In this document: positions 1-64,000 of the stretch, in pieces | Layout of the letters: each line of letters opens with the position of its first letter | How positions within the stretch are numbered: position 1 is the stretch's first letter | Virus record (IMG/VR): IMGVR_UViG_3300033143_001962 | Span: 62,001-126,000 of that record | Direction: 5' to 3' (one strand) | DNA: 64,000 nucleotides | The notes under the pieces: model-generated | The model's database searches: none | The model's input: the letters and a program-made list of their open reading frames with translations, nothing else | Told to the model about the DNA's origin: nothing | Program-made: the position numbers and the translations under genes

Positions 1-2
1 TC

Positions 3-128
3 AGAACAGACATTCCGCATAATATTATAATGGGTGACGTGCCTAGGCTGGCTGTTAGTGTACGCTTTAGTGAAGGTGAGTACACATGGGCAGAGTCCGT
101 AGAAAGAATGAAGGAGTACATAGTATGA
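3..128 (+). CDS. 3' end of a cupin/2OG-Fe(II)-like protein, truncated by the window edge; paralog of the next gene
   Basis: Frame from nt 3 reads RTDIPHNIIMGDVPRLAVSVRFSEGEYTWAESVERMKEYIV*, matching the C-terminus of 125..718 (RADIPHDVIMGDKQRFGFTIRFWKDYESWDDVVEQFK). Its TGA overlaps the next ATG (ATGA at 125-128). Not in the ORF track. Confidence 0.8.
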   Translation, partial: RTDIPHNIIMGDVPRLAVSVRFSEGEYTWAESVERMKEYIV

Positions 129-718
129 GTGAATGTATGCACAGAACAAACATAAGTTTTAAAGGCGCGCTATCCGAGTTAGGTGGAATAGAAATAAATC
201 GTATCAGGCGACTAGTTGACAAAAAAACATTCCATCATCAAAAGTTTATATTAGATAAAGAAAAGATATTTACAGATGAATGGATGCAGTACGTACATGA
301 TAAGTTAGGAATGACTCCTACTACTGCAATGGCATTTTGTCGTAACCCGCACGTACAATTAGGCGCAGCACATATAGATGGCGGCCGAGACCGTGAAATA
401 TTTATGGGTCTGAATTGGGTGCAAGGCGAAGACGATAGTGAAATGATATGGTACGACATGCCCGACGTACTCAACGATATGCTTGAAGATGAATATGTTA
501 AGTACTGGACGTTCCCAGAAGATGAATACGACTTAAAAGAAATACATAGAGAGTGTGTTGGCAATAGTGATAACTTAGCACTTGTACGCGCAGACATACC
601 GCATGATGTTATTATGGGAGACAAACAACGTTTCGGGTTTACAATACGTTTCTGGAAAGACTACGAAAGTTGGGATGATGTTGTAGAACAATTTAAGGAC
701 GTTATAGTTGAAGAGTAA
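125..718 (+). CDS. Cupin / 2OG-Fe(II) oxygenase-like protein
   Basis: HxD (AAHIDG), distal His (IPHDV) and R-x-x-x-T-I-R strand fit a DSBH facial triad. Start moved to ATG 125 because of the ATGA overlap with the upstream gene. Confidence 0.55.
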   Translation: MSECMHRTNISFKGALSELGGIEINRIRRLVDKKTFHHQKFILDKEKIFTDEWMQYVHDKLGMTPTTAMAFCRNPHVQLGAAHIDGGRDREIFMGLNWVQGEDDSEMIWYDMPDVLNDMLEDEYVKYWTFPEDEYDLKEIHRECVGNSDNLALVRADIPHDVIMGDKQRFGFTIRFWKDYESWDDVVEQFKDVIVEE

Positions 719-2078
719 ATTTTTAACAGATGCAGAAAACATGAAGGAAAAGTTGGATACAGTATCTCCTTCATTTTGTTTAGCAAAGTGGAAGCAAGTA
801 TCCTTGCACTTAACAAATGGCATGAATAACTCTTGCTACCATCCTCCATTGCATAAAATTAATGTAGACGATATAATAAAAGATCCAAGCGCACTACATA
901 ATACAGCAGAAAAAGCTATAGCCAGAAAACAAATGGTGAGCGGCGAGCGACCCTCTGAATGTAGCTACTGTTGGGCAATGGAGGATAACGGTGAGTTAAG
1001 TGACAGGCATTACAGAAGTGGAGAACCATGGGCAGCACAGGACTTTGATACAATAGTCGCAAACCCAGAAGCTTCTGTAACGCCATCGTATGTAGAGGTT
1101 AATTTTAACCACTCATGTAACTTAGCTTGCTCTTATTGCAGCCCACAATTTTCGAGTACGTGGGGGGTTGAAGCAAGAAAGTTCGGAGCTTACCCTACTT
1201 CAACTCCACATAACGATCCTGCTTATTTTGCAGGTAATCGTAAACCAATTCCTAATCGCGAATACAATCCATACGTAGAAGCATTTTGGAAATGGTGGCC
1301 CGAGCTTTACAAAGACTTAGTACATTTCCGCATGACAGGCGGCGAACCATTACAAGATAAAAATACTTACAAAGTCTTTGATTATGTTTTGGAAAATCCA
1401 AAACCTGATTTACATTTGAATGTAACTTCAAACCTGTCTGTAGATCAGAAGCTGTGGGACAAATATTTAGGGTACGTTAAGCAATTAACTACTGGCAAGA
1501 TTGAACACTTCATGCAGTACGTATCAGTAGACACATGGGGTGAACAAGCAGAGTACATACGGCACGGGTTAGACTTTGATTTACTTTGGAAACGAGTAGA
1601 CCAGTACTTGACAGAAGTGCCTGAGTACTGTAGTATTACATTTATAATTACTATGAATAACTTGTCGATATACAGTTTGGATAAGTTAATGGAAGGCATC
1701 TTAGAGTTGCGTAAGAAGCACAGTAAAACATATCAGCGTGTATGGTTTGATACTCCAGTCTTGCGTACACCAGAATGGCAGAGCTTACAAATTCTGCCAG
1801 AGTACTATGCAACTAAGTTGATGGATATAAAAGAATTCATGATAGACAACGCGGAGACAGCTGATGAGCTGTATCATGGATTCAAAGATTATGAAATACA
1901 ACGTATGAGCAGAGACATAGCTTGGATGAGACAAGGAACTGATAACGTGGAACAAAAGAAAGCGGACTTTTATCGCTTCTTTAACGAAGCAGACAAACGT
2001 CACGGCACTAACTTTGAAGAAACATTTCCAGAACTTACACACTGGTACCGCGCAGGAAGATACCTTGCTAACAAGTAA
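708..2078 (+). CDS. Radical SAM protein with N-terminal twitch/SPASM-like domain (RS1)
   Basis: CNLACSYC, MTGGEP; N-terminal FCLAKW..SCYH and CSYCW. Confidence 0.9.
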   Translation: MKSKFLTDAENMKEKLDTVSPSFCLAKWKQVSLHLTNGMNNSCYHPPLHKINVDDIIKDPSALHNTAEKAIARKQMVSGERPSECSYCWAMEDNGELSDRHYRSGEPWAAQDFDTIVANPEASVTPSYVEVNFNHSCNLACSYCSPQFSSTWGVEARKFGAYPTSTPHNDPAYFAGNRKPIPNREYNPYVEAFWKWWPELYKDLVHFRMTGGEPLQDKNTYKVFDYVLENPKPDLHLNVTSNLSVDQKLWDKYLGYVKQLTTGKIEHFMQYVSVDTWGEQAEYIRHGLDFDLLWKRVDQYLTEVPEYCSITFIITMNNLSIYSLDKLMEGILELRKKHSKTYQRVWFDTPVLRTPEWQSLQILPEYYATKLMDIKEFMIDNAETADELYHGFKDYEIQRMSRDIAWMRQGTDNVEQKKADFYRFFNEADKRHGTNFEETFPELTHWYRAGRYLANK

Positions 2079-3243
2079 AAACAAAGATTCATTCTGTCCT
2101 GGCCATTGGGATGATATTCAATTTGCTCCATCGCAGGGATATATGTACGGGTGCTGTAAAGCTAAACCTATCTTACTCTCGGATACTAAGGAGCTAGAAA
2201 AACGCAGGACTGATGCATTAAATGGAATTAAAAATCCAGCATGTAGTTATTGTTGGGATACAGAAGCAAAAGGTAATGACAGTTACCGCCATTCGAAATT
2301 AAGCCGCTGGCATGGGTCATTGGCACCACGCCATGTGACGCTAGTGGTGGGTAATTTATGTAATTTACAATGTACGTATTGTAATGAAAAGGCAAGTTCA
2401 AAATGGCAGACAGACAGAAAACAAAATGGTCAGATTGATATGCAGTTTGATACTAATGTATATTATGGTGGAGCAACTTGCGATAATAAAAATTCGCAAG
2501 TATATATAGACTTTTTTAATAAGCTGGATTCGATTTTCAAGTTAACTGTATCCGGTGGCGAGCCACTAATAGGTACCGATTTGTATGATATTTTATCTGG
2601 TTGTGATTTGACAGGAGTCAGACGTATACACATTGCATCTAATTTAAACTACCCTAATACTAGAACATTGGATAAGTTATTAGAGCTCCAACATACACAC
2701 AGAATAACTATTAATGCTAGTTTAGATACAGTTAATGCACCAATACAAGAATATTTACGCTTTGGTTTTAACTGGGAAACATTTAAAAGTAACTTAGATT
2801 TTTTATTAACAAGCACCACGGTGAATGTATCATTCGGTACACTAGTAACAGCACAGACAGTATTCGGGATAAATGACATGTACGAGTTTGTGTACGAGAT
2901 GAAACATAACTATCCTAATAGGATTAACTGGTTTGTGTCGACTTGCACACAGCCGTTAACACATACGTTCGATGCATTAACTGATACAGAGAAAGCTCGC
3001 GCATTAACAGAGACTTTGAAAGTGCAAGAAAAGATATCCAATGTACAACATTTAGATGCTAAAGAAAACAGAGTGGCAATGGAGTTAATTAATATCAATA
3101 CAGTAATTGCAGCATTACAAAATGCAACATTCAATGAAGAATTACGACAAGATCAACAACATTTCTTTAAGCAGTTTAATGAACGCAATGGGTTAACAAC
3201 TCCAGAAGAATTAAAATTTTTAATAGAAGATGAGATTAAATGA
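2065..3243 (+). CDS. Radical SAM protein with N-terminal twitch/SPASM-like domain (RS2)
   Basis: CNLQCTYC, VSGGEP; N-terminal FCPGHW..GCC and CSYCW. Start uncertain: TTG 2065 after AGGA is preferred to 2014. Confidence 0.85.
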   Translation: MLTSKNKDSFCPGHWDDIQFAPSQGYMYGCCKAKPILLSDTKELEKRRTDALNGIKNPACSYCWDTEAKGNDSYRHSKLSRWHGSLAPRHVTLVVGNLCNLQCTYCNEKASSKWQTDRKQNGQIDMQFDTNVYYGGATCDNKNSQVYIDFFNKLDSIFKLTVSGGEPLIGTDLYDILSGCDLTGVRRIHIASNLNYPNTRTLDKLLELQHTHRITINASLDTVNAPIQEYLRFGFNWETFKSNLDFLLTSTTVNVSFGTLVTAQTVFGINDMYEFVYEMKHNYPNRINWFVSTCTQPLTHTFDALTDTEKARALTETLKVQEKISNVQHLDAKENRVAMELININTVIAALQNATFNEELRQDQQHFFKQFNERNGLTTPEELKFLIEDEIK

Positions 3244-4595
3244 GTTTAAGAAAAGAAGGCAGAGAAACAGACAAAGAAGTACTAGACTATATCAATAGTT
3301 ATAGTAAGTCAATGTGTTTAGCTAAATGGTACAATGCTACTATATGGCTAGGCAGCGGCATGACTACTAGTTGTCATCACCCACCAGCACATAACATTCC
3401 AGTACACGAAGTAAAGTTTAATCCATCGGCATTGCATAACACTCGCGATAAAAAGTTAGATCGTTATATGATGCAAGAAGGAGTACGACCTAAAGGGTGT
3501 GAGTACTGTTGGAAAATAGAAGACATGGGCACTGATGCAATTAGTGATCGTGTGTATAAGTCTGTTATATATAAAGACAGAGACATGGTGTATGCAGCTA
3601 AGTCAGACTCAAAAGATAATATTAATCTTAAAACACTTGAGATTGCATTTGATAGAACGTGCAACCTTGCTTGTTCTTATTGTAACCCTGCATTTAGTTC
3701 GACCTGGGTAAGAGATATTAAACGCAACGGCCCGTACGAGAACTTAATAAGCGATGGTAGAGGACACTTTACACATACACACGATGCCGCGCAAATGTAT
3801 AAGCCGGACGAAGAAAACCCTTACGTAGAAGCATTCTTTAAATGGTGGGAAAGCGACTTGAAACATAGCTTACAAGAGCTACGACTGACCGGTGGCGAGC
3901 CACTAATGTCTCCGTATACATTCAGATTGTTTGATAAATTCATTGAAGACAAACCGGATATGCAGTTTGCTCTTAATAGTAATCTTTGTGTTAAGGATAG
4001 TATCATTACTAAGTTAATTGAAACAACCCATAGTATAGACAACTTTCAATTATACACAAGCTGTGAAGCAGTAGGTGACAAAGCAGAATACATACGCGAT
4101 GGGTTCAACTGGGATCAGTGGATGGGTAATATACATAAAATCTTAACGCTAGGAAAAGTAAACGGCTTCCATATGATGTGTACTGTTAATGCATTATGCT
4201 TAGATTCGTTACCTGGTTTCTTAGATCATATGATGAACTTAAAGAAACAGTACGGTAAAGATTATCCAACGTTTTCATTAAACATTTTACGCTTCCCATC
4301 GTTTCAGAGTCCGTTAGTACTGCCAGATGATTTGCGTACAGAGTTTAAAGATGATTTGCAAGTGTGGTTAGATAAGAATATTGATAGTCCATTGTTACAC
4401 CAAATGGAAATCAATCAAGTTAAGCGTTTAATAGATTACTTAGATGTAGTTAAAACGCCGCATGATGATAGTTTTGACTTGCCTACGTTGCGTCATGACT
4501 TTAAACAGTTTTATACGCAGTACGATGAACGTAGAAACAAATATTTTAATATAACGTTTCCTATAATTTCGGAGTGGTACGATGCCCTTAGTTAG
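3240..4595 (+). CDS. Radical SAM protein with N-terminal twitch/SPASM-like domain (RS3); closest to RS1
   Basis: CNLACSYC, LTGGEP; MCLAKW..SCHH, CEYCW; shares ENPYVEAF(F/W)KWW and GDKAEYIRDG/GEQAEYIRHG with RS1. Confidence 0.9.
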   Translation: MSLRKEGRETDKEVLDYINSYSKSMCLAKWYNATIWLGSGMTTSCHHPPAHNIPVHEVKFNPSALHNTRDKKLDRYMMQEGVRPKGCEYCWKIEDMGTDAISDRVYKSVIYKDRDMVYAAKSDSKDNINLKTLEIAFDRTCNLACSYCNPAFSSTWVRDIKRNGPYENLISDGRGHFTHTHDAAQMYKPDEENPYVEAFFKWWESDLKHSLQELRLTGGEPLMSPYTFRLFDKFIEDKPDMQFALNSNLCVKDSIITKLIETTHSIDNFQLYTSCEAVGDKAEYIRDGFNWDQWMGNIHKILTLGKVNGFHMMCTVNALCLDSLPGFLDHMMNLKKQYGKDYPTFSLNILRFPSFQSPLVLPDDLRTEFKDDLQVWLDKNIDSPLLHQMEINQVKRLIDYLDVVKTPHDDSFDLPTLRHDFKQFYTQYDERRNKYFNITFPIISEWYDALS

Positions 4596-4839
4596 TCCAA
4601 GTGTAACAGTTAGAGAAGTTGCCAGTTCGAATATAGTTGGCATACAACAAAAACGTTTTATTCCATCACTGCGCATAAACAATAAATGGACGTTAATTAT
4701 TTCTGATTATCATTACTGGATGAGCAATGAAGTTGATCTAGAAAATTCAGTAATTGAATTGAATGGTGTAAGGGAAGGAATGACAATAGAATTTGAAACA
4801 AAAGAAGAACGCACATGGTTCTTACTAAGGTGGCAATGA
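4582..4839 (+). CDS. Small protein of the 'F-x-x-x-x-D/E-A-x-x-F-x-L-x-W' family
   Basis: GGAG 7 nt upstream; ends IEFETKEERTWFLLRWQ like the 18.3-20.1 kb paralogs. Confidence 0.65.
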   Translation: MPLVSPSVTVREVASSNIVGIQQKRFIPSLRINNKWTLIISDYHYWMSNEVDLENSVIELNGVREGMTIEFETKEERTWFLLRWQ

Positions 4840-5594
4840 TGAGTACTCAAAGATACGAAACCAGGATTAGCCAGTTGATAGTAAGCGGCTGTAGTTTTAC
4901 ACACAACAATCATGATACCCATGTCGCTTGGCCTAATATACTCGAAGCATGGTCCGACATGCAACTAACAAATTTAGCTGTACCTGGTGCCGGCAATACA
5001 CATATAGCTAATAGTATTATCTTGCACTTAGAAAAGAATAAGCCTAATCCATCGGATACATTAGTAATGGTTATGTGGACCGGACCTGAACGTATTGATT
5101 GGATAACAGATAAAGAGAGTTCGAAATTTAAAGATGCCTATCCATTTACATACGATTACGATGATAACAATGAATTAGTACTTGGAGGCGCATGGTGGGG
5201 AAACAAGCCCAGGTCCGACGTTGAAAATTTAATCATTCAGTACTCGAAATATCAGAGCGACTCTAGTTTAGCATTAACCAGTTGGCTCGCTATGCAAAGC
5301 CTAACGAATTATCTCGAACAAAACGGATACGATTACATATATACTTCTATTGCAGACTTAGACGGTGCTGAAGATGCTAATAGGTGGATACAGTACACTA
5401 ACGAATTATCGGAAATTGGGCTATCTGTGGATAATCCACATTGGATACAACCATTCCTGTACGAACACGGAAAAACAAATAATGTATTAATGGACGATAA
5501 CTTTCATGTGCATTGGCAAGGTCACGAATCGTGGGTAACGGATGTGCTAGTGCCAAGATTACAACAGGCAGGGGTTATAACAAATGAGCTATGA
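4836..5594 (+). CDS. SGNH/GDSL-hydrolase-like protein
   Basis: SGCSFT block I, LAVPGAGN block II, C-terminal DNFH (DxxH). ATGA overlap places the start at 4836. Confidence 0.6.
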   Translation: MMSTQRYETRISQLIVSGCSFTHNNHDTHVAWPNILEAWSDMQLTNLAVPGAGNTHIANSIILHLEKNKPNPSDTLVMVMWTGPERIDWITDKESSKFKDAYPFTYDYDDNNELVLGGAWWGNKPRSDVENLIIQYSKYQSDSSLALTSWLAMQSLTNYLEQNGYDYIYTSIADLDGAEDANRWIQYTNELSEIGLSVDNPHWIQPFLYEHGKTNNVLMDDNFHVHWQGHESWVTDVLVPRLQQAGVITNEL

Positions 5595-6864
5595 TTATAA
5601 CAGTTGGGAACCTGTAAAAATATCCGCAGATGAATTAGACCAGTACGAAACTGAATTGCTACGTGATAGTAAAACATTTTGTATCTATCCGTGGATACAT
5701 TTACACGCATATCCTACAGGCGAAACGTATCCTTGTTGCCACGCTGACATGCAATTACCGGTTGGCAATGCAAGAGTCAATACGCTTAAAGACATGTGGA
5801 ATAGCGAAGGCATGAAACAAATTCGTCATAATATGATCGAAGGTGTTAAGTGCGGCGAGTGCGTAGGATGTTATGAACAAGAAGCAAGTGGGTTCTTTAG
5901 TGGACGGAAGAGTGCTAATAAGCATCACGGTCACCACATAGACTTAGTAGAAGAAACACATGCAGACGGGCATTTAGATAAGTTTAGTATGTCGTACTGG
6001 GATATAAGGTTTAGTAATTTGTGTAATCTTAGTTGTAGAAGCTGTGGACACATTTTTAGTAGTAGTTGGTATAAGGATCAAGTAAAGTTAGCCGGTCCCG
6101 ATTGGGGTGCAAACAATAGCGCATTGCAAATAGCAGGCCGCGGTAAAACAGACATGGTTGATCAACTTATGCAGCATATTGATAGTGTGGAACAAATATA
6201 TTTCGCAGGCGGTGAGCCACTTATGATGGAAGAACATTATAAGATTTTAGACGAATTAGAAAAAAGAGAAATGTTCCATGTCCGCTTAATTTACAATACT
6301 AATTTTACACAAATTAAACTTAAAGATAGAGAAGTCTTTGACTACTGGAAAAAGTTCGACTCAGTGAGTGTAGGCGCAAGCTTAGACGCAATGGGGCAAC
6401 GTGCAGAGTACATACGCAAAGGTACTGACTGGGCTGTAGTAGAAGCTAATCGTCGTAAGATGATAGAAGTATGTCCTAACGTAGACTTCTATATTAGTGC
6501 AACATTAAGCATTATGAATGCATTGCACATCGCAGACTTTCATAGGGCTTGGGTAGCTAAAGGATTAATTAACCCACAAGACTTTAACATTAACATATTG
6601 CAGGATCCGATGCATTACCGTATTGACATTGCTCAAGCAAAGTACAAAGACAAAATACGTACTAAGTTCCGCGAACACTTACTATGGCTAAAAGGTAAAG
6701 ATGACTTGAACAGAGCAAGCACAGGTTTTGAAAGTGCTATACAATTTATGGATGCAACAGATAACACAGATCAGATTACGTGGTTCTGGACACACATAAG
6801 ACAACTTGATCTGTTACGCAACGAAGACTGGCATGACTTTATTCCGGAGTTACAAGACTTATAA
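5584..6864 (+). CDS. Radical SAM protein with N-terminal twitch/SPASM-like domain (RS4)
   Basis: CNLSCRSC, FAGGEP; FCIYPW..PCCH, CVGCY. Confidence 0.9.
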   Translation: MSYDYNSWEPVKISADELDQYETELLRDSKTFCIYPWIHLHAYPTGETYPCCHADMQLPVGNARVNTLKDMWNSEGMKQIRHNMIEGVKCGECVGCYEQEASGFFSGRKSANKHHGHHIDLVEETHADGHLDKFSMSYWDIRFSNLCNLSCRSCGHIFSSSWYKDQVKLAGPDWGANNSALQIAGRGKTDMVDQLMQHIDSVEQIYFAGGEPLMMEEHYKILDELEKREMFHVRLIYNTNFTQIKLKDREVFDYWKKFDSVSVGASLDAMGQRAEYIRKGTDWAVVEANRRKMIEVCPNVDFYISATLSIMNALHIADFHRAWVAKGLINPQDFNINILQDPMHYRIDIAQAKYKDKIRTKFREHLLWLKGKDDLNRASTGFESAIQFMDATDNTDQITWFWTHIRQLDLLRNEDWHDFIPELQDL

Positions 6865-7094
6865 TGAGCAGATTTGAATTCAGACCGTTTACGCCAATGG
6901 ACACGTTCCAACCTGGGTTTACGCATTTAGTAAAAGTGTTCAACTGGCTTGATGCCAACGACATTAGTTACATAACCAGAGAGCAAATAGATAAAACAAA
7001 TTTCGAACCGTATACACAAATAGCAATGTCTAGTAGAAGTGCTACGCTATTTGCATTAAAGTGGAGTAATTTAATTAATGTCTTTGCCAAATAA
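6864..7094 (+). CDS. Small hypothetical protein, likely the same '..LFALKW' family
   Basis: Fills the gap between RS4 and RS5 with overlaps; ends SATLFALKWS. Confidence 0.55.
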   Translation: MSRFEFRPFTPMDTFQPGFTHLVKVFNWLDANDISYITREQIDKTNFEPYTQIAMSSRSATLFALKWSNLINVFAK

Positions 7095-8265
7095 AACATT
7101 TTGTGTCCTACCGTGGATTAGTTTAGAAACAAGTCCTATCGGCACCGTGCGACCGTGTTGTCTTGCAGATGATGAGATTACAGATGACAGTGGCAGGAAG
7201 TTTAACTTAAACGATGATAGTTTAATAACAATACAGAACAGTACGTACATGGAGAAGCTACGTCAACAGTTCTTAGACGGTAAGATGCCAGAAACATGCC
7301 GCAAGTGCTGGGACGAAGAAAAAGTTGGCCGTACAAGTAAGCGTATGAATACACAAGTACGCTTAGAGCCCTTAATTAAAGATATAAAAGAATGGGGTCA
7401 GTCGGCAAATGATTTACAGTTCTTAGATTTAAAGCTAGGTAACATTTGTAATCTTAAGTGCAGAATATGTGGTAGTTGGAGCAGTAGTACATTCGCAGCA
7501 GAAGAAATAAAGTGTTCGGAAAATAAAGAATTTCATCGTAACATGAATAAGATGGGTGCATGGCCTAGGACTGCTACATCGTTTTGGAGTGAGTTAGATT
7601 TCTTATCTGGCGACATACGTTACCTTGAATTTACAGGTGGTGAGCCATTTATGATACGTGAGCATTTTGAATTCTTACAACGTTTAGCAGATAAGAACTT
7701 AGCAAGCAGAATAGAAATACATTACAATACAAACGGCACACAGTATCCAAAAGAGTTCTTAGATGTATGGAAACATTTTAAGCATGTTGAAATAGCATTC
7801 AGTATAGACAACGTAGGTAAACGTTTTGAGTACGAGCGCACAGGCGCAAAATGGGATATGGTTAACTACAATATTAAAAAGTTCATTAAGCTGCGCGAAG
7901 AGAATTTGAACATATCGTTACAGCTTTGTTGTACTATTAACATCTATAATGTGTTATACTTAGAAGATATATTCAACTGGGAACACTTCCAAGACTTTAA
8001 TTATGTACATTGGAATATGTTACATGATGCACCTCAGAATTGCATTAAGTCGTTACCAGAAAATGCTAAAGATGCAGTGCATGATGAATTGTTAATGGCA
8101 GATGTCGATGACAAAACATTAGATGAATTTAGAAACATTGTCGACTTTATGTACAGTGGTAAAGGAGTGTCCGACATCCTTAATGATATTGTTAAGTTAG
8201 ACATAAGACGCAATTGTACATTAGAAGACACACATAAGGAACTATTTGACTTATTATATGGATAG
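7078..8265 (+). CDS. Radical SAM protein with N-terminal twitch/SPASM-like domain (RS5)
   Basis: CNLKCRIC, FTGGEP; FCVLPW..PCCL, CRKCW. Confidence 0.9.
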   Translation: MSLPNKTFCVLPWISLETSPIGTVRPCCLADDEITDDSGRKFNLNDDSLITIQNSTYMEKLRQQFLDGKMPETCRKCWDEEKVGRTSKRMNTQVRLEPLIKDIKEWGQSANDLQFLDLKLGNICNLKCRICGSWSSSTFAAEEIKCSENKEFHRNMNKMGAWPRTATSFWSELDFLSGDIRYLEFTGGEPFMIREHFEFLQRLADKNLASRIEIHYNTNGTQYPKEFLDVWKHFKHVEIAFSIDNVGKRFEYERTGAKWDMVNYNIKKFIKLREENLNISLQLCCTINIYNVLYLEDIFNWEHFQDFNYVHWNMLHDAPQNCIKSLPENAKDAVHDELLMADVDDKTLDEFRNIVDFMYSGKGVSDILNDIVKLDIRRNCTLEDTHKELFDLLYG

Positions 8266-9319
8266 AATTAAATTAGTACAGCTGGCAGATTCGTTGACAT
8301 ATCTATCAACGATGGACTTACTAGATGACAGTTTTTTCTCAATTGAGAATTATGTTGAGACAAAAACGTACGACAGCCAAACGGTATTTATTATTAACGC
8401 TTTCGCGCTACACAATAACAACGAAACCGCTATCCGAATACTGGATGCTGGATTTAAGTTAATAGTTGATAGTGTCTGGGAGTCTTATAACAATGCCGGT
8501 GTTGCATTATGGCGTAAGTACGGCAACCAGGTCCTAGTGTCGTACTGTGGCACAAAGTCGATATACGACGATTGCACTAATGTACATTTAGTTCCTAGCT
8601 ACTTTTGGATTCGCGAATTTTTGTTTAGTAAAAAAAATAAGCTAGACAGGTATGTACCGTCGCGCATTAATACCAAAAAATTCCTAATGCCAATGAATAA
8701 AATGAAGCCAGACCGCCGCATAATTTACAACACATTAAAAGATGATGACGCAATAATTAGTCGTCACGAAGATGGGATTTCGTTGCCAATGGACGATACT
8801 GGTGCTAATCTTATATTTACTAGTACAACCGACTTTGATAGAGAATTTAATTCAAATTGGTACGATCAAACGTATTTTTCAGTTGTTACCGAGACTAACC
8901 AAACCGTACTCCCCGAAGAGTTAAAAGGAGTGATTCCACCCGGCGACACTACAGAGACGATGAAGAGGTGGTATGGCGGCAGTAGTATTTTTATAACAGA
9001 AAAAACATTTAAACCGATTATGTTTTCTCATCCATTTATAGTTATGGGCCAATCAGGCACACTGGCAAGGTTATCCGAGTTAGGGTTTATTACGTTCAGA
9101 CATATATTTGACGAGTCGTACGATAAAGAGTTCGGAGCACGTAATCGGTTAACAATGATAAAGAATGACATTGAAAACTTTGATGTTATGTTATATGACC
9201 ATCCGCTTACTGCAGAAATACTCGCATATAATCGCAATCACTTTTACAATGAAGAAATTGTAAACAAAATGTTACAAGATGAAATAATAGAACCATTAAT
9301 GGAGTTTGCAAATGCATGA
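8258..9319 (+). CDS. Glycosyltransferase-like protein (GT10/fucosyltransferase-like C-terminal motif)
   Basis: YFSVVTETN...FITEKTFKPIMFSHPFIVMG...GFITF...DESYD resembles the GT10 Y-F-x-x-x-EN..YITEK...P-x-x-x-G motif. Confidence 0.5.
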   Translation: MDRIKLVQLADSLTYLSTMDLLDDSFFSIENYVETKTYDSQTVFIINAFALHNNNETAIRILDAGFKLIVDSVWESYNNAGVALWRKYGNQVLVSYCGTKSIYDDCTNVHLVPSYFWIREFLFSKKNKLDRYVPSRINTKKFLMPMNKMKPDRRIIYNTLKDDDAIISRHEDGISLPMDDTGANLIFTSTTDFDREFNSNWYDQTYFSVVTETNQTVLPEELKGVIPPGDTTETMKRWYGGSSIFITEKTFKPIMFSHPFIVMGQSGTLARLSELGFITFRHIFDESYDKEFGARNRLTMIKNDIENFDVMLYDHPLTAEILAYNRNHFYNEEIVNKMLQDEIIEPLMEFANA

Positions 9320-9641
9320 ACTAACTGACAACCAACAAGAAGTATGGGATAGATTAAAACACACTGGAATTGACTCTGAAATCGCAGCTAGTCTACAACG
9401 CCGCCTACAATTTTTTACTGGCATGTCGAATAATGCAGCAACTCAGATTGAGGTAGAGCAAAGTCTGTGCGAATCACTAAATCATTATCTCGATAATCGA
9501 GAAATTTATGATTATACAGTCGTGTGCGACGCAGGTAACAACACCGTCCATGACGTTACTACTAATAGGTTAAATGTTGATGTATTTATTAAGCCTACTA
9601 GAGCAGCAGATATCATAAACATAAACTTGACGATAAAATAA
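9312..9641 (+). CDS. Stand-alone contractile tail sheath C-terminal-domain-like protein
   Basis: IYDYTVVCDAGNNTVHDVTTNRLNVDVFIKPTRAADIININL matches the T4 gp18-type C-terminal pattern (Y-x-Y-R-VVCD-x-x-NNT...F-I-x-P-x-R...I-x-L-N-F). GGAG 7 nt before ATG 9312. Confidence 0.65.
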   Translation: MHELTDNQQEVWDRLKHTGIDSEIAASLQRRLQFFTGMSNNAATQIEVEQSLCESLNHYLDNREIYDYTVVCDAGNNTVHDVTTNRLNVDVFIKPTRAADIININLTIK

Positions 9642-10966
9642 TGAATAAATTTTGTCTAGCACCATTCTTCCATACTTATATGTCACCACAGACAGAACGC
9701 CGCATGTGTTGTGCATCACGCGAACCAGCGCAGAACTTTAAACAGTACATAGATACTGATGAAGGAACAGGCGAGTACAATCCACTTACACTAGCAGAAC
9801 ACTGGAACAGTCCGCACATGATGTCAGTACGTAAACGTATGCTCGCAGGTGAAGAACTTCCAGAATGCGAAGTATGCAACGATAAGCTTTTAAATACAGA
9901 CGTCTATCGCAGCTACTTCCAGCACTTGTTTGAACATAAACGACAAGAAGCTATTGCTAAGACAGATGCAGACGGGTTTACAACATGTAATACAGTAAGT
10001 TGGGACTACAGATTTAGTAACTTGTGCAACTTCAAATGCCGTATGTGCGGAGACATGTTAAGCTCAGCGTGGGAAACTGAAGAACGCAATAACGATATGA
10101 TTAACTTCAATGATCCTAAAAACAATTGGATGCAACCTGAAGTTAGACAAAAAATTAGCAAGTTCCACGACTGGCAAGTACAAGAAGAATTCAGCGATGC
10201 AATCGAAGCACACTGCATGGAAGAGATATACTGGGTAGGTGGCGAACCTCTTATGATGGAAGAACACTGGCGCTTTATGTCACGCATAATTGAGCTAGGT
10301 GACGGTCCAGGACTGTACGCTCGATATAACACTAACTTATCCAGACTTAAGTACAAAGGTCTAGACTTGCGTACAATGTTGCCTAAGATACGTGACTGGC
10401 AAATTTGTGCAAGCATTGACGGAACAGGCGAAATTGGTGAGTACATACGTACTGGATTGGATTGGCCAATGTTCTTATCTAACTACCAAGAGATGCAGAC
10501 GATAGCAACGCACCCTAGACAAATGCGCTTAGACTTTACCCTTACACTACCTGGGTTATTCGAACTGAAAAATATGTTCAACTTAAGTAAAGACTTAAAT
10601 ACAATGATGCTTGCTAAAGTTACATTTGCATTCAGCCCAGACATTTTAATGTCACCGTTAGCATTGCCTAAACACATTTTACATAGAATTGTAAATGAGT
10701 TTTTAGACTATGCTGATAAAGAAGGCTACAATAACAATCAACAACCCCTAATAGATGTCTTGAAGAATCTACTTAGCAGACAAACCTTTAGAGAAGAGTG
10801 GGCTCCTGATTATATTGCAGGTGCAACAAAAGGCAAAGCACGAATATTAAAGCTTGAAGCAATTAGACCTGCTTCACTTACATTTGAAGACATACTTAGA
10901 AAGGATGATGAAGCACATGAGTGGTACACAGCCATTAGACACGATGGTAATAACATTACAGAATAG
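9641..10966 (+). CDS. Radical SAM protein with N-terminal twitch/SPASM-like domain (RS6)
   Basis: CNFKCRMC, WVGGEP; FCLAPF..MCCA, CEVCN. Confidence 0.9.
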   Translation: MNKFCLAPFFHTYMSPQTERRMCCASREPAQNFKQYIDTDEGTGEYNPLTLAEHWNSPHMMSVRKRMLAGEELPECEVCNDKLLNTDVYRSYFQHLFEHKRQEAIAKTDADGFTTCNTVSWDYRFSNLCNFKCRMCGDMLSSAWETEERNNDMINFNDPKNNWMQPEVRQKISKFHDWQVQEEFSDAIEAHCMEEIYWVGGEPLMMEEHWRFMSRIIELGDGPGLYARYNTNLSRLKYKGLDLRTMLPKIRDWQICASIDGTGEIGEYIRTGLDWPMFLSNYQEMQTIATHPRQMRLDFTLTLPGLFELKNMFNLSKDLNTMMLAKVTFAFSPDILMSPLALPKHILHRIVNEFLDYADKEGYNNNQQPLIDVLKNLLSRQTFREEWAPDYIAGATKGKARILKLEAIRPASLTFEDILRKDDEAHEWYTAIRHDGNNITE

Positions 10967-12002
10967 AGACACTGGTGATTTACTTCCAGTTTACATTGAT
11001 GTATTTAACGATGCATTAAGTACAAAGTGGTACGGCGCACTTAACGATATACTAGCAAAAGAATTACACTTAGAAAAGAACTATCAGTTCTTTGGTATTC
11101 CGCAGTACGAACGTAATGGTGATTACATCACTGATCAAATAAACGATTCAATACATGCAATAAATGATGCTAACTTAGGTTATCACATACACGATTGTTT
11201 TAGTATGGCAAACACTATACAGGACATCGATGGCGAAATAGGCGATAACCTCCCTGGTCGTAAACTAATACATCAACGTATGAATGATTTGCATAGATAT
11301 TTTGAAGACTTGCAGGGTACGTCCGGAAATATGTCTCCTTTTTATAATAAAGCAGATAAGTACACTCGCTGGCACATTAGGCAATTGAACTTGCTATGTC
11401 ACGAGTACGAAAGTTGGGTACTTAGTTACCGCAAACAAGAGTACGCTAAGGAATGGATGCGTCCGAGTCAGTTAATGTGCTTTTTAAATGCTCCACGCTT
11501 TGAATTGACAGCAGAAGATTACGAAAGTTTCGGTATCGAAACAATAGCTCGACCCTTAGGTGGTGTTTTTGTAGGTGTTAACAAAGCAGTAGGAAAACAT
11601 CACTGGGAAGTATTCCAAGATGAAGGCGGACGTAGCATAGATGAATTAACTACTTCAACATTGCGTTCACAGACAGAAGCAGCAGGAGACTTTGATATAG
11701 AATGGGCAAACAATCCAGGTGAATACGAGTTTATGAAAAAAGAATTAGCTGATTTTAAACAGTGGCTAATAAACAACAACTTTGATCCAGCCGATAAATC
11801 ACTAACAATTGGTCATCCACAAGTTGCTCAAGTTAACCTAAACCGTAGCTTTGGCACTGACGATTATGCTATAATATGGAAGCAGCTATTTAATCATTTA
11901 GATGTGTTCTCAATTGAAACCGAGGACAATAGAGTTGAGTTCGAATACAATTGGGATGATCTGGATTACAGAGAACAGCAAGTAGAGGCACTTAGTAAAT
12001 GA
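10944..12002 (+). CDS. Hypothetical protein, paralog of 29682..30527
   Basis: Shared LH(R/N)(Y/I)FE, LNL-x-x-H-x-x-E and G-x-V-(F/Y)...VGK motifs. Start moved to ATG 10944. Confidence 0.75.
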   Translation: MVITLQNRDTGDLLPVYIDVFNDALSTKWYGALNDILAKELHLEKNYQFFGIPQYERNGDYITDQINDSIHAINDANLGYHIHDCFSMANTIQDIDGEIGDNLPGRKLIHQRMNDLHRYFEDLQGTSGNMSPFYNKADKYTRWHIRQLNLLCHEYESWVLSYRKQEYAKEWMRPSQLMCFLNAPRFELTAEDYESFGIETIARPLGGVFVGVNKAVGKHHWEVFQDEGGRSIDELTTSTLRSQTEAAGDFDIEWANNPGEYEFMKKELADFKQWLINNNFDPADKSLTIGHPQVAQVNLNRSFGTDDYAIIWKQLFNHLDVFSIETEDNRVEFEYNWDDLDYREQQVEALSK

Positions 12003-12100
12003 AATGGCTTAAAAAGATGTGGAACAAAATTAAATTAGAACGACGTTATCGCAAAAAGCTTAAAGAGCTTAAGAAACGCGATCCGTTTATCTATAAATGA
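11999..12100 (+). CDS. 33-aa highly basic peptide MKWLKKMWNKIKLERRYRKKLKELKKRDPFIYK
   Basis: Translated by hand; ATGA overlaps at both ends. Below the ORF-track cut-off. Confidence 0.75.
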   Translation: MKWLKKMWNKIKLERRYRKKLKELKKRDPFIYK

Positions 12101-12276
12101 CACACGCACAAGAAACAAACCCGTGCGTTGGCTGCATGATTATCGATGAATGTACTGGTTACTGTACTGGTTGCTTTCGATCAGAATCTGAAATAGGATC
12201 TTGGGATAGCTTTACTGACATTACCCGCAATTCAATATTAAGTGTACTAGGAGTACGAAGAAGAGACAATGGCTAA
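12097..12276 (+). CDS. DUF1289-like Cys-rich small protein (59 aa)
   Basis: MTHAQETNPCVGCMIIDECTGYCTGCFRSESEIGSWDSFTDITRNSIL fits the PC-x-G...C-x-GC-x-R-x-x-x-EI-x-x-W pattern; overlaps both neighbours. Confidence 0.7.
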   Translation: MTHAQETNPCVGCMIIDECTGYCTGCFRSESEIGSWDSFTDITRNSILSVLGVRRRDNG

Positions 12277-13777
12277 TATATTAGGAATAAGTGCAGGCTT
12301 CCACGACGCAGGTCTGGCAGTAGTTGATAGTGAAACAGGACTAATTAAATTTGCAGGACACAGCGAACGCTTCAGTAAGAAGAAGCATGACGCTAAAATA
12401 TGTCCTGAGATACTTGAGTACGCAAAAGGGCTAGGCCCAATTAGTACTATAGCGTACTACGAGAATCACTTGAAGAAGAATTTACGTATGTGGCGCGCAG
12501 GACAGAAGATAGAAAACTTTAACTGGACTCTGAAGAGTGAACTTAAACAACACTTGCCTGACAATGAAGTACTTCTTGAAGGTGCAAACCTTAAAAGCTA
12601 CGACCACCACAAGTCACATGCCGCAGCAGGATTTCAAACAAGCCCGTACGATGCAGCGACAGTAGTGGTAATAGATGCTATAGGTGAGTTTGATACTATT
12701 AGTATTTGGAATGCAAAGTACGATAAGAATGGCTTTGCAAAGTACAAGAAGGTATGGAGTCAAGGATATCCTCATAGCATTGGATTATTTTACAGTGCAG
12801 TAACAGGCAGCGTAGGCTTACGTCCAATGGACGAGGAATACATTTTAATGGGCATGGCTGCATACGGTAGCCCGCGCCAAAGTATTAAAAAGATACGTAG
12901 AGAATTAATCACATCAGTAAAGCCACCTAAGTTTAAAGAAAACTTGCACATAGGTATAGAACAAGATTCGTTAGAAGACTCACGCATAGACAAGTACGAT
13001 GTAGCAGCAGGCGCACAATTCCTAGTAGAAGAAATGATTGAAGGTATCATGGAAAAGTCTAAGCAGTACGATAACACAGGCAACTTAGTGTACATGGGTG
13101 GAGTGGCATTAAATTGTAGTGCTAATAAGTACCTCGGACAGTACTACGATAATATTTGGATTATGCCTAACCCAGGCGATGCAGGCAGTAGCTTAGGCGC
13201 AGCCGCATTAGCTTACGGTAAGAAAGTATTGTTCGGTGATGCATTCTTAGGGTATAATATTATAAGTGATGGCTATCCCGTAGACGCAATAATTAAAGAA
13301 TTACTTAGCACTAAAATTGCAGGTGTTGCTAACGGTAAAGCAGAGTTCGGACCACGCGCACTAGGTAATAGAAGCTTACTTGCAGACCCTAGAGGTAATG
13401 ATATTAAAGATAAAGTAAACGAAATTAAACAACGTCAAAAGTTCCGCCCGTTTGCGCCTGTGATATTAGAGGAACATGTGCATGACTACTTTGTAATGCC
13501 GGACGGATTCGAAACAAGTCCGTACATGCAAGTCACCGCTAAGTGCAAAGCACCTAAAGAGTTCCCTGCTATTGTACACCACGATGGTACAAGTAGAGTT
13601 CAAACTGTTCCTAAAGACAGAACAGGTATTAGAAAGCTATTGGAAAAGTGGTACGAGGAAACAGGATGTCCTATGTTACTTAATACTTCGTTGAATGTTA
13701 GGGGCGAACCTATAGTAAACGATGTGCATGACGCACATAGATTTGAACAGCATTACGGAGTAAAGGTATTTTCTTAA
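12269..13777 (+). CDS. O-carbamoyltransferase (NodU/CmcH/TobZ family)
   Basis: Kae1-like N-domain (FHDAG, HHKSHAAAG, VIDAIGE) and YrdC-like C-domain (EFGPRALGNRSLLADPR, FRPFAP, HHDGTSRVQTV, LLNTSLNVRGEP). Confidence 0.95.
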   Translation: MANILGISAGFHDAGLAVVDSETGLIKFAGHSERFSKKKHDAKICPEILEYAKGLGPISTIAYYENHLKKNLRMWRAGQKIENFNWTLKSELKQHLPDNEVLLEGANLKSYDHHKSHAAAGFQTSPYDAATVVVIDAIGEFDTISIWNAKYDKNGFAKYKKVWSQGYPHSIGLFYSAVTGSVGLRPMDEEYILMGMAAYGSPRQSIKKIRRELITSVKPPKFKENLHIGIEQDSLEDSRIDKYDVAAGAQFLVEEMIEGIMEKSKQYDNTGNLVYMGGVALNCSANKYLGQYYDNIWIMPNPGDAGSSLGAAALAYGKKVLFGDAFLGYNIISDGYPVDAIIKELLSTKIAGVANGKAEFGPRALGNRSLLADPRGNDIKDKVNEIKQRQKFRPFAPVILEEHVHDYFVMPDGFETSPYMQVTAKCKAPKEFPAIVHHDGTSRVQTVPKDRTGIRKLLEKWYEETGCPMLLNTSLNVRGEPIVNDVHDAHRFEQHYGVKVFS

Positions 13778-15397
13778 ATGTTCGATATATTTACATTGAC
13801 ATCTTATCCGGGTGCTACTAAGGTAAATAGCATCAATGAAGCGCAAGAACTCACAAAGACTAGGTACTGCTGGATACTTGATGATCGCAATGATTACAGT
13901 AACTTTGATTTCCTATGGGAGCCGGCACCCTGGGAGGCTAATCAGTCGCACGTCTGGCCTAGCCAACATCAAGAGAACGGCGGTACTAGATTAGTACCTA
14001 AGCAAAAGTACACAGATACAAATTACCACACTGAAGAAATACCCAGAACACGCTTTCCTAAAATTGTACACTTAGATCACGGCAATGGCTTTGACCCATG
14101 GCTCGCACCTACAACCGGAATGTACTTGCTAGAACGATCACGTTTTATTAACGACTACTTAGGTACATTGAAACGTGTAGTACAGAAGAATATTGATTGT
14201 GGTCACTTATGGGTGATAAGCTCAGTTTGTAGTTATAGAGATTTTGACTTTACGTGGCATCCTAGTGAATGGCAACAAGATATGTTGCATGTGTTTCCTA
14301 GTAATGAACAAAAGTTTGGTGACACATTCTTAATTAACGTAGAAGACTTTTTAAAACAAAGCAAAGCCTTAGAACTGCTCGAATGGTACGACACTATTTG
14401 TTTCCAAGATACTATTGTACACCGCGCAACTCCATCTATGTACTTACATCAACACGATAATCAAGTTGACGCAATGAAGTCAGCTATTTTTCAGAAGATA
14501 GAAGACCCAAGTGAATTCAACGATCCTGTTACATTGTTTACAACTTCAATTGAAGGGTTCGACGACGGAACTATTCCTACAATTAACTTATGGCGCCCCG
14601 AGACAAGAGCTATTACTCCGTTAGACAAAGGTGCCAAGCGTGTACTTGTGCCGAGAGAAGCATTAACTGAAGTACATGATCAGTTATACGATTACAAGTA
14701 CATAGATAAAAGTCATAATGACGATTACAAGTCTTCCCCAATTGATATTGTGTTTATGAGTAACGGCGAATCATGTGCGCAAGAGAACTACGATCGATTA
14801 TGCGAAGTTGCTGACGGTTACGAGATACACTGGGTTAAAGATGTTGAAGGGCGTATTGCGTCAGCACGTGAAGCAGCCAGAGTTTCAAACACTGATTGGT
14901 TCTTTTCTGTCAATGCTAAACTTAAAGTAGATAGAGACTTTGATTGGGACTGGCAACCCGATTGTATGCAAGCCGCAAAGCATTATATATTTTATGCATA
15001 TAATCCATTAACTGATGATACGTACGGACACATGGCAACTATAGCCTGGAATAAGAATTTAGTTAACACTGATACTGACTGGGGCTTAGACTTTACAATG
15101 AGTCACGAGCACGAAGTTATTCCTGTACTCTCGGGAGAAGCTATATACGCAGACGAACCTTGGGCAGCATGGAGAACAGCATTCCGTGAAGTTATAAAGT
15201 TACAGTTAGATGATGGTATGGAATCGTCTTTGCACTTAAAGAAGTGGCTCGCTGCGAATGATGAATGGACAGCTAAAGGTGCTAATGATGCAGTTGATTT
15301 CTTTAAGACTTCAAACGGTGATATGGATAAGTTGTTGTTAAGCTTTGACTGGGAATGGTTAGCTAAGTACTATTATATTAAATATATAACGTACTAG
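13778..15397 (+). CDS. Glycosyltransferase-like (GT-A) protein with three internal repeats
   Basis: DIVFMSNGE..AQENY, WRTAFREVIKL; repeated FDF-x-W-x-P...HV(W/F)PS unit. Confidence 0.55.
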   Translation: MFDIFTLTSYPGATKVNSINEAQELTKTRYCWILDDRNDYSNFDFLWEPAPWEANQSHVWPSQHQENGGTRLVPKQKYTDTNYHTEEIPRTRFPKIVHLDHGNGFDPWLAPTTGMYLLERSRFINDYLGTLKRVVQKNIDCGHLWVISSVCSYRDFDFTWHPSEWQQDMLHVFPSNEQKFGDTFLINVEDFLKQSKALELLEWYDTICFQDTIVHRATPSMYLHQHDNQVDAMKSAIFQKIEDPSEFNDPVTLFTTSIEGFDDGTIPTINLWRPETRAITPLDKGAKRVLVPREALTEVHDQLYDYKYIDKSHNDDYKSSPIDIVFMSNGESCAQENYDRLCEVADGYEIHWVKDVEGRIASAREAARVSNTDWFFSVNAKLKVDRDFDWDWQPDCMQAAKHYIFYAYNPLTDDTYGHMATIAWNKNLVNTDTDWGLDFTMSHEHEVIPVLSGEAIYADEPWAAWRTAFREVIKLQLDDGMESSLHLKKWLAANDEWTAKGANDAVDFFKTSNGDMDKLLLSFDWEWLAKYYYIKYITY

Positions 15398-15418
15398 TAA
15401 CAATACGCTGGTTCTTTA

Positions 15419-15453
15419 GACTTACAAGCCCTATTTGCTGTAAGTCATTGAAT
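15419..15453. terminator. Imperfect hairpin at the convergence of two operons, overlapping an IHF-like site
   Basis: GACTTACA(A)GC...GCTGTAAGTC inverted repeat (15419-15446); TAAGTCATTGAAT (15441-15453) is one mismatch from the other sites. Confidence 0.4.
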
Positions 15454-15507
15454 AATAAGTAGTTGTTGTTTTGAGTATGTTATAATATAGCTATAAGAAT
15501 CAATGAC

Positions 15508-16536
15508 TTACACAGCCATGTCAGCTTTAATAGCAGGATGATGATTGTAACCTACAAGCTCGAAGTCGTCCATTGTGAAATCAAAAATGCTTTTAACACC
15601 TTTGTTTATATGCAGTTGTGTATCACCGTATGCGTACGGCTTGCGTGTTAACTGTTCTTTAACTTGATCGATGTGATTATTGTAAATGTGTGCATCGCCT
15701 ATAACATGCTTGAACTCACCTACGTCTAAATTGCAAACTTGCGCTATCATATGTGTTAACAATGAATAACTTGCAATATTAAACGGTACGCCTAAAAACA
15801 TATCCGCACTGCGTTGATACATTTGACAACTTAATTTACTAGTAGGAAGCTCTAATTCTTGTAGTACGTGTTCAGTTTTAATTTTACCTTCGTACAATGC
15901 ATCAAGTCTGTTACGACCGCCTTCATCAAATGTACTGCGGTACTTTCTGTATGAATGATTCATATCATCTTGTGTCATTTTACTAACATAGAACTGTGCA
16001 AGTAAGTGACAAGGTGGTAATGCCATGTTATCTATCTCACCTGGGTTCCAAGCTGTAAGTATGTGTCGTCGACTATAAGGATCGTTTTTAATACCATCTA
16101 TTAGATTAGTAATTTGATCAGTGTATGTTATGCGCCCTACTTCAAGTCCATCTTCATTGTGTGATAAAGATTTAAATGAAGGCCAAGTACGCCATTGCAC
16201 TCCGTATACACTTCCTAAGTCACCTTCGAACTTAGCTTTCTTTTTCCAATAATCTGCATCTGCATTTGCAGACCAAATAGTTTTCTTAGGGGTATCTCTA
16301 TCACCGTAGAGTATTTCGGCAAGTCTGCGCTCATCACCACTACCTTCCAAGAACCACAGTAGTTCACTGACTACACTTTTCCAAGCAAGCCTTTTAGTAG
16401 TTACAGCAGGAAAACCATGCGCTAAGTTGTAGTCTGAGTTCATACCGAATACACTTAACGTACCAGTGCCAGTTCTATCACCACGCTCTTCGCCAGAGTC
16501 TAATACATGCTGTAAGTTAAATTTATATGCGTCCAT
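15508..16536 (-). CDS. thyA: Thymidylate synthase
   Basis: DRTGTGT, FPAVTTKR, GSVYGVQWR, AWNP..MALPPCH, YQRSADMFLGVPFNIASY, GDAHIY; about 50-aa in-frame insertion after QFYV. Confidence 0.98.
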   Translation of the reverse strand: MDAYKFNLQHVLDSGEERGDRTGTGTLSVFGMNSDYNLAHGFPAVTTKRLAWKSVVSELLWFLEGSGDERRLAEILYGDRDTPKKTIWSANADADYWKKKAKFEGDLGSVYGVQWRTWPSFKSLSHNEDGLEVGRITYTDQITNLIDGIKNDPYSRRHILTAWNPGEIDNMALPPCHLLAQFYVSKMTQDDMNHSYRKYRSTFDEGGRNRLDALYEGKIKTEHVLQELELPTSKLSCQMYQRSADMFLGVPFNIASYSLLTHMIAQVCNLDVGEFKHVIGDAHIYNNHIDQVKEQLTRKPYAYGDTQLHINKGVKSIFDFTMDDFELVGYNHHPAIKADMAV

Positions 16537-16995
16537 TTATTTTCGTACCCATATTTCGTAAGTGTGCGTTAAACATAACTGTGAACGTGTAAGCTCGAAG
16601 TCTGTTTCTAATCTATCTAAATCAAAAAACGTATCACATTCGTATGCGTCTTTAAGTCTAGTTAAGTGTATCTCGTCGATACCTACCCAGAGATTATCAA
16701 TTAAATTTGCACCACCTATCACCCAATCAATATTGAGTAAGTCAGTGACAGCAAGTTCTTTAATTTGTTCTACACCCTCAGGTAAGTCCAAATCTGAACT
16801 ACTTGCTACAATGTTTTTCCTATTTGGAAGTGGTTTAGGCATACCGGTTGATTCCCATGTGCCTCTACCCATTAAAATAGTTGTATCGAGTGTTAAGTCT
16901 TTAAACCGTTGTAAATCTTTTGATTGTTTAGGCCAAGGCATCGACCCTTCAAAGCCGATGCCCCCATTCTTTTCTACTGCTAAGATTGCTTTCAT
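16537..16995 (-). CDS. folA: Dihydrofolate reductase
   Basis: GGIG..MPW, DLQRFK, MGRGTWES, KPLPNRKNIV, VIGGA, CDTFF; abuts thyA. Confidence 0.95.
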   Translation of the reverse strand: MKAILAVEKNGGIGFEGSMPWPKQSKDLQRFKDLTLDTTILMGRGTWESTGMPKPLPNRKNIVASSSDLDLPEGVEQIKELAVTDLLNIDWVIGGANLIDNLWVGIDEIHLTRLKDAYECDTFFDLDRLETDFELTRSQLCLTHTYEIWVRK

Positions 16996-17312
16996 TATAG
17001 ACCTTTAAGCATTCGCTTAGTTTCTTTTTGAACAGTTCTTGCTACGTGTGCTATGTTAAGATCAAAATCCATAGTTCTTATATTTGTGTAGTACTCGTTG
17101 AGTGTTTCGTTAACAATGTCTTCGATTAAATCATCGCTGTAACCTATTGCTTTGTACTTGCTTACATCGATTAATAATGAGTCTTTGCCGTCTTCTGGTA
17201 CTGAGAACAAAAGATTAATACCATCAACAAATTCAAGTGGTATGTCGAATTTGTCAACGGTACTGATCAACGATTCCCAATCACTTAACGAGTCAGTAAT
17301 TGTAAGATCCAT
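16995..17312 (-). CDS. Acidic hypothetical protein
   Basis: 105-aa ORF coupled to both neighbours by overlaps. Confidence 0.7.
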   Translation of the reverse strand: MDLTITDSLSDWESLISTVDKFDIPLEFVDGINLLFSVPEDGKDSLLIDVSKYKAIGYSDDLIEDIVNETLNEYYTNIRTMDFDLNIAHVARTVQKETKRMLKGL

Positions 17313-17962
17313 TAAACTTTCTTCTTAGCTGTCTTCTTCTTAGCTTTCTTCTTAGCTTTCTTCTTAGGAGCTAGTGCTTTTGCTTCCGCTTTTAAACGTT
17401 TGCTTTCTGCAACTAAGCCCTTAGCTTCGTTAGCCATTTGATCAGCTTGAGCATTTAAGTTAGTGATCATTGAATCATTATCTAAATTCTCTACAGAGAT
17501 AGTAGAAGCAGTTGCAGTTGTAGTTGCATTTTGCTGAACACGATTCGCTTTTGGATCGACTAAGCCTAAGCTTTCGTCTAACTTCTTCATCTTCTCAGCA
17601 GCTTCACCACCAGCTTCAACACCATCAAAGATTTCGTTAAGCTCGTCTAAACGTACAGCTGAAGTAGCATTAGGTGTAACAATAATTTCACTTGTTTTAA
17701 CCTTTTTAATCATGCCTTCTTTGTGTAACGTTTGAAGAATTTGTCTACCATCTGGTAACAAGTTTCTAGAAAGTGCGTCAGCTAACTCAGTAGCGTCCTG
17801 CCCTTCTGGACTTTCAATGACACGCATAATTGCGTCATGAATACCAGCTTGTAATGTTTGCGGATAACATACAAGCGCCATATGCTCTTCACCTGGTACA
17901 GTTCTAAAAACAATAGCAACCTTACGATCGCCGTGCTTTCCTATATGCTTAATAAATGGCAT
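17312..17962 (-). CDS. Hypothetical protein with coiled coil and Lys/Ala-rich (histone H1-like) tail
   Basis: Ends PKKKAKKKAKKKTAKKKV. Confidence 0.75.
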   Translation of the reverse strand: MPFIKHIGKHGDRKVAIVFRTVPGEEHMALVCYPQTLQAGIHDAIMRVIESPEGQDATELADALSRNLLPDGRQILQTLHKEGMIKKVKTSEIIVTPNATSAVRLDELNEIFDGVEAGGEAAEKMKKLDESLGLVDPKANRVQQNATTTATASTISVENLDNDSMITNLNAQADQMANEAKGLVAESKRLKAEAKALAPKKKAKKKAKKKTAKKKV

Positions 17963-17966
17963 AATC

Positions 17967-18260
17967 TTACTCCTCAGTTGTAGCTTCTTCTTCCGCTACT
18001 TCGTCAGTTGTTTCTTCAGTGACAGCTGGAGCTGGAACAACACTTGCAATAAAGTTATTTAAGCGAGTGTAAGTTGCGCCTACTACTGTAAATTCGTTTG
18101 TACGGAAGGCACCACGTTGGCTAGCAACATCGATAATGTTACGTAGGTTAGCTAAGTCTTGAATACTTAGGCTCGCAACATCATTTGAAACTACTTCTTC
18201 TGTAGATTCAGTAGCTTCTTCAACTACTGCTTCTTGTGTATCTTGTGTATCGTCAATCAT
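17967..18260 (-). CDS. Acidic small phage protein
   Basis: Core LSIQDLANLRNIIDVASQRGAF between Glu/Thr-rich ends; SD GAGG. Confidence 0.75.
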   Translation of the reverse strand: MIDDTQDTQEAVVEEATESTEEVVSNDVASLSIQDLANLRNIIDVASQRGAFRTNEFTVVGATYTRLNNFIASVVPAPAVTEETTDEVAEEEATTEE

Positions 18261-18293
18261 TTATATATTCCTCTTTGTGTTATATAACAGCAG

Positions 18294-18299
18294 TATTTA
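18294..18299 (-). promoter_or_regulatory. Putative T4-type late promoter TAAATA
   Basis: TAAATA about 35 nt upstream of the 18260 start, in an intergenic gap. Confidence 0.45.
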
Positions 18300-18337
18300 A
18301 CCACCGTTAAAGAGGGTATATAATTTCAGGAACCAAA

Positions 18338-18595
18338 TTAGCTATAGAACATTGCGTACATAGTAGCTTCTGCAGGATCCTCAAAGCCGATTAACATATC
18401 GTTACGCATAAATGACATCGCGCCACCACCTTCAACATCCTGCTTTTCTTCAATAGCAAAGCGACTAACAGTAGTTCTCTCTGACCACTTGAGTGTATCA
18501 CCTACGTCTCCTTTAAGGGGCATAGTGACAAAGTGCTCAGGAATGTAATCCAAGTACCGTAAGTTGAACCAATCTAATGGGTTTATATCTTTCAT
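18338..18595 (-). CDS. Small 'FED..DA..F' family protein
   Basis: Ends IGFEDPAEATMYAMFYS. Confidence 0.7.
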   Translation of the reverse strand: MKDINPLDWFNLRYLDYIPEHFVTMPLKGDVGDTLKWSERTTVSRFAIEEKQDVEGGGAMSFMRNDMLIGFEDPAEATMYAMFYS

Positions 18596-18605
18596 CGTTT
18601 AAATC

Positions 18606-18818
18606 CTAATTTGTTAACGCAAACATAACTTCAAACACTTTTGCATCTGCTTCGTGTTCGAACGCTATATAAGTCGGTGTTGTAATACAATTACCTTCAG
18701 TGTACCTAGTCGCCCAATCTAATATTTCTTTGTTGCTTTGTGCATACTTGACTCTCGGGACGAGATGCATAGCCTTACCTTTAATAGTCCAAATCTTTGC
18801 GTCACTGTCTGGAATCAT
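18606..18818 (-). CDS. Small 'FED..DA..F' family protein
   Basis: Ends IAFEHEADAKVFEVMF. Confidence 0.7.
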   Translation of the reverse strand: MIPDSDAKIWTIKGKAMHLVPRVKYAQSNKEILDWATRYTEGNCITTPTYIAFEHEADAKVFEVMFALTN

Positions 18819-19009
18819 TTTCCGTACCTCAACTTAAAATAAGTTGCATCATGTGGATTCTCAAATCTAACCGAGTACGAACTTATTAAATGACGTGATT
18901 GCGAATGTGAATCTATCCACTTACGTATCTTACCTCGGTCGCGCCAATTAAATGAAACTGTAATCCAACCCTCTTCTATTGCATTCATTGAATCTTTAAA
19001 GTTATTCAT
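18815..19009 (-). CDS. Small 'FED..DA..F' family protein
   Basis: Ends VRFENPHDATYFKLRYGK. Confidence 0.7.
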   Translation of the reverse strand: MNNFKDSMNAIEEGWITVSFNWRDRGKIRKWIDSHSQSRHLISSYSVRFENPHDATYFKLRYGK

Positions 19010-19251
19010 CTGCCGAACTTTAAAGTGAACATCGTAGCATCCTGGCCATCTTCAAACGTTATTGAATTTAATTGTATCATGAAACGCCCAGTTGTGTTTG
19101 TGTCAACCCAGCGTATCATCAACGGCCCGATGTGTTGATCTGTAAAGGTATGCCCATTTATGAAATGCGCCTTGCGTTTATAAGTACGTGCAATAACATT
19201 GCCAAGTTTTTCAACACCGGACTTTTGTTCAATCGCAACGAACGCTGCCAT
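19006..19251 (-). CDS. Small 'FED..DA..F' family protein
   Basis: Ends ITFEDGQDATMFTLKFGR. Start moved to ATG 19251 (AAGGA upstream), which removes the overlap with 19253..19510. Confidence 0.7.
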   Translation of the reverse strand: MAAFVAIEQKSGVEKLGNVIARTYKRKAHFINGHTFTDQHIGPLMIRWVDTNTTGRFMIQLNSITFEDGQDATMFTLKFGR

Positions 19252-19252
19252 T

Positions 19253-19510
19253 CTATCCTTTATTTTTGTGTGCTGCATAACGTTCTCGCAAAGTAAGTCC
19301 AACACGCGGATTAAATTGCTGCCCATCTGTACAGTCCGGACCAGCATCGGGATTGCATACAGGCTCACCAGTGTAAAAAGGATTAGGCCAGTGATAAGCA
19401 CCTTCTAAGTACAACCAAGCCGTTTCGGGATTAGCTTCACCAGCTGCCTCTGCTAACGCTTGTGAACTGTTTATCACTTCGCTGTAGTCTAAATCTCTGT
19501 TATCGCTCAT
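19253..19510 (-). CDS. Hypothetical protein
   Basis: 85 aa; GTGA/ATGA-type coupling; AW..W.PNPFYTG motif. Confidence 0.6.
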   Translation of the reverse strand: MSDNRDLDYSEVINSSQALAEAAGEANPETAWLYLEGAYHWPNPFYTGEPVCNPDAGPDCTDGQQFNPRVGLTLRERYAAHKNKG

Positions 19511-19701
19511 GACGCACCTTCAAATGACATTTTAAAAAATATAGCATCTACACTGTTCTTAAAGCGTACGATCCTACTCGAAATTGCTACGTCAGCTTCT
19601 ACTAACTTATTATCCATTACCCAATCAGCAATAGCATCAATGCGTAATTGTGCAGGCCACATGTGGATTGTAGGCAATGCTACTGTAATCCAACCATCCA
19701 T
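19507..19701 (-). CDS. Small 'FED..DA..F' family protein
   Basis: Starts MDGWITV; ends VRFKNSVDAIFFKMSF. Confidence 0.7.
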   Translation of the reverse strand: MDGWITVALPTIHMWPAQLRIDAIADWVMDNKLVEADVAISSRIVRFKNSVDAIFFKMSFEGAS

Positions 19702-19898
19702 TATGCTATACTCATCTTATAAAACATTGCGTCCTCGGACTTAATAAAATATAAAAACGACGGGCTAATATAAACATCACCTGTACAGTGGACACGAATC
19801 CACGTGCGCAAATCGTGCCCTGTGAAGCAATCATATCTAACTTTGAACCACTCACTTAAGACTTCTTTACTTGTTGACCTTAAGGTTCTAATGTCCAT
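19701..19898 (-). CDS. Small 'FED..DA..F' family protein
   Basis: Ends LYFIKSEDAMFYKMSIA. Confidence 0.7.
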   Translation of the reverse strand: MDIRTLRSTSKEVLSEWFKVRYDCFTGHDLRTWIRVHCTGDVYISPSFLYFIKSEDAMFYKMSIA

Positions 19899-20065
19899 TA
19901 CTTGCCAGCGTATTTAAGTTGGTACATCAGCGCATCTTCTTCAATTTCGAATTCAATGCTCTGAGCTGAAATTGCGTACTTACCTGTAGTATTCTCTGAA
20001 GCAAGCCAATGATTGGCATTGATTCTATTTCTAGGATCAATGCCAACTGTAGTCCACCCGTCCAT
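19898..20065 (-). CDS. Small 'FED..DA..F' family protein (55 aa, not in ORF track)
   Basis: MDGWTTVGIDPRNRINANHWLASENTTGKYAISAQSIEFEIEEDALMYQLKYAGK; 1-nt overlaps at both ends. Confidence 0.75.
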   Translation of the reverse strand: MDGWTTVGIDPRNRINANHWLASENTTGKYAISAQSIEFEIEEDALMYQLKYAGK

Positions 20066-21354
20066 TACTTACCAGCTTCCTGCTCGTAGTATGCAGTTGT
20101 ACCAAACGGTGCAACAATTGAATCGTTACCGTGGATAACCCAAAGCGTATCAACGTAGTCTGGATCACCCCAGCTACCAAATGGGTAACCATCTGTAAAT
20201 ACAATTAAGCGTTCAGGACTAACATCGTATTCTTTCATGTACTCAAAGATTGGTTCGAAGTCAGTACCACCAAAGCCACCAAGTGTGTATTCACTCATAT
20301 CAGCAATATCATCACTTGTGAACTGTACTGGATTATGTACAGCAGTATCAAAACAGAATACATGAATCTTGTACGCTGTAAACATCTCCATACAACCTTG
20401 CACTTCACTTAAGAAGTCAATTAACATTTGCTGGCTAATTGAACCGGATGTATCAATTGCTACTGCAATATCAATAGCTTCACCTGGGTTCATACCTGGC
20501 ATAATTGCATCCATGTGCCATGAACGACGTGATGGACGCATAAAGGTGTAATCATCTTTGATTGCACTTGTTAGAGTTAAGTTAAGCAGTTCACGCCAAT
20601 CCATTTGTGGTTCAGTTAAGTCTTTTAACATCTTCTTAACATTGCCTGGAATGTTGCCTGCATTACTTTCATTGTTAGCGGCGTTGATTACTGCTTCTTT
20701 AAATTCATCGCGTATTTCATCACGCATCGCTTTTGAAATTGTAGGACGACCTTTACCACCTGGCTTGCCATCACCTTCGCCTTCGCCTTCACCTTCACCA
20801 TCTAAATGCTCATCAAGCATTTTATCTATCATGTCTTGCATTTCTTCAGGTGTCATGTACTGAACATCTTCCATAAGCAATTCGTATACTTCTTCAGAAG
20901 GCATGCCTTTGTACTTACGATCGTATAAGATTTCGATAGTTGTAATCTTGCGTCCGATGTTGTGATCAACTAAATCATTGTTAACACAATAGTCATTAGC
21001 AAAGTTCCAAATTTGTGGCTCACGGCTATCTCTACGACCAAAGTGATCATACACACAATGCAGTACTTCATGACCGAAACCAAATTCAATTTCCTTTTGG
21101 TCCATCATCATAACAAAGCGTGAATTGTAGTAAAAGTGACGACCGTCAGTTGCAAGTGTTTGGAGCCATTCATCAGCATTAACAAGTTTTAAACGAGTTG
21201 CTAAGTTACCAAAAAATGCTTGCTTTAAAAGTAATGATACACGCGCTCCGATAAGCTTTTCACGTGCTTCGTGATCTACAGCCTTATCCATTGGACCTAG
21301 TAAGTCTAGTCCTTGCTTTTCGCCTGCATCTGCTGAAGTTTTGTCTTGTGCCAT
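20065..21354 (-). CDS. HExxH metallopeptidase-like + vWA domain protein (DUF2201-type), partner of the MoxR AAA
   Basis: TLATDG, HEVLHC, N-x-A-x-D-Y-x-x-N; MIDAS DTSGS, GGTDF, FTDGY. Confidence 0.85.
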   Translation of the reverse strand: MAQDKTSADAGEKQGLDLLGPMDKAVDHEAREKLIGARVSLLLKQAFFGNLATRLKLVNADEWLQTLATDGRHFYYNSRFVMMMDQKEIEFGFGHEVLHCVYDHFGRRDSREPQIWNFANDYCVNNDLVDHNIGRKITTIEILYDRKYKGMPSEEVYELLMEDVQYMTPEEMQDMIDKMLDEHLDGEGEGEGEGDGKPGGKGRPTISKAMRDEIRDEFKEAVINAANNESNAGNIPGNVKKMLKDLTEPQMDWRELLNLTLTSAIKDDYTFMRPSRRSWHMDAIMPGMNPGEAIDIAVAIDTSGSISQQMLIDFLSEVQGCMEMFTAYKIHVFCFDTAVHNPVQFTSDDIADMSEYTLGGFGGTDFEPIFEYMKEYDVSPERLIVFTDGYPFGSWGDPDYVDTLWVIHGNDSIVAPFGTTAYYEQEAGK

Positions 21355-21389
21355 GGTTTAAAATCCTTCGTATTAGTAAGTTATAAGTA

Positions 21390-21447
21390 ATTATATGGTA
21401 TATTGTAGTAAAGGTCAACCTTTATTTTGCGCTGTAAGTCATTGATT
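21390..21447 (-). promoter_or_regulatory. Sigma70-type early promoter with upstream IHF-consensus site
   Basis: TTGACC-17-TATAAT (21418 to 21390); AATCAATGACTTA (= WATCAANNNNTTR) at 21435-21447. Confidence 0.8.
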
Positions 21448-22389
21448 TCCAAGACGGTTTGCGCGTGTTCTGTGCTCCTTAAACGTAAAATCTACGTCAG
21501 CTAACAGCAATTCATTCCATTTTAGTGCGGTTTTTTCCTGAAATTCTGTCAAATTAAATATTTTTATTTGTTGCAAGTATTCCAATGCTTCACTGGGCGT
21601 AGGGTGCTTGTCTACTCTGCCTTCAAGGATGTACTTAATGTTAATATCAAATTCATACTTGTTACATATCTCATCCCGGATATCATTGGGTAGATCTAAT
21701 GTTAAGTCATTAACAAACTCATCAAACTCTGGCCAGGATGGTCCTTTGGTTGCATTCCAGTCATCTTTTAATATCTGCAAATTAGAACGAATAACCTGCG
21801 GTATCGCGACATTCTTAGCTAAATTTGCGTTTCCGTTAAACACGGTATCGATGAACGAAGGACTAATAGATTGTAATGTCTTGCTGTACGTACTGCATAT
21901 TTGTCTGAATAATTCACTCGACTCCGCATCTTCGTACATTTGGGTTGATTGGTTATACGGATGAACCTTTGTCAAAGAGTGCATACTCATCGCATACCAT
22001 GTACACCCGAGATTCTCAACAATACGTTTAACGGCATCAATAACTGCTAGTGATGTTAATTGGTAGCTATCCATATCAATAAACTTATTAATAAATTCGT
22101 CTCCGAATTCTTTATTGACGTCTGCGTTGTGCATACTGCCGTTGCCGTGCCATTGCCCGTTTACTAAACGATCTTCACGATCAACTGTAGTCCACATAAT
22201 AGCAATAGTATCATCAGATGTGATGTTATTTTGTGTAATGCATTCTATTAATGAATATAGTATAAAATGATTCCCACTACCTTGCCTTCCCCAATTCTCA
22301 TAATGGTCGTACTCGAGACCTACAATGTCTGCCCATGTAGGCCATTTGTAATTAGTGAAGCTACATCCAAATGTGAATAATCGTTTCAT
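21439..22389 (-). CDS. SGNH/GDSL-hydrolase-like protein, paralog of 4836..5594
   Basis: FGCSFT..W, NWGRQGSGN, IMWT, C-terminal DKHP. Confidence 0.6.
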   Translation of the reverse strand: MKRLFTFGCSFTNYKWPTWADIVGLEYDHYENWGRQGSGNHFILYSLIECITQNNITSDDTIAIMWTTVDREDRLVNGQWHGNGSMHNADVNKEFGDEFINKFIDMDSYQLTSLAVIDAVKRIVENLGCTWYAMSMHSLTKVHPYNQSTQMYEDAESSELFRQICSTYSKTLQSISPSFIDTVFNGNANLAKNVAIPQVIRSNLQILKDDWNATKGPSWPEFDEFVNDLTLDLPNDIRDEICNKYEFDINIKYILEGRVDKHPTPSEALEYLQQIKIFNLTEFQEKTALKWNELLLADVDFTFKEHRTRANRLGNQ

Positions 22390-22796
22390 TGATTTGCTTT
22401 ACGATTTGCTTCTCTTTTCAAGCGATTGTACTTTAAGCTCTTAATGCTTTGCAGTTTTCTGCTAATCCAAGTCTTAGACATACGCCTTTGAATTCTTAAT
22501 TTGAATTCTGTTTTGTATTTGTAGTACAGTGATTTGCATCTTGCTAAGAATGGAAGGTTGGTAACTTTATACGAACCATCATCTAGTTTGACCGGTATTG
22601 CACCGTTGGCAACAAATGCTACGAATTTTCGCAGTTCTGCTTCTTGTTCCATAAACGAATATAGATCGAGTGAGTAAGTTGATGGTTGCTTGCGCATCCA
22701 ATTTAGGATATTAACTATATGCGGTGTGGTTAGATCTTTGATTAAAATCTTATCACCATCTGCGGTTTCCCAAATAGTTTTATCTCTGTCGTACAT
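22386..22796 (-). CDS. Hypothetical protein
   Basis: Start moved to ATG 22796 (GGAG upstream); the longer call crosses a terminator. Confidence 0.65.
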   Translation of the reverse strand: MYDRDKTIWETADGDKILIKDLTTPHIVNILNWMRKQPSTYSLDLYSFMEQEAELRKFVAFVANGAIPVKLDDGSYKVTNLPFLARCKSLYYKYKTEFKLRIQRRMSKTWISRKLQSIKSLKYNRLKREANRKANQ

Positions 22797-22814
22797 ACTA
22801 TTCTCCTGAGAATT

Positions 22815-22847
22815 AAAAAAGTGGGCCCGGATTGCTCCTAAGCCCAC
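22815..22847 (-). terminator. Rho-independent terminator after the AAA ATPase
   Basis: GTGGGC-N15-GCCCAC-TTTTTT on the minus strand. Confidence 0.6.
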
Positions 22848-22867
22848 AACACGCCACTCAAATAGTT

Positions 22868-24061
22868 TTAGTCTGTAGTAGCACCTAAGATGTATTTTCC
22901 GTATTTCTTGTGGAACTCATCAAAGTTCTTAAGCTTGGTTGGCAACATAGGTAAGTTATAAGTAGTTAACGCGATACGCGCTCCCATTACAACTAACTCA
23001 GTTTCGAAGTTATCCATCATAAAGCGGAAGAAGTTATCTGCCATTTTATGGAATGTATTGTCATCAATCTTGTTGTCAATACCTTCTTTAAGTTCATAAC
23101 ACATAGATACCACAAGTGAAAACATTGCTGAAATCTCTTGTACCTCAAGTGTTTTAACCTTGCCTTCTAAGATGTCGCTTGGGTTAGGCATCTTTGCAGC
23201 TACCTTTCTGTGAGCAACAAACTTAACACCAAGACCTTCACCAACTGTACCTGATACAAGATCAGTTACTGTACGTGAGTCCAGGCCATCATCATCGATT
23301 AATTCACTTACAAATACCCATGAACGCGGAGTTGCAAATGCACGTGATGAACTCTTAGGTTCGAAATCATACAGATCTTGTTTGGCAAAGTTCAAGTAAG
23401 AAACTACATCAGGATGAACTTTATTTTCAACAGCCCAATCAAACCAATCATCGAAGTTAACTTTCATTTCAAAGTGAACGAAACGGTTAGCTAACGGAGT
23501 AGGCATACGGAATGTAACACCTTTATCGCTTTCACGATTACCAGCTGCCAACATAACTACGTTATCTGGAAGTACGTACTTACCGATTCGACGATTCAGG
23601 ATTAACTGATATGCCGCAGCAAGTACACTTGGTGGAGCACTGTTCATTTCATCTAAGAAAAGAACTACTACTGGCATTTCGCCTACTGTGCGTTTTGCAT
23701 CTTTCTCAGCTTGTTTAATATCTGCTGGATCCTTACTTTCTGCAAGTGCTTCAACACGCTTGCGCTCAGATTCAATTGCATCAATAACAAGCTTTTGACC
23801 TGCTGGTAAATCAATTGGTTGTGCCCAATCCATTACATTCTCATCACTATTGTAATAAGGAATACCACGGATGTCTGTAGGTTCCATTTGGCCTAAGCGT
23901 AAGTCATACATGACACCGCCTAAGTCTCTTGTAATACCTTCAACTAATTCTGATTTTCCAATACCTGGAGGTCCCCAAATAAAGGCCGGGCGTTGTACAG
24001 TGAAGCATCGAATAATAGCTTTTTTGATTTCCGATGCTGACATTTGGCGTGTATCTGACAT
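22868..24061 (-). CDS. MoxR-like AAA+ ATPase
   Basis: Walker A GPPGIGKS, Walker B FLDEMN, AAGNR, PLANRF; about 40-aa charged helical insertion before Walker B. Confidence 0.9.
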   Translation of the reverse strand: MSDTRQMSASEIKKAIIRCFTVQRPAFIWGPPGIGKSELVEGITRDLGGVMYDLRLGQMEPTDIRGIPYYNSDENVMDWAQPIDLPAGQKLVIDAIESERKRVEALAESKDPADIKQAEKDAKRTVGEMPVVVLFLDEMNSAPPSVLAAAYQLILNRRIGKYVLPDNVVMLAAGNRESDKGVTFRMPTPLANRFVHFEMKVNFDDWFDWAVENKVHPDVVSYLNFAKQDLYDFEPKSSSRAFATPRSWVFVSELIDDDGLDSRTVTDLVSGTVGEGLGVKFVAHRKVAAKMPNPSDILEGKVKTLEVQEISAMFSLVVSMCYELKEGIDNKIDDNTFHKMADNFFRFMMDNFETELVVMGARIALTTYNLPMLPTKLKNFDEFHKKYGKYILGATTD

Positions 24062-24113
24062 ATATTGCTCCTATAGCAAGTTTTAAGTTTTCAGTTTTTG
24101 TTTCTGTGTATGC

Positions 24114-24142
24114 ATTATATAACCTATTAACGGATAGGTCAA
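24114..24142 (-). promoter_or_regulatory. Sigma70-type early promoter
   Basis: TTGACC-17-TATAAT. Confidence 0.8.
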
Positions 24143-24145
24143 CCT

Positions 24146-24373
24146 TTATTTTAAATTTAATGGTTTAGATTCTGGAGTCCATTTACCTGGAGGCCAAACT
24201 TTACCGTTATAACTAACTTTAGCAATAATTTTACCGTTATCTTTTACATTGCCACCAGTGAAATTTGACGAACCTAATGCGTTCTCGTTTATAAATTCAC
24301 TTACAGCGTTTGATGCAGCTTGTAAGTCTGTAACTTCTACGTTGTTGCCACGTGCTAAATTAACTAATAACAT
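24146..24373 (-). CDS. Hypothetical protein
   Basis: 75-aa ORF directly behind its own promoter. Confidence 0.65.
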   Translation of the reverse strand: MLLVNLARGNNVEVTDLQAASNAVSEFINENALGSSNFTGGNVKDNGKIIAKVSYNGKVWPPGKWTPESKPLNLK

Positions 24374-24404
24374 AGTTTGTACCTGTTTATTAACTTATGT
24401 ACAT

Positions 24405-24460
24405 ATTATAGCATACGAGTCCAAAAGGTCAACCTTTATATTTGCTGTAAGTCATTGATT
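24405..24460 (-). promoter_or_regulatory. Sigma70-type early promoter with IHF-consensus site
   Basis: TTGACC-16-TATAAT with TG extension; AATCAATGACTTA at 24448-24460. Confidence 0.8.
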
Positions 24461-24711
24461 TATATAGTGTACTTAAAATAAAGTACAAAATCTCCCTCAA
24501 TTTTGACAAGATCGTTGAATTTAGCGTGTAATCGCTCCTTAAACCGTTCCTTATTGGATACATTGGGGTTAATTAGTGTTAATCGTTGATACGATATGTT
24601 GTTGAATTGCTTGTGTGTGACTTCAATGCGGCACTTAGGATTGCCGTACCCTTGCATAACTAGTATTCTTATTACTGCTACACGTTCTTTATTTTTTAGA
24701 ACTGCGCCCAT
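24460..24711 (-). CDS. Hypothetical protein
   Basis: 83-aa ORF in the minus-strand run. Confidence 0.55.
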   Translation of the reverse strand: MGAVLKNKERVAVIRILVMQGYGNPKCRIEVTHKQFNNISYQRLTLINPNVSNKERFKERLHAKFNDLVKIEGDFVLYFKYTI

Positions 24712-25133
24712 ATACTCTGTTGGAACTTATCAAACACATCGCGGAACTTATGTGCAGGGTAAGAACTTGCAACAACCATAACAGGCATTGTGCTAACACC
24801 TAATGCTTTTGCTACGTATGCTCTATGTCTACCCTCTTGTGAAAAATCTGTTCCGTGCTCGCTTAGTTCGTATACTAATGTAGGCATAGGCATTTTACTA
24901 CCTGCTTTCACTCTCGCAGCATATTCGTCAACTAAATTTTGTTCTGGGTAAAAAGTTCCTTCGCCAAACCCTTTGTGGCAGTACGCGATGTACTTGTCCG
25001 GTGACATTTCGATAATTTTAAAAACCTTGCCCTTTGCACGTTTGAAGTAATCAGGATCTTTGAGCATGTCATCGTAAGTTGGCATGCCTGTGCTGTTAGT
25101 GAATATATCGTCTGTGAATTCTAGTAATCGCAT
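24696..25133 (-). CDS. ParB/sulfiredoxin-like domain protein
   Basis: MPMPTLV...QEGRHRA..AKALG...MPVMVV. Start moved to ATG 25133, 4 nt after TAAATA. Confidence 0.55.
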   Translation of the reverse strand: MRLLEFTDDIFTNSTGMPTYDDMLKDPDYFKRAKGKVFKIIEMSPDKYIAYCHKGFGEGTFYPEQNLVDEYAARVKAGSKMPMPTLVYELSEHGTDFSQEGRHRAYVAKALGVSTMPVMVVASSYPAHKFRDVFDKFQQSIWAQF

Positions 25134-25137
25134 ACTG

Positions 25138-25144
25138 TATTTAT
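25138..25144 (-). promoter_or_regulatory. Putative late promoter ATAAATA
   Basis: CATAAATA-CAGT-ATG. Confidence 0.5.
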
Positions 25145-27744
25145 GTATCAGTCCACATGAATCCACAATCATCACATTGAGTTTGAGCGTACATAAACGC
25201 ACCTCTATCCTTAATGTTGTCATGCGGGCAAGCATTGGCTTTAACTAGTATTTCGTATTGCTCTAATCTGGATTCATAATCTATTCTAGCTTTAAGTAAT
25301 TTGCTCTCAGCTGTGATCATTTCATCAGTGACTACTTTTCTGCCTGCGGCTGTTATATCACTCATACCCTAGTTCCTTACAAACTAATTCATTCTTTTTT
25401 CTTCTATCGTTCATTAGTGTAAACACAACAACCTCACCGTGTGCTCCTGTCAGGAAAGCATCTATCCATGCGATCGGACATTGCTCAACTATTTCATCAC
25501 CAGCCTCGCACTCTCCGCCGGCAAAGACTGCGCAATCTTCATTGCAGTTGCCACTCTGTCCATTAATGAAGCAAACGCTATGCTCACTCATGTTTCCTCA
25601 CTGTGCTATTAATCTGCCTCTGCGCCAGCACTAATTGTCTTGCCGGCATTGCATCTACAACTTCATTGATGTTATGTTCTGCAAGTGCGTCAATGTTGTG
25701 AATAAAACTGGTTGTGCTGTAAATCTTAGGACCGTACATACGACAGAACATAACACGCTCATCGGGCAAGCATTTATCTAATCCTGCTTTTATTTTTTCT
25801 CGCTGTTCTGGCACACTTTCAAACATCGGTTGTTACCCAATCAGCTAATTTCATTGTATCGCACCATGTTATATATTCAGCAGCTGAAATAGATTGTACA
25901 AAAAAGTTATCACAGTTATCAATATTGACTTTAAAATCTACAACGGTGTCGTACATTTTTATAATAACTAATTCAGCATCTGCGCTACGTCCGCCCCAAA
26001 ACTTATCCAGGAATGCATCTGCATTATGATACGCGAACTTAGTGTAGTCTTCTTTAGTCACTTAATGTGCCAAGCTTCTTAGATTCGAGTAAGTACTTTT
26101 CAACCTTAGCTTGTTTAGCTTCGACGAGATCATTGTCGTCGTGTGCATCGATACCTTCTTTATAAAGCATCTCAACCGCAGCAAGCACGTCATTGTATTC
26201 TTTTTGGAAGCGTACACCTTTTTCTTTAGTGTGTCCAAAGCGTAGTATTTTTGCAGCCTCTTGAGACAACTCCGCACATTCTTCCATTAGTATTGTTAGT
26301 AAGTGTTCTCTACGATTCATAGCTTAACCTTGTTATTTTGTTAAATGCAAATACATTGTGTGGTATTCATTCTTTGCGTCAAGCCATTCACCTTTTGGTA
26401 CGTGGTGTGCGTAATACAAAGGATACTTCTTTTTATGTTCTTCTTGTAACTTGTTTTGTGCGGTACGATCCCCATTCTGTACTAACTTATAAAGATCAAA
26501 CAGTTCGGTGTGGGTCATTTTAATTTGCCTTGGATTTCATTGACCCTTTTATTAATCTCGACTAACCCTGCTTGTAAGCGTTCAATTTCGTTCGCTGCAT
26601 CATTGCAGAAACTTCTGTCCCAGTAGTCCCCTAATAGGTTTTGCTTACCCTCTGCGATGTCACGCATAATAGAAACAATGTTTTGCTGCTCGGTGCTCAG
26701 TGACTGGCAGTGCGGAGTGTCACCTTTCATAGTCTATCCATTAGTATTTTTTTACGTGCATCACGTCTATTATGCTCGCACAGTTTGTGAAACTTTGAAA
26801 GTTCCATTCCTGTTAGTACCCCGTCGTTGTCTATTAGATCTTTGAGTGTGTTCTTTAAGCTTGGACAGGTGTAGAGTAAGTCGTCTGCTAACTTATACCC
26901 TGACGTATCTGTTTCACGTTCATATGGCGCCGGAAATGAATTACCTACGGTTACTATTGTCCCGACGATAGCGATTGCAGCACATATTCCTACGATAGTT
27001 GGACTAATCTTCATTGATCTTTACCTTCTCTACGAATACAATTTGTGAAATAGGAATCCAGTATTTTGAATCCTCGCCGTAAGTAAACTTGCCATCATCG
27101 TTAATCCAAAAGCCTTGTTTAATGTCGCTTATGCTTTTACCTCGCGGCATGTTTACATGTGAGATTGAAGGTATAATGTGTGTTAAGTGTACCTTGAAAA
27201 AGTAAGTAGGATCGTCCATTATAGTGTCACTAATACGTAAGTTGAATTAGTAATAATATCTTCAGGATCCTGTTCTTCAGCTGGACTAAAAATAGTATCC
27301 ATGTTGTCTTGCGTTAGTTCAAACGCATCACCGGCCATCCCGCCTAAACCAGAAATCATTGCGTCGTCTGGTAAGTGTTCATCGATTAATTTTAAAAGTG
27401 CTTGTTTGCTAATTGCTCTCATAATTCCACCGTTACAGTTGCGTTTGGAGTCTTGAGTTTAATATATCTAAATGCAGCATCAAGTACATCGTCGTTATTA
27501 TCCGGTGTGCGGATAATAGTAGTACCGCCATGAAAGGCCCACGGAATAGCAATGAACCCTAAGAAATACTTACGCTTCCAAATATACGCGGAACCGTGCT
27601 GTAATCTAATTAGCCAGTAGTCTGTCATTTTGACATGCAACTCTTTTGCTTAGTTACACCTTTTTTCATTCGACACATTGCAAATGCGAATACAACTACA
27701 ATCACACCTAATGCTCCGATACCTGCTACAATAAATCCTGACAT
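25141..27744 (-). other. Run of about 12 short, translationally coupled hypothetical early ORFs (40-95 aa)
   Basis: ORF-track entries 25141-27640 tile the strand with 1-8 nt overlaps; an extra 39-aa membrane peptide at 27625..27744 (MSGFIVAGIGALGVIVVVFAFAMCR...). Confidence 0.7.
26054..26320 (-). CDS. MazG-like NTP pyrophosphohydrolase
   Basis: LMEECAEL..A.K..RFG...EYNDV (EExxE...ExxD). Confidence 0.6.
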   Translation of the reverse strand: MNRREHLLTILMEECAELSQEAAKILRFGHTKEKGVRFQKEYNDVLAAVEMLYKEGIDAHDDNDLVEAKQAKVEKYLLESKKLGTLSD

Positions 27745-27791
27745 TTTGATCACCTATAAATATATAGAGTTAAAAGTTATAATATGAATAC

Positions 27792-27820
27792 AGTATATAC
27801 TACAATACATCAAAGGTCAA
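27792..27820 (-). promoter_or_regulatory. Sigma70-type early promoter, back-to-back with a late promoter
   Basis: TTGACC-17-TATACT. Confidence 0.8.
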
Positions 27821-27833
27821 CCTTAATTTTAGA

Positions 27834-27839
27834 TAAATA
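27834..27839 (+). promoter_or_regulatory. Putative late promoter TAAATA
   Basis: GATAAATA-CGGAT-ATG(27845). Confidence 0.55.
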
Positions 27840-27844
27840 CGGAT

Positions 27845-28120
27845 ATGGAAGCAGAAATCGAACAATTCAAGCATGTTGTTAAATGTTTAGAGTTATATTG
27901 GGGAGACCCAGAATTCTTAATGTACCACAGAAAACTAACCATTTCGGATAGAACACATCGCCAGGGCTTTCCACCAGCGGTTATAGAAGAAATACAATTT
28001 CTGTATCAATTATATTGCAGCCAGTACAAGCTTATTAATCGTATGCCAATGACAGCATCGCAGCAAGTAGAAATGGACGACATACTAGGTAATAACGATG
28101 TATGGTTCAAACACATATGA
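27845..28120 (+). CDS. Hypothetical protein, 'LW...D-R-x-x-RQGF' family, copy 1
   Basis: LELYWG..F..Y...L.I.DR..RQGFP..V.EE..FLYQ. Confidence 0.75.
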   Translation: MEAEIEQFKHVVKCLELYWGDPEFLMYHRKLTISDRTHRQGFPPAVIEEIQFLYQLYCSQYKLINRMPMTASQQVEMDDILGNNDVWFKHI

Positions 28121-28126
28121 TAAATA
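28121..28126 (+). promoter_or_regulatory. Putative late promoter TAAATA
   Basis: TAAATAGTACTATG, identical to 28425-28438. Confidence 0.55.
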
Positions 28127-28131
28127 GTACT

Positions 28132-28416
28132 ATGGACAATATAATTTTAGATAACGTAATTTACATTAACCTAGTAGACGTAGACGAAAGTAGCTTAGAA
28201 GGTTTCCCGCACATTGCAACCGAAATTACAAGGCTTTGGCGAACAACTAAATTCATTGAGTACTACCACAGTTTAGTAATACGCGACAGAGCTGATAGAC
28301 AAGGTTTCAGTGATGAAGTACTTGAAGAACTAAGCTTTCTGTATCAAGTATGTATGAATAACTTCATGCTAATGAATCGCGAAAATAACGAACACTATAA
28401 TTTGTCCAACGCTTAG
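28132..28416 (+). CDS. Hypothetical protein, 'LW...D-R-x-x-RQGF' family, copy 2
   Basis: ITRLWR..F..Y...L.I.DR..RQGFS..V.EE..FLYQ; start moved to ATG 28132. Confidence 0.75.
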   Translation: MDNIILDNVIYINLVDVDESSLEGFPHIATEITRLWRTTKFIEYYHSLVIRDRADRQGFSDEVLEELSFLYQVCMNNFMLMNRENNEHYNLSNA

Positions 28417-28424
28417 TACTACAT

Positions 28425-28430
28425 TAAATA
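28425..28430 (+). promoter_or_regulatory. Putative late promoter TAAATA
   Basis: TAAATAGTACTATG directly before RS7. Confidence 0.55.
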
Positions 28431-28435
28431 GTACT

Positions 28436-29701
28436 ATGCAAGACGAATACTTTCCAATACAAACCAAAACGGCATGTAAGTCAAAATGGGCATGGAGCAC
28501 AATTTGGTTATATGATGGTACCACGGCGAGTTGTCACAGATGCGATAGGCACGAGATTGATCTCAATGACTTTGATAACTTCCACAACACACCAGACAAA
28601 ATAGTCCAACGTAAAATGATGCTAAACGGCATGTGGCCTGTTACAGGCGGGTGTGACTACTGTCAAAAAGTAGAAGACGCCGGCGGGCATAGTGATAGAC
28701 AATTCCAAAATACCATACCGAACCAAACACCTCCTGAATTGTTTATTGACCATACTGCTACGCATGTCACTCCTACTATACTTGAAATATTCTTATCTAA
28801 TACTTGTAATCTTCAATGTATCTATTGCCGCCCTGCTAACAGTTCAAAAATTGAAGCAGAATTTAATAAGCACGGCCCATTTAAAGCTGGAGATATATTC
28901 ACACGTGGCAAAGCTGCCCATACACCTAAAGTTGATCAAGAATTACTTAAAGAAAAGTTCTGGGATTGGATGGCACGTAACTCTAATTCACTCAGACGCT
29001 TTCATATTCTAGGTGGTGAGCCTTTGTTTATGAAAGACTTTCAACTGTGTCTAGACCACTGGGACAAATATCCTAACCCTTTAGTAGAAGTAAACGTAGT
29101 ATCAAACTTATCAATCCCGCATGAACGTTTTAAAGAGTACATTGATTACATTAAAACTCTTGTCAAGAATAAAAAGATTAAACGCTTTGATATGACAGCA
29201 AGTATTGACTGCTGGGGCAAAGCACAAGAATACGTGCGAATGGGATTAGATTTAGAATTATTTGAAAAGAACATGAATTACCTTCTAGCTCAAGATGAAA
29301 GCTGGTTGCGTATAAATGTCAATCAGACAGTAGGCGCACTAACTATAAAAACAATGCCTGCGCTGATTGTTAAAATTAACGAATGGAAGAACCAACGTAC
29401 TGAGTTCGGCCATTACTTCCAAGTACTAGATACACCAGCATTGATGCGTCCTACTATATTTGCCCCGGGATTCTTCCAGGAAGACTTTGAAGCTATTATG
29501 TCCTTGATGAAAAATGAAACGTGGGATGAAAAACACGCTTATGAAATGATGCAGGGAATGATAGCACAAATAGAAAGTGAAGCTGAACGTAATTGTAACT
29601 TAGAAGCAGAACTTGTTATGTACTTAGATGAAATCGACGAGCGACGCAACACGAACTGGCACACTGCATTTCCTTGGTTGGCTAAACTAATAGGAGAGTA
29701 A
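28436..29701 (+). CDS. Radical SAM protein with N-terminal twitch/SPASM-like domain (RS7)
   Basis: CNLQCIYC, ILGGEP; ACKSKW..SCHR, CDYCQ. Confidence 0.9.
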   Translation: MQDEYFPIQTKTACKSKWAWSTIWLYDGTTASCHRCDRHEIDLNDFDNFHNTPDKIVQRKMMLNGMWPVTGGCDYCQKVEDAGGHSDRQFQNTIPNQTPPELFIDHTATHVTPTILEIFLSNTCNLQCIYCRPANSSKIEAEFNKHGPFKAGDIFTRGKAAHTPKVDQELLKEKFWDWMARNSNSLRRFHILGGEPLFMKDFQLCLDHWDKYPNPLVEVNVVSNLSIPHERFKEYIDYIKTLVKNKKIKRFDMTASIDCWGKAQEYVRMGLDLELFEKNMNYLLAQDESWLRINVNQTVGALTIKTMPALIVKINEWKNQRTEFGHYFQVLDTPALMRPTIFAPGFFQEDFEAIMSLMKNETWDEKHAYEMMQGMIAQIESEAERNCNLEAELVMYLDEIDERRNTNWHTAFPWLAKLIGE

Positions 29702-30527
29702 CATCTGTTACTTCTTGAGACTCTTTAATTTTACTTAATATTTCACTTTCGGATAAATCCGAATCCAATGTAGCAACAGGAATCAATCCCGGACGTAATT
29801 GTTTGCTAGTTATATCAAACCCGTTCTTTGCTCCGTACTCTATAATATCTAACATGCGAGTGTGGGCATTTTTTGCGTCAAAGAACTTAACTGTAAAGTC
29901 TGCGCTAAAATGTGTTAGTGGCTGAAACGCACCTTCTGCAATGTACGTGTCGTTGTCTGTATAAAAGTCTTCAAGTACCTTACCAACTTCTGCGTAGTTT
30001 AAATACACTGTTCCGAACGTGTAATCGTTTGTAATAAGATCGAAATCATCATCTGTGTAAAGTCTAGTCTTAGGCAACCCGTAGTACGTTAGCACTACGC
30101 GAGGATCAGGTGTGCGATAAGATCCTTCGCATCTATGTACATCTAAATTTAAATCAGCTAATGCCTTGCGCACATTGTCCGGTGCAGTGATATAAAATGG
30201 ATGCGTTTGCTGATCAAGTAGTCCGTGATATATTTCAAAAATGTTATGCAGGTAGTTTAGTGTGTCTTGATCGTCTACTCTGGTTAACGTGCGATCAATT
30301 AGTAACTTGTGGTTGTTTATTGTGTTAATAGTTTTGTTGATACGCTCTAGTGCATTTTGCTGTTCTGTTACTTGATCACCGAAGCCGTAAAACCGTTTCG
30401 GATCATCGATCGGATAAGGGAATGCCTGCGCATCTTGCAATGCCTCGACCCAACGGTGAGCCATACTTGTATTATAAATATCGAAGTTTAGTTTGAAATT
30501 GTTACTGAATGTGATTTGTAGTTTCAT
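29682..30527 (-). CDS. Hypothetical protein, paralog of 10944..12002
   Basis: LHNIFE, LNLDVHRCE, FGTVYLNYAEVGK; overlaps the RS7 3' end convergently. Confidence 0.75.
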   Translation of the reverse strand: MKLQITFSNNFKLNFDIYNTSMAHRWVEALQDAQAFPYPIDDPKRFYGFGDQVTEQQNALERINKTINTINNHKLLIDRTLTRVDDQDTLNYLHNIFEIYHGLLDQQTHPFYITAPDNVRKALADLNLDVHRCEGSYRTPDPRVVLTYYGLPKTRLYTDDDFDLITNDYTFGTVYLNYAEVGKVLEDFYTDNDTYIAEGAFQPLTHFSADFTVKFFDAKNAHTRMLDIIEYGAKNGFDITSKQLRPGLIPVATLDSDLSESEILSKIKESQEVTDVTLLLV

Positions 30528-30532
30528 AATAT

Positions 30533-30558
30533 AAGAAACGCCCCGAAGGGCGTTTCTT
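30533..30558. terminator. Rho-independent terminator downstream of the tRNA
   Basis: Perfect 11-bp stem AAGAAACGCCC/GGGCGTTTCTT with a TTCG loop on the minus strand. Confidence 0.85.
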
Positions 30559-30564
30559 GAAATT

Positions 30565-30641
30565 TGGTGCCGATTGTCGGATTCGAACTGACCACCTACG
30601 CATTACAAGTGCGTTGCTCTGCCAAAATGAGCTAAACCGGC
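30565..30641 (-). tRNA. trnT: tRNA-Thr(UGU) with encoded CCA
   Basis: GCCGGTT-TA-GCTC-ATTTTGGCA-GAGC-A-ACGCA-CTTGTAA-TGCGT-AGGTG-GTCAG-TTCGAAT-CCGAC-AATCGGC-ACCA; 77 nt; one A-C mismatch in the T stem. Confidence 0.95.
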
Positions 30642-30716
30642 TTAATGATTGTAAACGCCGACCGGACAGTTATATAGTCTTTTGTCTCTTCGGTAATAAG
30701 CATTTACAAAGTTTAT

Positions 30717-30965
30717 TTATGCTTTCTTTTTCAGCTTCTTAAATAATATTTCTGCTACCTTGGGATTATCGTAAGGTGTAACTTCTGTGATTGTAGTTAC
30801 TTTCTTTTGCAACCGCCCTTGTCCTTTGCATATAGTACATAACCTATCGTAGTAATCATAATCACCTTTGTGGTGGTCGACTAAAGTACGCTCTTCGAAA
30901 GAACCAACACCGTTACATTCCGGGCAAAGTAAAATCTCTGTTACTGTACGTTCGCTCAATCCCAC
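30717..30965 (-). CDS. DnaJ-type zinc-finger protein
   Basis: CPECNGVG and CTICKGQG (CxxCxGxG twice). Confidence 0.65.
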   Translation of the reverse strand: MGLSERTVTEILLCPECNGVGSFEERTLVDHHKGDYDYYDRLCTICKGQGRLQKKVTTITEVTPYDNPKVAEILFKKLKKKA

Positions 30966-31660
30966 AACCCTCTAAAGTACTTGCCAAATAAAGTAGTACC
31001 ACGCTGTATGCGCTCATTGTGTTTAGTGTAGTCTTTCTTATTGAAAGTGTGTGTATCGTTTGGACCTTTTACCATTCTATAACGATCAGCATCTTCTTCA
31101 CTGCATTCATTACCATCCTTATCGATTGGTATATGTAAGAAATCAATTTTCCCTTTGTGAAATTGGCTATCGTTGTCATCATCTGTTAATTGTGTAAACG
31201 TCCAGATCATTTCGTCCATTACCCAGTCCCAACGCTTGTGCCAATTGCCGTCAGTGTACTCGTCACCTTCGCAACCGTACTCGTCAAACTTAGGTGCATT
31301 CTTTACACGTAATTTTGCAGGAACATCTTTGTCATCAACGTCGGGGCTACCGTGCTTAGTTGCTTTGAGTTGAATGAGCATAGGAAGTATAATTAGCCCA
31401 AGGGTGTGATCCATGCCCCAGGTATCGTATTTGTCGATTTGAATTTTAACTTTGCGTTGCTTGCGATCTAAGTACTGATTGATAGTTAAGTTCAATACAG
31501 TCTGCCATCTATCACACCACTTCTCAACAAACTTATCGAGCGCATCTTCTTCGCTATTGCTAACGTCGAAGTACGGCTTTTTATGATTGAATTCTAGCCA
31601 CCAGTTTTCGAAACTAGTAGTAGTCCAGCGATCAATGAATGGTCCAATTTTAATTTTCAT
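30956..31660 (-). CDS. Hypothetical phage protein
   Basis: 234-aa ORF; candidate promoter TTGATT-17-TATAAT at 31694-31666. Confidence 0.75.
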   Translation of the reverse strand: MKIKIGPFIDRWTTTSFENWWLEFNHKKPYFDVSNSEEDALDKFVEKWCDRWQTVLNLTINQYLDRKQRKVKIQIDKYDTWGMDHTLGLIILPMLIQLKATKHGSPDVDDKDVPAKLRVKNAPKFDEYGCEGDEYTDGNWHKRWDWVMDEMIWTFTQLTDDDNDSQFHKGKIDFLHIPIDKDGNECSEEDADRYRMVKGPNDTHTFNKKDYTKHNERIQRGTTLFGKYFRGLWD

Positions 31661-31686
31661 ACTGTATTATACAACAATACAGTTAT

Positions 31687-32136
31687 TTAATCAAGTACAA
31701 TTTTACCAGATTCGACCAAAATGTCGTAGTTGTCTAGATGCGCTTGCGCTATAGCATCTTTTGACTGTCCTTCGTATGCTACTGCATAGTGATTCTCAAT
31801 TAAGAAATCATTCAAATTAATCTGTTCGCCTTCACCAACTATACAGTCTACCCAAAGTATTCCTAAAATACGACCGTACTTACCAGTACCATCTAATTGT
31901 GTTTCTACTAATATCTTTTTACCCACTGGGCAAAAACTTTCAACAATGCCAGTAGCTAAGTAACCAAATTGTTTTTCAATTGGATCGCGTGTGCGCTTCT
32001 CAGGTGTATCTACTCCGAGTAATCTTATACGTTGCTTTTTAAGGATAACGCTAAATCCTAAGTCAATGTCTACGTCAACTGTGTCACCATCTACGACTCT
32101 TGTTACTACTGCATTATATACGAATGCTTTCATCAT
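31687..32136 (-). CDS. Thermonuclease (SNase-like) family nuclease
   Basis: VVDGDTV, IRLLGVDTPE, GKYGRILG. Confidence 0.85.
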   Translation of the reverse strand: MMKAFVYNAVVTRVVDGDTVDVDIDLGFSVILKKQRIRLLGVDTPEKRTRDPIEKQFGYLATGIVESFCPVGKKILVETQLDGTGKYGRILGILWVDCIVGEGEQINLNDFLIENHYAVAYEGQSKDAIAQAHLDNYDILVESGKIVLD

Positions 32137-32482
32137 TTGCTCTCCTATCTTCCTTGTCGGAAATTCTTCTTTTATTATACCGTCTGTTCACAGCAACCTC
32201 AATTGCTGGATCAGTCACAGCATGGTACGTGTGAAAACTATTTATACCAGCTGTGAACAGTATAAACAATTTAATAAGTATCCCTTCTAGTATGCGATCA
32301 ACCATGTATAAATTGTGAACAAATTCCCACGATGCAAATATAAAAATAAACAAAGCAGCTAACCCGTACACACTCTTTAAACAGCGTGAGCATCTAAATA
32401 TCCATACCATACTAAGGAATGAAAGAACTAATGCAAAGCTACTGATAATAAGTAATAGCGATTCCATTAACGTCTCCTCCAA
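32114..32482 (-). CDS. Small membrane protein (about 3 TM, basic tail)
   Basis: Three hydrophobic segments; C-terminal RRYNKRRISDKEDRR. Confidence 0.7.
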   Translation of the reverse strand: MEETLMESLLLIISSFALVLSFLSMVWIFRCSRCLKSVYGLAALFIFIFASWEFVHNLYMVDRILEGILIKLFILFTAGINSFHTYHAVTDPAIEVAVNRRYNKRRISDKEDRRANDESIRI

Positions 32483-32730
32483 TTCATGGCATTTATTAAT
32501 GATGTTATAATTAAAAATCCATTGTCAACTAATAAGTGTGTCACTTGCGTTAAGTGATCGGCGTTAGTATGAATGTATAAATGCAATATAGTGTACACTG
32601 CTAGTCCAACTGCAATTATTTTAGGCACAGTCGCGTATGCGTTGTTGTGTCTAAAGATCCAAAGTACAGCTAAGACAGATATCGCAACTGCGATGCTTCC
32701 TGAAATTTCCATTATTAATTCTGGATCCAT
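32467..32730 (-). CDS. Small membrane protein (about 3 TM)
   Basis: Hydrophobic segments with the same layout as 32114..32482. Confidence 0.7.
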   Translation of the reverse strand: MDPELIMEISGSIAVAISVLAVLWIFRHNNAYATVPKIIAVGLAVYTILHLYIHTNADHLTQVTHLLVDNGFLIITSLINAMNWRRR

Positions 32731-32731
32731 C

Positions 32732-33151
32732 TTAACCTCCCTTCGTCTTTAAATAACTTTGTAGGAGATATAATCCTACACTTCCTATTAGCCCAACCAC
32801 AGCCCATATAATCTTTTCGTTAGTGTTAACCTTAACGTTAGAACCTTTGTGTGAGGCATATAAGTTTTGAAGTGATTCAGTAACAGAAGAAACGTTAGAT
32901 GTTTGTACACTTAACGTAGAGGCAATATCAGAGATGTCATCCTTTAAGTCAACTTTTAGATCTAATAATCGTTCGCGTAAATCAGCTCGAGACTGTTCTA
33001 CATCTTCGCGTAGGATCCGGTTCAGTTCATCTAGTCTCCTAGATAAATCGTCTTTAGTTGATGTTAGTTTTGATGTTAAAGTGGCAACGTCGCGTTCTGC
33101 TCTGTTTAACCGTTCCTCTAATCGCTCAATCCTGCGAATCGAATCGTCCAT
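32732..33151 (-). CDS. Coiled-coil protein with C-terminal TM anchor
   Basis: Heptad-rich N-terminus, then IIWAVVGLIGSVGLYLL; SD GGAG; TAAATA at 33180-33185. Confidence 0.7.
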   Translation of the reverse strand: MDDSIRRIERLEERLNRAERDVATLTSKLTSTKDDLSRRLDELNRILREDVEQSRADLRERLLDLKVDLKDDISDIASTLSVQTSNVSSVTESLQNLYASHKGSNVKVNTNEKIIWAVVGLIGSVGLYLLQSYLKTKGG

Positions 33152-33215
33152 TTACTCTCCAATATATGTTTTACAGCTCTATTTATTGTAAATTTAGGAG
33201 AACAATGCGAGTAGA

Positions 33216-33710
33216 TTACTTTTCTAGAAGGTTGGTAAGCGCAGCTTGATCAGCGCGGTCTAGGCAGCGGTAGTAGACTGTATCGCCGTATGTGTCGGGG
33301 TGTGTTATTAAGGGGAGTTCGTATGCACTGACTACAATATCACGTAATACCATCACGTCGATTATACCAATATGATCCCATGCTTTTGACATTGCTTTTG
33401 TTCCTAAGTTAGCAAGTCGTGTGTACATGCCAACAGTAAACCGTTCTTCTACTATATTAGCAGCATAGATAGCTTTGCGTACACAAAATTCTATTTCGAC
33501 CTCGGGTAAGGTGTCTTCGTTTATTGTTATTTCAAGGATGTGGGGGGTGGTAGCAGGGTGAGTTTTACTAGTCGCAAGGCCCGTACTTAAAATTATAGTT
33601 AAACCTATGATGAGCGCCTGGACTGTTTTTGAATTCCTTTTCACGTGCTTCGCATCTCTTTTCAAATTCTGCAACTTCTTCCTGTGTTGCAGCTCTGTTA
33701 CCACTCGCAA
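33216..33710 (-). CDS. Hypothetical exported protein (start uncertain, probably GTG near 33648)
   Basis: Signal-like KRNSKTVQALIIGLTIILSTGLA; overlaps 33568..33834. Confidence 0.5.
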   Translation of the reverse strand: MRVVTELQHRKKLQNLKRDAKHVKRNSKTVQALIIGLTIILSTGLATSKTHPATTPHILEITINEDTLPEVEIEFCVRKAIYAANIVEERFTVGMYTRLANLGTKAMSKAWDHIGIIDVMVLRDIVVSAYELPLITHPDTYGDTVYYRCLDRADQAALTNLLEK

Positions 33711-33996
33711 TAAACTGTTCTATAGTCATTCTTCTGCGAGCTTTGTATGCGTCAATTTCTTCTTGTGTACACTTGTGGTTCTTAATTAGATCGTACAAAT
33801 CGTCGACGCTAATTTTATTTATAGGTTTATCCATTTTTTACCTTTGTAAATTCACCGACTAAAAAGTCAATATTAACAAATATGTACTCGTCGAAATCAT
33901 AATGATCCAATTTGTACCCTTCACGCTCTATACAGTTATTAACGTACATTTCACGTGCCCATTGTAGAAATTTTGAATGCCCTTGCATAGTTCCCC

Positions 33997-34311
33997 CTAC
34001 TCGCTTAATTGGATGTCGCCACCCTCTTCAACACACATCACGCTCCCGGTTTTTGCATCATAAATTGCATTTCTATGTCGGGATAAACATGCGTCCATTG
34101 TTGTAGCTGCAAATTCATTCATTGCTACGGCCTTACCGTGCGGCTTGCAAGTGAAATCAACCTGCCCCATATTACTAAAGTAACGTGGCTTCCATCCTTT
34201 ATCCAAGCATGATTGAAATGCTTTTGCTGCGCCATCGCCCATTGGAACTGGATCACTACAACCAGTTATAAACATTACGGTTAAAATTATTAATACGGAT
34301 AGTGATTTCAT
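33997..34311 (-). CDS. Putative lipoprotein
   Basis: MKSLSVLIILTVMFITG|C lipobox; repeated A-x-x-x-CL-x-x Cys units. Confidence 0.55.
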   Translation of the reverse strand: MKSLSVLIILTVMFITGCSDPVPMGDGAAKAFQSCLDKGWKPRYFSNMGQVDFTCKPHGKAVAMNEFAATTMDACLSRHRNAIYDAKTGSVMCVEEGGDIQLSE

Positions 34312-34532
34312 TGTGTTACCTCTTAGATAATGTAAATAAAATAACAAACATCATACCAGTTAGCATGATTTTTGTCATGGTAAAATCAACAGGAGTGAAT
34401 ATTGAAAATACAATCATTAACATCGCTCCCACGACATATACTGCGGCAGTAGCGCAAACGACTGCGAGTGCGCCAAGCAGTGCATAACCGCAGAGCATGA
34501 ATAATAATGCAAGTTTATTTTCTGAAAAATCT

Positions 34533-34841
34533 TTATACATCATGTCCCCACCTTAGTGTAAAGTATGCTATTTGTTCATCTGTGTACAAGAAAATGTTTG
34601 GACACGATCCATGCTCTACAGCACTCATGTATGGTGGCGAAGCAATTCCTTCTGCTTCTAACCATTCTGTTACTTCAGCTTCGACACTGTTCCACCAAGT
34701 TATGTTACGAACATTAACAACTTTCTCTAATGCCCTGTGCCAATTCCAATTAGAAAGAGCCAAGCCAAACCCCTGGCATGTAACTTGTAATGTAGTGATA
34801 AATTTTAGGATTCTTGTTAGGATTATCCTCGCCTGTATCAA
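34533..34841 (-). CDS. Small protein ending in a 'YFTLRW' family motif
   Basis: Ends IFLYTDEQIAYFTLRWG; the real start is probably downstream of the called one. Confidence 0.5.
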   Translation of the reverse strand: MIQARIILTRILKFITTLQVTCQGFGLALSNWNWHRALEKVVNVRNITWWNSVEAEVTEWLEAEGIASPPYMSAVEHGSCPNIFLYTDEQIAYFTLRWGHDV

Positions 34842-35000
34842 GCATCTTAATGTTCTCTACAACGATATCATCTTTAATCTTCATTCGTTCACTGTGCGCT
34901 TGTAAGTTAGCGAGTGCATCTTCGTAAGTATCAAAATCTTCCTCAAGCCCAACGACCCACTTGGGGCCGTCATGCCAACCTTGTTGTATTAAATATTTCA

Positions 35001-35870
35001 TTAAAAGTTACCGTAGTCAACTTGAAATACAGTTAAGCCTAAGTGGCGCCACATGTGAACAACTTGATCACGATCATCAAACACACCAAGCACGTTGTAC
35101 TTGCCCTTGATGTGGTTGTTGTAGATCTCTTCCTTGATTAACGTATCCTTGCGGTTGTCACCTGCCGGTCGAATGAAGAAGTTATCAAAACGAACGTCAT
35201 TGTCTCTGAGCCAAACCCGGGACATTTCTTTGCATACGCCGTCTCGTCCACTAAGCATAATAAGAGTGGTGCTATTCGCCACAGAATTAACCACGTCGAT
35301 TACCGCTTGATTAGGTTCGTCAGTATCAACCTTCATCCATTCAAATGGTCCACGTCCGTCCATTTGTGCAACGGTACCATCAATGTCACATAAGTAACAA
35401 TCTGGCAAGTCTGGATCGTACACTGGCTTTTCAGGGAACCAAATACCGCGCCCACTTTCAAACATACGTGTAATAACACGTTGCCCTACAGGGAACTCAC
35501 GACGTGCATCACGATCTAAACATTCACCGTAGTGAATATCTGTGAACAATTCTTCACGGTAAGTTGCATTGTACTCGTTAGCAATACCTTCCCAGTTCTT
35601 GTTACGACCTGGGTTTAAGTTAGTGTCAGAGATAATAATAGACTTGCCTTGTGACAATGCTTCTTGAGCCATCATAATAGCGGTATAAGAAACTACCTTT
35701 TCACGCCACTTGCTGAACTTGTTGTAACGCTTTCGCCCTTGCATCATTAACCGAATATCGTCACGGTTGATGTTAATGTAGTTTGGGTCAACGATGATCT
35801 TTTGGTTAGCCCAAGTAGTCTTGCCACTTGCTGGCAATCCAACTGTTAGTACTACTTCTTGCTTGGTCAT
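35001..35870 (-). CDS. pseT: Polynucleotide 5'-kinase / 3'-phosphatase
   Basis: GLPASGKTT, NRDDIR, SDTNL; HAD DIDGT, FDDR. Confidence 0.92.
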   Translation of the reverse strand: MTKQEVVLTVGLPASGKTTWANQKIIVDPNYININRDDIRLMMQGRKRYNKFSKWREKVVSYTAIMMAQEALSQGKSIIISDTNLNPGRNKNWEGIANEYNATYREELFTDIHYGECLDRDARREFPVGQRVITRMFESGRGIWFPEKPVYDPDLPDCYLCDIDGTVAQMDGRGPFEWMKVDTDEPNQAVIDVVNSVANSTTLIMLSGRDGVCKEMSRVWLRDNDVRFDNFFIRPAGDNRKDTLIKEEIYNNHIKGKYNVLGVFDDRDQVVHMWRHLGLTVFQVDYGNF

Positions 35871-35904
35871 TAAAAAGCCCTGCCCTTATCTATAAATTTT
35901 AACA

Positions 35905-35933
35905 ATTATAGCAAAGTACAGGGCTAAGGTCAA
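35905..35933 (-). promoter_or_regulatory. Sigma70-type early promoter
   Basis: TTGACC-17-TATAAT. Confidence 0.8.
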
Positions 35934-35958
35934 CCTTTTATTTTATGTTAGTGCTCGC

Positions 35959-37020
35959 TTACCAAGTAGCAACGGCAGCTCTGTGCCAAATATCAGCTAC
36001 ACCGTCTGTCCAATTAGTATGGCATAGAAAAACATACGTTCCATTGGTTGCAATTTGACCAGCTAAATCGCCAACAACGCCCTTAGCAGTACCAGGTGAG
36101 CCAACTCTGACAACCGTACCTAGCCCACTATTAATGTTTATGGTAGCCGCAATAAGTGGGGAAACACTATCGTCTGCATAAGCTTTGATGCTTTGTTGTG
36201 TTGCAAGTGCTGTATCACTATCACTAGTCATGCCATTTTCGTCGAATATATCAGTAACTGATGTACCGCTAAGTGCGACAGTAGTTGCATTAACAGTCGC
36301 AGCATGGAAGTTATTGAACTTGTTAGTTACAAGCCCTAAGTCGAGTCCTAAGTTTGCAACAGGGTACACACCACTGTCGTCTACTTTTAATTTGTTTGTT
36401 TTTACACTACCTACGTCTACTGACATTACAATAGCATTAGTTACATCATCAATCTCGACTACATTTAAGTTGTCTGGACTTGCTATTAACTCGACAAATG
36501 TACCGTCGGTACCATCATGTGCATGTGTAATTCTAATATCGTCTGCATAAGCTTTGATGCTTTGTTGTGTTACGAGTGCAGTAGCACTATCAGCAACCAT
36601 TGTGTCGTCGTCTAATATACCTGTAACAGTTGCACCAGATGCAAGTACAAGATTGGCTAGTGTAGCAGTACCTGCAATGTGTAAGTTCTTAAACTTATTA
36701 GCAACGGTACCTAAGTCTATATCGTTAGTTAGTGATGGAACCAGTGTGCCGTTTGTAATTCTAATTTGTTCAGTTTTGACACCTGTATCGTTAACTGAGA
36801 ATTTTAATTGCCCGCCAACACCATCTACTAATATTTCGTTGTTATTAGCTAAGTCTGAGAGTACAGGTATGTACCCACCGTTGTCTCCGGAGCCATCGTG
36901 ATTATGTCCTGCTGCATTGTTAAACGCAGCTTCGATCGCTTCGTACTCGTTGTTGAAGTCGAGAGCCTCGATGAACTCGTCATCGACTCTATTGTATGAT
37001 TTTGAATATCCTGTTGCCAT
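35959..37020 (-). CDS. Tail-fibre/virion appendage-like protein with two 123-aa repeats
   Basis: N-terminal GHNHDG motif; repeated DLG...F...D.D..ALxTQQSIKAYADD; TAAATA at 37043-37048 and GGAG SD. Confidence 0.6.
   Translation of the reverse strand: MATGYSKSYNRVDDEFIEALDFNNEYEAIEAAFNNAAGHNHDGSGDNGGYIPVLSDLANNNEILVDGVGGQLKFSVNDTGVKTEQIRITNGTLVPSLTNDIDLGTVANKFKNLHIAGTATLANLVLASGATVTGILDDDTMVADSATALVTQQSIKAYADDIRITHAHDGTDGTFVELIASPDNLNVVEIDDVTNAIVMSVDVGSVKTNKLKVDDSGVYPVANLGLDLGLVTNKFNNFHAATVNATTVALSGTSVTDIFDENGMTSDSDTALATQQSIKAYADDSVSPLIAATININSGLGTVVRVGSPGTAKGVVGDLAGQIATNGTYVFLCHTNWTDGVADIWHRAAVATW
36168..36571. repeat. 35-nt exact direct repeat, period 369 nt
   Basis: TATCGTCTGCATAAGCTTTGATGCTTTGTTGTGTT at 36168-36202 and 36537-36571. 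Confidence 0.9.
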
Positions 37021-37067
37021 GTTAGGCTCCTGCGTAATACAGTATTTAGCAGGAATATAATATTGAG

Positions 37068-37844
37068 TTAAATCTCTAGGATTAAACGTGGGTCGTAATC
37101 AGTGCTTTCAAACACTTCTGTGCCATCGTAGCTCTTACTAGCATATCCGTGTTGGTTACTTAGCACCATTGTACCATTTAGATCTACGCTAGTTGTATGG
37201 TGTGTATGTCCAAATAACCAGTATTTTGCTTTGGCGTCTAGTATTTTCTCTTCCAAGCCAGTATTGTGGAAACCGTACGTTGTATAGCTTAGTGGAAAGA
37301 ATGGATGTGGAATCATAATAGGACAATGATGTGTAATGATAACATCAGCATCGTAGTTGATCTTTTCACGTGTTCTGTTGTTAATTGCTATTGTGTTATC
37401 AACGTGCCATTTACGCGGAGCAAAGTTCGCATCATCTGTAATACATTCAAAGTCATAAAAACCTTTGTTGACAGCTTGTTTAGAGAACCAATCACCATCA
37501 TGTAAGTCAGTCCATAGTGTGCTACCCCAAAAGGTAACACCATCTAGTTCTAAGTTATCAGTGCCGAGTGCTTCATCCATTAAAATAATGTCATGGCGCT
37601 CTGCAAAATCGTGTGCGATTTGTAATGCTTGGAGGTACTTGCTATGATAGAACTCGTGGTTCCCTAGTACCCAAATAATCTTGTCAGTTGTTTCTTTAAC
37701 CTTATTGAAATAAGTTTCTAAATCTAGTAAGTTGCATATCAGCCCAATGTCACCAGCACAGACTACAACGTCAGAAGAAACCGCAGGTTCCACTAGTGGC
37801 CCACGGTTCTCAATGTGTGTATCTGATTGTAAATGTATTTTCAA
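37068..37844 (-). CDS. Calcineurin-like metallophosphoesterase
   Basis: SDTH, AGD, GNHE, ITHH, GHTH; TTG start. Confidence 0.9.
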   Translation of the reverse strand: MKIHLQSDTHIENRGPLVEPAVSSDVVVCAGDIGLICNLLDLETYFNKVKETTDKIIWVLGNHEFYHSKYLQALQIAHDFAERHDIILMDEALGTDNLELDGVTFWGSTLWTDLHDGDWFSKQAVNKGFYDFECITDDANFAPRKWHVDNTIAINNRTREKINYDADVIITHHCPIMIPHPFFPLSYTTYGFHNTGLEEKILDAKAKYWLFGHTHHTTSVDLNGTMVLSNQHGYASKSYDGTEVFESTDYDPRLILEI

Positions 37845-37917
37845 TATATTAAACTGTATATGTAAATTGTAATACTAATTGTAATTATAACGAATGCAAA
37901 AAGCTTAACTACTGTTC

Positions 37918-38703
37918 TCATTGAACAAAGTCCTTAGCAGTGTACATTCTTTCATCCGCTAAGTGAATTAACTTATCAATTGAACTAGACTCTGTGCTGA
38001 TAGCAACACCGGCACTACATGAAATATTTAAAATATTATTCTCGTAATGTAGTGGCTCGCGCACCCGCATCGTTAACTTGTCACGTACTGTTTCTACATT
38101 TTCTGTGTTGTTAGGAAGTACAACAATAAACTCATCGCCACCATAACGACAAAATAAATCACCATCTCTTAAGACATTTGCGATACGCTTGGCAATAGTT
38201 TTAAGTACGAAGTCACCAGTGCTGTGACCGTGTGTGTCGTTGATTGCTTTAAACTTATTAAGGTCTATAAACATCAATGAAAATTCATCTGTGATTTTAT
38301 TCATTGCGCTAAAGAACTGATCGCGTGTTAGTGCATCAGTTAATGTATCAGTTAATGCATAAGCACCTGGGTCATGAAATACTGCATACGATAAACTGTC
38401 ATTGAGTTTATGACATTGTAACCGTAGCTTCACTCGCGCCCCTTCTTCTGAAATACCGATAGCGGGCGCATGGCTAGTGTTGCAAGTGTCACACTCGTTA
38501 CATGCAAACTTACCAACTGATCCAGTATTACAAAATAAGTAATCGTTTAGACTAGACCCGATTGCACGTACATTATCGACACCAAGCAAGTTAGCACCGT
38601 ATTCATTGATGTCTACAATATTTTGGTCAATATCAAAAACAACAATACCTAGCGGGCATGTGTTTACAATTTGCTTAATGGCATCAATGTCAAGTTGCTG
38701 CAT
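37918..38703 (-). CDS. PAS-GGDEF diguanylate cyclase
   Basis: D-x-LT, FIDLNKFKAINDTHGH..GD..L, intact RYGGDEF and RxxD I-site (RDGD, 5 residues upstream); N-terminal PAS-like region (GIVVFD..NIVDIN). Start moved to ATG 38703. Confidence 0.92.
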   Translation of the reverse strand: MQQLDIDAIKQIVNTCPLGIVVFDIDQNIVDINEYGANLLGVDNVRAIGSSLNDYLFCNTGSVGKFACNECDTCNTSHAPAIGISEEGARVKLRLQCHKLNDSLSYAVFHDPGAYALTDTLTDALTRDQFFSAMNKITDEFSLMFIDLNKFKAINDTHGHSTGDFVLKTIAKRIANVLRDGDLFCRYGGDEFIVVLPNNTENVETVRDKLTMRVREPLHYENNILNISCSAGVAISTESSSIDKLIHLADERMYTAKDFVQ

Positions 38704-38935
38704 TATCGTTTTCTCTGTTAATGAAGAACATTTTGTACGAGACGATGTTGTCTCCGCGCGTTGCGTAGCCTGTGTGTTTGTCAAGTTTTTTCCATTTTAT
38801 TTTTGTTGTTTCGGGAAAGGTTTCAAGGTAGTGTTCACATGCGGTGATAGCTGATTGCTTGCTAGACACAACCGCAAGTGGTTCTGGATGAACCTCTTGG
38901 TCTTCGTGTCCTGACATTATCACATACGCTCTCAT
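38690..38935 (-). CDS. Hypothetical protein coupled to the DGC
   Basis: 81 aa; its stop overlaps the DGC start. Confidence 0.65.
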   Translation of the reverse strand: MRAYVIMSGHEDQEVHPEPLAVVSSKQSAITACEHYLETFPETTKIKWKKLDKHTGYATRGDNIVSYKMFFINRENDNAAT

Positions 38936-38964
38936 TGTATCACCTGTTTATTAACTGTTAACTA

Positions 38965-39024
38965 AGTATAGCAGACCCGTAACAAAAGGTCAACCTTTTA
39001 ATCACTGTATAAATCAATGACTTA
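38965..39024 (-). promoter_or_regulatory. Sigma70-type promoter with IHF-consensus site (opposite orientation)
   Basis: TTGACC-17-TATACT (38993 to 38965); AATCAATGACTTA at 39012-39024. Confidence 0.8.
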
Positions 39025-39921
39025 AAAGGTGTATTTTAGCTTTACGCCGTATAATTCCCATTTATATGGGTAAATCCCACCTATATCGAGTAAATCGTAC
39101 AAGAATTGTACTTGTAAGTCCTTATTAATGTTGTTACGCACTAGGACCTTAAAGGTCACTTCCGGAGATTTGTCTGCTGAATTGATTTGTTGTGTGCCAA
39201 CCATAAGTTTACTATCAACGTACCACTTGTTGCTGTACTTCTTTCTATATCCTACACCAATTAGCTCATCTTGCAGGTGCTCGGGTGAGAAGTACTCCTT
39301 AGGATTAAAGCTTGCGTCTTTAATTTTAAGTAATGCTTGAGCACTTAGCCCGTACTTGATAGGAACAATAACTTTTAATTTAGTTATGTCTTTAACATTA
39401 CCATCACTGAAGTTTTGTGTAGTGTACGCACCAACTAGCGTTGTATCTAGGAATGATGTATTGTAATCCCCTGCAACTCCAATTGACGTAAACGTAATCT
39501 TAGAGTTAATTGCATTAACACTGTCTACAATATTCTTCTCAGCACTTGCAGATACATTGCCTTTGCCTAACTTGCTTGATACATTAATAGTGCCACCAAA
39601 TGTAGACCAGTTACTGCCGAAGTAGTTATGAACCGTACCGTTAACTTGTACACCCTTGCTTAAACGTTTGAATGTACCTTGAACTTTGTTAAGTGACACT
39701 GACTTCAATGTATCACTGGCTGTGAACACACCACTGTTAATACCGTAGATGTAATGTCCTGCTTTTCTTGAGTACCCGCCAGTAAACAATCTAGTATCGT
39801 TGCCATCACTGTCAGTTGTTATTTCGTGCTCGAAGTTTACTTCGTCTGCTAGTGCTAAGTCAGTGATAAGAATTAGTAAAAATACTATCGCTGCTAACAC
39901 AAATCCTTGAGCAATTTTCAT
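39022..39921 (-). CDS. Outer-membrane beta-barrel protein (PgaA/YaiO-porin-like role inferred)
   Basis: Signal peptide ending ALA; alternating amphipathic strands; C-terminal YGVKLKYTF with terminal Phe. Confidence 0.7.
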   Translation of the reverse strand: MKIAQGFVLAAIVFLLILITDLALADEVNFEHEITTDSDGNDTRLFTGGYSRKAGHYIYGINSGVFTASDTLKSVSLNKVQGTFKRLSKGVQVNGTVHNYFGSNWSTFGGTINVSSKLGKGNVSASAEKNIVDSVNAINSKITFTSIGVAGDYNTSFLDTTLVGAYTTQNFSDGNVKDITKLKVIVPIKYGLSAQALLKIKDASFNPKEYFSPEHLQDELIGVGYRKKYSNKWYVDSKLMVGTQQINSADKSPEVTFKVLVRNNINKDLQVQFLYDLLDIGGIYPYKWELYGVKLKYTF

Positions 39922-41249
39922 TTAGTTCCCCATGTCTTTTTCGTGTTAAATACTTCACTTAAATATCCTGTAACAGCCGCCGGAGCAACTAGTACTTGGT
40001 ACACAATCATGTACCATATGAACCCAATTGGGTTACGTCTCACTTTTAATCCCATCTTTTCAAAGATGCGTGTTTGATTAATATAGAATATCCAGTTACT
40101 TAAAAATACAATAGGTAACATCATTAAAATGTAAACGCCTACAATAGTATCGTACCCAAACAACAACGATGCTAATGCACCAGGTATAAAGATAAACAAA
40201 TAAAATGTATCAACAAACGGGATGAACATGTTAATCCAAACAAATGGAGTATTCATCTTAATATCTGTAATAGTCCTAGGATGTATTTTAAATGCTTCTA
40301 TAAGTCCACGTGACCAACGCTTGCGCTGATGGAAGAATGTTTTATAATCTTCTGGAACATTTGTAAATGCTATTGCAGTTTCGTCGTACCCTATTCTATA
40401 TCCCTTTGCACGTAGAGCCCAAGTCAAGACAATATCTTCACCTACAGTGTTTGGCCATCCGCCTACTTCATTTAATGCCGAAGTGCGGTATATTGAAAAT
40501 GCGCCTTGGGCAACTAACGTACCTTGGAATAAACTTTGTACACGCTTCACGACAGAAATGCCATGGAAGTAATCCCACTCTTGTATCTTTGTAAGCCAGT
40601 TGTGTCTACTGTTACGTACAAGTGGTGTACCTGCTACTGCCGCAGTGTTCTCCGGACCAAGTACAATGTTACATACGATATTGTTGATAGCATCTTTGTA
40701 CAAGTAAGTATCTGCGTCTATTGTAATAACGTATTCGTCATCAGTTAACGCAAGTCCGCGGAGTAATGCGTGAGCCTTGCCTACATTTTCTTCTAGCATT
40801 AACGTGTGTATTGCTAAGTTATCGCGTGTGTGCTGAGTTGCTGCTATCTGCGCGTTCTCTACGGTAGCATCCTTTGATCCATCATCAATTACAATTACAT
40901 TTAGTTTCCCGCCGTACTCTTGTTTAGCAACAGACTCAATAGTAGCTTCTATACTTTCTTCTTCATTGTATGCGGCAATTAGAATAGTTATGTCAGGATA
41001 TTCCTCAAGCTCGCCTTTAGTGTATTCTGGCCGCTTGTCCATTAACAGCCCTGTCATTATAAAGACGTTTGCAAAGCCTGGAACAAATGCTAAGAAAAAT
41101 ACTACAACCCAAGCTGCATAAGGAACCCAAAATGCAAATAGTACTTTAAGTTCTTCTACCCAAGGTAGTAGAATCATCCAGCTAATTACTAGCCAGAACG
41201 ATCCCATAAGTGTGCAAATTGCGAGTTTCCCTTTTACTGGTATGTACAT
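39918..41249 (-). CDS. Processive family-2 glycosyltransferase (PgaC/IcaA-like glycan synthase)
   Basis: IAAYNEE, IDDGS, GKA, IDADT, GEDI, QRKRW (D,D,D,QxxRW); TM helices at both ends. Confidence 0.92.
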   Translation of the reverse strand: MYIPVKGKLAICTLMGSFWLVISWMILLPWVEELKVLFAFWVPYAAWVVVFFLAFVPGFANVFIMTGLLMDKRPEYTKGELEEYPDITILIAAYNEEESIEATIESVAKQEYGGKLNVIVIDDGSKDATVENAQIAATQHTRDNLAIHTLMLEENVGKAHALLRGLALTDDEYVITIDADTYLYKDAINNIVCNIVLGPENTAAVAGTPLVRNSRHNWLTKIQEWDYFHGISVVKRVQSLFQGTLVAQGAFSIYRTSALNEVGGWPNTVGEDIVLTWALRAKGYRIGYDETAIAFTNVPEDYKTFFHQRKRWSRGLIEAFKIHPRTITDIKMNTPFVWINMFIPFVDTFYLFIFIPGALASLLFGYDTIVGVYILMMLPIVFLSNWIFYINQTRIFEKMGLKVRRNPIGFIWYMIVYQVLVAPAAVTGYLSEVFNTKKTWGTK

Positions 41250-41260
41250 TTAAAATCCGT

Positions 41261-41791
41261 TTAATCTTTGTGGTCATCAGGTACGTTAAGCCTGTCGTAT
41301 GTAGTGAACTTACCAGACTTGATGTCTTGGTAGTTGATGGGCTTACCACCTGTTAGCTCAACACAAACGTTAACATACCTTTCATCCTTAACACCAGTTG
41401 AGTGGGTATGTCCGTGTATAACTGGCCTGCCCCACAGTTCGCTTTCGTGAATTGGAAAGTGGCTAAGCCAATGCTTTTTGTATTTAACCGGTCCGATGAT
41501 ATCGTCAAATATTTCTAAGTACTCACTTGCAGAGCGTTGATCGTGATTGCCCATTAGCAGTATTTTAGTACCTGGTAATCCCTTAATGTGTGTTAGATCA
41601 AATCCAACGTCACCTAAGATGTAAATCTTGTCACGCTTGTTAACTGTGTCATTCCACAGATCGTAAATCATTTCATCGTGTTCTTCAATTGTTTTAATTC
41701 CGCCCATCGCTTTCGATCGTGCGTAATCATGGAACTCTAGTACCCTAGCGTGTCCTAAGTGTAAGTCACTGTTAAAATATACTTGACTCAT
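41261..41791 (-). CDS. Calcineurin-like metallophosphoesterase
   Basis: SDLHLGH, LGDV, GNHD, SHFP, HGHTH. Confidence 0.88.
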   Translation of the reverse strand: MSQVYFNSDLHLGHARVLEFHDYARSKAMGGIKTIEEHDEMIYDLWNDTVNKRDKIYILGDVGFDLTHIKGLPGTKILLMGNHDQRSASEYLEIFDDIIGPVKYKKHWLSHFPIHESELWGRPVIHGHTHSTGVKDERYVNVCVELTGGKPINYQDIKSGKFTTYDRLNVPDDHKD

Positions 41792-42008
41792 TTTTCTTCC
41801 TTTCCTCTATTTGTTTTGTAATTGAAGCCTCTGTTTGCTTCAATGCTTGGCCTCTTGCCCTGACTCTTGCTAAAACATCAGCAACGGTCTCTTCTTCTTG
41901 TATGCTACCGTCATCTAATAATTTGTACATAGTGAGGTACTGTTCCCATAAGTCTTGTAACCCAGGATGCGCCTCACGCATTAATTCATCTTTGCATTTC
42001 ATAGACAT
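41772..42008 (-). CDS. 'LR..HP.LKDAWE.Y..L.L' family, member 8
   Basis: LMREAHPGLQDLWEQYLTMYKLL. Confidence 0.75.
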   Translation of the reverse strand: MSMKCKDELMREAHPGLQDLWEQYLTMYKLLDDGSIQEEETVADVLARVRARGQALKQTEASITKQIEERKKNESSIF

Positions 42009-42289
42009 TATTCCGGATATCTTCTACTAAATGCACTTTTCATATCTGCTAATGTCTTTCGCTTTCTCGCCATAACATCCGCCAATGAATCTTTCTTAGG
42101 GTCGGGATTATCTACTAGGCACAATTTTAAAATAATGTTGTACTGTTCCCATGCATCTTTTAACGCAGGGTTAGTCTCACGCATCTTTTCTTCGTGCGAC
42201 TTACTTGGATAACTGTTTTTGACATCCTGCCGCAAAGTCATCTCTCTATAGAGATCTTTAATGTTTTCGTATAAATCATCGTCATTCAT
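42008..42289 (-). CDS. 'LR..HP.LKDAWE.Y..L.L' family, member 7
   Basis: KMRETNPALKDAWEQYNIILKL. Confidence 0.75.
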   Translation of the reverse strand: MNDDDLYENIKDLYREMTLRQDVKNSYPSKSHEEKMRETNPALKDAWEQYNIILKLCLVDNPDPKKDSLADVMARKRKTLADMKSAFSRRYPE

Positions 42290-42428
42290 TATTTTGTACC
42301 TCTTTAACTTTTACAACATACCCGCCATGATCCTCTGCCCATCGCTCAGCTCCGTACAAACTGTTAAATGCTTCTTTAACATCGCCAGTTTCATCTACAA
42401 CTAGATGCCATACCCAATTCTGGTTCAT
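42282..42428 (-). CDS. Small hypothetical protein interrupting the array
   Basis: MNQNWVWHLVVDE...; start moved to ATG 42428 (ATGA overlap). Confidence 0.6.
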   Translation of the reverse strand: MNQNWVWHLVVDETGDVKEAFNSLYGAERWAEDHGGYVVKVKEVQNNE

Positions 42429-42574
42429 GTGTGTTCTACCATCTTTAAAATAATTTGATACTTTTCCCAAGCATCTTTAAGCGCAGGATGTTCCTCACGT
42501 AACTTTTCCTCGTTAACTTCGATCCCGTTGAACGGCCCATCGTTGAGTAAATCAGCAAAATCTGTTAAGCTCAT
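42425..42574 (-). CDS. 'LR..HP.LKDAWE.Y..L.L' family, member 6 (49 aa, not in ORF track)
   Basis: MSLTDFADLLNDGPFNGIEVNEEKLREEHPALKDAWEKYQIILKMVEHT. Confidence 0.8.
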   Translation of the reverse strand: MSLTDFADLLNDGPFNGIEVNEEKLREEHPALKDAWEKYQIILKMVEHT

Positions 42575-42948
42575 CACGATGCTAACCTCGCTAATAATTT
42601 ATATTGTTCGTAAGCTTGCTTAAGCTCTTCGTCGTCCTTTATTAAGTTCTGTACTTTTTCATTAACACTGTACAAGTGCTTTGCTTCTTTACGCCACCGC
42701 CAATCATGCATTGCTAAGTAATTACCTGGGATAATAACCGGCGCCCGCATTTTTAAATGTTGCGGTAACAAGGCTTGATACGTATTGTACGTATCCTTAA
42801 TCCCTTTATTGTTAACTACTGCAATCATAGCTTTTCTGTGTGCTAGTACGATAGATTGTGCTTCAGCATCCAGTTTTCTACGTATTTCAATACGTTCTGC
42901 TTCCGTAGCTATTCTTACCCCTGTACTTGTCATTGGCTCTGCACTCAT
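42574..42948 (-). CDS. 'LR..HP.LKDAWE.Y..L.L' family, member 5
   Basis: Ends LIKDDEELKQAYEQYKLLARLAS. Confidence 0.7.
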   Translation of the reverse strand: MSAEPMTSTGVRIATEAERIEIRRKLDAEAQSIVLAHRKAMIAVVNNKGIKDTYNTYQALLPQHLKMRAPVIIPGNYLAMHDWRWRKEAKHLYSVNEKVQNLIKDDEELKQAYEQYKLLARLAS

Positions 42949-43178
42949 TTTCTATTCAACTTCAAAACAATTTGATACTTTTCCCAAGCATCTTTTACTG
43001 CTATGTTATTCTTCCTTAAGTCTAATTCTTCTAGTGCATGACCCCTTGGTGGTCGTGGAGGAGGTGGTGGCGGAACTACCCAGCTCGGGCTACGTGACGG
43101 CGGAATATAATTAGGCCCGATACTATCAGTGTACCCGCTACTAAATGCTTGTTTTAACCTGCGCCACATCTCTTTCAT
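42945..43178 (-). CDS. 'LR..HP.LKDAWE.Y..L.L' family, member 4 (Pro-rich linker)
   Basis: LDLRKNNIAVKDAWEKYQIVLKL; start moved to ATG 43178. Confidence 0.75.
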   Translation of the reverse strand: MKEMWRRLKQAFSSGYTDSIGPNYIPPSRSPSWVVPPPPPPRPPRGHALEELDLRKNNIAVKDAWEKYQIVLKLNRK

Positions 43179-43342
43179 TTGCCGTGCAACCTTAATAACA
43201 TTTGATACTTTTCCCAAGCATCTTGTAAGTCTGGATGTTTAGCCCGCGCCTCAGCCTCAGACATACGTTGTTCAATTGGCTGACTGAGCTTACGATTTCG
43301 TAAACGCTCAAGCATTTCTGTCCCTGTTTTCTTTCTAGTCAC
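43175..43342 (-). CDS. 'LR..HP.LKDAWE.Y..L.L' family, member 3 (55 aa, not in ORF track)
   Basis: GTG start; ...EAEARAKHPDLQDAWEKYQMLLRLHGK. Confidence 0.8.
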   Translation of the reverse strand: MTRKKTGTEMLERLRNRKLSQPIEQRMSEAEARAKHPDLQDAWEKYQMLLRLHGK

Positions 43343-43709
43343 TAAACCCTCTGCCCCCTCGTGGTTGCATTATTGTTGGCCTTACTGAGTTGTTAGCTAT
43401 TTTCATTTCTTCAACTTCTGCGTTCTGTGTGCTAACTAACTTCAACATCATTTCGTACTGTAACTTAGCATGTTGATACGCTTCGTATGTTTCATTTAAC
43501 CCTGGATGTTCCGCTCTTAAATTTGCTTCGACTTCACTGTAATCTTTACGTGCTGGCTTCACCCGCGGCATTGGCGGTGGACGCAGGTGGTGCGGAGCAA
43601 TCTTCATCGGGTCATAACCTGATTTTGTAAACAAGCTTTTAAACTCTTCCCAGAACCCTGGGGTATGTATATCTCGTCCGCCTGGCGGATTAGGTGGTAA
43701 TTGTCCCAT
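43335..43709 (-). CDS. 'LR..HP.LKDAWE.Y..L.L' family, member 2 (Pro-rich)
   Basis: NLRAEHPGLNETYEAYQHAKLQYEMMLKL; start moved to ATG 43709. Confidence 0.7.
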   Translation of the reverse strand: MGQLPPNPPGGRDIHTPGFWEEFKSLFTKSGYDPMKIAPHHLRPPPMPRVKPARKDYSEVEANLRAEHPGLNETYEAYQHAKLQYEMMLKLVSTQNAEVEEMKIANNSVRPTIMQPRGGRGFSD

Positions 43710-43903
43710 TATTTTCTCGCTAACCTCAACACTGTTTGGTACTGTTCCCATGCATCTTTAACGGCATCGTGATTCTCACGCAAGTCTAATTCTTCAGCGA
43801 CTTCTTTACCGTCGCGTTCAGGAATGTAGTAATCGGTATTAATTTTCCATTCGTCTGATTTACGGTTATTAAAATAATCCTTAGCGTAATCGCCCCAGTT
43901 CAT
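43709..43903 (-). CDS. 'LR..HP.LKDAWE.Y..L.L' family, member 1
   Basis: LDLRENHDAVKDAWEQYQTVLRL. Confidence 0.75.
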   Translation of the reverse strand: MNWGDYAKDYFNNRKSDEWKINTDYYIPERDGKEVAEELDLRENHDAVKDAWEQYQTVLRLARK

Positions 43904-44111
43904 TAGTCAACCCACTCTACGTCAATCCATCTATGCACTATGTACCTGGCACCACTCTGTGGGTTAGCGTGAACGACCTCACTGTAAATTTGCCTAATAC
44001 TAACACCTTCGCTCCATCTGGTTTCACCCTGTAACGTAAGCGGGATGAACAAGAAAAGCTTATGTTTTATTCTTTTAGCACCTAACTTAGGTTCTGGTTT
44101 AGCTTTCCATC

Positions 44112-44372
44112 TCATACCGGCTTCACACTCTTAATTGAATCAAGTCTAAAACTACGCCAGCCCTTTGCGTTCACATCGTAAACTGAAAGTACTTCTAAGT
44201 TTTCTTTTTTGGGTTTAGTTTCAGCATCTTCTTTTACTACGCGAGGAGGCAATTCACTTTCTTGTAGTGTGCAAGTCATAACACGCTCATCGCCATTCTT
44301 CTTAGTGAATGTGACAACTACTGTGTCGTCTTTTAATACAGCTTGCAAGTATTTTCTATCAAAATCAGTCAT
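44112..44372 (-). CDS. WYL_2/Sm-like SH3-barrel protein
   Basis: VTFTKKNGDERVMTCTL...VYDVNAKGWRSFRLDSI. Confidence 0.75.
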   Translation of the reverse strand: MTDFDRKYLQAVLKDDTVVVTFTKKNGDERVMTCTLQESELPPRVVKEDAETKPKKENLEVLSVYDVNAKGWRSFRLDSIKSVKPV

Positions 44373-44396
44373 GCTATCTCCTTAAATTAGAGCACA

Positions 44397-44425
44397 AGTA
44401 TAACAGAATTATGCGTGAGAGTCAA
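44397..44425 (-). promoter_or_regulatory. Sigma70-type early promoter
   Basis: TTGACT-17-TATACT. Confidence 0.7.
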
Positions 44426-44593
44426 AAAAATTGCCCGTGTTTGGCACAATAGACTTTTTGATTTTGCCAAAGCGGGAGTACAGTTTGACACCGATAATGT
44501 AGTCGGTTTTTGGTTTATGGAATTCGTTTTCTAAGTACGCTACCATCCTTGGATCAGCGTTGTTGTGTGTAGGTCGTGTTGGACCAGTTAACA

Positions 44594-44902
44594 TTATGCA
44601 GGCATTACCTTATTGGACATAATATCGAATGTTAGCTTTTTAGCTACATCTTCTTTAAAGTACGGGAAGATAGTAAACAATTCGAACGCTTCAACTTCGT
44701 TGTACTCTTTTTCTTTCTTTTTCTTAACTTCTATTAAATCCCATAGATAATTGTGCTGCTTAAAGCGTAGTGCTTTGCCACGCGCACCCCAGCAAGCATA
44801 ATGCTTACTACCTACTTTAATAGCAGTCCAAACCTTGTCGGACTTAACACCATTCTTAGTTTTGTTGCACCAGCCGATGTAAATAAATTCTATATCAGAC
44901 AT
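44594..44902 (-). CDS. WGR-like domain protein
   Basis: SDKVW.....G..Y..WGARG pattern. Confidence 0.5.
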   Translation of the reverse strand: MSDIEFIYIGWCNKTKNGVKSDKVWTAIKVGSKHYACWGARGKALRFKQHNYLWDLIEVKKKKEKEYNEVEAFELFTIFPYFKEDVAKKLTFDIMSNKVMPA

Positions 44903-46958
44903 TAATCAATTTCCTTTACTTCACCGTTAAACATTTCGGCGTATTCGGTTGCAGTACCCCAAGACATTTTAACAGACTCTGCCCCGTCTTTGTACTTTAC
45001 GTAGAACTTACCGTACATGTTTTCGTACACCATAAGCCCTCCACCACCGTAACTAACCTTACGCCATTGTGTTCTGAACCATTTTAATAGTTTCATACGT
45101 CCTCCAGCTTCAAGTACCCGTATTCCTTTTCTAAGAATACATCAATATGGTACTCACCGTTACGACCATTCCCGGCATCACGTTTAAAGTACCGTTTAAA
45201 TTCTTCGCACGTTGCGATGCTGCGCATATCATACGCCCATCGCATGTGCTTAGATAATAAAATTACAGTAATCATTTCCGGTGTGTATTGTTGCTCACGC
45301 AAGAATAAAATAATGTTTGTCCACGCTTGCTCACCGTAATCATCGTACATGTACGCATTGCAAGTCTTGTGGACTATTTCATGCGTCTTAATAAGATCGA
45401 ATAAATCATTCATGTTAGTCCCCGTTCTTGCCAATTGATAATTGTATCTAAGAAGACAAAATACTTTTCGACACTATCATCTTTGGCACCGGTGGAGTGT
45501 TGTATGGTCTGCCAAGCAACTAATCCATCGTACATTGAACCGTAACGCAGGATCATATAAACTTCAATGTCCTTACGCTTAAGCTCGTCGAACTCATCTT
45601 CTGTCAGCTCAGTATTCATACTATCCTTCGTGCCATGGTAGTAAATAATGGTACTTGCCGTACATTGCAATTAAGAAGTATACAGCTAACGCAATAGTAA
45701 AAATGTCCGGCCACTTTAGTTTTTTAATATTCATACTTCAATTCATCTTGGTTAGGCATTTCTTCAACGTCTACAACCGTGCCCGCGACTTCTTTGTTCA
45801 AGTTATCAGCCCAAGTATCAGCAGTTTCTAAATCCTCGAACATTACAAAATCCTCGTACAATTTTGTACGGGTCGTATTCATTCTTATTACTTTGAATTC
45901 TCTCATGCTCATTTTGCTATCTCCTGCAATAAATATTTTATTAATCTGAACCTGATTCGTACCCAGAGTCATAACCTTCGTCGTACCCATCTGAATAACA
46001 TGCGCTACCAAAATCTTCGATATCGCTTATGCGCCAGGATGATGTATTGTATTCTTTAGAAGCCTGGAACGCATCACATTCATCTTTAGTTCCTGTGAAA
46101 TGAATAGTTGTCCCGGTGTAACATAAGTACGTGTCGTTCATTGCGTAAGTGCCTCTAGTAATTTATCTTCACTTTCCTTAGTAATGAATTCCATCTTCTT
46201 ACGCTTGAACACACTTTCAATAAATCCTGGTCTGTTCCAACGTCCGACTATTTTCTTAGCATGTGTGCCATATAGCGAATTGGTTTCATCCCCGCATCGA
46301 GTGCAAATTTCACTGTACTCTTTTTCTTTTTCACTGACCTGGTCACCAGTCTTAGGGCATTTATAAATGTAAGAGTATGTTGTATCAAGTTTCATCCTTT
46401 TCTCCAACGCTTATAACGTTCATGAATTTGACCAATGATAACACCAGCAAGTATTCCGTAAAATAATAAATGTATAGCACTCATTGATTATACCTCTGCT
46501 TTTAAGTTTTCACTGTGCCAGCCACGTACCCAATCTTCTAACATTTCTAACGTGTTATTTGGATGCCGGCCTAACAGTTCCATAAATTCTTTGTCTAGGA
46601 ATGGCGCATTTGCAGTATCATTTAAAAATGCAGCTCTGCCCATTTCTTGTGATTTTGAAAAAGCCATAATTAACTCCTAGAAGTAGTGTATGCGAGTTCG
46701 ATCTGTACCTTCGAACCGTTCGTCGTATTCTAATGTAATATTTCCGACTTCGTTGATTCCGACAGTTTTGCCACTGCATGACTTTTCCATGTCTTTAGCG
46801 TCTAAGTAACGGAAGCCATTGTAAGCACCAGCTCTATGAAGTGTCTGTTCTAAAAGCATTATAACACCTTCTCGCATTTGAACTTGGTCATCTGCTAAGT
46901 TCATTAGCAGAGCATTTGCATGGTTTGTCATATCTTCAATTTTTGCTGTCTTACGCAT
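44902..46958 (-). other. Run of short hypothetical early ORFs
   Basis: Coupled 28-113 aa ORFs downstream of the promoter at 46987-47014. Confidence 0.65.
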
Positions 46959-46986
46959 AAGTCACCCGTTTTGTTAATATGTAGTA

Positions 46987-47152
46987 ATTATAGCAGGTCT
47001 GTTCAAAAGGTCAACCTTTTATTTCAGTTAATGGCAATTAGATACAATACGCAGGTACTTGAAAAGTTACAACACCTTATTTTTGTAAGTCGTTGTTTTA
47101 TATAGAGTTCTTATTTTGTAGGGTTATATTGTGGTTGTGTAAGTCATTGATT
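46987..47152 (-). promoter_or_regulatory. Sigma70-type promoter and an AT-rich region with clustered IHF-like sites
   Basis: TTGACC-16-TATAAT (TG-extended); exact site TAAGTCATTGATT at 47140-47152, degenerate TAAGTCGTTGTTT at 47086-47098. Confidence 0.7.
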
Positions 47153-47442
47153 TACTTACGCTTATTAGGGTTACGTTTGTTAGTCATTCTATTTGAATCT
47201 TTGTAGTTCCGGGGCTTATTGCGCATGTACTTGGCAAATTTCTGCATTGCTTCGTGTTCCATTATTAAGTGTACTGAATGATACCAGTTAGCGAGTTCGA
47301 CATTAGTAAAGATGCTATGTATCTTAGAGTGGCAGACACCGTGTAAAGTTACAGTCTCTGAACCTTTCTTAGACTTAGGGATAAGGTGATGCTCCGTCAT
47401 TGTATCATCACTCTCCCTATTACATATTGGACATTTATACAT
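47152..47442 (-). CDS. Small HNH-family nuclease
   Basis: CPIC...TEHHLIP...LH..CH..IH. Confidence 0.75.
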   Translation of the reverse strand: MYKCPICNRESDDTMTEHHLIPKSKKGSETVTLHGVCHSKIHSIFTNVELANWYHSVHLIMEHEAMQKFAKYMRNKPRNYKDSNRMTNKRNPNKRK

Positions 47443-47638
47443 TTTCGTCTACAGTTGTTTCGTACGTATGAAATTCATAATCGAGTGGTTCGCCATCTTC
47501 ATCCACCGCTATTTTCAGAACTGCAATACGCGCAGCACGTAGTTCTTCTGTACTAAACACTTCGCACGGAGTATAAAATGTATTCCATTCTTCACGCGCA
47601 CCAGTGTCTTGATCGTAGTTTAATATGTAAACTTTCAT

Positions 47639-48163
47639 TTAAGCCTCTTCGTGTCTGTTGTAGTACTTGCCAGTTTCGATATTAAGAATTTTGTTATCGA
47701 TAGGATCCTTCAAGTAATTAAAATAACTTGTAGATTTCTTGTACTTGCTAAAAGTCTTGATAAACTTCTTAGCATCGTTCCTACGTTGGAACCACAAAGT
47801 TAATTGATGGCCCTGAACAATTCTGTACTGCTCGGTACCCATTGCCCACCCTTGCTCTTTACCTTGCGGCTTAATGTTATCACTTAACCACTGCAAGACT
47901 TCATCCTTTAAAAATGGACAATCTTTAGTAGCCATCTCCTCAACTGGATAGTCTATGTCGGGGTATTTTTCCTTCATCTTTCCCAAAACGGATTTTTGAA
48001 TTTCTAGATCTTCTAAGGACACAACACGTTTGATATCTATTAGACTATCCCAATCATCGGAGTCATTTTCGCGTTTGTTAATCTCTACCATGTTGCCGGC
48101 ATCGTAAAAATCGTTACTGTGCTCAGCCTGTGTACAAAAACAATGGTTAATATGATGATGCAT
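47639..48163 (-). CDS. Hypothetical protein
   Basis: 174-aa ORF with GAGG SD. Confidence 0.7.
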   Translation of the reverse strand: MHHHINHCFCTQAEHSNDFYDAGNMVEINKRENDSDDWDSLIDIKRVVSLEDLEIQKSVLGKMKEKYPDIDYPVEEMATKDCPFLKDEVLQWLSDNIKPQGKEQGWAMGTEQYRIVQGHQLTLWFQRRNDAKKFIKTFSKYKKSTSYFNYLKDPIDNKILNIETGKYYNRHEEA

Positions 48164-48371
48164 AATTACCTCTTAGAGTTAATATCCAAATGGTTTATTC
48201 TCCCATTTAAATACTTCTGTTAATGTTTTTAGATCTACAACCTTATCGTAGTCAGCTTTCGCATCTTCGTACTCGTCATAAGATTGTGTATCTACCTCTT
48301 CGGACAAAGCCCAGGTACCATCTTCGTCTAAGTAGATGTATAACTCGACTTCGTCCTCGATAGTTTTATTT

Positions 48372-49808
48372 TCAGATAGCTGCATTTTCTCTTACTTCAT
48401 CAAATGTGTATTCTTTAGTAACTGTACCATTAAAGAATACTGTTTTAAGTTGAACTTCTTGGTCACCGACGTGCTCTAAACGAACAGTTCTGTAATTGCC
48501 GAAGTCGTCTTTAACTAATGTTAACCGTCCTTTCTTAGATACTTTACCAGGATCAGTCTTTGGATCTTTAAACACATCAATCCATTTGTCATCTACGAAC
48601 GCTGCACTTGCCTTCATCGCAAACTTCTGTGTGTCACGATCTAGTTGCTGCAACATGCCACCACCCATACCGTATGCTACGTTATCTGCACTAAACCCAG
48701 CATCTTCGACAGCGGTAATGATTTCTTTAATGCTGTCGTATGTAATGCCATCACCTTGTATTACACGAATGCAATCAGGAAGCACTTTGTATCCAGTGTC
48801 AGTTTCGGTAGTACCGAACTTGTCAGCTAAAATGTTTAAAACATCTACGACTACTGTAGCAGGATCACCACTGTCTGGACGTATAACAATAGTTGCACCA
48901 CTGTCGATAACTTCCTGCTTAAGCTCGCCACCCCAGAAGTTTTCCGCTGCGTTCATCATATCGTAACTATCTGATACTACTGCAACCGTTGCGCCAGGCT
49001 TAGCAAACTGCTTCAACATGTTACGCATAGCATCTATCTCACCTTCGCGTCCGCCCCAACTTGTCATTGTACTGTGTTCACTTGCTGGAATACTAAACCC
49101 AGGCATCTTGTCTTCGAAGTATTCATCACCCATAGTTAACCATTTAGCTAGTGGTTCAGCGTTGTAGTACTCCATAGCAGTTAACGCACCAGTTATGGTA
49201 TCAGTTACCATAAAGTTAACTAAGTGAGCAGCACCGCCGATACCAGCACTCTCCATGCTACTAACGCCTCGCGCTCCGAAGTCAACTAACTTGAACGGTA
49301 ACGTATTCATGTCGCCACCTGTCTTCATCAAACTAGCTGCAAGTAATTTCTTAATAGCACGAGAGTTAGTTGCGACGGTTGTTCCGTACCATACAGCACG
49401 TAACAATGCAGTTTCAACGTAACTTGTTAACCAAAAGAACTCTGGGTCAGTGTTTATAATTGTAAACAATGCATTACCTGTTGGAACAGTTGTTCCTTCT
49501 GCTACTGCTTTGATTTCAAGTGGTAAGAATCCATCACACTTAGTAACAACACGCATCCAGCCATCGTAGTTGAATGGTGTACCGTGCGCTGCCGCAAAGT
49601 CTCTGCCCATCTCAACTTCTAATTCTGTTACTTGTTTTGATAGTACATTCTTTAAGAATATTTGTAAGCCAAACATTGTAGTGTCTGGAAACTTGCCACC
49701 TCTTGATTCACCGTATGATGCGATGTAAGATGTGTTTGGTGGGTATTGTAAAAATTGCCCAAGCTTATAGCTGTCTGTGTTTAGTACTATTGATTTTAAT
49801 ATATTCAT
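48372..49808 (-). CDS. nadV: Nicotinamide phosphoribosyltransferase (NAMPT)
   Basis: LNTDSYK, LVDFGARG, ASEHS, VSDSYD, IRPDSGDP, IQGDG, GMGGG, AMK. Confidence 0.96.
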   Translation of the reverse strand: MNILKSIVLNTDSYKLGQFLQYPPNTSYIASYGESRGGKFPDTTMFGLQIFLKNVLSKQVTELEVEMGRDFAAAHGTPFNYDGWMRVVTKCDGFLPLEIKAVAEGTTVPTGNALFTIINTDPEFFWLTSYVETALLRAVWYGTTVATNSRAIKKLLAASLMKTGGDMNTLPFKLVDFGARGVSSMESAGIGGAAHLVNFMVTDTITGALTAMEYYNAEPLAKWLTMGDEYFEDKMPGFSIPASEHSTMTSWGGREGEIDAMRNMLKQFAKPGATVAVVSDSYDMMNAAENFWGGELKQEVIDSGATIVIRPDSGDPATVVVDVLNILADKFGTTETDTGYKVLPDCIRVIQGDGITYDSIKEIITAVEDAGFSADNVAYGMGGGMLQQLDRDTQKFAMKASAAFVDDKWIDVFKDPKTDPGKVSKKGRLTLVKDDFGNYRTVRLEHVGDQEVQLKTVFFNGTVTKEYTFDEVRENAAI

Positions 49809-50045
49809 AATAAAACTCCTTTATTATATGTGACGTGTTTCCACGTTATGGTCTGTTAAATTGATCTAACATTTCTTGTCTATCTTCTTCGATTGTTTTT
49901 TCGTATTCTACTATCATGCGCTCACCTAAAATAATACTAGGATGAGAATGTTCGCAACACCGTTGCCCGTTAAATCTTTCACCGCGTAACTGAACAATGC
50001 CACAGTTCTTGCACTTTACTTCTGTAACCATTCGTGTTGTTCTAA

Positions 50046-50399
50046 TCATTTTACTACCTTTAATTCAGTGACCGCGCGATTTACTTCTTCTTCTCCACGC
50101 ACCTCTCTGCCATCGTTAAAAATAATATATGCACGATTTGATTCCAGGCCATGCCCGCAACACGCAACTCTCACGTCTGGCAAGTTTGCAATGCATGGAT
50201 CGTGTCCTTCACTTGTCTTAACTCCGTTGCACTTAGGACATTTTCTATCTGCTGCATCTTCCTCGATTGGTTTATCATTGTCTGCATAACGCCACACTGC
50301 AAAATGCTCATTGCCATTTTCAGAAATAGTGTATTCGTCGTCTCGGAGATATATCTCGTGTCCGAACAAATCAGTTATGCTTTTCCAATTCTCTACCAT
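50046..50399 (-). CDS. Cys-rich hypothetical protein
   Basis: CPKC...GHDPCI..LP.V..ACCGHG. Confidence 0.7.
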   Translation of the reverse strand: MVENWKSITDLFGHEIYLRDDEYTISENGNEHFAVWRYADNDKPIEEDAADRKCPKCNGVKTSEGHDPCIANLPDVRVACCGHGLESNRAYIIFNDGREVRGEEEVNRAVTELKVVK

Positions 50400-50405
50400 A
50401 CTATC

Positions 50406-51305
50406 CTACTTAAAGTTTAACATACGTTCAATTGGAGCTCTCGCCATTACAATCTCATCGTATTTTAAATAATCTATTGCAGTACCACCAGTACCGTCAA
50501 TAGCCGCTTGCACTGCTTCTACAGTATTAAGCTTCATATACGGACAAGTCGCGCACATGCAACCTTTGTAACCTGGCACTAATCTAAAATCTAATTCAGG
50601 TCGTAGCTTTCGCATATCGTTAAGTAACCCTTCTTCAGTTGCTACCCAAATAGTACCAACTTTATTCGGAAAGTTCTTAACCCATTCTAACATCTTACTT
50701 GTACTACCAACAAAGGCAGCTTTATCTAAAATGTCAATTGGACTTTCTGGATGAGCAATAACGTACTTACTACCGTCTGTCCATCCTGCCATATCTTTTT
50801 CAAGTGCTTCTAAATTAAACTGATCGTGTACTTCGCATACAGATGTAAACACGTTCATATCGTACCCGAACTCAGCGTTGATGTACGCGCCCATATTAGC
50901 GTCAGGACTGAATATAACATCATTGCCTGCATCAATCTCTGCTTCTATTATAGCATTAACGTTGGCAGAAGTCACTATAACATCTGCCAAAGCTTTCATT
51001 TCGACTGAGCTGTTAATGTACATAACGTGAGTTGCCCCGGGATTAATAATTTTGAAATTACGTAACCCTACGATATCAGTTTGGGTGACTAATGAACACG
51101 TTGCATTAATGTCAGGAATAATAACTTCGGTGTCCGGAAGCATAACCTTAGCAGTTTCTGCCATGAACTTAACACCAGCAAATACTAAACGTTTAGGATT
51201 GACCTTTTGCGCTTCTTGTATTAAGCCTAAGCTATCACCAACGTAGTCAGCCATTTCTTTAACTTCTTCAGGTGCGTAATAGTGTGCTACTGTCATAGTT
51301 TCCAT
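50406..51305 (-). CDS. nadA: Quinolinate synthase A
   Basis: AHYY, GDSL, GV.FMAETAK, three Fe-S Cys (ATCSL, VCEVH, CPYMK), YINSS, AHPE, GSTS. Confidence 0.9.
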   Translation of the reverse strand: METMTVAHYYAPEEVKEMADYVGDSLGLIQEAQKVNPKRLVFAGVKFMAETAKVMLPDTEVIIPDINATCSLVTQTDIVGLRNFKIINPGATHVMYINSSVEMKALADVIVTSANVNAIIEAEIDAGNDVIFSPDANMGAYINAEFGYDMNVFTSVCEVHDQFNLEALEKDMAGWTDGSKYVIAHPESPIDILDKAAFVGSTSKMLEWVKNFPNKVGTIWVATEEGLLNDMRKLRPELDFRLVPGYKGCMCATCPYMKLNTVEAVQAAIDGTGGTAIDYLKYDEIVMARAPIERMLNFK

Positions 51306-51306
51306 A

Positions 51307-51998
51307 TTAAGCCTCCTTAATAGTTTCGAATAAGTTCATTGCTTGTACTTTTTTCATAGCACCTTCAATGTTCTTAATAACACCTTCTAAGTCATGTTTA
51401 ATAACTTGAAGCTGGTCTTTGTCTAAGTTGCGAACATACTGACTAATAGTAGCAGTATCATCGATACTAATGTTATCATCAATCTCTGGCAGACGATTTC
51501 TAAAATTTATATCATGCGCACCGCGGAACCCCATAATCTGCGCTACTTCATTATTTGATACTTCCATAATGTAGCCGTCGTTTGTGCCTGCTATAATTTT
51601 CATAAGTCACCTCCAATGAAAGCGAACTCTTGTTTGTAGTTTGTTTCATCACGCTTGTCAACTTTGTTCTCTGAACTTATCTTGTGCAATGTGCGTATGT
51701 CGTAGTGCGGACGGTAAATTGCTTGTCCTTCCCAGAAGAACTGTTCTCGCGCTTCATGTTCGACAGCCGCAAGCATTGCTTTATAAGCGGTGCTAACAAC
51801 CTCTTCTTCGCACATGTAATAACTCAACATCCACTTGCGGCACTTTTGCAATTCTAATGTCTCGTCATCTGTGAAACTACCTTTAGCCATAAACGTAATT
51901 TGTAAGTAAGGAACGCCTTTGTTTTCTTTAATGTTAAACTTCCAGTCGTTAAATTTAACTGCACTTATTAGTCTTTTAATTGATTCTAATGTTTGCAT
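51307..51998 (-). other. Two hypothetical ORFs (51307..51603, 51600..51998) inside the NAD operon
   Basis: Coupled ORFs between nadM and nadA. Confidence 0.7.
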
Positions 51999-52000
51999 GA

Positions 52001-53083
52001 TTAAGCCCTCCCTAACATGTTCTTAATAATTGAAAAGTGATCTTCGAACATTACACCTTGCATTTTTTCAAACTCTGCAAGTGGAACCCACTTAGCTACG
52101 GCTGCATCATCACTGCCTTTAACTTTTGGCAAATCTTGTGCATCGTCTAGTTTGAAGTAGTAAACGAATGTAAGGGTTCTACCACGTAAAGAACGATTAG
52201 GTTCATCAAAAACTTCCTTAGCTACAATGGAACCACGTAGTACTTTTTCAGCAACCTTTAATTTAGTTTCTTCTCGTAACTCACGTATAACACCGTCCTG
52301 TACCATCTCGTTAGTTTCTAAGAAGCCACCGGGCATAGCCCATAAATCCTTACCTGGCATCTGTCCACGTTGTATTAATAAGACGTGTCCGCTTTGCTCA
52401 ACTACTGCGTCAACAGTAACAAAGTTTACATCGTATGGTGCTACTGCCCAGTCTTTCTTCTTTTGGATTTCATCTTCCCACTCGCATTGCAATTCAAAGA
52501 ACGTTGGAGTTTTGATAAACTTACGTACTTGATTACCGTATGCTTGACCTGGGATAACATTGTCTGTGAATGATGCTTGATTGCTAAACATTAATTGTCT
52601 AATAGCTGTAGAATCAATTTGATCATCTTTAGCAGGGTACGCTTGCATTTCAATGAAGTCGTACTGTTTGAAGTAGTTAAGGTAATAACTACTCTTGTCT
52701 TTATCGTGTCCGATGAACGCAACTTTTACTTCACCGTCACTGCCACGCTTATCGTAGAATTTTTTACTCGCCCATACTTCTTGCTTAACTTCTTCTACCT
52801 TCTCGCCTACTTGCTTAATCCATTCATTATCATTATAAGATATGTCATTGATATCAGCGACGTTAAGATTTAAGATTTGGGCATTGGCCATAATGGCTTC
52901 TTTGCGTTCTTGGTATGTCCATGGGTTTTTTGTAGTGCGTGGTCCGTTTGCTGAACCAATTAGTACTAACACGTTGTCAGCCAAGTAATCTGCTTTCTTA
53001 AGCGTTTCTTGGTGACCTATGTGGAAAGGTTGAAACCGTCCTATATAGACGATCAGATCATATTTCTTTTGTTCTGTATTCAT
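52001..53083 (-). CDS. nadM: Bifunctional NMN adenylyltransferase / Nudix ADP-ribose pyrophosphatase
   Basis: GRFQPFHIGH (HxGH), IGSA, NPW, DSTAIR; Nudix GGF....E.....RELREET. Start moved to ATG 53083 after GGGAG. Confidence 0.95.
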   Translation of the reverse strand: MNTEQKKYDLIVYIGRFQPFHIGHQETLKKADYLADNVLVLIGSANGPRTTKNPWTYQERKEAIMANAQILNLNVADINDISYNDNEWIKQVGEKVEEVKQEVWASKKFYDKRGSDGEVKVAFIGHDKDKSSYYLNYFKQYDFIEMQAYPAKDDQIDSTAIRQLMFSNQASFTDNVIPGQAYGNQVRKFIKTPTFFELQCEWEDEIQKKKDWAVAPYDVNFVTVDAVVEQSGHVLLIQRGQMPGKDLWAMPGGFLETNEMVQDGVIRELREETKLKVAEKVLRGSIVAKEVFDEPNRSLRGRTLTFVYYFKLDDAQDLPKVKGSDDAAVAKWVPLAEFEKMQGVMFEDHFSIIKNMLGRA

Positions 53084-53240
53084 GATAGACTCCCTATTCA
53101 TGTTATAAATTTGTACAGTAGCTAGTTTCTCGCAGCCTTGTAGTGGTTTAGTATCTATAGTATACTAGCAAACCCTATAGGTCTCTCACCTATCGTAACG
53201 CTTTGAGCGCATCCTCTGCCGATCCTTACTGTTTACTTGC
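53081..53240 (-). ncRNA. Candidate structured 5' leader of the NAD operon
   Basis: About 155-nt untranslated leader with nested stems (see findings). Confidence 0.45.
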
Positions 53241-53245
53241 TGCTA

Positions 53246-53274
53246 ATTATAGCAGTGTACAGCTATTTAGTCAA
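53246..53274 (-). promoter_or_regulatory. Sigma70-type promoter for the NAD operon
   Basis: TTGACT-17-TATAAT with TG extension. Confidence 0.8.
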
Positions 53275-53293
53275 GAACTATTTTTACTAATTA

Positions 53294-53848
53294 TTACCGA
53301 TGCCATTCTGCATACAGCCGCACATAATCATGGTCTGCATTCAAATTGAACTCTTCTGCCTCTGCACTTTGGGTGAATCCATGCTTATCTGCAAATTCTT
53401 GTAACTTTTCAAAAGTCCAAGGAAAGCAAGTTAAGTATTCTTCTTCATCGTCTGCTTTTGGTGGGATATATGGCATTAATCTCCAATATATTCGCCCCGT
53501 AGGTTTGAGACATTCTACGACTTTTGCAACTTGGGTACTAATTATTTCTTCAGTACCGAAGTTAACAGACCCTAGGCAAAAAGCAACATCAAAGAGGTGT
53601 GGTGGCACAAAATCTTCAATAGTAGAATGCACGTCGGCATGCTCATTTCCAGGATCTACCCCAATGCAGTTAGGTAGAATTTTACTAAATGGATTTGTGG
53701 CACAACCAACATCGAGCACTAATTCACCTTCTTTGATGTTATCGGCTAATTGTCTACCCGATATCTCAAATCCTGCGGTAAACTCAGTATCGCGTGTTTG
53801 CCACTTTTTCAAGTACCATTGATTCATTTTATCTTGGTTATGCCCCAT
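53294..53848 (-). CDS. Class I SAM-dependent methyltransferase-like protein
   Basis: VLDVGC, GVD, FDVAFCLGS, LKPTGRI. Confidence 0.7.
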   Translation of the reverse strand: MGHNQDKMNQWYLKKWQTRDTEFTAGFEISGRQLADNIKEGELVLDVGCATNPFSKILPNCIGVDPGNEHADVHSTIEDFVPPHLFDVAFCLGSVNFGTEEIISTQVAKVVECLKPTGRIYWRLMPYIPPKADDEEEYLTCFPWTFEKLQEFADKHGFTQSAEAEEFNLNADHDYVRLYAEWHR

Positions 53849-54117
53849 TACCGCTTCACTGAATTGTTCTTAGGATAACACGCTACACCACCTTTCCGCT
53901 CAGCAGCAACAAAAACACATGTAATGTTCTTGTTATCTTTTGGTGTCCACTCATATACACGCGGGCTGTACCCACTAGTGTCTAATTTGTATTCATGTGT
54001 AGGTTTGACATTCTCTTTGCTCATTCCTGCGATAGTATCCCAGCCAAGTGCGTCCGCTTTTTGACAACACCCAACAACGATGAATAGTGCTAATGCACTT
54101 AATAATATTTTTTTCAT
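53848..54117 (-). CDS. Small exported/lipoprotein-like protein
   Basis: MKKILLSALALFIVVGC signal/lipobox. Confidence 0.6.
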   Translation of the reverse strand: MKKILLSALALFIVVGCCQKADALGWDTIAGMSKENVKPTHEYKLDTSGYSPRVYEWTPKDNKNITCVFVAAERKGGVACYPKNNSVKR

Positions 54118-55267
54118 TAATCTTCTCCTTTGTTAAAATTTACAGATACTACGTTGCCATCTTGCCCTGTAACCTTATCTTCCTCATCTTCTGACCAACT
54201 TTGCCTAACAATTTGATCTAATAGGTTTACTAATTCTATACAATCCGGTGATCGCTTGAACCAATCTTCTCTGTCTTCTAGTTCGATGCGGCGCATGTTA
54301 AATACTTTTCTACGCTTCCACCACTGCTTAAAATGTACAGTAACACGATCGTACATAATACTATTTCTATTAAATGTATCAGTTGTGTAATATCTAATTT
54401 GCTCGCACATTTCTTTTGGTAAAATCATTTAAACCAACCTTGAAATTTAGCGTACATAGCGACGGATGCCACAATCCCAATTGCAAAGCTCACATCTGTA
54501 TCGTCTGTGAAAAATGAGGTTAATAACATTGCTGCATACCCTAGCAGAAAACTTAACATAATTTGTTTAAAGAATACCATTAGTTTCGTGCCTCTTGATC
54601 TGCTAATAATCTTGCTCGTAAATTCCCATCTACATCTTCTCTGAACCCGTACGGCCCTTTACCGGGTAAGTGGTCGTCAATGAACAAAGGCAAGTCTTTA
54701 ATTGTTTTACCTTCAGTCCACATTTGCACACGCATTAAATCAGTAATGCCTTCTTCGATTCCTGTTTCACCAGTATAGCGATTTTTAAGTACATTGAATT
54801 CTTTGTACGTTTCATCAGTTTTAATAACCATATTAAAATGCGACATAGCCCAGTGGGATAATCCTTCGTGTTCTGTTCTGTACCATTGTTTGTCGTATTC
54901 TATTAGTAACATTTAAAACTTGCCACCGCCTAGTAACTTGTCAACAGCACCAGTTTCAGCCCGCATATCTTTTGCGCACCAAGCCGCATTAATGTTGACA
55001 TTGGGATCAGTTTCATAAAATGAAAATACTTTCATATCTAACTCACCAAATCGGTTACGCTGTATTAACCAACGCTCAACATCACCTTCGACCATTGGAT
55101 CTAAGTTTTCAACGGCTGCAAAATCAAAATCGTTAGTCGCTTTTAATTTAATAAAAGTCTTAACCTCGGCAGTTGTGCCTTCCATATTGAATTCGGTACG
55201 ACCGTTTGTTTTAGTACTGAAAATAATTTTGAAATTCATGGCTAACTCTTAGATAGTTTACTACTAG

Positions 55268-55291
55268 GAAAGCCCCAACTAAGGGGCTTTC
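55268..55291 (-). terminator. Terminator-like hairpin after the SPFH gene
   Basis: GAAAGCCCC-N6-GGGGCTTTC perfect 9-bp stem. Confidence 0.7.
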
Positions 55292-55315
55292 TCATTTCTA
55301 TGTAGTTAACGCTGT

Positions 55316-56374
55316 TTAGTTAGCGGTAAGGTCCATAATCATGTTAGCACTTTCTGGCATGATGTTAGCAGGTTGCTTACCATTCCAACGTTCAGCTGCA
55401 ATGATCTTAGCCTTAGACTCGTTCAACTTAGCTTCAGCAAGCATTTCTTCAATCTTAATACCAACTTGCTTCTTACGTGCTTGAGCTGCTTTAGCAAACT
55501 CTAACGCCGCTGTTTTATCAGCAGTTGCGATCGCAATGTTGTTCTTGTTGGTTTCTTCTTGGGCTAAACGAACGTTCCGCTTATTTTTGATTTCTAAGTT
55601 AGAGTTAAAGTTCTTGTTAATAGAATCTTGAATCTCTTGATCATCATATGATAAGCCACCAATCAAACCAAACGTACTAATAGTTACACCTGTTTGTGCA
55701 AAGAATTCTTTCAACTCTGAACTTGCTTGTTCAACAATTTCACCTTTGCGTTGGCGAGCACCATCAACCGCTTTAGTAATAAGTTTACCTTGCTTACTAC
55801 GAACTGCTTGAGCACCTTCTAAGTCATGCTTTGCAAATTCACGCGACAAGATCTCAGTTGATTTAGACTTTACAATCTTACCAAGTACCTTTTCTAAATC
55901 GCCCGATGGGTAGTAGTACAAGAACTTAGCAGTATCTTTTTCAGTAATGAATGCTGAGATATTAATACCTACGTTGAAGCCAATTGAATCACGCGATTCT
56001 ACAGCAACACCTTCACTACCACGTCCGATACCTTTCTGTCCGCGTCGACCTTCCCATACGAATGTAACAGGAGCTCTATCTACGCGGATAACTTTGACGC
56101 CATCTAACCATTTGTAATCATACCACATACGACCAGTTGAGATCTTAATCTGTGGCTTATAGATACGCTTTGCTGCTACTTTCTTTTCTTGTAAGAAACC
56201 AATTGAGTCAAACTTCGCCTGGCCCTTCTGACTTGCACCTTCCAATGGAATTACAAATGCAGTTTCATTTGGTTTAATTTCTTCAGTCTTATCGACTTGC
56301 GCCGGACCCATACAACCTGTCATCAATGCTACTGATGCTGCGATTGCAATTAGTTTTGTTGTTGATTTATACAA
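55316..56374 (-). CDS. SPFH/band-7 family lipoprotein
   Basis: Lipobox LMTGC; VESRDSIGF.V, GVTI..FG, Ala/Glu/Lys coiled coil, W.G..P tail. Confidence 0.75.
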   Translation of the reverse strand: MYKSTTKLIAIAASVALMTGCMGPAQVDKTEEIKPNETAFVIPLEGASQKGQAKFDSIGFLQEKKVAAKRIYKPQIKISTGRMWYDYKWLDGVKVIRVDRAPVTFVWEGRRGQKGIGRGSEGVAVESRDSIGFNVGINISAFITEKDTAKFLYYYPSGDLEKVLGKIVKSKSTEILSREFAKHDLEGAQAVRSKQGKLITKAVDGARQRKGEIVEQASSELKEFFAQTGVTISTFGLIGGLSYDDQEIQDSINKNFNSNLEIKNKRNVRLAQEETNKNNIAIATADKTAALEFAKAAQARKKQVGIKIEEMLAEAKLNESKAKIIAAERWNGKQPANIMPESANMIMDLTAN

Positions 56375-56375
56375 T

Positions 56376-56660
56376 TTACTTCTCCGTTTCGTTAGTGTTG
56401 AAAATCATGTTATACAAAGTATACACGAAAAGAATAACCATTGCAACCATAATCCAGCTCGGAACTGAACTAGTTGCCATACCCTTTCCTAATGCATACG
56501 CCGCATCGCTGTCTTGTAACTGCAATGCTCCTGCTGTTGATGCTTTGTTTACTGGTAGAAATAGCGTGTAATAAAACATATAGCTAATACTAACCGCCAA
56601 GCTAATAGTGTAAGTCACACCATTGCGCAACTTGGTCAATGCCTTTGTAACTTTACTCAT
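56376..56660 (-). CDS. Two-TM membrane protein, SPFH partner
   Basis: Two hydrophobic segments; directly upstream of SPFH. Confidence 0.7.
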   Translation of the reverse strand: MSKVTKALTKLRNGVTYTISLAVSISYMFYYTLFLPVNKASTAGALQLQDSDAAYALGKGMATSSVPSWIMVAMVILFVYTLYNMIFNTNETEK

Positions 56661-56672
56661 ATACCCTCCGGG

Positions 56673-58802
56673 TTAAATAATTGTGATTTTTGTGTCTGCG
56701 TTGATGTCTTTTTCAACTTCAACAATTGACCCAGTTAAGTACTCTGAGTTGATTGTTTCAATATCGTACGGTGTAACATCTCCACCAAAAGAGAATACAA
56801 AATCTGCATCGTCTTTGTCTTCGACAATCTTACCACGTGCAATAGCGTGTATTTCAAATAGCTCGCCTAGTGATACCTTGTTGTCAAGTGTAGTGAACGC
56901 TTCAACAGTTTCTTCGATTGAGGCACGATTGTTCTCAACGTTGTTGCCACTAGTGCCCCAACGTCCGCCAAAGTTGAAACCGCTGCGGTTTGATGTAGTG
57001 ATATCTGTCCAAATAACCTTACGTTCTTTAAGATCAAACACTGCTGGAATTGTAACAACAGCTTCACCGTTAAGATCAACCTTTTGTTCAACAGTTTTAG
57101 GCTCAAAGATTTCGTTACTCTTAACCTTGTCGCGTGTCATCCAACCTGCAAAGCAAGTATCAATTTCACTAAACTTTTCACCACTGTAGCTTAACACGTT
57201 CATAACAACATAACGAATCTTTTTAGAACTCGCTAGTGCTTCTTTAATGTTAATGTCAACGAACTCACTTGCGCCATTATGTGCGCTTGTGATATCACCA
57301 CTGTGGTACGCTTGTATGTCTGCTGACTTCAAGTGTGTGTATGAAATGTGTTCAACTAACTTAAAGTTCTCATCATGGAATGATGCACTTAAGTCAATGT
57401 CGTTACCTTTCCAGTAAACAAAGAAACGTAAAGCATCCTTGTCTCCCATTGGCATACGTGTGCCACGTGCAACTTCTTTCAAGCCTTCACTAGCACTGCG
57501 CATACCAGTTGGTAATGGACATTCGTACATAGCTGGGTCAATAAACACATTACCTAACTGTTCGCCACCTTTGAAGCGACGATCTAAAGAGTCAGTAATT
57601 GTGCTAATAACTGCTTGAACGGTTGGGGCAGGTAACCTTGCAAGTTCGTTGCGAAGTACATAAGCCTTGGCAATGCTGCCCTTAGGGAATACAACACGTT
57701 TTTCAACATCTTCTGTGCGTGTCTTAAAAGACCCCCAAAGTTGTGTCAAGTTACGCGCTGGTACTTGGTCAACTACTTCCGCAAATGTGCGGATAACTGT
57801 TTGTCGATCACTAAGTGATGTCGCGGCTAACATGCGTCCCATGTTACGTGCAAAGATGCCTGGGCGAGTCTTAGCCAATGCAGTTGCCGCAACCATGTCA
57901 CCGCACTGCATAGCTTCTTCAAACTTGCCGTTGAATGTTTCAATCTTAATGTTCTCACGTAACTTCTTAGCCATTTCGAATATTGACTTACTGTAGTCGC
58001 CAACATGCAAGCTGTGGAATAATTTAACCCACTTCTTACCATGACGTACAAAATCTTCTTCACGCGCTACATTCTCAAGAGCTTTAACTAATAGGCGTCG
58101 AGTTGGGCGTGAAAAAGACTTAAACTTGGTATTTTCCGCAAGTGAAATGTCACCACCACTTAGGTACGTAGCAATACGTAAGACATCAGTTGTGTCTTTA
58201 ACAATGCGTGAATCCCACATGTCGTTTTCTAAGAACAGTCCTGCAAGTAAGCAAGCATTTTCTTTGAAAGGCATTACTGGAATATTAAATGTGCGATCTT
58301 GTTCGACAAACCACTTAATCACTTCTTTGCTTGAATCTGAAATAGAATCGTTTGAAGAAAGAATTGTAGTGAACACGTCGTTGACCTCAGCTTCTGTTAC
58401 TAAGCTAAGAGTTTTGAACTTAGTGTTCTCAAATGCTACTGGGCGGTCTGCTACTGTGAAGTTTGGAATCCACTTGCCTTTAGTAAAGTAATGAGACATA
58501 GCTGATATATACAAAGAAATATCAGACGCGTTCATTACTTGCTCTGGGAAGTTTGGATAGAAAGGCTTGTGCTTAACGTTTGCTCCTACGCTCTTTTTGA
58601 GGATAGGCAGCACTTCGTTATACAGTGAAGTGATATCTGTTTTAGAAAGTTCGCTTAGTGCATCGGCAAGTTCTTCATTAGGCATGTACCCGTAAGCCAT
58701 CATTTCACTGATGAAGCTTAAGCTACGCCCCATGTCTAATTCTTGCTCAGACTGGTTAATAACAATGCCTTTGCAATATTTTATAGCGATCTTTTGTAAC
58801 AT
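56673..58802 (-). CDS. Large TerD/TerF-domain stress-response-like protein
   Basis: C-terminal DIDLSA...HSGDIT...GASEFVDI TerD-fold motifs; N-terminal PFYPNFP.QV; GGAG SD. Confidence 0.7.
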   Translation of the reverse strand: MLQKIAIKYCKGIVINQSEQELDMGRSLSFISEMMAYGYMPNEELADALSELSKTDITSLYNEVLPILKKSVGANVKHKPFYPNFPEQVMNASDISLYISAMSHYFTKGKWIPNFTVADRPVAFENTKFKTLSLVTEAEVNDVFTTILSSNDSISDSSKEVIKWFVEQDRTFNIPVMPFKENACLLAGLFLENDMWDSRIVKDTTDVLRIATYLSGGDISLAENTKFKSFSRPTRRLLVKALENVAREEDFVRHGKKWVKLFHSLHVGDYSKSIFEMAKKLRENIKIETFNGKFEEAMQCGDMVAATALAKTRPGIFARNMGRMLAATSLSDRQTVIRTFAEVVDQVPARNLTQLWGSFKTRTEDVEKRVVFPKGSIAKAYVLRNELARLPAPTVQAVISTITDSLDRRFKGGEQLGNVFIDPAMYECPLPTGMRSASEGLKEVARGTRMPMGDKDALRFFVYWKGNDIDLSASFHDENFKLVEHISYTHLKSADIQAYHSGDITSAHNGASEFVDINIKEALASSKKIRYVVMNVLSYSGEKFSEIDTCFAGWMTRDKVKSNEIFEPKTVEQKVDLNGEAVVTIPAVFDLKERKVIWTDITTSNRSGFNFGGRWGTSGNNVENNRASIEETVEAFTTLDNKVSLGELFEIHAIARGKIVEDKDDADFVFSFGGDVTPYDIETINSEYLTGSIVEVEKDINADTKITII

Positions 58803-58822
58803 TTAACACTCCTTAAATAAGT

Positions 58823-59038
58823 GACGGAAAGTAAAGTGACTAAGTTTTTATCAATTAAAAGTAGAAGGAAGTCAACTCCATAGCCGTCTAAATTGTAAAT
58901 TAGGGTATAGGAAAGAGCAAGTGGTATGTGTTTTTCTTGTGCTGACCGCAAAAGGAGGTATTAAGTCCTTAAGCTAAGTCAGCTTCTCAGTTTGTAGAAG
59001 GAACCATTCCGGGCACAACCCCCGCTTGCATAGCCTAT
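58823..59038 (-). ncRNA. Tandem two-copy structured RNA motif in the leader of the TerD-like gene
   Basis: Two units sharing CTATG, TTCCTTCTAC and CTTT, closed by covarying stems GACGG/CCGTC and ATAGG/CCTAT. Confidence 0.6.
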
Positions 59039-59045
59039 GTAGTGT

Positions 59046-59073
59046 ATTATACAGTGATTTTAGGTAAAGTCAA
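59046..59073 (-). promoter_or_regulatory. Sigma70-type promoter
   Basis: TTGACT-16-TATAAT immediately 5' of the tandem RNA motif. Confidence 0.75.
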
Positions 59074-60284
59074 CCTATTTCTGCATCTTTTAAAAATTTC
59101 ATTAAATCACCGGTTTGGTGCTTGTTTGCAACAACATCATCTAGCATTTCAGCTGTTAACTCGTAATCATCTGATCGTATTAAACAAATTTTTGGGTACA
59201 TATCGCTATTCATTCGCAACCGTATACCCATACCACGCATTGCATCACTGTCTTGTTTGATTTCTTTTTTGTAGAAATTACCGTCTGATAATGTGTTCAT
59301 TATCTTTGCATCATCGCCTGAGATACCAGCAGGTACTGTAACCTCGTACCATGTGTCAACGACAGGCACTTCGCCAAACCGTTGCCTTACTGTAAATATG
59401 TATCTGTGCATATCGCTCATTTAATGACCCCAGTCTTTAAAAAATTTATCTAACCGTCTCCATGCTACCAAGCCGACGCCAGCAATAAAAAAAATTGCAC
59501 TTGCAATAAAAAATCCTAGCATTAACTTCATTACTTCTTCCTTTTTGGTTTTAATTTATTATACAGGAAAGTTACGTATATTGCAAGAAAAACAATACCG
59601 GCAATAACAAGTAATACATCTTCATTCATTACATTTTCCCTGTAGTAGTTACACTATCTAAATTAACTGTAGCTGATGCATCTGTGATTTCAGGTGGATC
59701 GGGCCATTCGGGTAATTCTTCAACGTCTTGAGTTGGGATAAGTGTATTGAGCATATTGCGTAAATTGTTGAAAAATGCTGCGAGAATGTTAACAGTGATC
59801 ATAAGTGGCCAAATTGCCGATGCGACAATAATACCAATGATCTGTTTATCGTTGTACTTATTTGACTTTAACGCTTTTGTCGCAACAAACGCCATTGCAA
59901 TTATTAATCCGATGTTGTACGTAAAAATAAAATAGTGTGCTTCTATAAAATCCATCATTACCATTCTACCCAAAATTCAATTGAGTCCGCCCCATTGCCG
60001 AACTCCTCAAAGAACCACTTAGTTACGATGTGTTTGAAGTCATCTTCTGGTAAGTCTTCAAGCACTTCATCGTACATAACAAAATAACTATCACGCTGTA
60101 CATCACACTGATCAATTAACCAATGCCAGTAATTTTGGTACGGTACTCCTTCATCGCCAGGCGACCAATTTGCATAGTTATCAATATCGATATTGTGTTT
60201 ATCGTTAATGTAATCTCTGCACTCGTGATAATCAAGTGCTGATTTAGTTTTTGGTTGTGGTTTATTCATATAGCCAACTTGCAT
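59070..60284 (-). other. Short hypothetical ORFs, some membrane (59070..59420, 59629..59973, 59958..60284)
   Basis: ORF track; candidate promoter TTGCAA-17-TATAAT at 59586-59558. Confidence 0.6.
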
Positions 60285-60796
60285 CTGTTGATGCGTTGCA
60301 TTAATTCAATTTCCCAATCGTTATAAAATCTTTCGCTACCTGATTCAAATTTAAGAATTTTGTTTCTTTCCCAATTTTGTCTATCGTACGAATCACGCGG
60401 CATCCGTTTAACCTTATTCATTAACTTAATGCCTTCGTAAATCTCAGGCGGAAGAACAAGCCCAAAGCTTGATGCTGCATCGTCGATGCCTTCTTCACTG
60501 AACAATGCAAAAGGATACGGACTGTAGCCATCGTAGTGCTCGTTTAATCTTTCACTGTCACTGTCTAAATCACCTTCTAAGAATGAATTAAACTCTAGCA
60601 AGTCTTGGCTGAAGCCACCGTTTAACAGTATCATTGTTTTATGCTCGGCAGCCCAGTCGTAATACATTTCATCCTGTCCATCCTGCCACCCAGCACGACC
60701 ATTGTACTTAACAGCCATGTCGCCGATGACGTGTCCGGCTTGTATACCTTGTTGTATAGAACTCAGGTACATGTTTCCAAATGCGTAAAATCTCAT
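60266..60796 (-). CDS. Peptidyl-tRNA hydrolase II-like protein
   Basis: S..Q.GIQAGH..., W....K..ILL.GG, F.E.GI...A...LV, resembling the Pth2 Q-x-x-HA / W-x-x-x-G-x-x-K layout. Confidence 0.45.
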   Translation of the reverse strand: MRFYAFGNMYLSSIQQGIQAGHVIGDMAVKYNGRAGWQDGQDEMYYDWAAEHKTMILLNGGFSQDLLEFNSFLEGDLDSDSERLNEHYDGYSPYPFALFSEEGIDDAASSFGLVLPPEIYEGIKLMNKVKRMPRDSYDRQNWERNKILKFESGSERFYNDWEIELMQRINRCKLAI

Positions 60797-61332
60797 TTTA
60801 ATATCCTGTGTTAAAAATTAATAATGTAAATTAGAAAGCTGAAAATTATTACTAACTTAATAGCGTCGATGAACCCATAGCGATAATTCTCTAACTTAGA
60901 ATCTTTATCAGTACGGCCAAATTCTAAGAATTTTCTCATGTTAATAATTTTGCCTTTAGTTTAATAAACATGAACTCTTTCATGTCTACTTTTGTGTCTT
61001 GTCCTTGGCGGTGCTTGCGATATCTAACACCGCGTTTATCTTCGAGCCAAATTCTATTTGCACTGTATCCTACAATGCCTGGCATTGTATCACTTCCTCT
61101 AAGATTCACGTCCATTTTGTAGATACCAGCCGGCGTTTCCTTTAAAGGACTAACAGTACGTGATGCACAACCTTGAAGTAATTCAATATATAACATTACA
61201 GTCCGTAAATTCGAATCATTTCTAATGCGCCAACGCCCGTTAAGAACATTGTGCCCGCAACCATTAACGCCATAAAAGAAACAGTGCCTATGTACAGAGC
61301 ACTACGTTTTGTAAAATTAATTGCTATTGTTT

Positions 61333-61683
61333 TCATTTTGGATATCCTGTACAAATGTGATTGCCGTAAGTATCTACTCGTTGCGTTAATGTATTGCCAA
61401 CACCTGGTCCACTTAGGTAATGGCAGCCTGTTAAGTTATCAATGTGTACACCCATGCCACTAATCTTACCTTCGGCTGCATTGTCGGAAGAATCGTAAGC
61501 AATAGGTTTCTTAGCTTCGTTAGCTGTGATTGCATTGTTTCGTAATGATGTGCCTGCGATTGCAACTATTACACCTATCACCGCAATGATGATCATCAAC
61601 TCAATAGTGTGAAGTCCGAGCCACCGCGCTGCTTGTTTTATTAATGCAACTGGCTTTCTAAAATAAAGTAGATTCAGTTTCAT
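61333..61683 (-). CDS. Pilin-like protein (class III signal peptide fused to a small Cys-pair domain)
   Basis: G|LHTIELMIIIAVIGVIVAIA against the canonical G|FTLIELMIVVAIIGILAAIA, with Glu at +5. Confidence 0.6.
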   Translation of the reverse strand: MKLNLLYFRKPVALIKQAARWLGLHTIELMIIIAVIGVIVAIAGTSLRNNAITANEAKKPIAYDSSDNAAEGKISGMGVHIDNLTGCHYLSGPGVGNTLTQRVDTYGNHICTGYPK

Positions 61684-63783
61684 TTCTTTCTCTCCAAACT
61701 TTCATAAATTGTTTATCAACATCTAAGCTAACGTAGTCAGAACCTTGCATACCTTGTTCACTGTAGCCTACATCTTGCCCGGTTAACCCTGCTGTAAACA
61801 ATGCAAGTTTTAACATTTCTAGGAACTTGGCATCAGTGTAAATTAACCCGTTTACTTCTACCTCCCAAGTACTTGTATCAAAGTACACCAGCAATTCGCC
61901 GTACTCTGGAAGTTCACCTTCTTCTTCCCAAGTTGAAACTTCAATGTGAGTTGTCTTAACATCACGTTTTAACGTCGACCATAGCCCCATACCGTCCGTG
62001 CATAATGTAGTTTCAAATTTCATCTGCTTCCTCTAATTCTTTTTCAAAAGTAATCAATGCTTCATAGCACCTACGCTTCATTGCAACACCCTCCGGCAAC
62101 ATAGCAATTATCTCTTGCATACCTTCAATACTTCTATCTTCGTAGGACTGTAAGAAATCTTGTGACATGGCCATAACAAGTTCTTGCTCAGCTTTTAACA
62201 ATGCTGCCTTAGCTTTGTTAAACTTGTTAATTTCTTTAGTTGGACGTTTCATTATCGTCCTCTACCATTTCGATGCTGTGACCACATGCTAGTTCTCCGT
62301 ATACTACACTACCGAGTAATTCCAGTACCGGAGTATTGTTTAGTATTTCATGTGCTGTGTCTAAATCCTCAGCTTGTATGTACTTTGTAATAGTGTGTCT
62401 AAACACGGTTACCTTACATTTAAATGTTGGCATTTGCTTTTCCTAATGTTACTACATGACAAGTCTCAGACACTTCGTCTTCCGCTTTTTCAATGTGTAC
62501 TAAAATTTGACCACGCTCAGTGACTAAGTTCTCAACCTGTCGTAACCACCATGTCGCTGTAATTTTAGCATTTTCTCGCGAGTATTGATTCGCTTCGCAA
62601 CTATCATCGGCTAATGCATCGTCGCCTGCACCGCTAACAAATTGCTCGTCACCTTGTGTACAAGTTACTATTACAACGTACATTATACAACCTCCTTCAC
62701 AGGAATAACATCGTTACCTACTTTAAGTTCAAGTAAGTCTTCTATTAGTAATAAACGATTACGACCTTTTACACTAACGTAATAACCACCTCTTGTTTCC
62801 TTGCGCCAGTACACCATTTTATTAAAATGATTTGGTCTTGTGAACTTAAGTGGCTTTAAAATCCCATCAATCTTTAAACTGTAAAGCTTCTTATCTTCAA
62901 CATTAAAGAAGTAACCTGCGTACTTTGTTGCTGCGTACGGTGCTGGTAAAGTAACCATTAGTAAAATGCTCCTAAGCCGTACCCGACATATATGCCAAAT
63001 AAGAAAAACATAACGGCAGTACCAGCTATCCGTAAAATAGGATACGTAAGTTCTTCACCGTGTGAGATAATTTTAAAATGTTCGTTTTTCATTAATCTAT
63101 CTCCGCGTTATATGTTTCAACTGGACCAACCGGGTAGTGTTCAACTTCTACACGAATGATTCCGCTTGTCCAACGTTTTGCCGCTCTAATTGCTGCCTTC
63201 AACCCTTGCTGCGTGGTCGCGACGCGAGACTTGCATCTGACTTCATCATTGCCGAGTCGCTCAGTCATGCCGCATGGCCCTAACTTGAACACGCCAGTAA
63301 CAATCCAAACACCTTCTACGTTTTTATTAGCCATTAGTAACCCATCATCATTGCAGTTACAGGAAGTACAGCAAGTAACATGCTAGTTAATACTGCCGCC
63401 CCAAAATAATTTTTAATAAATTCCATTATTCTTTCTTCCCATCTAAGTAGTTAAGTAACATTATAAATATGCCTAACACTGTGAAGCCTAATCCAATTGT
63501 TAAGAAGCCATGCACCGGCTGAAATTGTTCCATGTTGCCAATACAAAGTCCAGTTATTAAAAGTCCAACCACGTATATAAGCATATTACACCCAAGGTTG
63601 ATTTAAAATATGCGACATAAGCATTAACTTACTCGCGTTGTTGTTTTCAAAAGAAACTTTAAACATGGTCTTACCAAATACAGGATCATATGGATTGCCA
63701 ATAAAACGACCATCGTACTTCATAACTAATAATTGAATAGTACGTGCAAATCTCCAGTGATTATAAAAAGTTAACGTGGTCAT
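61658..63783 (-). other. Run of short hypothetical ORFs
   Basis: Coupled 40-121 aa ORFs on the minus strand. Confidence 0.65.
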
Positions 63784-63998
63784 TAGTTGTTGTCCTTTTT
63801 AAGTACAAACATTGTTACAATTTTTGGATCTACTTTAATTAAATCACGTGTGTATCTAGTATCATTCCGAACATACACATCGCCGTATACTTTAGTAACA
63901 ACGGCAGCATCAGCAATAAATTGTGTAATCTCAACTATAACTGGATCAATGTACTCGCCACCTGATGCAAATGCATAATCGCCTATTGCTAAGTCTTG
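63783..63998 (-). CDS. 3' part of a hypothetical protein truncated by the window end
   Basis: Open frame QDLAIGDYAFASGG...DPKIVTMFVLKKDNN*; its stop overlaps the next ATG. Confidence 0.6.
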   Translation of the reverse strand, partial: QDLAIGDYAFASGGEYIDPVIVEITQFIADAAVVTKVYGDVYVRNDTRYTRDLIKVDPKIVTMFVLKKDNN

Positions 63999-64000
63999 CC

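What the first reader, a model, noticed from the sequence alone, without database searches (positions are those of the whole stretch)
1..15397. Phage tailoring operon: six twitch-first radical SAM paralogs with a carbamoyltransferase, glycosyltransferases, SGNH and cupins
Seen: one translationally coupled + strand operon holds six CxxxCxxC enzymes. Each puts a Cys-rich module (C-x-x-x-W/F...C-C/x-H...CxxC) BEFORE the radical SAM core, the reverse of the usual rSAM-then-SPASM order. The operon also has an O-carbamoyltransferase, two GT-like proteins, an SGNH-like protein and two DSBH paralogs. Established: BtrN-type twitch rSAMs oxidise sugars or cyclitols, and TobZ/NodU enzymes carbamoylate sugars. 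Inference: a multi-step pathway that builds or decorates a glycan, on the virion or on hypermodified DNA, with each paralog acting at a different position. I know of no characterised pathway with this architecture.
Basis: partly seen in the sequence, partly recalled or inferred. Interest (0 to 1): 0.88.

Follow-up and report, generated by a model that had tools for sequence, protein, structure and literature searches.

The report
Jumbo-phage glycan-tailoring radical SAM operon
An uncultured giant phage carries, right after its tail-fibre genes, a tightly packed operon of six related iron-sulfur "radical" enzymes plus sugar-transferring and carbamoyl-adding enzymes that most likely makes an unusually decorated sugar structure. 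The enzyme family is already catalogued, but I found no report of its chemistry.

Summary
The core observation holds. Window 86-15397 is one co-directional operon in which 15 of 16 gene junctions overlap or abut. It has six radical SAM paralogs, each with a 4-Cys twitch/SPASM-like module before the CxxxCxxC core, and a NodU/TobZ-type carbamoyltransferase. The architecture is not unknown: all six match NCBIfam NF033640 ("twitch domain-containing radical SAM protein"), though rSAM2 falls just under the cutoff. That family has about 6,600 clusters at 50% identity. I found no paper on it.

The operon starts upstream of the window, directly after virion and tail-fibre genes and glycosyltransferase-like genes. 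A seventh paralog sits at 28436-29701.

In 50 related IMG/VR loci recruited by one unrelated operon gene:
- rSAMs occur in 50 of 50 loci (4-8 per locus);
- the carbamoyltransferase occurs in 49 of 50;
- the 539-aa GT-A-like protein occurs in 42 of 50.

Five rSAM lineages are distinct orthologous clades kept in fixed order. Bacterial sister lineages lie in glycosyltransferase and NDP-sugar (O-antigen-like) clusters.

Best reading: a glycan or NDP-sugar tailoring pathway, probably decorating virion fibre proteins. No result shows the chemistry or the acceptor. The SGNH and "two cupin" calls are not supported. The second GT call (p357) rests on a motif only. DNA hypermodification is unlikely.

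The parts
86..718 (+). 210-aa protein. It is one of four ~200-aa paralogs; the other three lie upstream of the window. HxD...H...R residues are invariant. A Fe(II)/2OG-oxygenase-like role is a guess. Accessory gene, absent from relatives.
   Evidence: paralogy, E 1e-20 to 1e-35. No Pfam, PHROG or PDB hit. No hit in L002-L006, L013, L014 or the 50 IMG/VR loci.
741..2078 (+). rSAM1, an N-terminal-twitch radical SAM enzyme (ORF opens at 708; called start 741).
   Evidence: NF033640 325 bits. Invariant Cys motifs. Orthologous clade 100/99 that includes Ralstonia phage RsoM2USA ORF349 nearby. Orthologue in 42 of 50 loci.
2065..3243 (+). rSAM2, an N-twitch radical SAM enzyme and the least conserved paralog.
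   Evidence: NF033640 163.7 bits, just under the 170 cutoff; Pfam Radical_SAM 33.4 bits. Orthologue at >=45% identity in only 2 loci.
3240..4595 (+). rSAM3, an N-twitch radical SAM enzyme, 34% identical to rSAM1.
   Evidence: NF033640 306 bits. Orthologue in 50 loci. Clade 100/99.
4582..4839 (+). 85-aa ORF of unknown role. It is conserved only in the closest relatives.
   Evidence: 43-44% identity in L002 and L004. Found in 1 of 50 loci.
4815..5594 (+). 259-aa protein. Accessory gene.
   Evidence: No family or PDB hit. Orthologues in L013 and L014 only. One Lipase_GDSL_2 hit at E 0.041 in a mixed set that included its orthologues; the hitting member is not identified.
5584..6864 (+). rSAM4, an N-twitch radical SAM enzyme and the best family match.
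   Evidence: NF033640 403 bits; Pfam SPASM at residues 33-96 (40 bits), then Radical_SAM at 143-295. More than 7,700 90%-identity clusters at E<=1e-5. Acidobacteriota and Cytophagales genes are sister to its clade.
6864..7094 (+). 76-aa ORF, not conserved.
7078..8265 (+). rSAM5, an N-twitch radical SAM enzyme.
   Evidence: NF033640 332 bits; Pfam SPASM at residues 9-78 (32.5 bits) and Radical_SAM 41.8 bits. Orthologue in 46 loci.
8246..9319 (+). 357-aa member of a multi-paralog family with a conserved ET...F.TEKTFKPI..PF...G..G.L motif. The motif resembles fucosyltransferase/exostosin-type glycosyltransferases from memory only.
   Evidence: Up to 5 paralogs in L013. No PDB or Pfam hit. Present in 13 of 50 loci.
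9306..9641 (+). 111-aa orphan copy of a tail-sheath C-terminal domain.
   Evidence: phrog_23 1e-11; Pfam Phage_sheath_1C 7e-5. 28% identical to the C-terminus of the RsoM2USA sheath gene. Not conserved.
9641..10966 (+). rSAM6, an N-twitch radical SAM enzyme.
   Evidence: NF033640 293 bits. Orthologue in 50 loci, always directly upstream of p382. Alphaproteobacteria and Bacteroidales genes are sister to its clade.
10917..12002 (+). p382 (361 aa as called). It is a core gene of unknown function with a phage-restricted fold and many invariant His, Asp, Glu and Arg residues.
   Evidence: 5,740 clusters and no Pfam domain. AF2 pLDDT 84, pTM 0.85. No PDB neighbour, best E 0.35. BFVD matches are only uncharacterised phage proteins, best 6e-21. 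Found in 299 IMG/VR contigs.
12097..12276 (+). 59-aa Cys-rich DUF1289 protein. A metal or Fe-S binding helper role is possible but is inference.
   Evidence: Pfam DUF1289 1.9e-10, 40.9 bits. 40% identical copy in L002.
12269..13777 (+). O-carbamoyltransferase of the NodU/TobZ/CmcH family.
   Evidence: Carbam_trans_C 8.8e-51 and Carbam_trans_N 6.2e-35. phrog_1601 5e-98. HHxxH and NTSLN motifs are visible in the translation. Present in 49 of 50 loci.
13778..15397 (+). p539, a multi-domain GT-A-like protein and the last gene of the operon.
   Evidence: AF2 pLDDT 89. Foldseek PDB top hits are K4CP chondroitin polymerase (4e-5), PmHS2, ArnC, GtrB and SunS. About 5,000 clusters and no Pfam domain. 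Present in 42 of 50 loci.
28436..29701 (+). rSAM7, a seventh N-twitch radical SAM paralog outside the finding's coordinates.
   Evidence: Shares all invariant Cys and 30% identity with rSAM1. phrog_14086. Forms its own clade with L035_12681.

Best explanation
The operon is a phage-encoded pathway that makes and decorates an unusual sugar structure.

SHOWN
- A tightly packed operon holds six intact N-terminal-twitch radical SAM enzymes. Each has the SAM-cluster CxxxCxxC, a GGE motif and four conserved Cys, enough for one auxiliary [4Fe-4S] cluster.
- It also holds a NodU/TobZ-type carbamoyltransferase, a multi-domain GT-A-like protein, a DUF1289 Cys-rich protein and a conserved protein with a phage-only fold.
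- It lies directly downstream of virion and tail-fibre genes, two GT8-like genes and a GT-A-like gene.
- The core, in the order rSAM1-3-4-5-6, p382, carbamoyltransferase, p539, is conserved in hundreds of jumbo-phage contigs.

INFERRED
- The GT8-like and GT-A-like enzymes transfer host-derived sugars.
- Each rSAM lineage uses a 5'-deoxyadenosyl radical to abstract a hydrogen from a different sugar or position. This could happen on NDP-sugars or on the growing glycan. The N-terminal auxiliary cluster would take up the electron or bind the substrate, giving oxidation, epimerisation, deoxygenation or C-C/C-methyl chemistry.
- The carbamoyltransferase caps a hydroxyl using carbamoyl phosphate and ATP.
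- The most likely acceptor is a virion surface protein encoded just upstream: the Ser/Thr-rich fibre-like proteins or the 4,342-aa structural protein.

My split: sugar/glycan pathway about 0.65; virion proteins as the acceptor about 0.35 overall.
For: - Enzyme identities.
- Tight operon.
- Upstream synteny is: giant virion protein (phrog_701), a fibre with a Peptidase_G2 chaperone domain (phrog_19602), a Ser/Thr-rich 306-aa protein, two GT8-like proteins (their profile hits only glycogenins in the PDB, E 6e-4), then a GT-A-like 307-aa protein. L002-L006 and L013/L014 repeat the parts of this order that their flanks cover; the fibre genes themselves are seen in L002, L006 and L013.
- Cultured Ralstonia phage RsoM2USA has a minimal cassette of two GT8-like genes, two GT-A-like genes and one rSAM1-type gene (38% identity, 9e-94). 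It lies next to the sheath and a 2,541-aa protein, both assigned to virion gel bands analysed by LC-MS/MS (PMC8504454).
- Co-occurrence: 50/50 rSAM, 49/50 carbamoyltransferase, 42/50 p539.
- Five strongly supported orthologous rSAM clades.
- Bacterial relatives sit in sugar loci:
  - Acidobacteriota: four rSAM/SPASM genes interleaved with GT2, two GT4 genes, a GT9-methyltransferase fusion and YdjC.
  - Alphaproteobacteria: rSAM between an Acyl_transf_3-SGNH protein, an NDP-hexose C-methyltransferase, a dehydratase/epimerase, a sugar nucleotidyltransferase and GT2.
  - Plasmids: Methylomagnum (GT2/GT4, UbiA, ABC exporter), Azospirillum (three rSAMs, a carbamoyltransferase, FkbM methyltransferases, nucleotide-sugar enzymes) and Manganitrophus (GT4s, kinases).
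Against: - I found no characterised member of NF033640, so the sugar substrate rests on gene neighbourhood only.
- The held part of the phage genome shows no nucleotide-sugar synthesis genes.
- The C-terminal GT-A-like domain of p539 lacks an acidic DxD (consensus).
- The GT8-like call is weak (E 6e-4). The p357-family call rests on a motif only.
- The closest solved structure by sequence is a peptide-modifying RS-SPASM enzyme.
- Placement next to fibre genes is positional evidence and does not show that virions are glycosylated.
- p382, the most conserved partner, has no assignable function.
Confidence: 0.55

Rival explanations
1. The same enzymes remodel a host envelope polysaccharide (LPS, O-antigen or capsule) during infection. 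This could block superinfection or change cell-surface properties. The virion would not be the target.
For: Bacterial relatives sit in O-antigen/LPS-like clusters with ABC exporters and GT9. Phage genes for O-antigen modification are a known kind (general knowledge). PHROGs files the carbamoyltransferase under 'moron, auxiliary metabolic gene and host takeover'.
Against: The operon holds no flippase, polymerase, exporter or membrane-anchored transferase. It is in fixed synteny with tail-fibre and virion genes, including in the lytic phage RsoM2USA. The GT8-like profile's only PDB relatives are the protein-glycosylating glycogenins.
Confidence: 0.15
2. The rSAM paralogs act on protein rather than sugar. 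They would install radical cross-links or other side-chain modifications in the virion fibre or giant structural proteins, or in a small peptide, in the manner of RiPP RS-SPASM maturases. The glycosyltransferases would act separately.
For: SPASM/twitch rSAMs are best known as peptide maturases (general knowledge). The best PDB hit of the paralog profile is the cyclopropylglycine synthase TvgB, 8VPO. Small ORFs sit between the rSAMs. Large structural proteins are encoded just upstream.
Against: No RiPP recognition element or PqqD-like domain was detected. The small ORFs are not conserved: s85 in 1 of 50 loci, s76 and s111 in none. The 8VPO match covers only the generic rSAM core. Bacterial sister genes sit among NDP-sugar and glycosyltransferase genes, not next to precursor peptides.
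Confidence: 0.12
3. The operon hypermodifies phage DNA, for example by glycosylating and carbamoylating a modified base. The HxD...H proteins would act as TET/JBP-like base oxidases.
For: Phage DNA hypermodification clusters can combine oxygenases, glycosyltransferases and radical SAM enzymes (general knowledge). A thymidylate-synthase-family gene lies next to the operon.
Against: The ThyA-like gene is on the other strand. It scores 2e-100 against the thymidylate synthase model and is followed by DHFR, as expected for ordinary dTMP synthesis. The HxD...H paralogs are absent from all relatives that keep the core and gave no Pfam hit of any kind, so none to a TET/JBP model. No DNA methyltransferase, hydroxymethylase, base kinase or DNA-binding domain was found in the operon. 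The operon sits in the tail-fibre module.
Confidence: 0.06
4. The operon makes a diffusible small molecule, such as an aminoglycoside-like or nucleoside-like compound tailored by rSAMs and a TobZ-like carbamoyltransferase.
For: BtrN, AprD4 and TobZ-type enzymes tailor aminoglycosides, and rSAM plus carbamoyltransferase pairs occur in nucleoside antibiotic pathways (general knowledge). The blasticidin decarboxylase gave a weak profile hit at E 0.007.
Against: No cyclitol synthase, aminotransferase, NRPS/PKS or exporter is present. BtrN was not retrieved. The synteny is with virion genes, and the enzymes present include ones resembling polymer- or protein-directed GT-A/GT8 transferases.
Confidence: 0.05

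Closest known systems
NCBIfam NF033640, N_Twi_rSAM ('twitch domain-containing radical SAM protein')
   Same: All six operon enzymes align to the model from profile position 1-2 over most or all of its 398 positions. The Cys-rich twitch module comes first and the rSAM core second. A Methylomagnum plasmid gene annotated with this family name by RefSeq sits in a glycosyltransferase cluster.
   Different: The family is a name without a known reaction. Four full-text searches found no paper on it. Here it occurs as 5-8 fixed, deeply diverged paralogs in one phage operon. rSAM2 is just under the family cutoff.
Sugar-tailoring radical SAM enzymes with an auxiliary cluster (BtrN; anSME as the SPASM prototype; MoaA as a twitch example)
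   Same: Both have a radical SAM core plus one Cys-ligated auxiliary [4Fe-4S]-type module. A sugar substrate is plausible from context.
   Different: In those enzymes the auxiliary domain is C-terminal. The paralog profile did not retrieve BtrN or anSME from the PDB; MoaA, viperin and TvgB matched only in the core. Homology to BtrN is therefore not shown.
NodU / NolO / TobZ / CmcH O-carbamoyltransferases
   Same: Both Pfam domains score far above threshold. The HHxxH and NTS(L/F)N motifs are present.
   Different: The acceptor is unknown. The gene is fixed next to p382 and p539 in a phage operon rather than in a Nod-factor or antibiotic cluster.
Virus-encoded virion glycosylation (Mimivirus fibrils, chlorovirus capsid glycans, glycosylated mycobacteriophage virions)
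   Same: The viral genome encodes its own glycosyltransferases and sugar-tailoring enzymes next to or for structural proteins. This comparison rests on general knowledge.
   Different: To my knowledge none of those systems uses arrays of radical SAM enzymes or a carbamoyltransferase. Virion glycosylation has not been demonstrated for this phage group.
Bacterial O-antigen / NDP-sugar clusters carrying N-twitch rSAM genes (Acidobacteriota L104, Alphaproteobacteria L105, Azospirillum plasmid L009)
   Same: They combine the same enzyme family with GT2/GT4/GT9 genes, acyltransferases, methyltransferases and, in Azospirillum, a carbamoyltransferase. The bacterial genes are sister to the phage rSAM4 and rSAM6 clades.
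   Different: Each bacterial locus has 1-4 rSAMs together with NDP-sugar synthesis and export genes, which the phage operon lacks. The bacterial loci have no p382 or p539.

Membership tests
Radical SAM superfamily | CxxxCxxC motif that ligates the SAM-binding [4Fe-4S] cluster | tested here: met
   Invariant C137, C141 and C144 (rSAM1 numbering) in all seven paralogs.
Radical SAM superfamily | Match to the Pfam Radical_SAM model, and a GGE SAM-binding motif | tested here: met
   PF04055 hits all six (E 1.7e-10 to 2e-3). Two are above the gathering score and four below it. GGEP is invariant.
SPASM/twitch auxiliary-cluster domain | Cys-rich domain matching the SPASM model | tested here: met
   PF13186 matches residues 33-96 of rSAM4 (40.3 bits) and 9-78 of rSAM5 (32.5 bits); the cutoff is 21.5. 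rSAM6 scores 15.9, below the cutoff. rSAM1-3 are covered only through NF033640.
SPASM/twitch auxiliary-cluster domain | Number of conserved Cys: 7-8 for full SPASM (two clusters), 3-4 for twitch (one cluster) | tested here: met
   Four invariant N-terminal Cys fit twitch, not full SPASM. Actual Fe-S content cannot be tested here.
NF033640 N_Twi_rSAM | Full-length score at or above the curated cutoff (170 bits) | tested here: met
   325, 306, 403, 332 and 293 bits for rSAM1, 3, 4, 5 and 6. rSAM2 scores 163.7, just below. rSAM7 was not scanned against NCBIfam.
BtrN-type twitch dehydrogenases | Detectable homology to BtrN, and a C-terminal twitch domain | tested here: not met
   The profile of seven paralogs did not retrieve BtrN at E<=1. 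The auxiliary module is N-terminal.
NodU/TobZ/CmcH carbamoyltransferases | Kae1-like N-terminal and YrdC-like C-terminal domains, both present | tested here: met
   Carbam_trans_N 121.7 bits and Carbam_trans_C 172.3 bits; cutoffs 24 and 27.
GT-A fold glycosyltransferases (p539) | GT-A fold | tested here: met
   Foldseek PDB top 50 hits are nearly all GT-A transferases (probability up to 1.0, best E 4e-5). Whole-chain TM is only about 0.2 because the protein has several domains.
GT-A fold glycosyltransferases (p539) | Acidic DxD metal/nucleotide-sugar motif | tested here: inconclusive
   I read no conserved DxD in the alignment consensus at the positions where I expected one. The single-domain paralog upstream keeps D-G-D.
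GT8 (glycogenin/LgtC-like), genes upstream of the window | Sequence similarity to GT8, and a DxD motif | tested here: inconclusive
   The profile of 11 sequences hits only glycogenins in the PDB, but at E 6e-4 to 3e-2. The second Asp of the D-x-D is invariant. No Pfam hit.
SGNH/GDSL hydrolases (4815-5594) | Match to an SGNH/GDSL model | tested here: not met
   No hit for the window protein. One Lipase_GDSL_2 hit at E 0.041 in a mixed 37-protein set, with the hitting member not identified.
Cupin/DSBH Fe(II)/2OG oxygenases (86-718 and upstream paralogs) | DSBH fold or family match, and a 2-His-1-carboxylate triad | tested here: inconclusive
   Invariant H, D (as HxD), H and R residues fit the triad. 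There is no Pfam, PHROG or PDB match, and no structure was predicted.
RiPP RS-SPASM maturases | RRE/PqqD-like recognition domain and an adjacent conserved precursor peptide | tested here: not met
   No such domain was found. The small ORFs in the operon are not conserved across relatives.

The most novel reading that the evidence does not exclude
The N-terminal-twitch radical SAM family carries out sugar or glycoprotein chemistry that has not yet been described. Under this reading, a widespread clade of aquatic and soil jumbo phages uses 5-8 such enzymes, a carbamoyltransferase and a phage-only-fold enzyme (p382) to build a hypermodified glycan on its tail fibres or giant surface protein. That would be a virion 'glycan coat' pathway with no characterised counterpart.
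Probability: 0.3. Interest if true: 0.85.

Novelty: new variant of a known kind. Interest (0 to 1): 0.62.

Why it matters
The family NF033640 has thousands of members (6,590 representatives at E<=1e-30), and I found no known reaction for it. This operon gives it a conserved genetic context: glycosyltransferase-like genes, a carbamoyltransferase and fibre genes. It also points to cultured carriers, Ralstonia phage RsoM2USA and Vibrio phage K566, so the chemistry becomes directly testable. If the product decorates virions, many abundant uncultured jumbo phages would carry a radical-enzyme-built glycan on their host-recognition apparatus. That would bear on adsorption, host range and how virions are recognised. 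If the enzymes act on NDP-sugars, they add a new branch of radical sugar biosynthesis shared with bacterial O-antigen clusters.

Tried and rejected
- Megablast of the operon against 50,697 phage records found no match.
- An alignment of the seven paralogs was too divergent to seed a collection scan.
- Pfam, PHROGs and NCBIfam gave nothing for 86-718, 4582-4839, 4815-5594, 6864-7094, 8246-9319, p382 or p539.
- PDB sequence and profile searches for p539, p382, p259, p357, the HxD...H family and the p357 family found nothing meaningful.
- Scanning 37 accessory proteins and orthologues against Pfam gave only DUF6071 (2 members) and single weak hits.
- Foldseek of p382 against the PDB gave no neighbour; the faint JmjC hits at E about 1 were rejected.
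- Four literature searches for N-terminal twitch/SPASM enzymes, rSAM in polysaccharide loci, and jumbo-phage rSAM/carbamoyltransferase operons found nothing relevant.
- The promoter and terminator scan showed no excess over shuffles.
- I considered that the processive GT2 at 39918-41249 (NodC-like) supplies the substrate for the NodU-like enzyme. This is not supported: a close-relative scan found the GT2 in only one other contig.
- The roughly 120-aa N-terminal extension seen in 550-aa versions of rSAM4 has no similarity to anything in the operon and may be a merged gene call.
- DNA hypermodification and RiPP readings were considered and ranked low (see rivals).
- Exact-sequence look-ups failed for three proteins.

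Full report
WHAT IS THERE

Window 86-15397 is a run of + strand genes. With the starts used by the public gene calls, 15 of 16 junctions overlap or abut (-50 to 0 nt) and one has a 22-nt gap. Terminator-like sites are no more frequent than in shuffled sequence.

Six genes encode radical SAM proteins: 741-2078, 2065-3243, 3240-4595, 5584-6864, 7078-8265 and 9641-10966. All six align, starting at profile position 1-2, to NCBIfam NF033640, 'twitch domain-containing radical SAM protein'. E-values run from 5e-48 to 1e-120. Five exceed the 170-bit cutoff and rSAM2 scores 163.7.

Pfam places a SPASM domain at the N-terminus of rSAM4 (residues 33-96) and rSAM5 (residues 9-78), both above threshold. 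The rSAM6 hit is below threshold. In each case the Radical_SAM core follows downstream. An alignment that includes a seventh paralog at 28436-29701 shows four invariant N-terminal Cys, the invariant CxxxCxxC, and GGEP.

The carbamoyltransferase at 12269-13777 has both NodU/TobZ-family domains (9e-51 and 6e-35) and matches phrog_1601 (5e-98). A 59-aa DUF1289 Cys-rich protein sits just before it.

THE OTHER GENES

- p539 (13778-15397) has no Pfam domain and about 5,000 metagenomic relatives. Its model is confident (pLDDT 89). Its PDB neighbours are GT-A glycosyltransferases: K4CP, PmHS2, ArnC, GtrB and SunS, with a best E of 4e-5. I read no conserved acidic DxD in the family consensus.
- p382 (10917-12002) is the best-conserved non-rSAM gene. 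Its model is confident (pLDDT 84, pTM 0.85). It has no PDB neighbour and matches only uncharacterised phage proteins in BFVD.
- The 'SGNH' protein at 4815-5594 has no family or structural support.
- The second 'GT' at 8246-9319 has no family or structural support either. It belongs to a multi-paralog family with a conserved TEK-type motif.
- Only one 'cupin' candidate (86-718) lies in the window. It has three paralogs upstream of the window, with invariant HxD...H...R residues but no HMM or PDB match.
- ORF 9306-9641 is an orphan tail-sheath C-terminal domain.

CONTEXT

The window is part of IMG/VR contig UViG_3300033143_001962, 249,797 bp. It carries phage genes throughout. The operon begins upstream of the window. 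In order, the upstream genes are:

1. A 4,342-aa protein that hits virion structural PHROGs.
2. A 497-aa fibre-like protein with a Peptidase_G2 chaperone domain.
3. A Ser/Thr-rich 306-aa protein.
4. Two GT8-like paralogs. Their joint profile hits only glycogenins in the PDB, at E 6e-4.
5. A GT-A-like 307-aa protein that keeps a D-G-D motif.
6. In this phage only: four HxD...H paralogs, a hexapeptide acyltransferase and a p357-family protein.

Relatives L002-L006, L013 and L014 keep the order fibre genes, GT8-like pair, GT-A-like gene, rSAMs as far as their flanks reach. They lack the HxD...H and acyltransferase genes.

Cultured Ralstonia jumbo phage RsoM2USA has a minimal version: two GT8-like genes, two GT-A-like genes and one rSAM1-type gene (38% identity, 9e-94). 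It lies directly after its sheath gene and a 2,541-aa protein, both assigned to virion gel bands analysed by LC-MS/MS (PMC8504454). Vibrio phage K566 has at least five distant paralogs.

CONSERVATION

A profile of p382 recovered 299 IMG/VR contigs. Fifty of the retrieved loci have full 10-kb flanks. Among those 50:

| Feature | Count |
|---|---|
| rSAM genes present (4-8 per locus) | 50 loci |
| Carbamoyltransferase present | 49 loci |
| p539 present | 42 loci |
| rSAM3 orthologue at >=45% identity | 50 genes |
| rSAM4 orthologue at >=45% identity | 51 genes |
| rSAM6 orthologue at >=45% identity | 50 genes |
| rSAM5 orthologue at >=45% identity | 46 genes |
| rSAM1 orthologue at >=45% identity | 42 genes |
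| rSAM2 orthologue at >=45% identity | 2 genes |

A maximum-likelihood tree places each of rSAM1, 3, 4, 5 and 6 in its own strongly supported clade, separated by long branches. Bacterial genes are sister to the rSAM4 and rSAM6 clades. The paralogs are therefore old and individually retained, which argues for different roles.

The family is large. The seven-paralog profile finds 6,590 representatives (50%-identity clusters) at E<=1e-30. rSAM4 alone has more than 7,700 90%-identity clusters.

WHAT THE FAMILY DOES ELSEWHERE

- An Acidobacteriota chromosome has four rSAM/SPASM genes interleaved with GT2, two GT4 genes, a GT9-methyltransferase fusion and YdjC.
- An alphaproteobacterial contig has the rSAM between an Acyl_transf_3-SGNH acyltransferase, an NDP-hexose C-methyltransferase, a dehydratase/epimerase, a sugar nucleotidyltransferase and GT2.
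- Three plasmid loci show the same theme. The Azospirillum locus has three rSAMs, a carbamoyltransferase and FkbM methyltransferases.
- Pooled neighbours of four chromosomal loci include GT2, Acyl_transf_3, methyltransferases and an epimerase.

This gene-neighbourhood evidence is consistent across phyla and is the main support for a sugar substrate.

MECHANISM

Shown: the enzyme set, its intact motifs, its order, its conservation and its position.

Inferred: the glycosyltransferase-like proteins assemble a glycan from host sugars. Each rSAM lineage performs a radical hydrogen abstraction on a different sugar or position, on NDP-sugars or on the glycan, with the N-terminal cluster as electron sink or substrate ligand. 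The carbamoyltransferase caps a hydroxyl. The acceptor is most likely a virion fibre or surface protein encoded upstream.

I put about 0.65 on a sugar or glycan pathway and about 0.35 on virion proteins as the acceptor. The rivals are host-envelope remodelling (0.15), direct radical modification of virion proteins or peptides (0.12), DNA hypermodification (0.06) and a small molecule (0.05).

- The DNA reading is weakened by a canonical-looking ThyA plus DHFR on the opposite strand. The oxygenase-like genes are also absent from all relatives.
- The peptide reading is weakened by the lack of a recognition domain and of conserved small ORFs. Its only support is a core-only match to TvgB, 8VPO.

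COMPARISON WITH WHAT IS KNOWN

The twitch-first order is not new as an architecture. It defines NF033640. I found no paper on it in four full-text searches, and no solved structure matches beyond the generic rSAM core. 'BtrN-type' is not supported.

What is new is the conserved phage operon: five to eight deeply diverged N-twitch rSAMs with a carbamoyltransferase, a phage-only-fold protein and GT-A/GT8-like genes, inside the tail-fibre module of a widespread jumbo-phage clade. I rate it a new variant of a known kind (virus-encoded glycan tailoring), with interest 0.62. Its value is that it gives a large orphan radical SAM family a testable context and cultured model phages.

Noticed in passing
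window 28436-29701 (+): A seventh N-twitch radical SAM paralog. It is the lone + strand gene among - strand genes and is 30% identical to rSAM1. It forms its own clade with a gene in IMG/VR locus L035.
   Followed up: partly
window 9306-9641 (+): An orphan 111-aa copy of a tail-sheath C-terminal domain sits inside the enzyme operon. It is 28% identical to the sheath C-terminus of RsoM2USA and is absent from relatives. It may be a recombination remnant or a small accessory protein.
   Followed up: partly
window 37068-41249 (-): A PAS-GGDEF diguanylate cyclase (37918-38784) lies beside a metallophosphatase. About 1 kb further on is a 443-aa processive GT2 with chitin-synthase/NodC-like hits (39918-41249). 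This could be a phage-encoded c-di-GMP and polysaccharide-synthase pair. A close-relative scan found the GT2 in only one other viral contig.
   Followed up: partly
window 48372-53101 (-): An NAD set: NAMPT (48372-49808), quinolinate synthase NadA (50406-51305) and an NMNAT-Nudix fusion (52001-53101).
   Followed up: no
window 15508-16995 (-): A thymidylate synthase of 342 aa, with about 75 residues more than the Pfam model, is immediately followed by DHFR. The pair converges on the end of the operon.
   Followed up: no
window 30565-30641 (-) and 35001-35870 (-): A single tRNA-Thr(TGT) and a polynucleotide kinase/phosphatase (PNKP).
   Followed up: no
L013 and L014 (GTDB MAG 'Haliscomenobacter sp. 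EUL_031', contigs of 183 kb and 148 kb): One bacterial MAG holds two different copies of the whole operon (61-64% identity to rSAM4). These are either two mis-binned jumbo phages or a hint that the host is in Bacteroidota.
   Followed up: no
L016 (Bacteriovoracaceae UBA6144 MAG contig, 84 kb), about 6040-18000: Eight N-twitch rSAM paralogs lie almost in a row, with no detectable carbamoyltransferase, p382, p539 or GT8-like genes.
   Followed up: partly
representative proteins P0361-P0369 and others: The top hits to the paralog profile are 790-1,203-aa proteins with two or three matched stretches. These are natural fusions of adjacent paralogs or merged gene calls.
   Followed up: no
L011 1-2811 (contig upstream of the window): The C-terminal end of a 4,342-aa virion-structural-type protein has weak CBM_5_12, PA14 and PLAT-like hits. 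A counterpart of 4,863 aa (FG-GAP, faint) occurs in L006, and one of 2,541 aa in RsoM2USA.
   Followed up: partly

What the first reader, a model, noticed from the sequence alone, without database searches (positions are those of the whole stretch)
9312..9641. Lone tail-sheath C-terminal domain inside the enzyme operon
A 109-aa ORF with a good SD matches the last domain of contractile sheath proteins (VVCD..NNT...FIKP.R...I.I.L) with nothing else attached. It sits between a GT and RS6. In T4-type sheaths this domain forms the tube-proximal inter-subunit 'handshake'. Inference: a sheath cap or assembly modulator, a decoy, or an adaptor that brings the modifying enzymes to the tail. The last would point to the virion as substrate.
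Basis: partly seen in the sequence, partly recalled or inferred. Interest (0 to 1): 0.6.

Follow-up and report, generated by a model that had tools for sequence, protein, structure and literature searches.

The report
Free-standing tail-sheath platform domain gene
An uncultured jumbo phage carries an intact, selected 109-residue gene that encodes only the inner "handshake platform" domain of a contractile tail sheath; it belongs to a widespread, unstudied group of small phage accessory proteins whose target is still unknown.

Summary
Window 9312-9641 (+) is an intact 109-aa ORF with a GGAG 7 nt upstream. It overlaps both neighbours' ends. It matches the tail-sheath C-terminal domain (PHROG 1e-11; Pfam PF17482 6.9e-5, just under the cut-off; AF2 model pLDDT 84.7, Z about 10 to sheath C-terminal domains).

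It is not a decaying fragment. Three other phages of the same uncultured jumbo-phage clade carry intact 102-112-aa versions at 30-36% identity. One of them is syntenic, with flanking enzymes at 80-83% identity. dN is about four times that of the flanks but well below dS.

It is accessory. Together with the preceding 353-aa gene it is inserted between two radical-SAM genes that abut in most of 80 related contigs. Five near-complete relatives and four cultured relatives have only the 880-1130-aa sheath.

It ends 5-15 residues (mostly 10-15) before full-length sheaths do and has no N-terminal arm, so it keeps the platform and lacks the donor strands. The closest free-standing structural analogues are gp25/TssE and IraD.

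More small homologues (some with Tat-like signals) lie in non-structural regions of other phage contigs. I favour a soluble arm-binding platform that modulates or blocks sheath polymerisation. An enzyme-to-tail adaptor is poorly supported. The function is untested.

The parts
9301..9304 (+). Shine-Dalgarno-like GGAG, 7 nt upstream of the ATG
   Evidence: Read directly from the sequence.
9312..9641 (+). CDS of the 109-aa free-standing sheath C-terminal (platform) domain protein (P0001; my g81)
   Evidence: ORF. PF17482 6.9e-5. PHROG tail sheath 1e-11. AF2 with MSA gives pLDDT 84.7. Z 8-11 to sheath C-terminal domains.
9327..9494 (+). Two long helices (residues 6-35 and 42-61). Residues 1-20 are modelled with low confidence and include the W12 conserved among the four clade members.
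   Evidence: Secondary structure of model m2143c9e2d6e3. Alignment of P0001, P0002, P0014 and P0059.
9519..9545 (+). VVCDAGNNT motif (residues 70-78), with C72, N76 and N77 invariant in lone and full-length homologues
   Evidence: Alignments A2 and A3. The same motif is found in T4 gp18.
9570..9635 (+). Terminal beta-hairpin (strands 87-94 and 102-108). The protein stops here, whereas full-length sheaths continue for 5-15 more residues (10-15 in 30 of 33).
   Evidence: Model. Tail lengths of 33 full-length homologues. G001 sheath C-terminus.
8258..9319 (+). Upstream 353-aa gene (g80), co-inserted with the lone domain and of unknown function ('GT' not verified)
   Evidence: No Pfam or PHROG hit. 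Only a weak GT10 lead. A 42-46% identical homologue precedes P0002 in L101.
9641..10966 (+).
   Evidence: Pfam Radical_SAM 0.002 and SPASM 0.016; phrog_14086 1.6e-6. At least 596 relatives in IMG/VR.
7078..8265 (+). Radical-SAM gene g79. In most relatives its orthologue abuts the g82 orthologue, so 8258-9640 is a lineage-specific insertion.
   Evidence: Synteny map of 15 long loci and counts over 80 loci.

Best explanation
Window 9312-9641 is a functional accessory gene of an uncultured T4-core jumbo phage (Rak2 / PA5oct / Vibrio 2.275.O-like).

What it encodes (shown): only the C-terminal inner domain of a contractile tail sheath. In assembled sheaths, and in the homologous initiator gp25, this domain is the platform on which the N- and C-terminal strands ('arms') of two subunits of the next ring dock by beta-sheet augmentation. 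The protein has no N-terminal arm and stops right after the platform hairpin, so by homology it could accept arms but cannot donate them.

Proposed mechanism (inferred, not shown): it acts in the infected cell as a soluble, non-propagating platform that binds the free arms of sheath subunits, and so modulates or blocks sheath polymerisation.

Likely target (inferred): the gene is sporadic, evolves fast and lies in non-structural neighbourhoods. For these reasons I lean towards interference with a foreign contractile system (a co-infecting myophage, a prophage tailocin or a T6SS) rather than an obligatory role in the phage's own tail.
For: Identity as a sheath C-terminal domain.

Platform role of this domain and of gp25: the XM1 paper and the P1 paper.

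Loss of the donor strands: 30 of 33 full-length homologues extend 10-15 residues past P0001's end, and the other three by 5-8. The related G001 sheath continues NTGEISSGQVATSTTV. The lone proteins stop at profile position 108-110.

A real, selected gene:
- SD and overlapping start/stop with both neighbours.
- An identical copy in a sister sample.
- Intact 102-112-aa counterparts in three other clade members at 30-36% identity.
- Against the syntenic L101 copy, dN is 0.54 while flank dS is 1.0-1.5 and its own dS is over 3.
- My own estimate from the genome's base composition (38.6% GC): a random 109-codon frame stays open with probability about 6e-4.

Accessory and fast-evolving:
- Absent from 80 related loci, five near-complete relatives and four isolates.
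- Flanking enzymes are 80-83% identical where the lone protein is 35%.
- Terminal branches are 1.1-2.6 against about 0.02-0.6 for sheath C-terminal domains.

Other lone members lie among host-takeover or anti-defence-type genes. The phage already has a bona fide gp25 (PF04965, 29.3 bits).
Against: No binding was shown. The phage's own sheath is not on the 250-kb contig (72% complete), so the natural partner could not be examined.

In assembled-sheath structures the structural alignment covers model residues 1-99 only. The last strand (102-108) may therefore correspond to the start of the C-terminal linker rather than to a fixed platform strand, and the 'acceptor only' reading rests on homology.

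The gene sits in a co-directional block that begins with baseplate genes. This would fit expression alongside the phage's own tail genes and a role in self-assembly.

Three of the four clade copies are embedded in or next to the radical-SAM operon, which may not be coincidental.
Confidence: 0.35

Rival explanations
1. Exapted binding module with a non-tail target. Like E. coli IraD (a gp25-fold anti-adaptor that binds RssB), the lone domain keeps the fold but binds a host or phage regulatory or defence protein. One version of this is a non-activating mimic that blocks a host sensor of tail proteins.
For: IraD is among the closest free-standing structural matches (6od1_B: Z 7.9, rmsd 2.5 A over 87 residues) and is a documented gp25-fold regulator (PMC6546054). 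Lone family members lie in non-structural regions beside Apyc1, RNA ligase, methyltransferases, Zeta-toxin/Fic-like genes and denV-like genes. A whole subfamily carries Tat-like signals, which cannot serve cytoplasmic tail assembly. Evolution is fast.
Against: The residues invariant in full-length sheaths (C72, N76, N77, N40) are also invariant in the lone proteins, which suggests retained ancestral constraints. No partner is identified. Z below 8 may reflect only a common arrangement (note).
Confidence: 0.28
2. Component or assembly factor of the phage's own tail: an extra initiator-, terminator- or collar-like subunit, or a chaperone that holds the arms of sheath monomers until they reach the tube.
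For: The fold equals that of gp25/TssE initiators (5iv5_BD: Z 8.9, rmsd 2.5 A; 9f4b_AA: 8.6; 6gj1_D: 7.8). The gene lies in a 48-kb co-directional block that starts with the gp5/gp25/gp6-like baseplate genes. No promoter or terminator signal separates it.
Against: Complete relatives and isolates of the clade build tails without it. A canonical gp25 is present. The rate of change is far higher than for structural sheath domains. Other members are not in tail modules.
Confidence: 0.17
3. Adaptor or peptide-recognition element for the neighbouring radical-SAM enzymes. It would present a strand-like substrate, for example a virion protein arm, to the enzymes by beta-augmentation, as RRE/PqqD domains do.
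For: Three of the four clade copies are inside or beside the same radical-SAM operon and are directly followed by a radical-SAM gene with overlapping stop/start: g82 in the window, its 83% orthologue in L101, and a g79-like gene in L102.
Against: The operon is conserved without it in 80 of 80 related loci and in five near-complete genomes. The copy occupies different junctions (g79/g82, g77/g79, after thyA), like other variable small ORFs. No Pfam RRE/PqqD signal at E<=1. Members outside the clade have no radical-SAM neighbours.
Confidence: 0.1
4. Non-functional remnant of a duplicated or recombined sheath 3' end that merely remains open.
For: Pfam score is under the gathering cut-off. The gene has a very high substitution rate, a sporadic distribution, and no expression data.
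Against: The whole domain is covered (6-103 of 104), not an arbitrary piece. The reading frame is intact in four divergent phages and in at least six further in-contig homologues. dN is far below dS. Core residues are conserved. It is tightly coupled to both neighbours. The fold prediction is confident.
Confidence: 0.05

Closest known systems
C-terminal domain of contractile tail sheath proteins (T4 gp18 residues ~540-645; Pfam PF17482 Phage_sheath_1C)
   Same: Sequence homology over the whole domain, including the VVCDxxNNT motif. Same fold: KP1 sheath Z 9.9, PVC/AFP/AlgoCIS sheaths Z 9-11.
   Different: No N-terminal arm, no outer or subtilisin-like domains (no PF04984 hit) and no C-terminal arm. 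109 aa against 880-1130 aa in the clade. Encoded in an enzyme operon. Evolves several-fold faster.
gp25 / TssE sheath polymerisation initiators (Pfam PF04965 GPW_gp25)
   Same: Free-standing protein of about 110-135 aa with the same fold (5iv5_BD: Z 8.9, rmsd 2.5 A over 93 residues; 9f4b_AA: 8.6; 6gj1_D: 7.8; 2ia7: 7.6). Described as a platform that holds the arms of the first sheath ring.
   Different: No PF04965 hit. Profile comparison with the phage's own gp25 is insignificant (probability 2.7%). No EPRI motif is visible in the sequence. Not in the baseplate module. The genome already has a gp25.
IraD, the E. coli anti-adaptor of RssB (gp25 fold)
   Same: A stand-alone domain of this fold, used outside any tail as a protein-binding regulator. 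Structural match Z 7.9, rmsd 2.5 A.
   Different: No detectable sequence relation. IraD is a bacterial stress regulator. No evidence here for any host target.
Tail terminator / sheath cap proteins (T4 gp15, P1 gp24, Afp16)
   Same: Proteins that end sheath growth by taking part in the same four-stranded augmentation.
   Different: Unrelated fold and sequence. Terminators donate strands or bind the last ring on the tube, whereas the lone domain by homology offers the acceptor platform.

Membership tests
Pfam PF17482 Phage_sheath_1C (sheath C-terminal domain) | HMM score at or above the gathering cut-off (26.9 bits) | tested here: not met
   P0001 scores 23.3 bits, E 6.9e-5. Its clade counterparts P0014 (49.5) and P0059 (35.2) pass, as do lone homologues from other contigs (P0030, P0037, P0079); P0002 (21.1) does not.
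Pfam PF17482 Phage_sheath_1C (sheath C-terminal domain) | Homology over the full domain by independent profiles, plus the same fold | tested here: met
   phrog_10581 at 9e-12 and phrog_23 at 1e-11. 384 hits in the representative library. Foldseek and VIA-align top hits are sheath C-terminal domains, Z up to 10.9.
Contractile tail sheath protein (functional sheath subunit) | N-terminal arm, outer domains (PF04984) and C-terminal arm, allowing polymerisation | tested here: not met
   109 aa, with no PF04984 signal. Ends 5-15 residues (10-15 in 30 of 33) before full-length sheaths do.
gp25/TssE sheath initiator (PF04965) | PF04965 profile match and conserved EPRI-type motif | tested here: not met
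   No PF04965 hit at E<=1. hhalign against the genome's gp25 gives probability 2.7%. The motif is not seen in the sequence (the motif is defined).
gp25/TssE sheath initiator (PF04965) | gp25 fold as a free-standing protein | tested here: met
   5iv5_BD: Z 8.9, rmsd 2.5 A, 93 residues. 5iw9_B: Z 8.1. 6gj1_D: Z 7.8.
gp25/TssE sheath initiator (PF04965) | Encoded in the baseplate module and present in all members of the clade | tested here: not met
   It lies in the radical-SAM operon. It is absent from 80 related loci, five near-complete relatives and four isolates. The true gp25 is g54.
RiPP recognition element (PqqD-like RRE) | PqqD/RRE profile match and constant pairing with a radical-SAM enzyme | tested here: not met
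   No such Pfam hit at E<=1. Pairing is seen in 3 of the 10 verified lone genes only.
Binding of sheath arms by beta-augmentation (functional property, not a family) | Physical complex with N- and C-terminal sheath strands | not testable with these tools
   The phage's own sheath is not on the contig. The one complex job gave no verdict and is not evidence either way.

The most novel reading that the evidence does not exclude
Free-standing sheath-platform domains may be a widespread class of small phage 'tail-mimic' weapons or shields. The cytoplasmic forms (as here) would poison the sheath assembly of rival contractile machines (co-infecting myophages, tailocins, T6SS), or would blind a host immune sensor that recognises tail proteins. 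The Tat-signal forms would do something analogous in the periplasm.
Probability: 0.15. Interest if true: 0.8.

Novelty: new variant of a known kind. Interest (0 to 1): 0.5.

Why it matters
The handshake platform is the universal joint of contractile injection systems: phage tails, tailocins, eCIS and T6SS. A natural, soluble, arm-less copy of it would be a simple dominant-negative or chaperone tool for those machines.

If aimed at competitors or at host sensors, it would also be a new kind of inter-phage or anti-defence factor. The Atlas shows at least 18 clusters of 50 or more members of 108-148-aa viral proteins with this domain (some may be fragments), so the question concerns a sizeable, unstudied protein group and not a single ORF.

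If instead it is only a redundant assembly helper, the finding is a modest annotation gain.

Tried and rejected
- **Complex prediction.** P0001 with the first 35 and last 40 residues of a related phage's sheath (G001): no verdict, score 0.02, controls not run. This is not evidence for or against binding.
- **Expression data.** No public run was listed for window 8200-11000.
- **T4 late promoter TATAAATA.** 5 matches in the window against 7.7 expected, none near the gene.
- **Sigma-70 and terminator scans.** Fewer than or equal to chance.
- **megablast** of 8000-11000 against phages: no match.
- **Word-index protein searches.** With P0001 and with the 14-sequence alignment they returned only query members.
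- **Back-translated pattern scan** of IMG/VR with P0001: nothing.
- **Single-sequence AF2:** too poor to use (pLDDT 59.5).
- **Second weak PF17482 signal** at G000:C1:137261-137383 (E 0.056), inside a phrog_11311 protein: treated as noise.
- **Search for the phage's own full-length sheath** with PF04984, phrog_23, phrog_10581, tblastn of the 2.275.O tail module, and a family HMM: not on the contig.
- **Phylogeny to find the donor sheath lineage.** Unresolved. The lone proteins sit on long branches outside the full-length clades with weak support (SH-aLRT 84-91), and long-branch attraction is likely. By BLAST, P0014 and P0059 are 41-47% identical to the clade's own sheath domain and P0001 is 30-35%, so an origin from the clade's sheath is plausible but not shown.
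- **g80 / lone-gene linkage.** A g80-family gene lies within about 1.5 kb in 3 of 4 clade copies, against 23 of 80 loci in general. This is not significant (about 0.08 by my binomial estimate).
- **Genetic code and sequence handling.** No alternative genetic code was used.
Full report
**1. The observation**

Window 9312-9641 (+) is an ATG-to-TAA ORF of 109 codons. GGAG lies 7 nt upstream. The ATG overlaps the stop of the preceding 353-aa gene (ATGCATGA), and the TAA overlaps the ATG of the following radical-SAM gene (TAATG).

The product (P0001) matches the sheath C-terminal domain by several routes:
- Pfam Phage_sheath_1C over profile positions 6-103 of 104, at E 6.9e-5. The 23.3 bits are below the 26.9-bit gathering score.
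- Two PHROG tail-sheath families at about 1e-11, matching only their last ~80-100 positions.
- tblastn finds 513 phage records. Every listed place is the 3' end of a sheath-sized gene, at 40% identity or less.
- phmmer aligns residues 28-106 to T4 gp18 residues 564-642 of 659.

The downstream neighbour is indeed a radical-SAM/SPASM-type paralogue. The 'GT' label of the upstream gene is not supported by any family hit; there is only a sub-threshold Atlas lead to GT10.

**2. The genome**

The window is bases 62001-126000 of a 249,797-bp IMG/VR contig judged 72% complete.

It has a T4-type core:
- major capsid, portal and prohead protease;
- the gp46/47-like nuclease and the gp55-like late sigma factor;
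- gp5-, gp25- and gp6-like baseplate proteins.

Its capsid protein is 63-68% identical to those of Vibrio phage 2.275.O, Sinorhizobium phage Phosso, Pseudomonas phage PA5oct and Erwinia phage pEa_SNUABM_19. It is therefore an uncultured jumbo myophage.

No full-length sheath is on the contig. PF04984, phrog_23, phrog_10581 and a family HMM find only the 109-aa ORF. The whole tail module of 2.275.O (head completion protein, sheath, tube and others) has no counterpart. The real sheath is therefore most likely in the missing 28%.

The lone gene lies in a 48-kb co-directional block that starts with baseplate genes and a 4342-aa ORF. The block continues into an enzyme operon with:
- six radical-SAM paralogues carrying an N-terminal SPASM-like Cys box;
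- a hexapeptide acyltransferase;
- a DUF1289 protein;
- a carbamoyltransferase.

**3. It is an insertion and an accessory gene**

The downstream radical-SAM protein has at least 596 relatives in IMG/VR. In the best 80 loci (59-64% identity) the operon order g72-g74-g77-g79-g82-carbamoyltransferase is conserved. In most of them the g79 orthologue ends within a few tens of bases of the g82 orthologue. None of these loci encodes a relative of P0001, by tblastn at E<=10 or by a family HMM on six-frame translations. Window 8258-9640 (g80 plus the lone gene) is thus a lineage-specific insertion.

Relatives carry only the full-length sheath:
- Five near-complete relatives (342-374 kb, 95-100% complete) each have exactly one match to the family profile, in an open frame of 1080-1130 codons.
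- The isolates 2.275.O, PA5oct, Phosso and pEa_SNUABM_19 likewise have only the full-length sheath.

Base composition of the insertion equals that of its neighbours.

**4. It is not debris**

An exhaustive phmmer search of 1.84 billion cluster representatives gave 384 hits at E<=1e-3. Of the best 150, 51 are 200 aa or shorter. Some of these are contig-end fragments of sheath genes. They keep the C-terminal tail and nest within full-length clades on short branches. Others are complete small genes inside contigs.

Three of the complete small genes come from the same phage clade:
- **P0002** (102 aa, contig L101) is syntenic. The order is g80-like (42-46% identity), P0002 (35%), g82 orthologue (83%), carbamoyltransferase (80%), g85-like (64%), thyA-like (78%).
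- **P0014** (112 aa, L102) lies between the g77 and g79 orthologues of the same operon.
- **P0059** (112 aa, L103) follows a thyA-like gene, with a g80/g314-family gene 1.2 kb downstream.

All four are 30-36% identical to each other. They share W12 and the invariant C72, N76 and N77.

Selection, for P0001 against P0002 (Nei-Gojobori estimates):
- dN is 0.54 and dS is above 3, which is saturated.
- The flanking enzymes give dN 0.13-0.15 and dS 1.0-1.5.
- Even with the flank dS as denominator, the ratio is about 0.4-0.5. This indicates relaxed but real purifying selection.
- From the genome's base composition (38.6% GC), I estimate that a random 109-codon frame stays open with probability about 6e-4. 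Yet the frame is open in all four phages.

A 4.8-kb contig from a sister sample carries the identical gene, with one SNP in 1.6 kb outside it.

**5. What the protein is structurally**

With a 47-sequence alignment, AlphaFold2 gives pLDDT 84.7 and pTM 0.72. The elements are helices 6-35 and 42-61, strand 67-71, a short helix 79-83, and a hairpin 87-94/102-108.

Foldseek's best PDB hits are T4 gp18, Klebsiella phage KP1 sheath, R-type pyocin and diffocin-type sheaths, and PVC, AFP and AlgoCIS sheaths.

VIA-align scores:

| Match | Z | rmsd |
|---|---|---|
| C-terminal parts of the sheaths above | 8-10.9 | 3.1-5.9 A |
| T4 gp25 (5iv5_BD), 93 residues | 8.9 | 2.5 A |
| KP1 gp25-like (9f4b_AA) | 8.6 | 2.4 A |
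| TssE (6gj1_D) | 7.8 | 3.1 A |
| Geobacter gp25-like (2ia7) | 7.6 | 4.7 A |
| E. coli IraD (6od1_B) | 7.9 | 2.5 A |

What the literature read here says:
- gp25-type initiators resemble this domain and hold the arms of the first ring (XM1 preprint; P1 tail paper).
- IraD is a gp25-fold protein exapted as an anti-adaptor that binds RssB (PMC6546054).

Compared with 33 full-length homologues, P0001 ends 5-15 residues early (10-15 in 30 of them), and the lone proteins of its type stop at the same profile position. A related sheath continues NTGEISSGQVATSTTV after the aligned end and begins with a typical N-terminal arm, MALVSPGVEVTIID. P0001 has neither.

The inference is that it keeps the acceptor platform and lacks both donor strands.

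One caveat applies. Against assembled sheaths the structural alignment stops at model residue 99. The role of strand 102-108 is therefore uncertain.

**6. The wider family**

Further complete lone genes were verified in contigs unrelated to the radical-SAM operon:

| Protein | Neighbourhood |
|---|---|
| P0007 | Among small ORFs |
| P0028 | Near a denV-like gene |
| P0005 (with an extra C-terminal domain) | After four tandem methyltransferase-like paralogues, near Zeta-toxin/AAA_33, Fic and DnaJ genes |
| P0030 | Between a nucleoside deoxyribosyltransferase-like gene and an anti-Pycsar Apyc1 homologue |
| P0037 | Next to a YAcAr-domain gene |

P0030 and P0037 belong to a subfamily of about a dozen representatives. 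These have an N-terminal MNRRxF(F/L)K motif followed by a hydrophobic stretch, a Tat-like signal.

The ESM Atlas lists at least 18 clusters of 50 or more members of 108-148-aa, mostly viral, proteins carrying PF17482.

In trees the lone proteins have terminal branches of 1.1-2.7 changes per site, against about 0.02-0.6 for sheath domains. They fall outside the full-length clades, but resolution is poor and long-branch artefacts are likely. By BLAST, P0014 and P0059 are 41-47% identical to the clade's own sheath domain. An origin by duplication of the clade's sheath 3' end is plausible but not shown.

**7. How it most likely works**

Shown:
- It is a real, selected, accessory gene.
- It encodes only the sheath platform domain, without arms.
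- It is tightly packed in an operon.
- It evolves fast and is distributed sporadically.
- Relatives sit in non-structural neighbourhoods.

Inferred: the protein binds strand-like partners by beta-augmentation, as its homologues do. The most economical partner is the arm pair of a sheath subunit. A soluble platform without arms would sequester or cap subunits and could not propagate a lattice.

Complete relatives assemble tails without it and a canonical gp25 is present. I therefore favour a modulatory or antagonistic role over an essential structural one, possibly against foreign contractile systems.

Rivals are:
- an IraD-like exaptation to a non-tail target, which would include a role as a defence decoy;
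- a dispensable helper or minor component of the phage's own tail;
- an adaptor for the radical-SAM enzymes;
- a dead remnant.

The adaptor idea has one point in its favour: in three clade members the gene is immediately followed by a radical-SAM gene. Against it are the 80 of 80 operons that lack the gene, the variable junctions it occupies, and the unrelated contexts elsewhere. The remnant idea is largely refuted.

**8. Limits**

- No expression data were available.
- The phage's own sheath is missing from the contig.
- The single complex-prediction job gave no verdict.
- dS is saturated.
- The tree is unresolved.
- Nothing here tests binding.

**9. Verdict**

It is best filed as a new, free-standing variant of the sheath/gp25 platform domain and as a member of an uncharacterised but numerous group of small phage proteins. 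Interest is moderate. Its function could be tested readily with synthetic genes.

Noticed in passing
Proteins P0030, P0037, P0039, P0063, P0064, P0069, P0073, P0104, P0106, P0127, P0140; loci L105:2028-2441 and L107:399-830: A subfamily of lone sheath C-terminal domains carries an N-terminal twin-arginine (Tat)-like signal (MNRRxFxK plus a hydrophobic stretch). In L105 it sits between a deoxyribosyltransferase-like gene and an anti-Pycsar Apyc1 homologue. Export of a sheath-type domain is unexplained.
   Followed up: partly
window 741-15397 (g72-g85) and loci L018-L097: An operon of six paralogous radical-SAM enzymes with an N-terminal SPASM-like Cys box, plus a carbamoyltransferase and a DUF1289 protein. 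It is conserved in at least 596 IMG/VR contigs. Yet the g82 protein has no tblastn hit at 1e-20 in 50,697 isolate phage records. Its substrate is unknown.
   Followed up: partly
G000:C1:39102-52130 (locus L008), upstream of the window: A single 4342-aa ORF directly after the gp6-like baseplate wedge gene and before tail-fibre-like genes. Not analysed.
   Followed up: no
L101:3468-4250: The syntenic relative has a NUMOD3 homing-endonuclease-like gene between the g82b-like gene and the carbamoyltransferase. This gene is absent from the window, which hints at how the variable slots of this operon are remodelled.
   Followed up: no
L114:2931-8576: P0005 (lone sheath domain plus an extra ~60-aa C-terminal domain, shared with P0095) follows four tandem N6_N4 methyltransferase-like paralogues. 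It is near Zeta-toxin/AAA_33, Fic and DnaJ genes. This is a second case of a lone sheath domain beside a tandem array of paralogous enzymes.
   Followed up: partly
window 10854-12002: The ORF after g82 overlaps g82's 3' end by 50-110 nt, depending on the start chosen (the JGI call starts at 10917). It has no family hit and is replaced by an unrelated 359-aa gene in L101.
   Followed up: no
window 8258-9319 and G000:C1:193242-194264: g80 has a distant paralogue (g314) elsewhere in the genome. g80-family genes occur in 23 of 80 related loci at different positions. The family has no Pfam or PHROG annotation, and the Atlas shows only viral 'hypothetical' clusters.
   Followed up: partly
phage isolate collection: tblastn with P0014 and with P0037 gave 15 and 5 more places than records, so a few cultured phages have a second sheath-domain-like place. 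These were not identified. They could be cultivable carriers of a lone domain.
   Followed up: no

Follow-up and report, generated by a model that had tools for sequence, protein, structure and literature searches.

The locus examined here lies in a 64,000-nucleotide stretch (hereafter, the window; positions 62,001 to 126,000 of IMG/VR record IMGVR_UViG_3300033143_001962) of a 250-kb phage genome and consists of four genes, all on the minus strand: a processive GT2 synthase (39918-41249, 443 aa), an outer-membrane barrel protein (39022-39921, 299 aa), a short conserved gene denoted orf81 (38690-38935, 81 aa), and a PAS-GGDEF protein (37918-38703, 261 aa). The observation made in an earlier note, which described the synthase, the barrel and the cyclase from the sequence alone, is confirmed, with the corrections detailed below: orf81 lies between the barrel and the cyclase, the strong promoter precedes orf81, and the cyclase most likely starts at ATG 38703.

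The synthase matches Pfam Glycos_transf_2 (2.3e-26) and Chitin_synth_2 (6e-18) and contains the complete set of processive GT2 motifs, DDG122, DAD178, GED270 and QRKRW308. Its nearest characterized family is PgaC/IcaA: the best NCBIfam hit is TIGR03937, with an E-value of 5e-57 over model positions 31-396 of 407, although the score of 193.6 bits falls far below the equivalog cutoff of 422.3 bits; identity to E. coli PgaC is 35% (E 2e-40), and the synthase belongs to a distinct subfamily, separated in the tree from PgaC by a very long branch. The AlphaFold2 model (pLDDT 92, pTM 0.90) shows 2 N-terminal and 3 C-terminal TM helices around a GT-A domain, plus an interface helix, and ends after the fifth TM helix, with no additional C-terminal domain. 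The top Foldseek hits are Chlorella virus and Xenopus hyaluronan synthases, BcsA and chitin synthases. No PilZ, MshEN or PgaD-type receptor was detected, and only GT2-type Pfam domains were found. The nearest named PHROG family for the N-terminal GT2 part is GtrB-like O-antigen conversion.

The stop codon of the synthase gene and the start codon of the barrel gene overlap (aATGAa). The barrel protein has a signal peptide, with a single N-terminal hydrophobic segment followed by ALA|DE, and ends in KLKYTF, that is, with a C-terminal Phe. It has no direct sequence hit in Pfam, NCBIfam, PHROG or PDB. However, the AlphaFold2 model (pLDDT 96.2, pTM 0.85) is a confident 16-strand barrel, with strands starting at residue 26, right after the signal peptide, so that the predicted mature protein is barrel only and lacks the N-terminal periplasmic TPR domain through which PgaA binds PgaB and the polymer. 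The top Foldseek hit in PDB is the PgaA barrel, 4Y25 (E 1e-10, TM 0.73/0.75 over 292 columns), followed by BcsC and PelB. At the sequence level, the phage protein itself has no hit to Pfam PgaA_barrel (PF21197) at E<=0.01, whereas 22 of 107 family members do, with a best E-value of 9e-7 and one member (P0218) above the gathering score; the family profile compared with residues 534-681 of E. coli PgaA gives a probability of 76% (E 2e-5), and the two share an FSDxN motif. Distant, longer members of the family carry TPR repeats in addition to the PgaA_barrel domain, and one member is fused to a polysaccharide deacetylase domain, which ties the family to Pga-like chemistry.

The product of orf81 is a predicted soluble protein without TM segments or hits in Pfam, NCBIfam, PHROG or PADLOC, and a search of 5.8 billion proteins yielded no homolog other than that in the related phage contig, where a gene of the same length occupies the same position (40% identity). 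Its stop codon overlaps the cyclase ATG, suggesting translational coupling.

The PAS-GGDEF protein matches PAS_8 (26.6 bits, cutoff 21.8) and GGDEF (PF00990, 123.6 bits, cutoff 23.8; E 8e-36), has no TM segment and is predicted to be cytoplasmic. The open reading frame extends back to TTG 38784, but the start at ATG 38703 (MQQLDID) is more likely because it aligns with the called start of the relative. The best PDB sequence matches are active cyclases, 4URS (8e-26) and PleD. The protein contains an RxxD I-site exactly 5 residues before an intact GGDEF motif (RDGD-LFCRY-GGDEF), retained in the relative (RSTD-LFCRY-GGDEF) despite only 47% identity; the guanine-recognizing N/D pair is present in FKAINDTHGHSTGD, as read by eye, the metal-binding Asp is present, and columns D147, N155, D156, D164, G188, G189, E191 and F192 are invariant. 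Judging by sequence, the cyclase appears catalytically competent.

A sigma-70-type promoter (38965-38993, minus strand; TTGACC-17-TGcTATACT, with an extended -10) scores 10/12, the best site in the 5.5 kb scanned, and is predicted to drive orf81 and the cyclase. Its -35 and -10 blocks are invariant in the related phage contig although the rest of the spacer has diverged, and it is one of 7 similar minus-strand promoters in the window. The earlier note linked this promoter to IHF. The 13-mer just upstream, AATCAATGACTTA (39012-39024, plus strand), does fit the IHF pattern WATCAANNNNTTR, but the pattern is not enriched in the window (6 found, 6.3 expected) and the match is not conserved in the relative. 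Five identical copies of the 13-mer are present in the window, three of them next to AAAGGTTGACC promoters.

All four genes recur in the same order in one related phage contig, between the same phage genes (phosphoesterases, PNKP). The two contigs have diverged to synonymous saturation, with dN/dS of 0.06 for the synthase and 0.22 for the barrel, indicative of purifying selection. The absence of co-occurrence elsewhere had been named in advance as a condition that would refute the note's reading; given this recurrence, and same-strand GGDEF-GT2-barrel or GT2-barrel-GGDEF arrangements in Polynucleobacter, that condition does not hold.

The GT2-barrel pair is not a phage invention. It is a two-gene cassette found in at least 569 bacterial species, without PgaB or PgaD, including Geomonas, Nitrospirota, Polynucleobacter, Burkholderia, Acinetobacter, Dyella, Thauera and others, in which the synthase is about 50% identical to the phage protein, the barrel is homologous, and the gene order and overlap are the same. 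The GT2-then-barrel order was first seen in Geomonas and two other bacterial contigs, then in about 74 of 80 genomes and 10 of 13 IMG/VR contigs, and, under stricter criteria, in 108 surveyed loci. The bacterial copies are chromosomal and usually lack the orf81-PAS-GGDEF unit. The barrel is annotated as hypothetical in the one RefSeq record checked, and our searches revealed no characterized member. The cassette possibly corresponds to the "novel pga organization ... lack of pgaB and pgaD" noted in environmental bacteria by Bundalovic-Torma et al. 2020 (PMC7112194). One Acinetobacter carries a canonical pgaABCD next to the cassette, so the latter is a separate system. The pair also occurs in several other large phage contigs.

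The link between c-di-GMP and the synthase is not shown. The synthase contains no recognizable receptor domain, orf81 is an orphan, and the cyclase sits in a separate transcription unit. PgaC/IcaA synthases require a small membrane partner (PgaD/IcaD) for activity and c-di-GMP binding. E. coli PgaD gave no phmmer hit in the window or in the cassette loci, except in the Acinetobacter locus that also holds a true pga operon, although PgaD is poorly conserved and a highly divergent analog cannot be excluded; PgaB is also absent from the window. The other phage contigs with the pair contain no GGDEF within 8 kb. In bacteria, the density of GGDEF domains within 1.5 kb of the cassette is only 2.1-fold above that in the flanks (10 against 13 domains, one-sided p=0.064), and these are concentrated in Polynucleobacter/Burkholderiales. 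Nevertheless, small GGDEF genes have been recruited next to the cassette independently, as same-strand neighbors in three surveyed loci (L048, L060 and L070) and in convergent or divergent orientation in others.

The interpretation offered in the earlier note, that the phage brings a minimal switch-synthase-exporter set that coats the infected cell, is partly supported. Its comparison with PgaC and PgaA holds for the synthase family and for the predicted fold and family profile of the pore, and of its two options for the missing PgaB and PgaD, a simpler system or borrowed host parts, the former fits best because bacteria carry the same two genes as a stand-alone cassette. Kinship with NfrA/NfrB is not supported, given that E. 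coli NfrA, NfrB and YbcH gave no phmmer hit (E<=0.01) against any ORF in the window; nor is kinship with YaiO, for which the hhalign probability is 1.9% and there is no phmmer hit. Activation of this synthase by c-di-GMP is unproven, the proposed benefits (receptor masking, aggregation) remain inferences, and the lytic lifestyle presumed in the note remains an assumption.

The explanation we favor, with a probability of roughly 0.55, is that the phage carries a self-sufficient, minimal synthase-dependent exopolysaccharide machine. What the analysis shows, at the level of sequence and fold, is that the inner-membrane GT2 is a processive synthase-translocase of the PgaC/hyaluronan synthase/BcsA/chitin synthase type, that its translationally coupled partner is a 16-strand PgaA-class outer-membrane pore without the TPR arm, and that the pair is a copy of a widespread bacterial two-gene cassette lacking PgaB and PgaD. 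Everything beyond this, including expression, polymer synthesis, the identity of the product, export and c-di-GMP production, is inferred. During infection, the synthase would polymerize a host UDP-sugar, most likely UDP-GlcNAc, into a beta-linked homopolymer and push it into the periplasm; the pore, delivered by the host Sec and BAM machinery, would let the polymer out, so that the infected cell becomes coated or sticky. The orf81-cyclase unit immediately downstream, driven by its own conserved strong sigma-70-type promoter, would raise c-di-GMP, either switching the synthase on through a non-canonical site or, at the least, shifting the host to a sessile, low-motility, matrix-producing state that acts in the same direction. 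The likely pay-off is exclusion of competing phages, through masked or down-regulated receptors, or retention of the infected cell in an aggregate. As to the sugar, there are only indirect hints, namely, the Chitin_synth_2 and NodC hits and the deacetylase fusion in one family member; the mature barrel is net +5, whereas the PgaA barrel is net -11, so a cationic deacetylated PNAG is not the obvious cargo.

The more far-reaching version of this scenario is tentative but not excluded by the evidence. In this view, a jumbo phage deploys a complete, portable signal-synthase-pore circuit, in which an early-expressed PAS-sensor cyclase, perhaps tuned by orf81, makes c-di-GMP that directly gates a PgaD-independent, TPR-independent two-protein glycan secretion machine, wrapping the infected cell in a virus-specified polysaccharide. 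If so, this would be a bacterial-virus counterpart of the chlorovirus hyaluronan coat and the first functional handle on a two-gene exopolysaccharide system present in hundreds of bacterial species and in several unrelated large phages.

Among the alternatives, the one that survives best, although it is less likely than the main reading, is that these are two independent accessory modules that happen to be neighbors: the GT2-barrel pair would make and export a glycan constitutively, whereas the orf81-cyclase unit would separately rewire the host c-di-GMP network (motility, pili, the host's own matrix genes), for example, removing flagellar or pilus receptors or holding the cell in a biofilm. 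This possibility is compatible with the separate promoter, the insertion of orf81 between the modules, the phage contigs that carry the pair without a cyclase, the lack of a receptor domain, the weak GGDEF association in bacteria, and the usual two-gene composition of the bacterial cassette. However, the adjacency is conserved between two phages diverged to synonymous saturation; unrelated membrane GGDEFs have been independently recruited directly beside the cassette, on the same strand, in Polynucleobacter; and PgaCD shows that a PgaC-type synthase can be c-di-GMP-gated without any recognizable receptor domain (PMC7112194).

It is unlikely that the machine makes not a free exopolysaccharide coat but a short or membrane-anchored glycan, or that the barrel serves as a porin or as a decoy or blocked receptor, with the GT2 modifying envelope components. 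The absence of the TPR scaffold that PgaA uses to handle polymer, the difference in net charge and the GtrB-like PHROG match leave room for this reading, but the QRKRW motif, the 5 TM helices and the top structural matches to channel-forming processive synthases all argue for a translocated polymer; the best matches of the barrel are the three known exopolysaccharide secretins rather than general porins (TM 0.69-0.73 against 0.5 or less), and coupling to the GT2 is strict across bacteria. Even less likely, the GGDEF protein could act in nucleotide warfare, as a source of a decoy or competing cyclic nucleotide or as a GTP sink against host defense. GGDEF/palm-domain enzymes occur in defense and counter-defense systems, there is a weak Pfam hit to the Cas10 palm domain (E 0.0013, below its cutoff), and the same phage carries NAD-salvage genes of a kind that has been tied to counter-defense; but the canonical GTP-specific N...D pair, GGDEF motif, RxxD feedback site and PAS sensor are as in housekeeping cyclases, and there is no PADLOC hit. 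An artefact, that is, mis-assembled bacterial DNA or decaying passenger genes, is very unlikely: although the source is a metagenome-derived contig and some IMG/VR contigs that carry the pair look bacterial (for example, L015, which is nearly identical to an Acidovorax MAG), the same block lies between the same phage genes in an independent assembly, its GC content matches the rest of the window, it overlaps tightly with the flanking phage genes, and purifying selection is strong.

Of the characterized systems, the closest is PgaABCD, which makes poly-beta-1,6-GlcNAc in E. coli, is likewise synthase-dependent and is c-di-GMP-controlled; the phage GT2 has the same length, TM layout and catalytic motifs as PgaC, but the differences detailed above mean that the polymer is not established as PNAG. 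The c-di-GMP-activated NfrB/NfrA/YbcH system (PMC8669472), which makes the N4 receptor glycan, follows the same logic, a c-di-GMP-linked GT2 synthase plus an outer-membrane exporter with a phage connection, but NfrB carries a C-terminal c-di-GMP-binding domain, NfrA is a large TPR-barrel protein, and this is host-encoded receptor synthesis rather than a phage gene set. The xagABCD biofilm glycosyltransferase cluster of Xanthomonas, a four-gene PgaC-like GT2 operon distinct from pga and de-repressed in rpf (c-di-GMP phosphodiesterase pathway) mutants (PMC3609779), is a lead only; Xanthomonadales relatives (Dyella, Rhodanobacter) carry the cassette.

GGDEF genes are annotated in some phage records, for example, Escherichia phage vB_EcoM-613R3 and Bacillus phage G gp350, but these match only the GGDEF domain, at 28-43% identity over 40-60% of the protein, and none is reported next to a synthase/pore pair. 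In chloroviruses, the hyaluronan and chitin synthases (PBCV-1 A98R and relatives) are processive membrane GT2 enzymes, encoded by a large virus, that make the infected cell extrude a GlcNAc-containing polymer, a coat whose biological role is likewise debated; the host is eukaryotic, without an outer membrane and hence without a pore partner, there is no second-messenger enzyme, and sequence identity to the phage synthase is only about 18%, despite the top structural match. Finally, with respect to BcsA/BcsC (cellulose) and PelB (Pel), the barrel is structurally close to both secretins (TM 0.68-0.71) and the synthase shares the BcsA fold, but the phage locus has no PilZ domain, BcsB or TPR arm, and only two of the 107 family members hit BCSC_C, against 22 for PgaA_barrel.

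The window is part of IMG/VR contig IMGVR_UViG_3300033143_001962, which is 249,797 bp long. The window looks like phage DNA, with a uniform GC content of about 39%, long same-strand gene arrays, and genes for thymidylate synthase, a polynucleotide kinase-phosphatase (PNKP), phosphoesterases, tRNA-Thr, an HNH endonuclease and a tail-fibre-like repeat protein. No close relative was identified among GenBank phages, either at the DNA level or for marker proteins. A nucleotide search with the 5-kb region of interest and a tblastn search with the barrel protein against phages both gave no match, and the GT2 and GGDEF hits in phage records were only distant.

Four minus-strand genes occupy positions 37918-41249. 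The first encodes a 443-aa GT2 (39918-41249) that matches Pfam GT2 families and Chitin_synth_2 and carries the motifs DDG122, DAD178, GED270 and QRKRW308. The second gene, encoding a 299-aa protein (39022-39921), starts inside the GT2 stop codon (aATGAa), and its product contains one N-terminal hydrophobic segment ending in ALA|DE and terminates in KLKYTF. The following 86-nt spacer holds the best promoter-like site of the region, TTGACC-17-TATACT with an extended -10. Next comes an 81-aa ORF (38690-38935; orf81), overlooked in the earlier note, whose stop overlaps the ATG of the PAS-GGDEF gene (37918-38703). The latter encodes a 261-aa protein, in which GGDEF scores 8e-36 and PAS_8 is above its cutoff. 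The predicted cyclase contains RDGD-LFCRY-GGDEF, that is, an I-site at the canonical spacing, and aligns through the active-site region with solved active cyclases. The observation made in the earlier note, a processive GT2 overlapping a signal-peptide beta-barrel gene and followed by an intact PAS-GGDEF protein, is therefore confirmed, and the locus is richer than described, the extra gene and the shifted cyclase start being the corrections.

The note also linked the cyclase promoter to IHF, but the IHF pattern is neither enriched nor conserved, and this claim was dropped. Nevertheless, the exact 13-mer AATCAATGACTTA occurs five times in the window (15498, 21435, 24448, 39012 and 47140), and three of the copies sit 10-14 nt upstream of near-consensus promoters of the form AAAGGTTGACC-N17-TATAAT. 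Seven such promoters lie on the minus strand, at 21418, 24142, 24432, 27820, 35933, 38993 and 47014. The 13-mer may be an operator or an IHF-type site of an early-promoter class.

The only close homolog of the barrel among 5.8 billion proteins (68% identity) is encoded on a 12.8-kb ENA contig (denoted L002) that has the same gene order: GT2, barrel, an 81-aa gene, PAS-GGDEF, metallophosphoesterase, and then PNKP and Rnl2. Amino-acid identity between the two phages is 91% for the GT2, 68% for the barrel, 40% for orf81 and 47% for the cyclase. Synonymous sites are saturated or nearly so in all four genes, with dN/dS of 0.06 for the GT2 and 0.22 for the barrel; the ratio was not computable for orf81 and the cyclase because of the saturation. 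The cyclase keeps RxxD and GGDEF in both phages, and the -35 and -10 blocks of the predicted promoter are invariant in an otherwise diverged spacer. These findings exclude an assembly artefact and show that the synthase and the barrel are under purifying selection in phage genomes. In contrast, the Cys-rich stretch in the PAS domain (CNECDTC) is not conserved in the relative, so that a metal or redox site is unlikely. The two contigs differ between the metallophosphoesterase and PNKP genes, where the window encodes, among metabolic and early-type genes, a 353-aa protein (35959-37020, minus strand) with an internal duplication (…ALVTQQSIKAYADD… / …ALATQQSIKAYADD…) and weak tail or tail-fibre PHROG hits, whereas L002 has two small ORFs at this position. 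A metagenome scan and a viral scan with the cyclase found no further members of this phage lineage, and orf81 has no homolog beyond L002 and no family hit.

The phage barrel protein gave no direct hit in Pfam, NCBIfam or PHROGs, and only insignificant PDB sequence hits (E 0.48 and above), so that the family first had to be built from bacterial neighbors. The lead came from bacterial homologs of the GT2, which are about 50% identical and number in the thousands. In Geomonas, in a 3.1-Mb genome and in another contig, each GT2 is followed by an overlapping, unannotated gene encoding 293-316 aa, the products of which are homologous to the phage barrel (BLASTP 8e-10; shared VDSVxAI, SDGN and YFSP motifs; aromatic C-terminus). 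A profile search found 432 cluster representatives. Longer, more distant members carry TPR repeats plus Pfam PgaA_barrel, one is fused to a polysaccharide deacetylase domain, and a few database entries (P0152 and P0201; also P0079, P0103 and P0104) fuse the inner-membrane GT2 and the outer-membrane barrel into one polypeptide of about 750-764 aa. Such fusions are topologically odd, and might be frameshift or gene-calling artefacts at the ATGA-type overlap, or genuine fusions that need processing.

Of the 107 aligned family members, 22 individually hit PgaA_barrel, and the family profile aligns to E. coli PgaA residues 534-681 with 76% probability (E 2e-5), including a shared FSDxN motif. AlphaFold2 gives a very confident 16-strand barrel (pLDDT 96.2, pTM 0.85), for which the best PDB match is the PgaA barrel 4Y25 (E 1e-10, TM 0.73/0.75), followed by BcsC and PelB, whereas general porins score TM 0.5 or less. 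No comparable protein was found in the BFVD viral structure set (TM 0.45 or less). Thus, by predicted fold and family profile, the protein is a TPR-less member of the PgaA/BcsC/PelB class of exopolysaccharide pores. Kinship with YaiO was rejected, YaiP is only a distant GT2 (28% identity), and NfrA/B, PgaB, PgaD, YaiS and a deacetylase domain are all absent from the window.

Among characterized families, PgaC/IcaA is the best match of the synthase (5e-57), but the score is 194 bits against a 422-bit equivalog cutoff, identity to E. coli PgaC is 35% over the catalytic domain, and in a phylogenetic tree the whole family is far from PgaC. The AlphaFold2 model (pLDDT 92, pTM 0.90) shows two N-terminal and three C-terminal TM helices around a GT-A domain, with nothing else attached, and Foldseek ranks hyaluronan synthases (Chlorella virus, Xenopus), BcsA and chitin synthases first. 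By sequence and predicted structure, the protein is therefore a processive, channel-forming synthase. UDP-GlcNAc is the most likely donor, an inference that rests on the nearest relatives (PgaC, NodC and chitin-synthase profile hits) and on the deacetylase-fused family member, and that extends neither to the linkage nor, with certainty, to the sugar itself. The invariant C-terminal K-x-W-G-T-K of the family resembles the (S/T)WGT(R/K) motif of chitin and hyaluronan synthases, which we consider only a lead. The mature barrel has a net charge of +5 compared to -11 for the PgaA barrel, which argues mildly against a cationic, deacetylated PNAG cargo and fits the absence of PgaB.

To survey the distribution of the cassette, we used the synthase alignment, because the barrel alignment was too divergent for a locus search. 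A scan of one genome per species detected the synthase in at least 569 species, including Geomonas, Nitrospirota, Polynucleobacter, Burkholderia, Paraburkholderia, Acinetobacter, Dyella, Thauera, Gallionella and Legionella. The barrel follows directly in about 74 of the 80 loci kept, and in 108 loci under stricter criteria; the exceptions are truncated contigs or a more distant clade, at about 38-44% identity, that includes Firmicutes and lacks the barrel. In Acinetobacter sp. MB5 (locus L083, 710-10246), a canonical pgaA-pgaB-pgaC-pgaD operon lies immediately upstream of the cassette on the same strand, so the two are paralogous systems. RefSeq annotates the barrel as a hypothetical protein in the one record checked. 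A 2020 survey of pga operons mentions a 'novel pga organization' in environmental bacteria lacking pgaB and pgaD (PMC7112194), which may correspond to this cassette.

Thirteen further IMG/VR contigs encode the synthase, ten of them with the barrel. Several of these contigs show phage hallmarks, namely L013 (239 kb), with a ribonucleotide reductase, a dATP/dGTP diphosphohydrolase domain and a transglycosylase; L021 (323 kb), with a T4-type RNA ligase and DUF2828/DUF7788; L018, with a PurZ-like enzyme and a tail protein; and L023, with a DNA transfer protein. However, at least one contig (L015) is essentially an Acidovorax sequence. The dATP/dGTP diphosphohydrolase domain of L013 (10476-10967) and the PurZ-like adenylosuccinate-synthetase homolog of L018 (12219-13352), both from large phage contigs carrying the GT2-barrel pair, are enzymes of the kind associated with diaminopurine (Z-base) genomes. 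On the synthase tree, the viral label requires at least five changes, so the cassette has entered phages more than once. None of these other contigs has a GGDEF gene within 8 kb.

The interpretation proposed in the note, a phage-borne switch-synthase-exporter set, is only partly supported, the connection to c-di-GMP being its weak part. In favor of this connection, the cyclase neighborhood is conserved in the two phages, and small GGDEF genes lie directly beside the bacterial cassette on the same strand in Polynucleobacter (upstream in loci L048 and L070, downstream in L060); in other loci (L054, L063, L069, L085 and L105), GGDEF genes lie beside the cassette in convergent or divergent orientation. 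The same-strand and nearby Polynucleobacter-type proteins that we aligned are membrane-anchored GGDEFs unrelated to the phage PAS domain, and hence were recruited independently. However, GGDEF density within 1.5 kb of the cassette is only 2.1 times that further out (10 domains against 13; p=0.064), and the cases are phylogenetically clustered, so we treat this enrichment as suggestive rather than as evidence. Furthermore, the synthase has no PilZ, MshEN or other extra domain, PgaD is missing, orf81 is an orphan with no TM segment and no family, and the cyclase belongs to a separate predicted transcription unit. Given that PgaCD shows that a PgaC-type synthase can be gated by c-di-GMP without a recognizable receptor domain (PMC7112194), direct gating of the phage synthase is possible, but we consider it less likely than not.

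What the analysis shows, at the level of sequence and predicted fold, is a processive synthase and a PgaA-class pore that are translationally coupled, evolve under purifying selection in phage genomes and are copied from a self-sufficient bacterial two-gene system, along with a cyclase that has all catalytic and feedback residues and is preceded by its own conserved sigma-70-type promoter. The activities themselves, and the events during infection, are inferred. In this most likely mechanism, the synthase would use a host UDP-sugar to make and translocate a beta-linked homopolymer, the pore, inserted by the host Sec and BAM machinery, would export it, and the cyclase would raise c-di-GMP, either activating the synthase or shifting the host to a sessile, low-motility state. 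The infected cell would become coated or aggregated, which would hinder competing phages or keep progeny near hosts. The nearest biological parallel is the hyaluronan or chitin coat that chloroviruses impose on infected algae.

Each of the components is of a previously known type, so the finding is not categorically new. What has no counterpart in the databases and papers searched, including literature searches for phage-encoded Pga-like systems or cyclase-synthase sets that found nothing directly comparable, is the combination of a two-gene exporter lacking TPR, PgaB and PgaD, its repeated capture by large phages, and its pairing with a cyclase in one lineage. This may be the smallest Gram-negative synthase-dependent exopolysaccharide system seen so far, consisting of one synthase and one bare, predicted 16-strand pore, with no periplasmic scaffold, deacetylase or PgaD. 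The system is widespread but unannotated, and a two-gene system is an attractive model for how polymer crosses the periplasm and the outer membrane. The repeated acquisition of the cassette, with a cyclase placed beside it in one lineage, suggests that phages actively remodel the surface and the second-messenger state of the infected cell, which bears on superinfection exclusion, biofilm ecology and phage-therapy outcomes. The locus also provides a compact, testable case for whether PgaC-type synthases can sense c-di-GMP without PgaD.

Just upstream of the phosphoesterase/GT2 genes lies a tandem array of at least eight small ORFs (41772-44115, minus strand; 50-138 aa), each with a motif like HPxLKDAWE(K/Q)YQxxLKL, usually near the C-terminus; five match a strict pattern and three more match by eye. 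This array looks like a paralogous family of small early proteins. A cluster of four or five radical-SAM-domain ORFs and a NodU/Nol-type carbamoyltransferase (12269-13777, PHROG 1601, E 5e-98), plus further large ORFs, at 86-15397 (plus strand) and 28436-29701, could represent a nucleic-acid hypermodification pathway or a peptide/glycan tailoring pathway. Finally, two minus-strand ORFs (48372-49808 and 52001-53101) encode nicotinamide phosphoribosyltransferase and an NMN adenylyltransferase/Nudix protein, together forming an NAD+ salvage pair of a kind that phages use to counter NAD-depleting defence systems.
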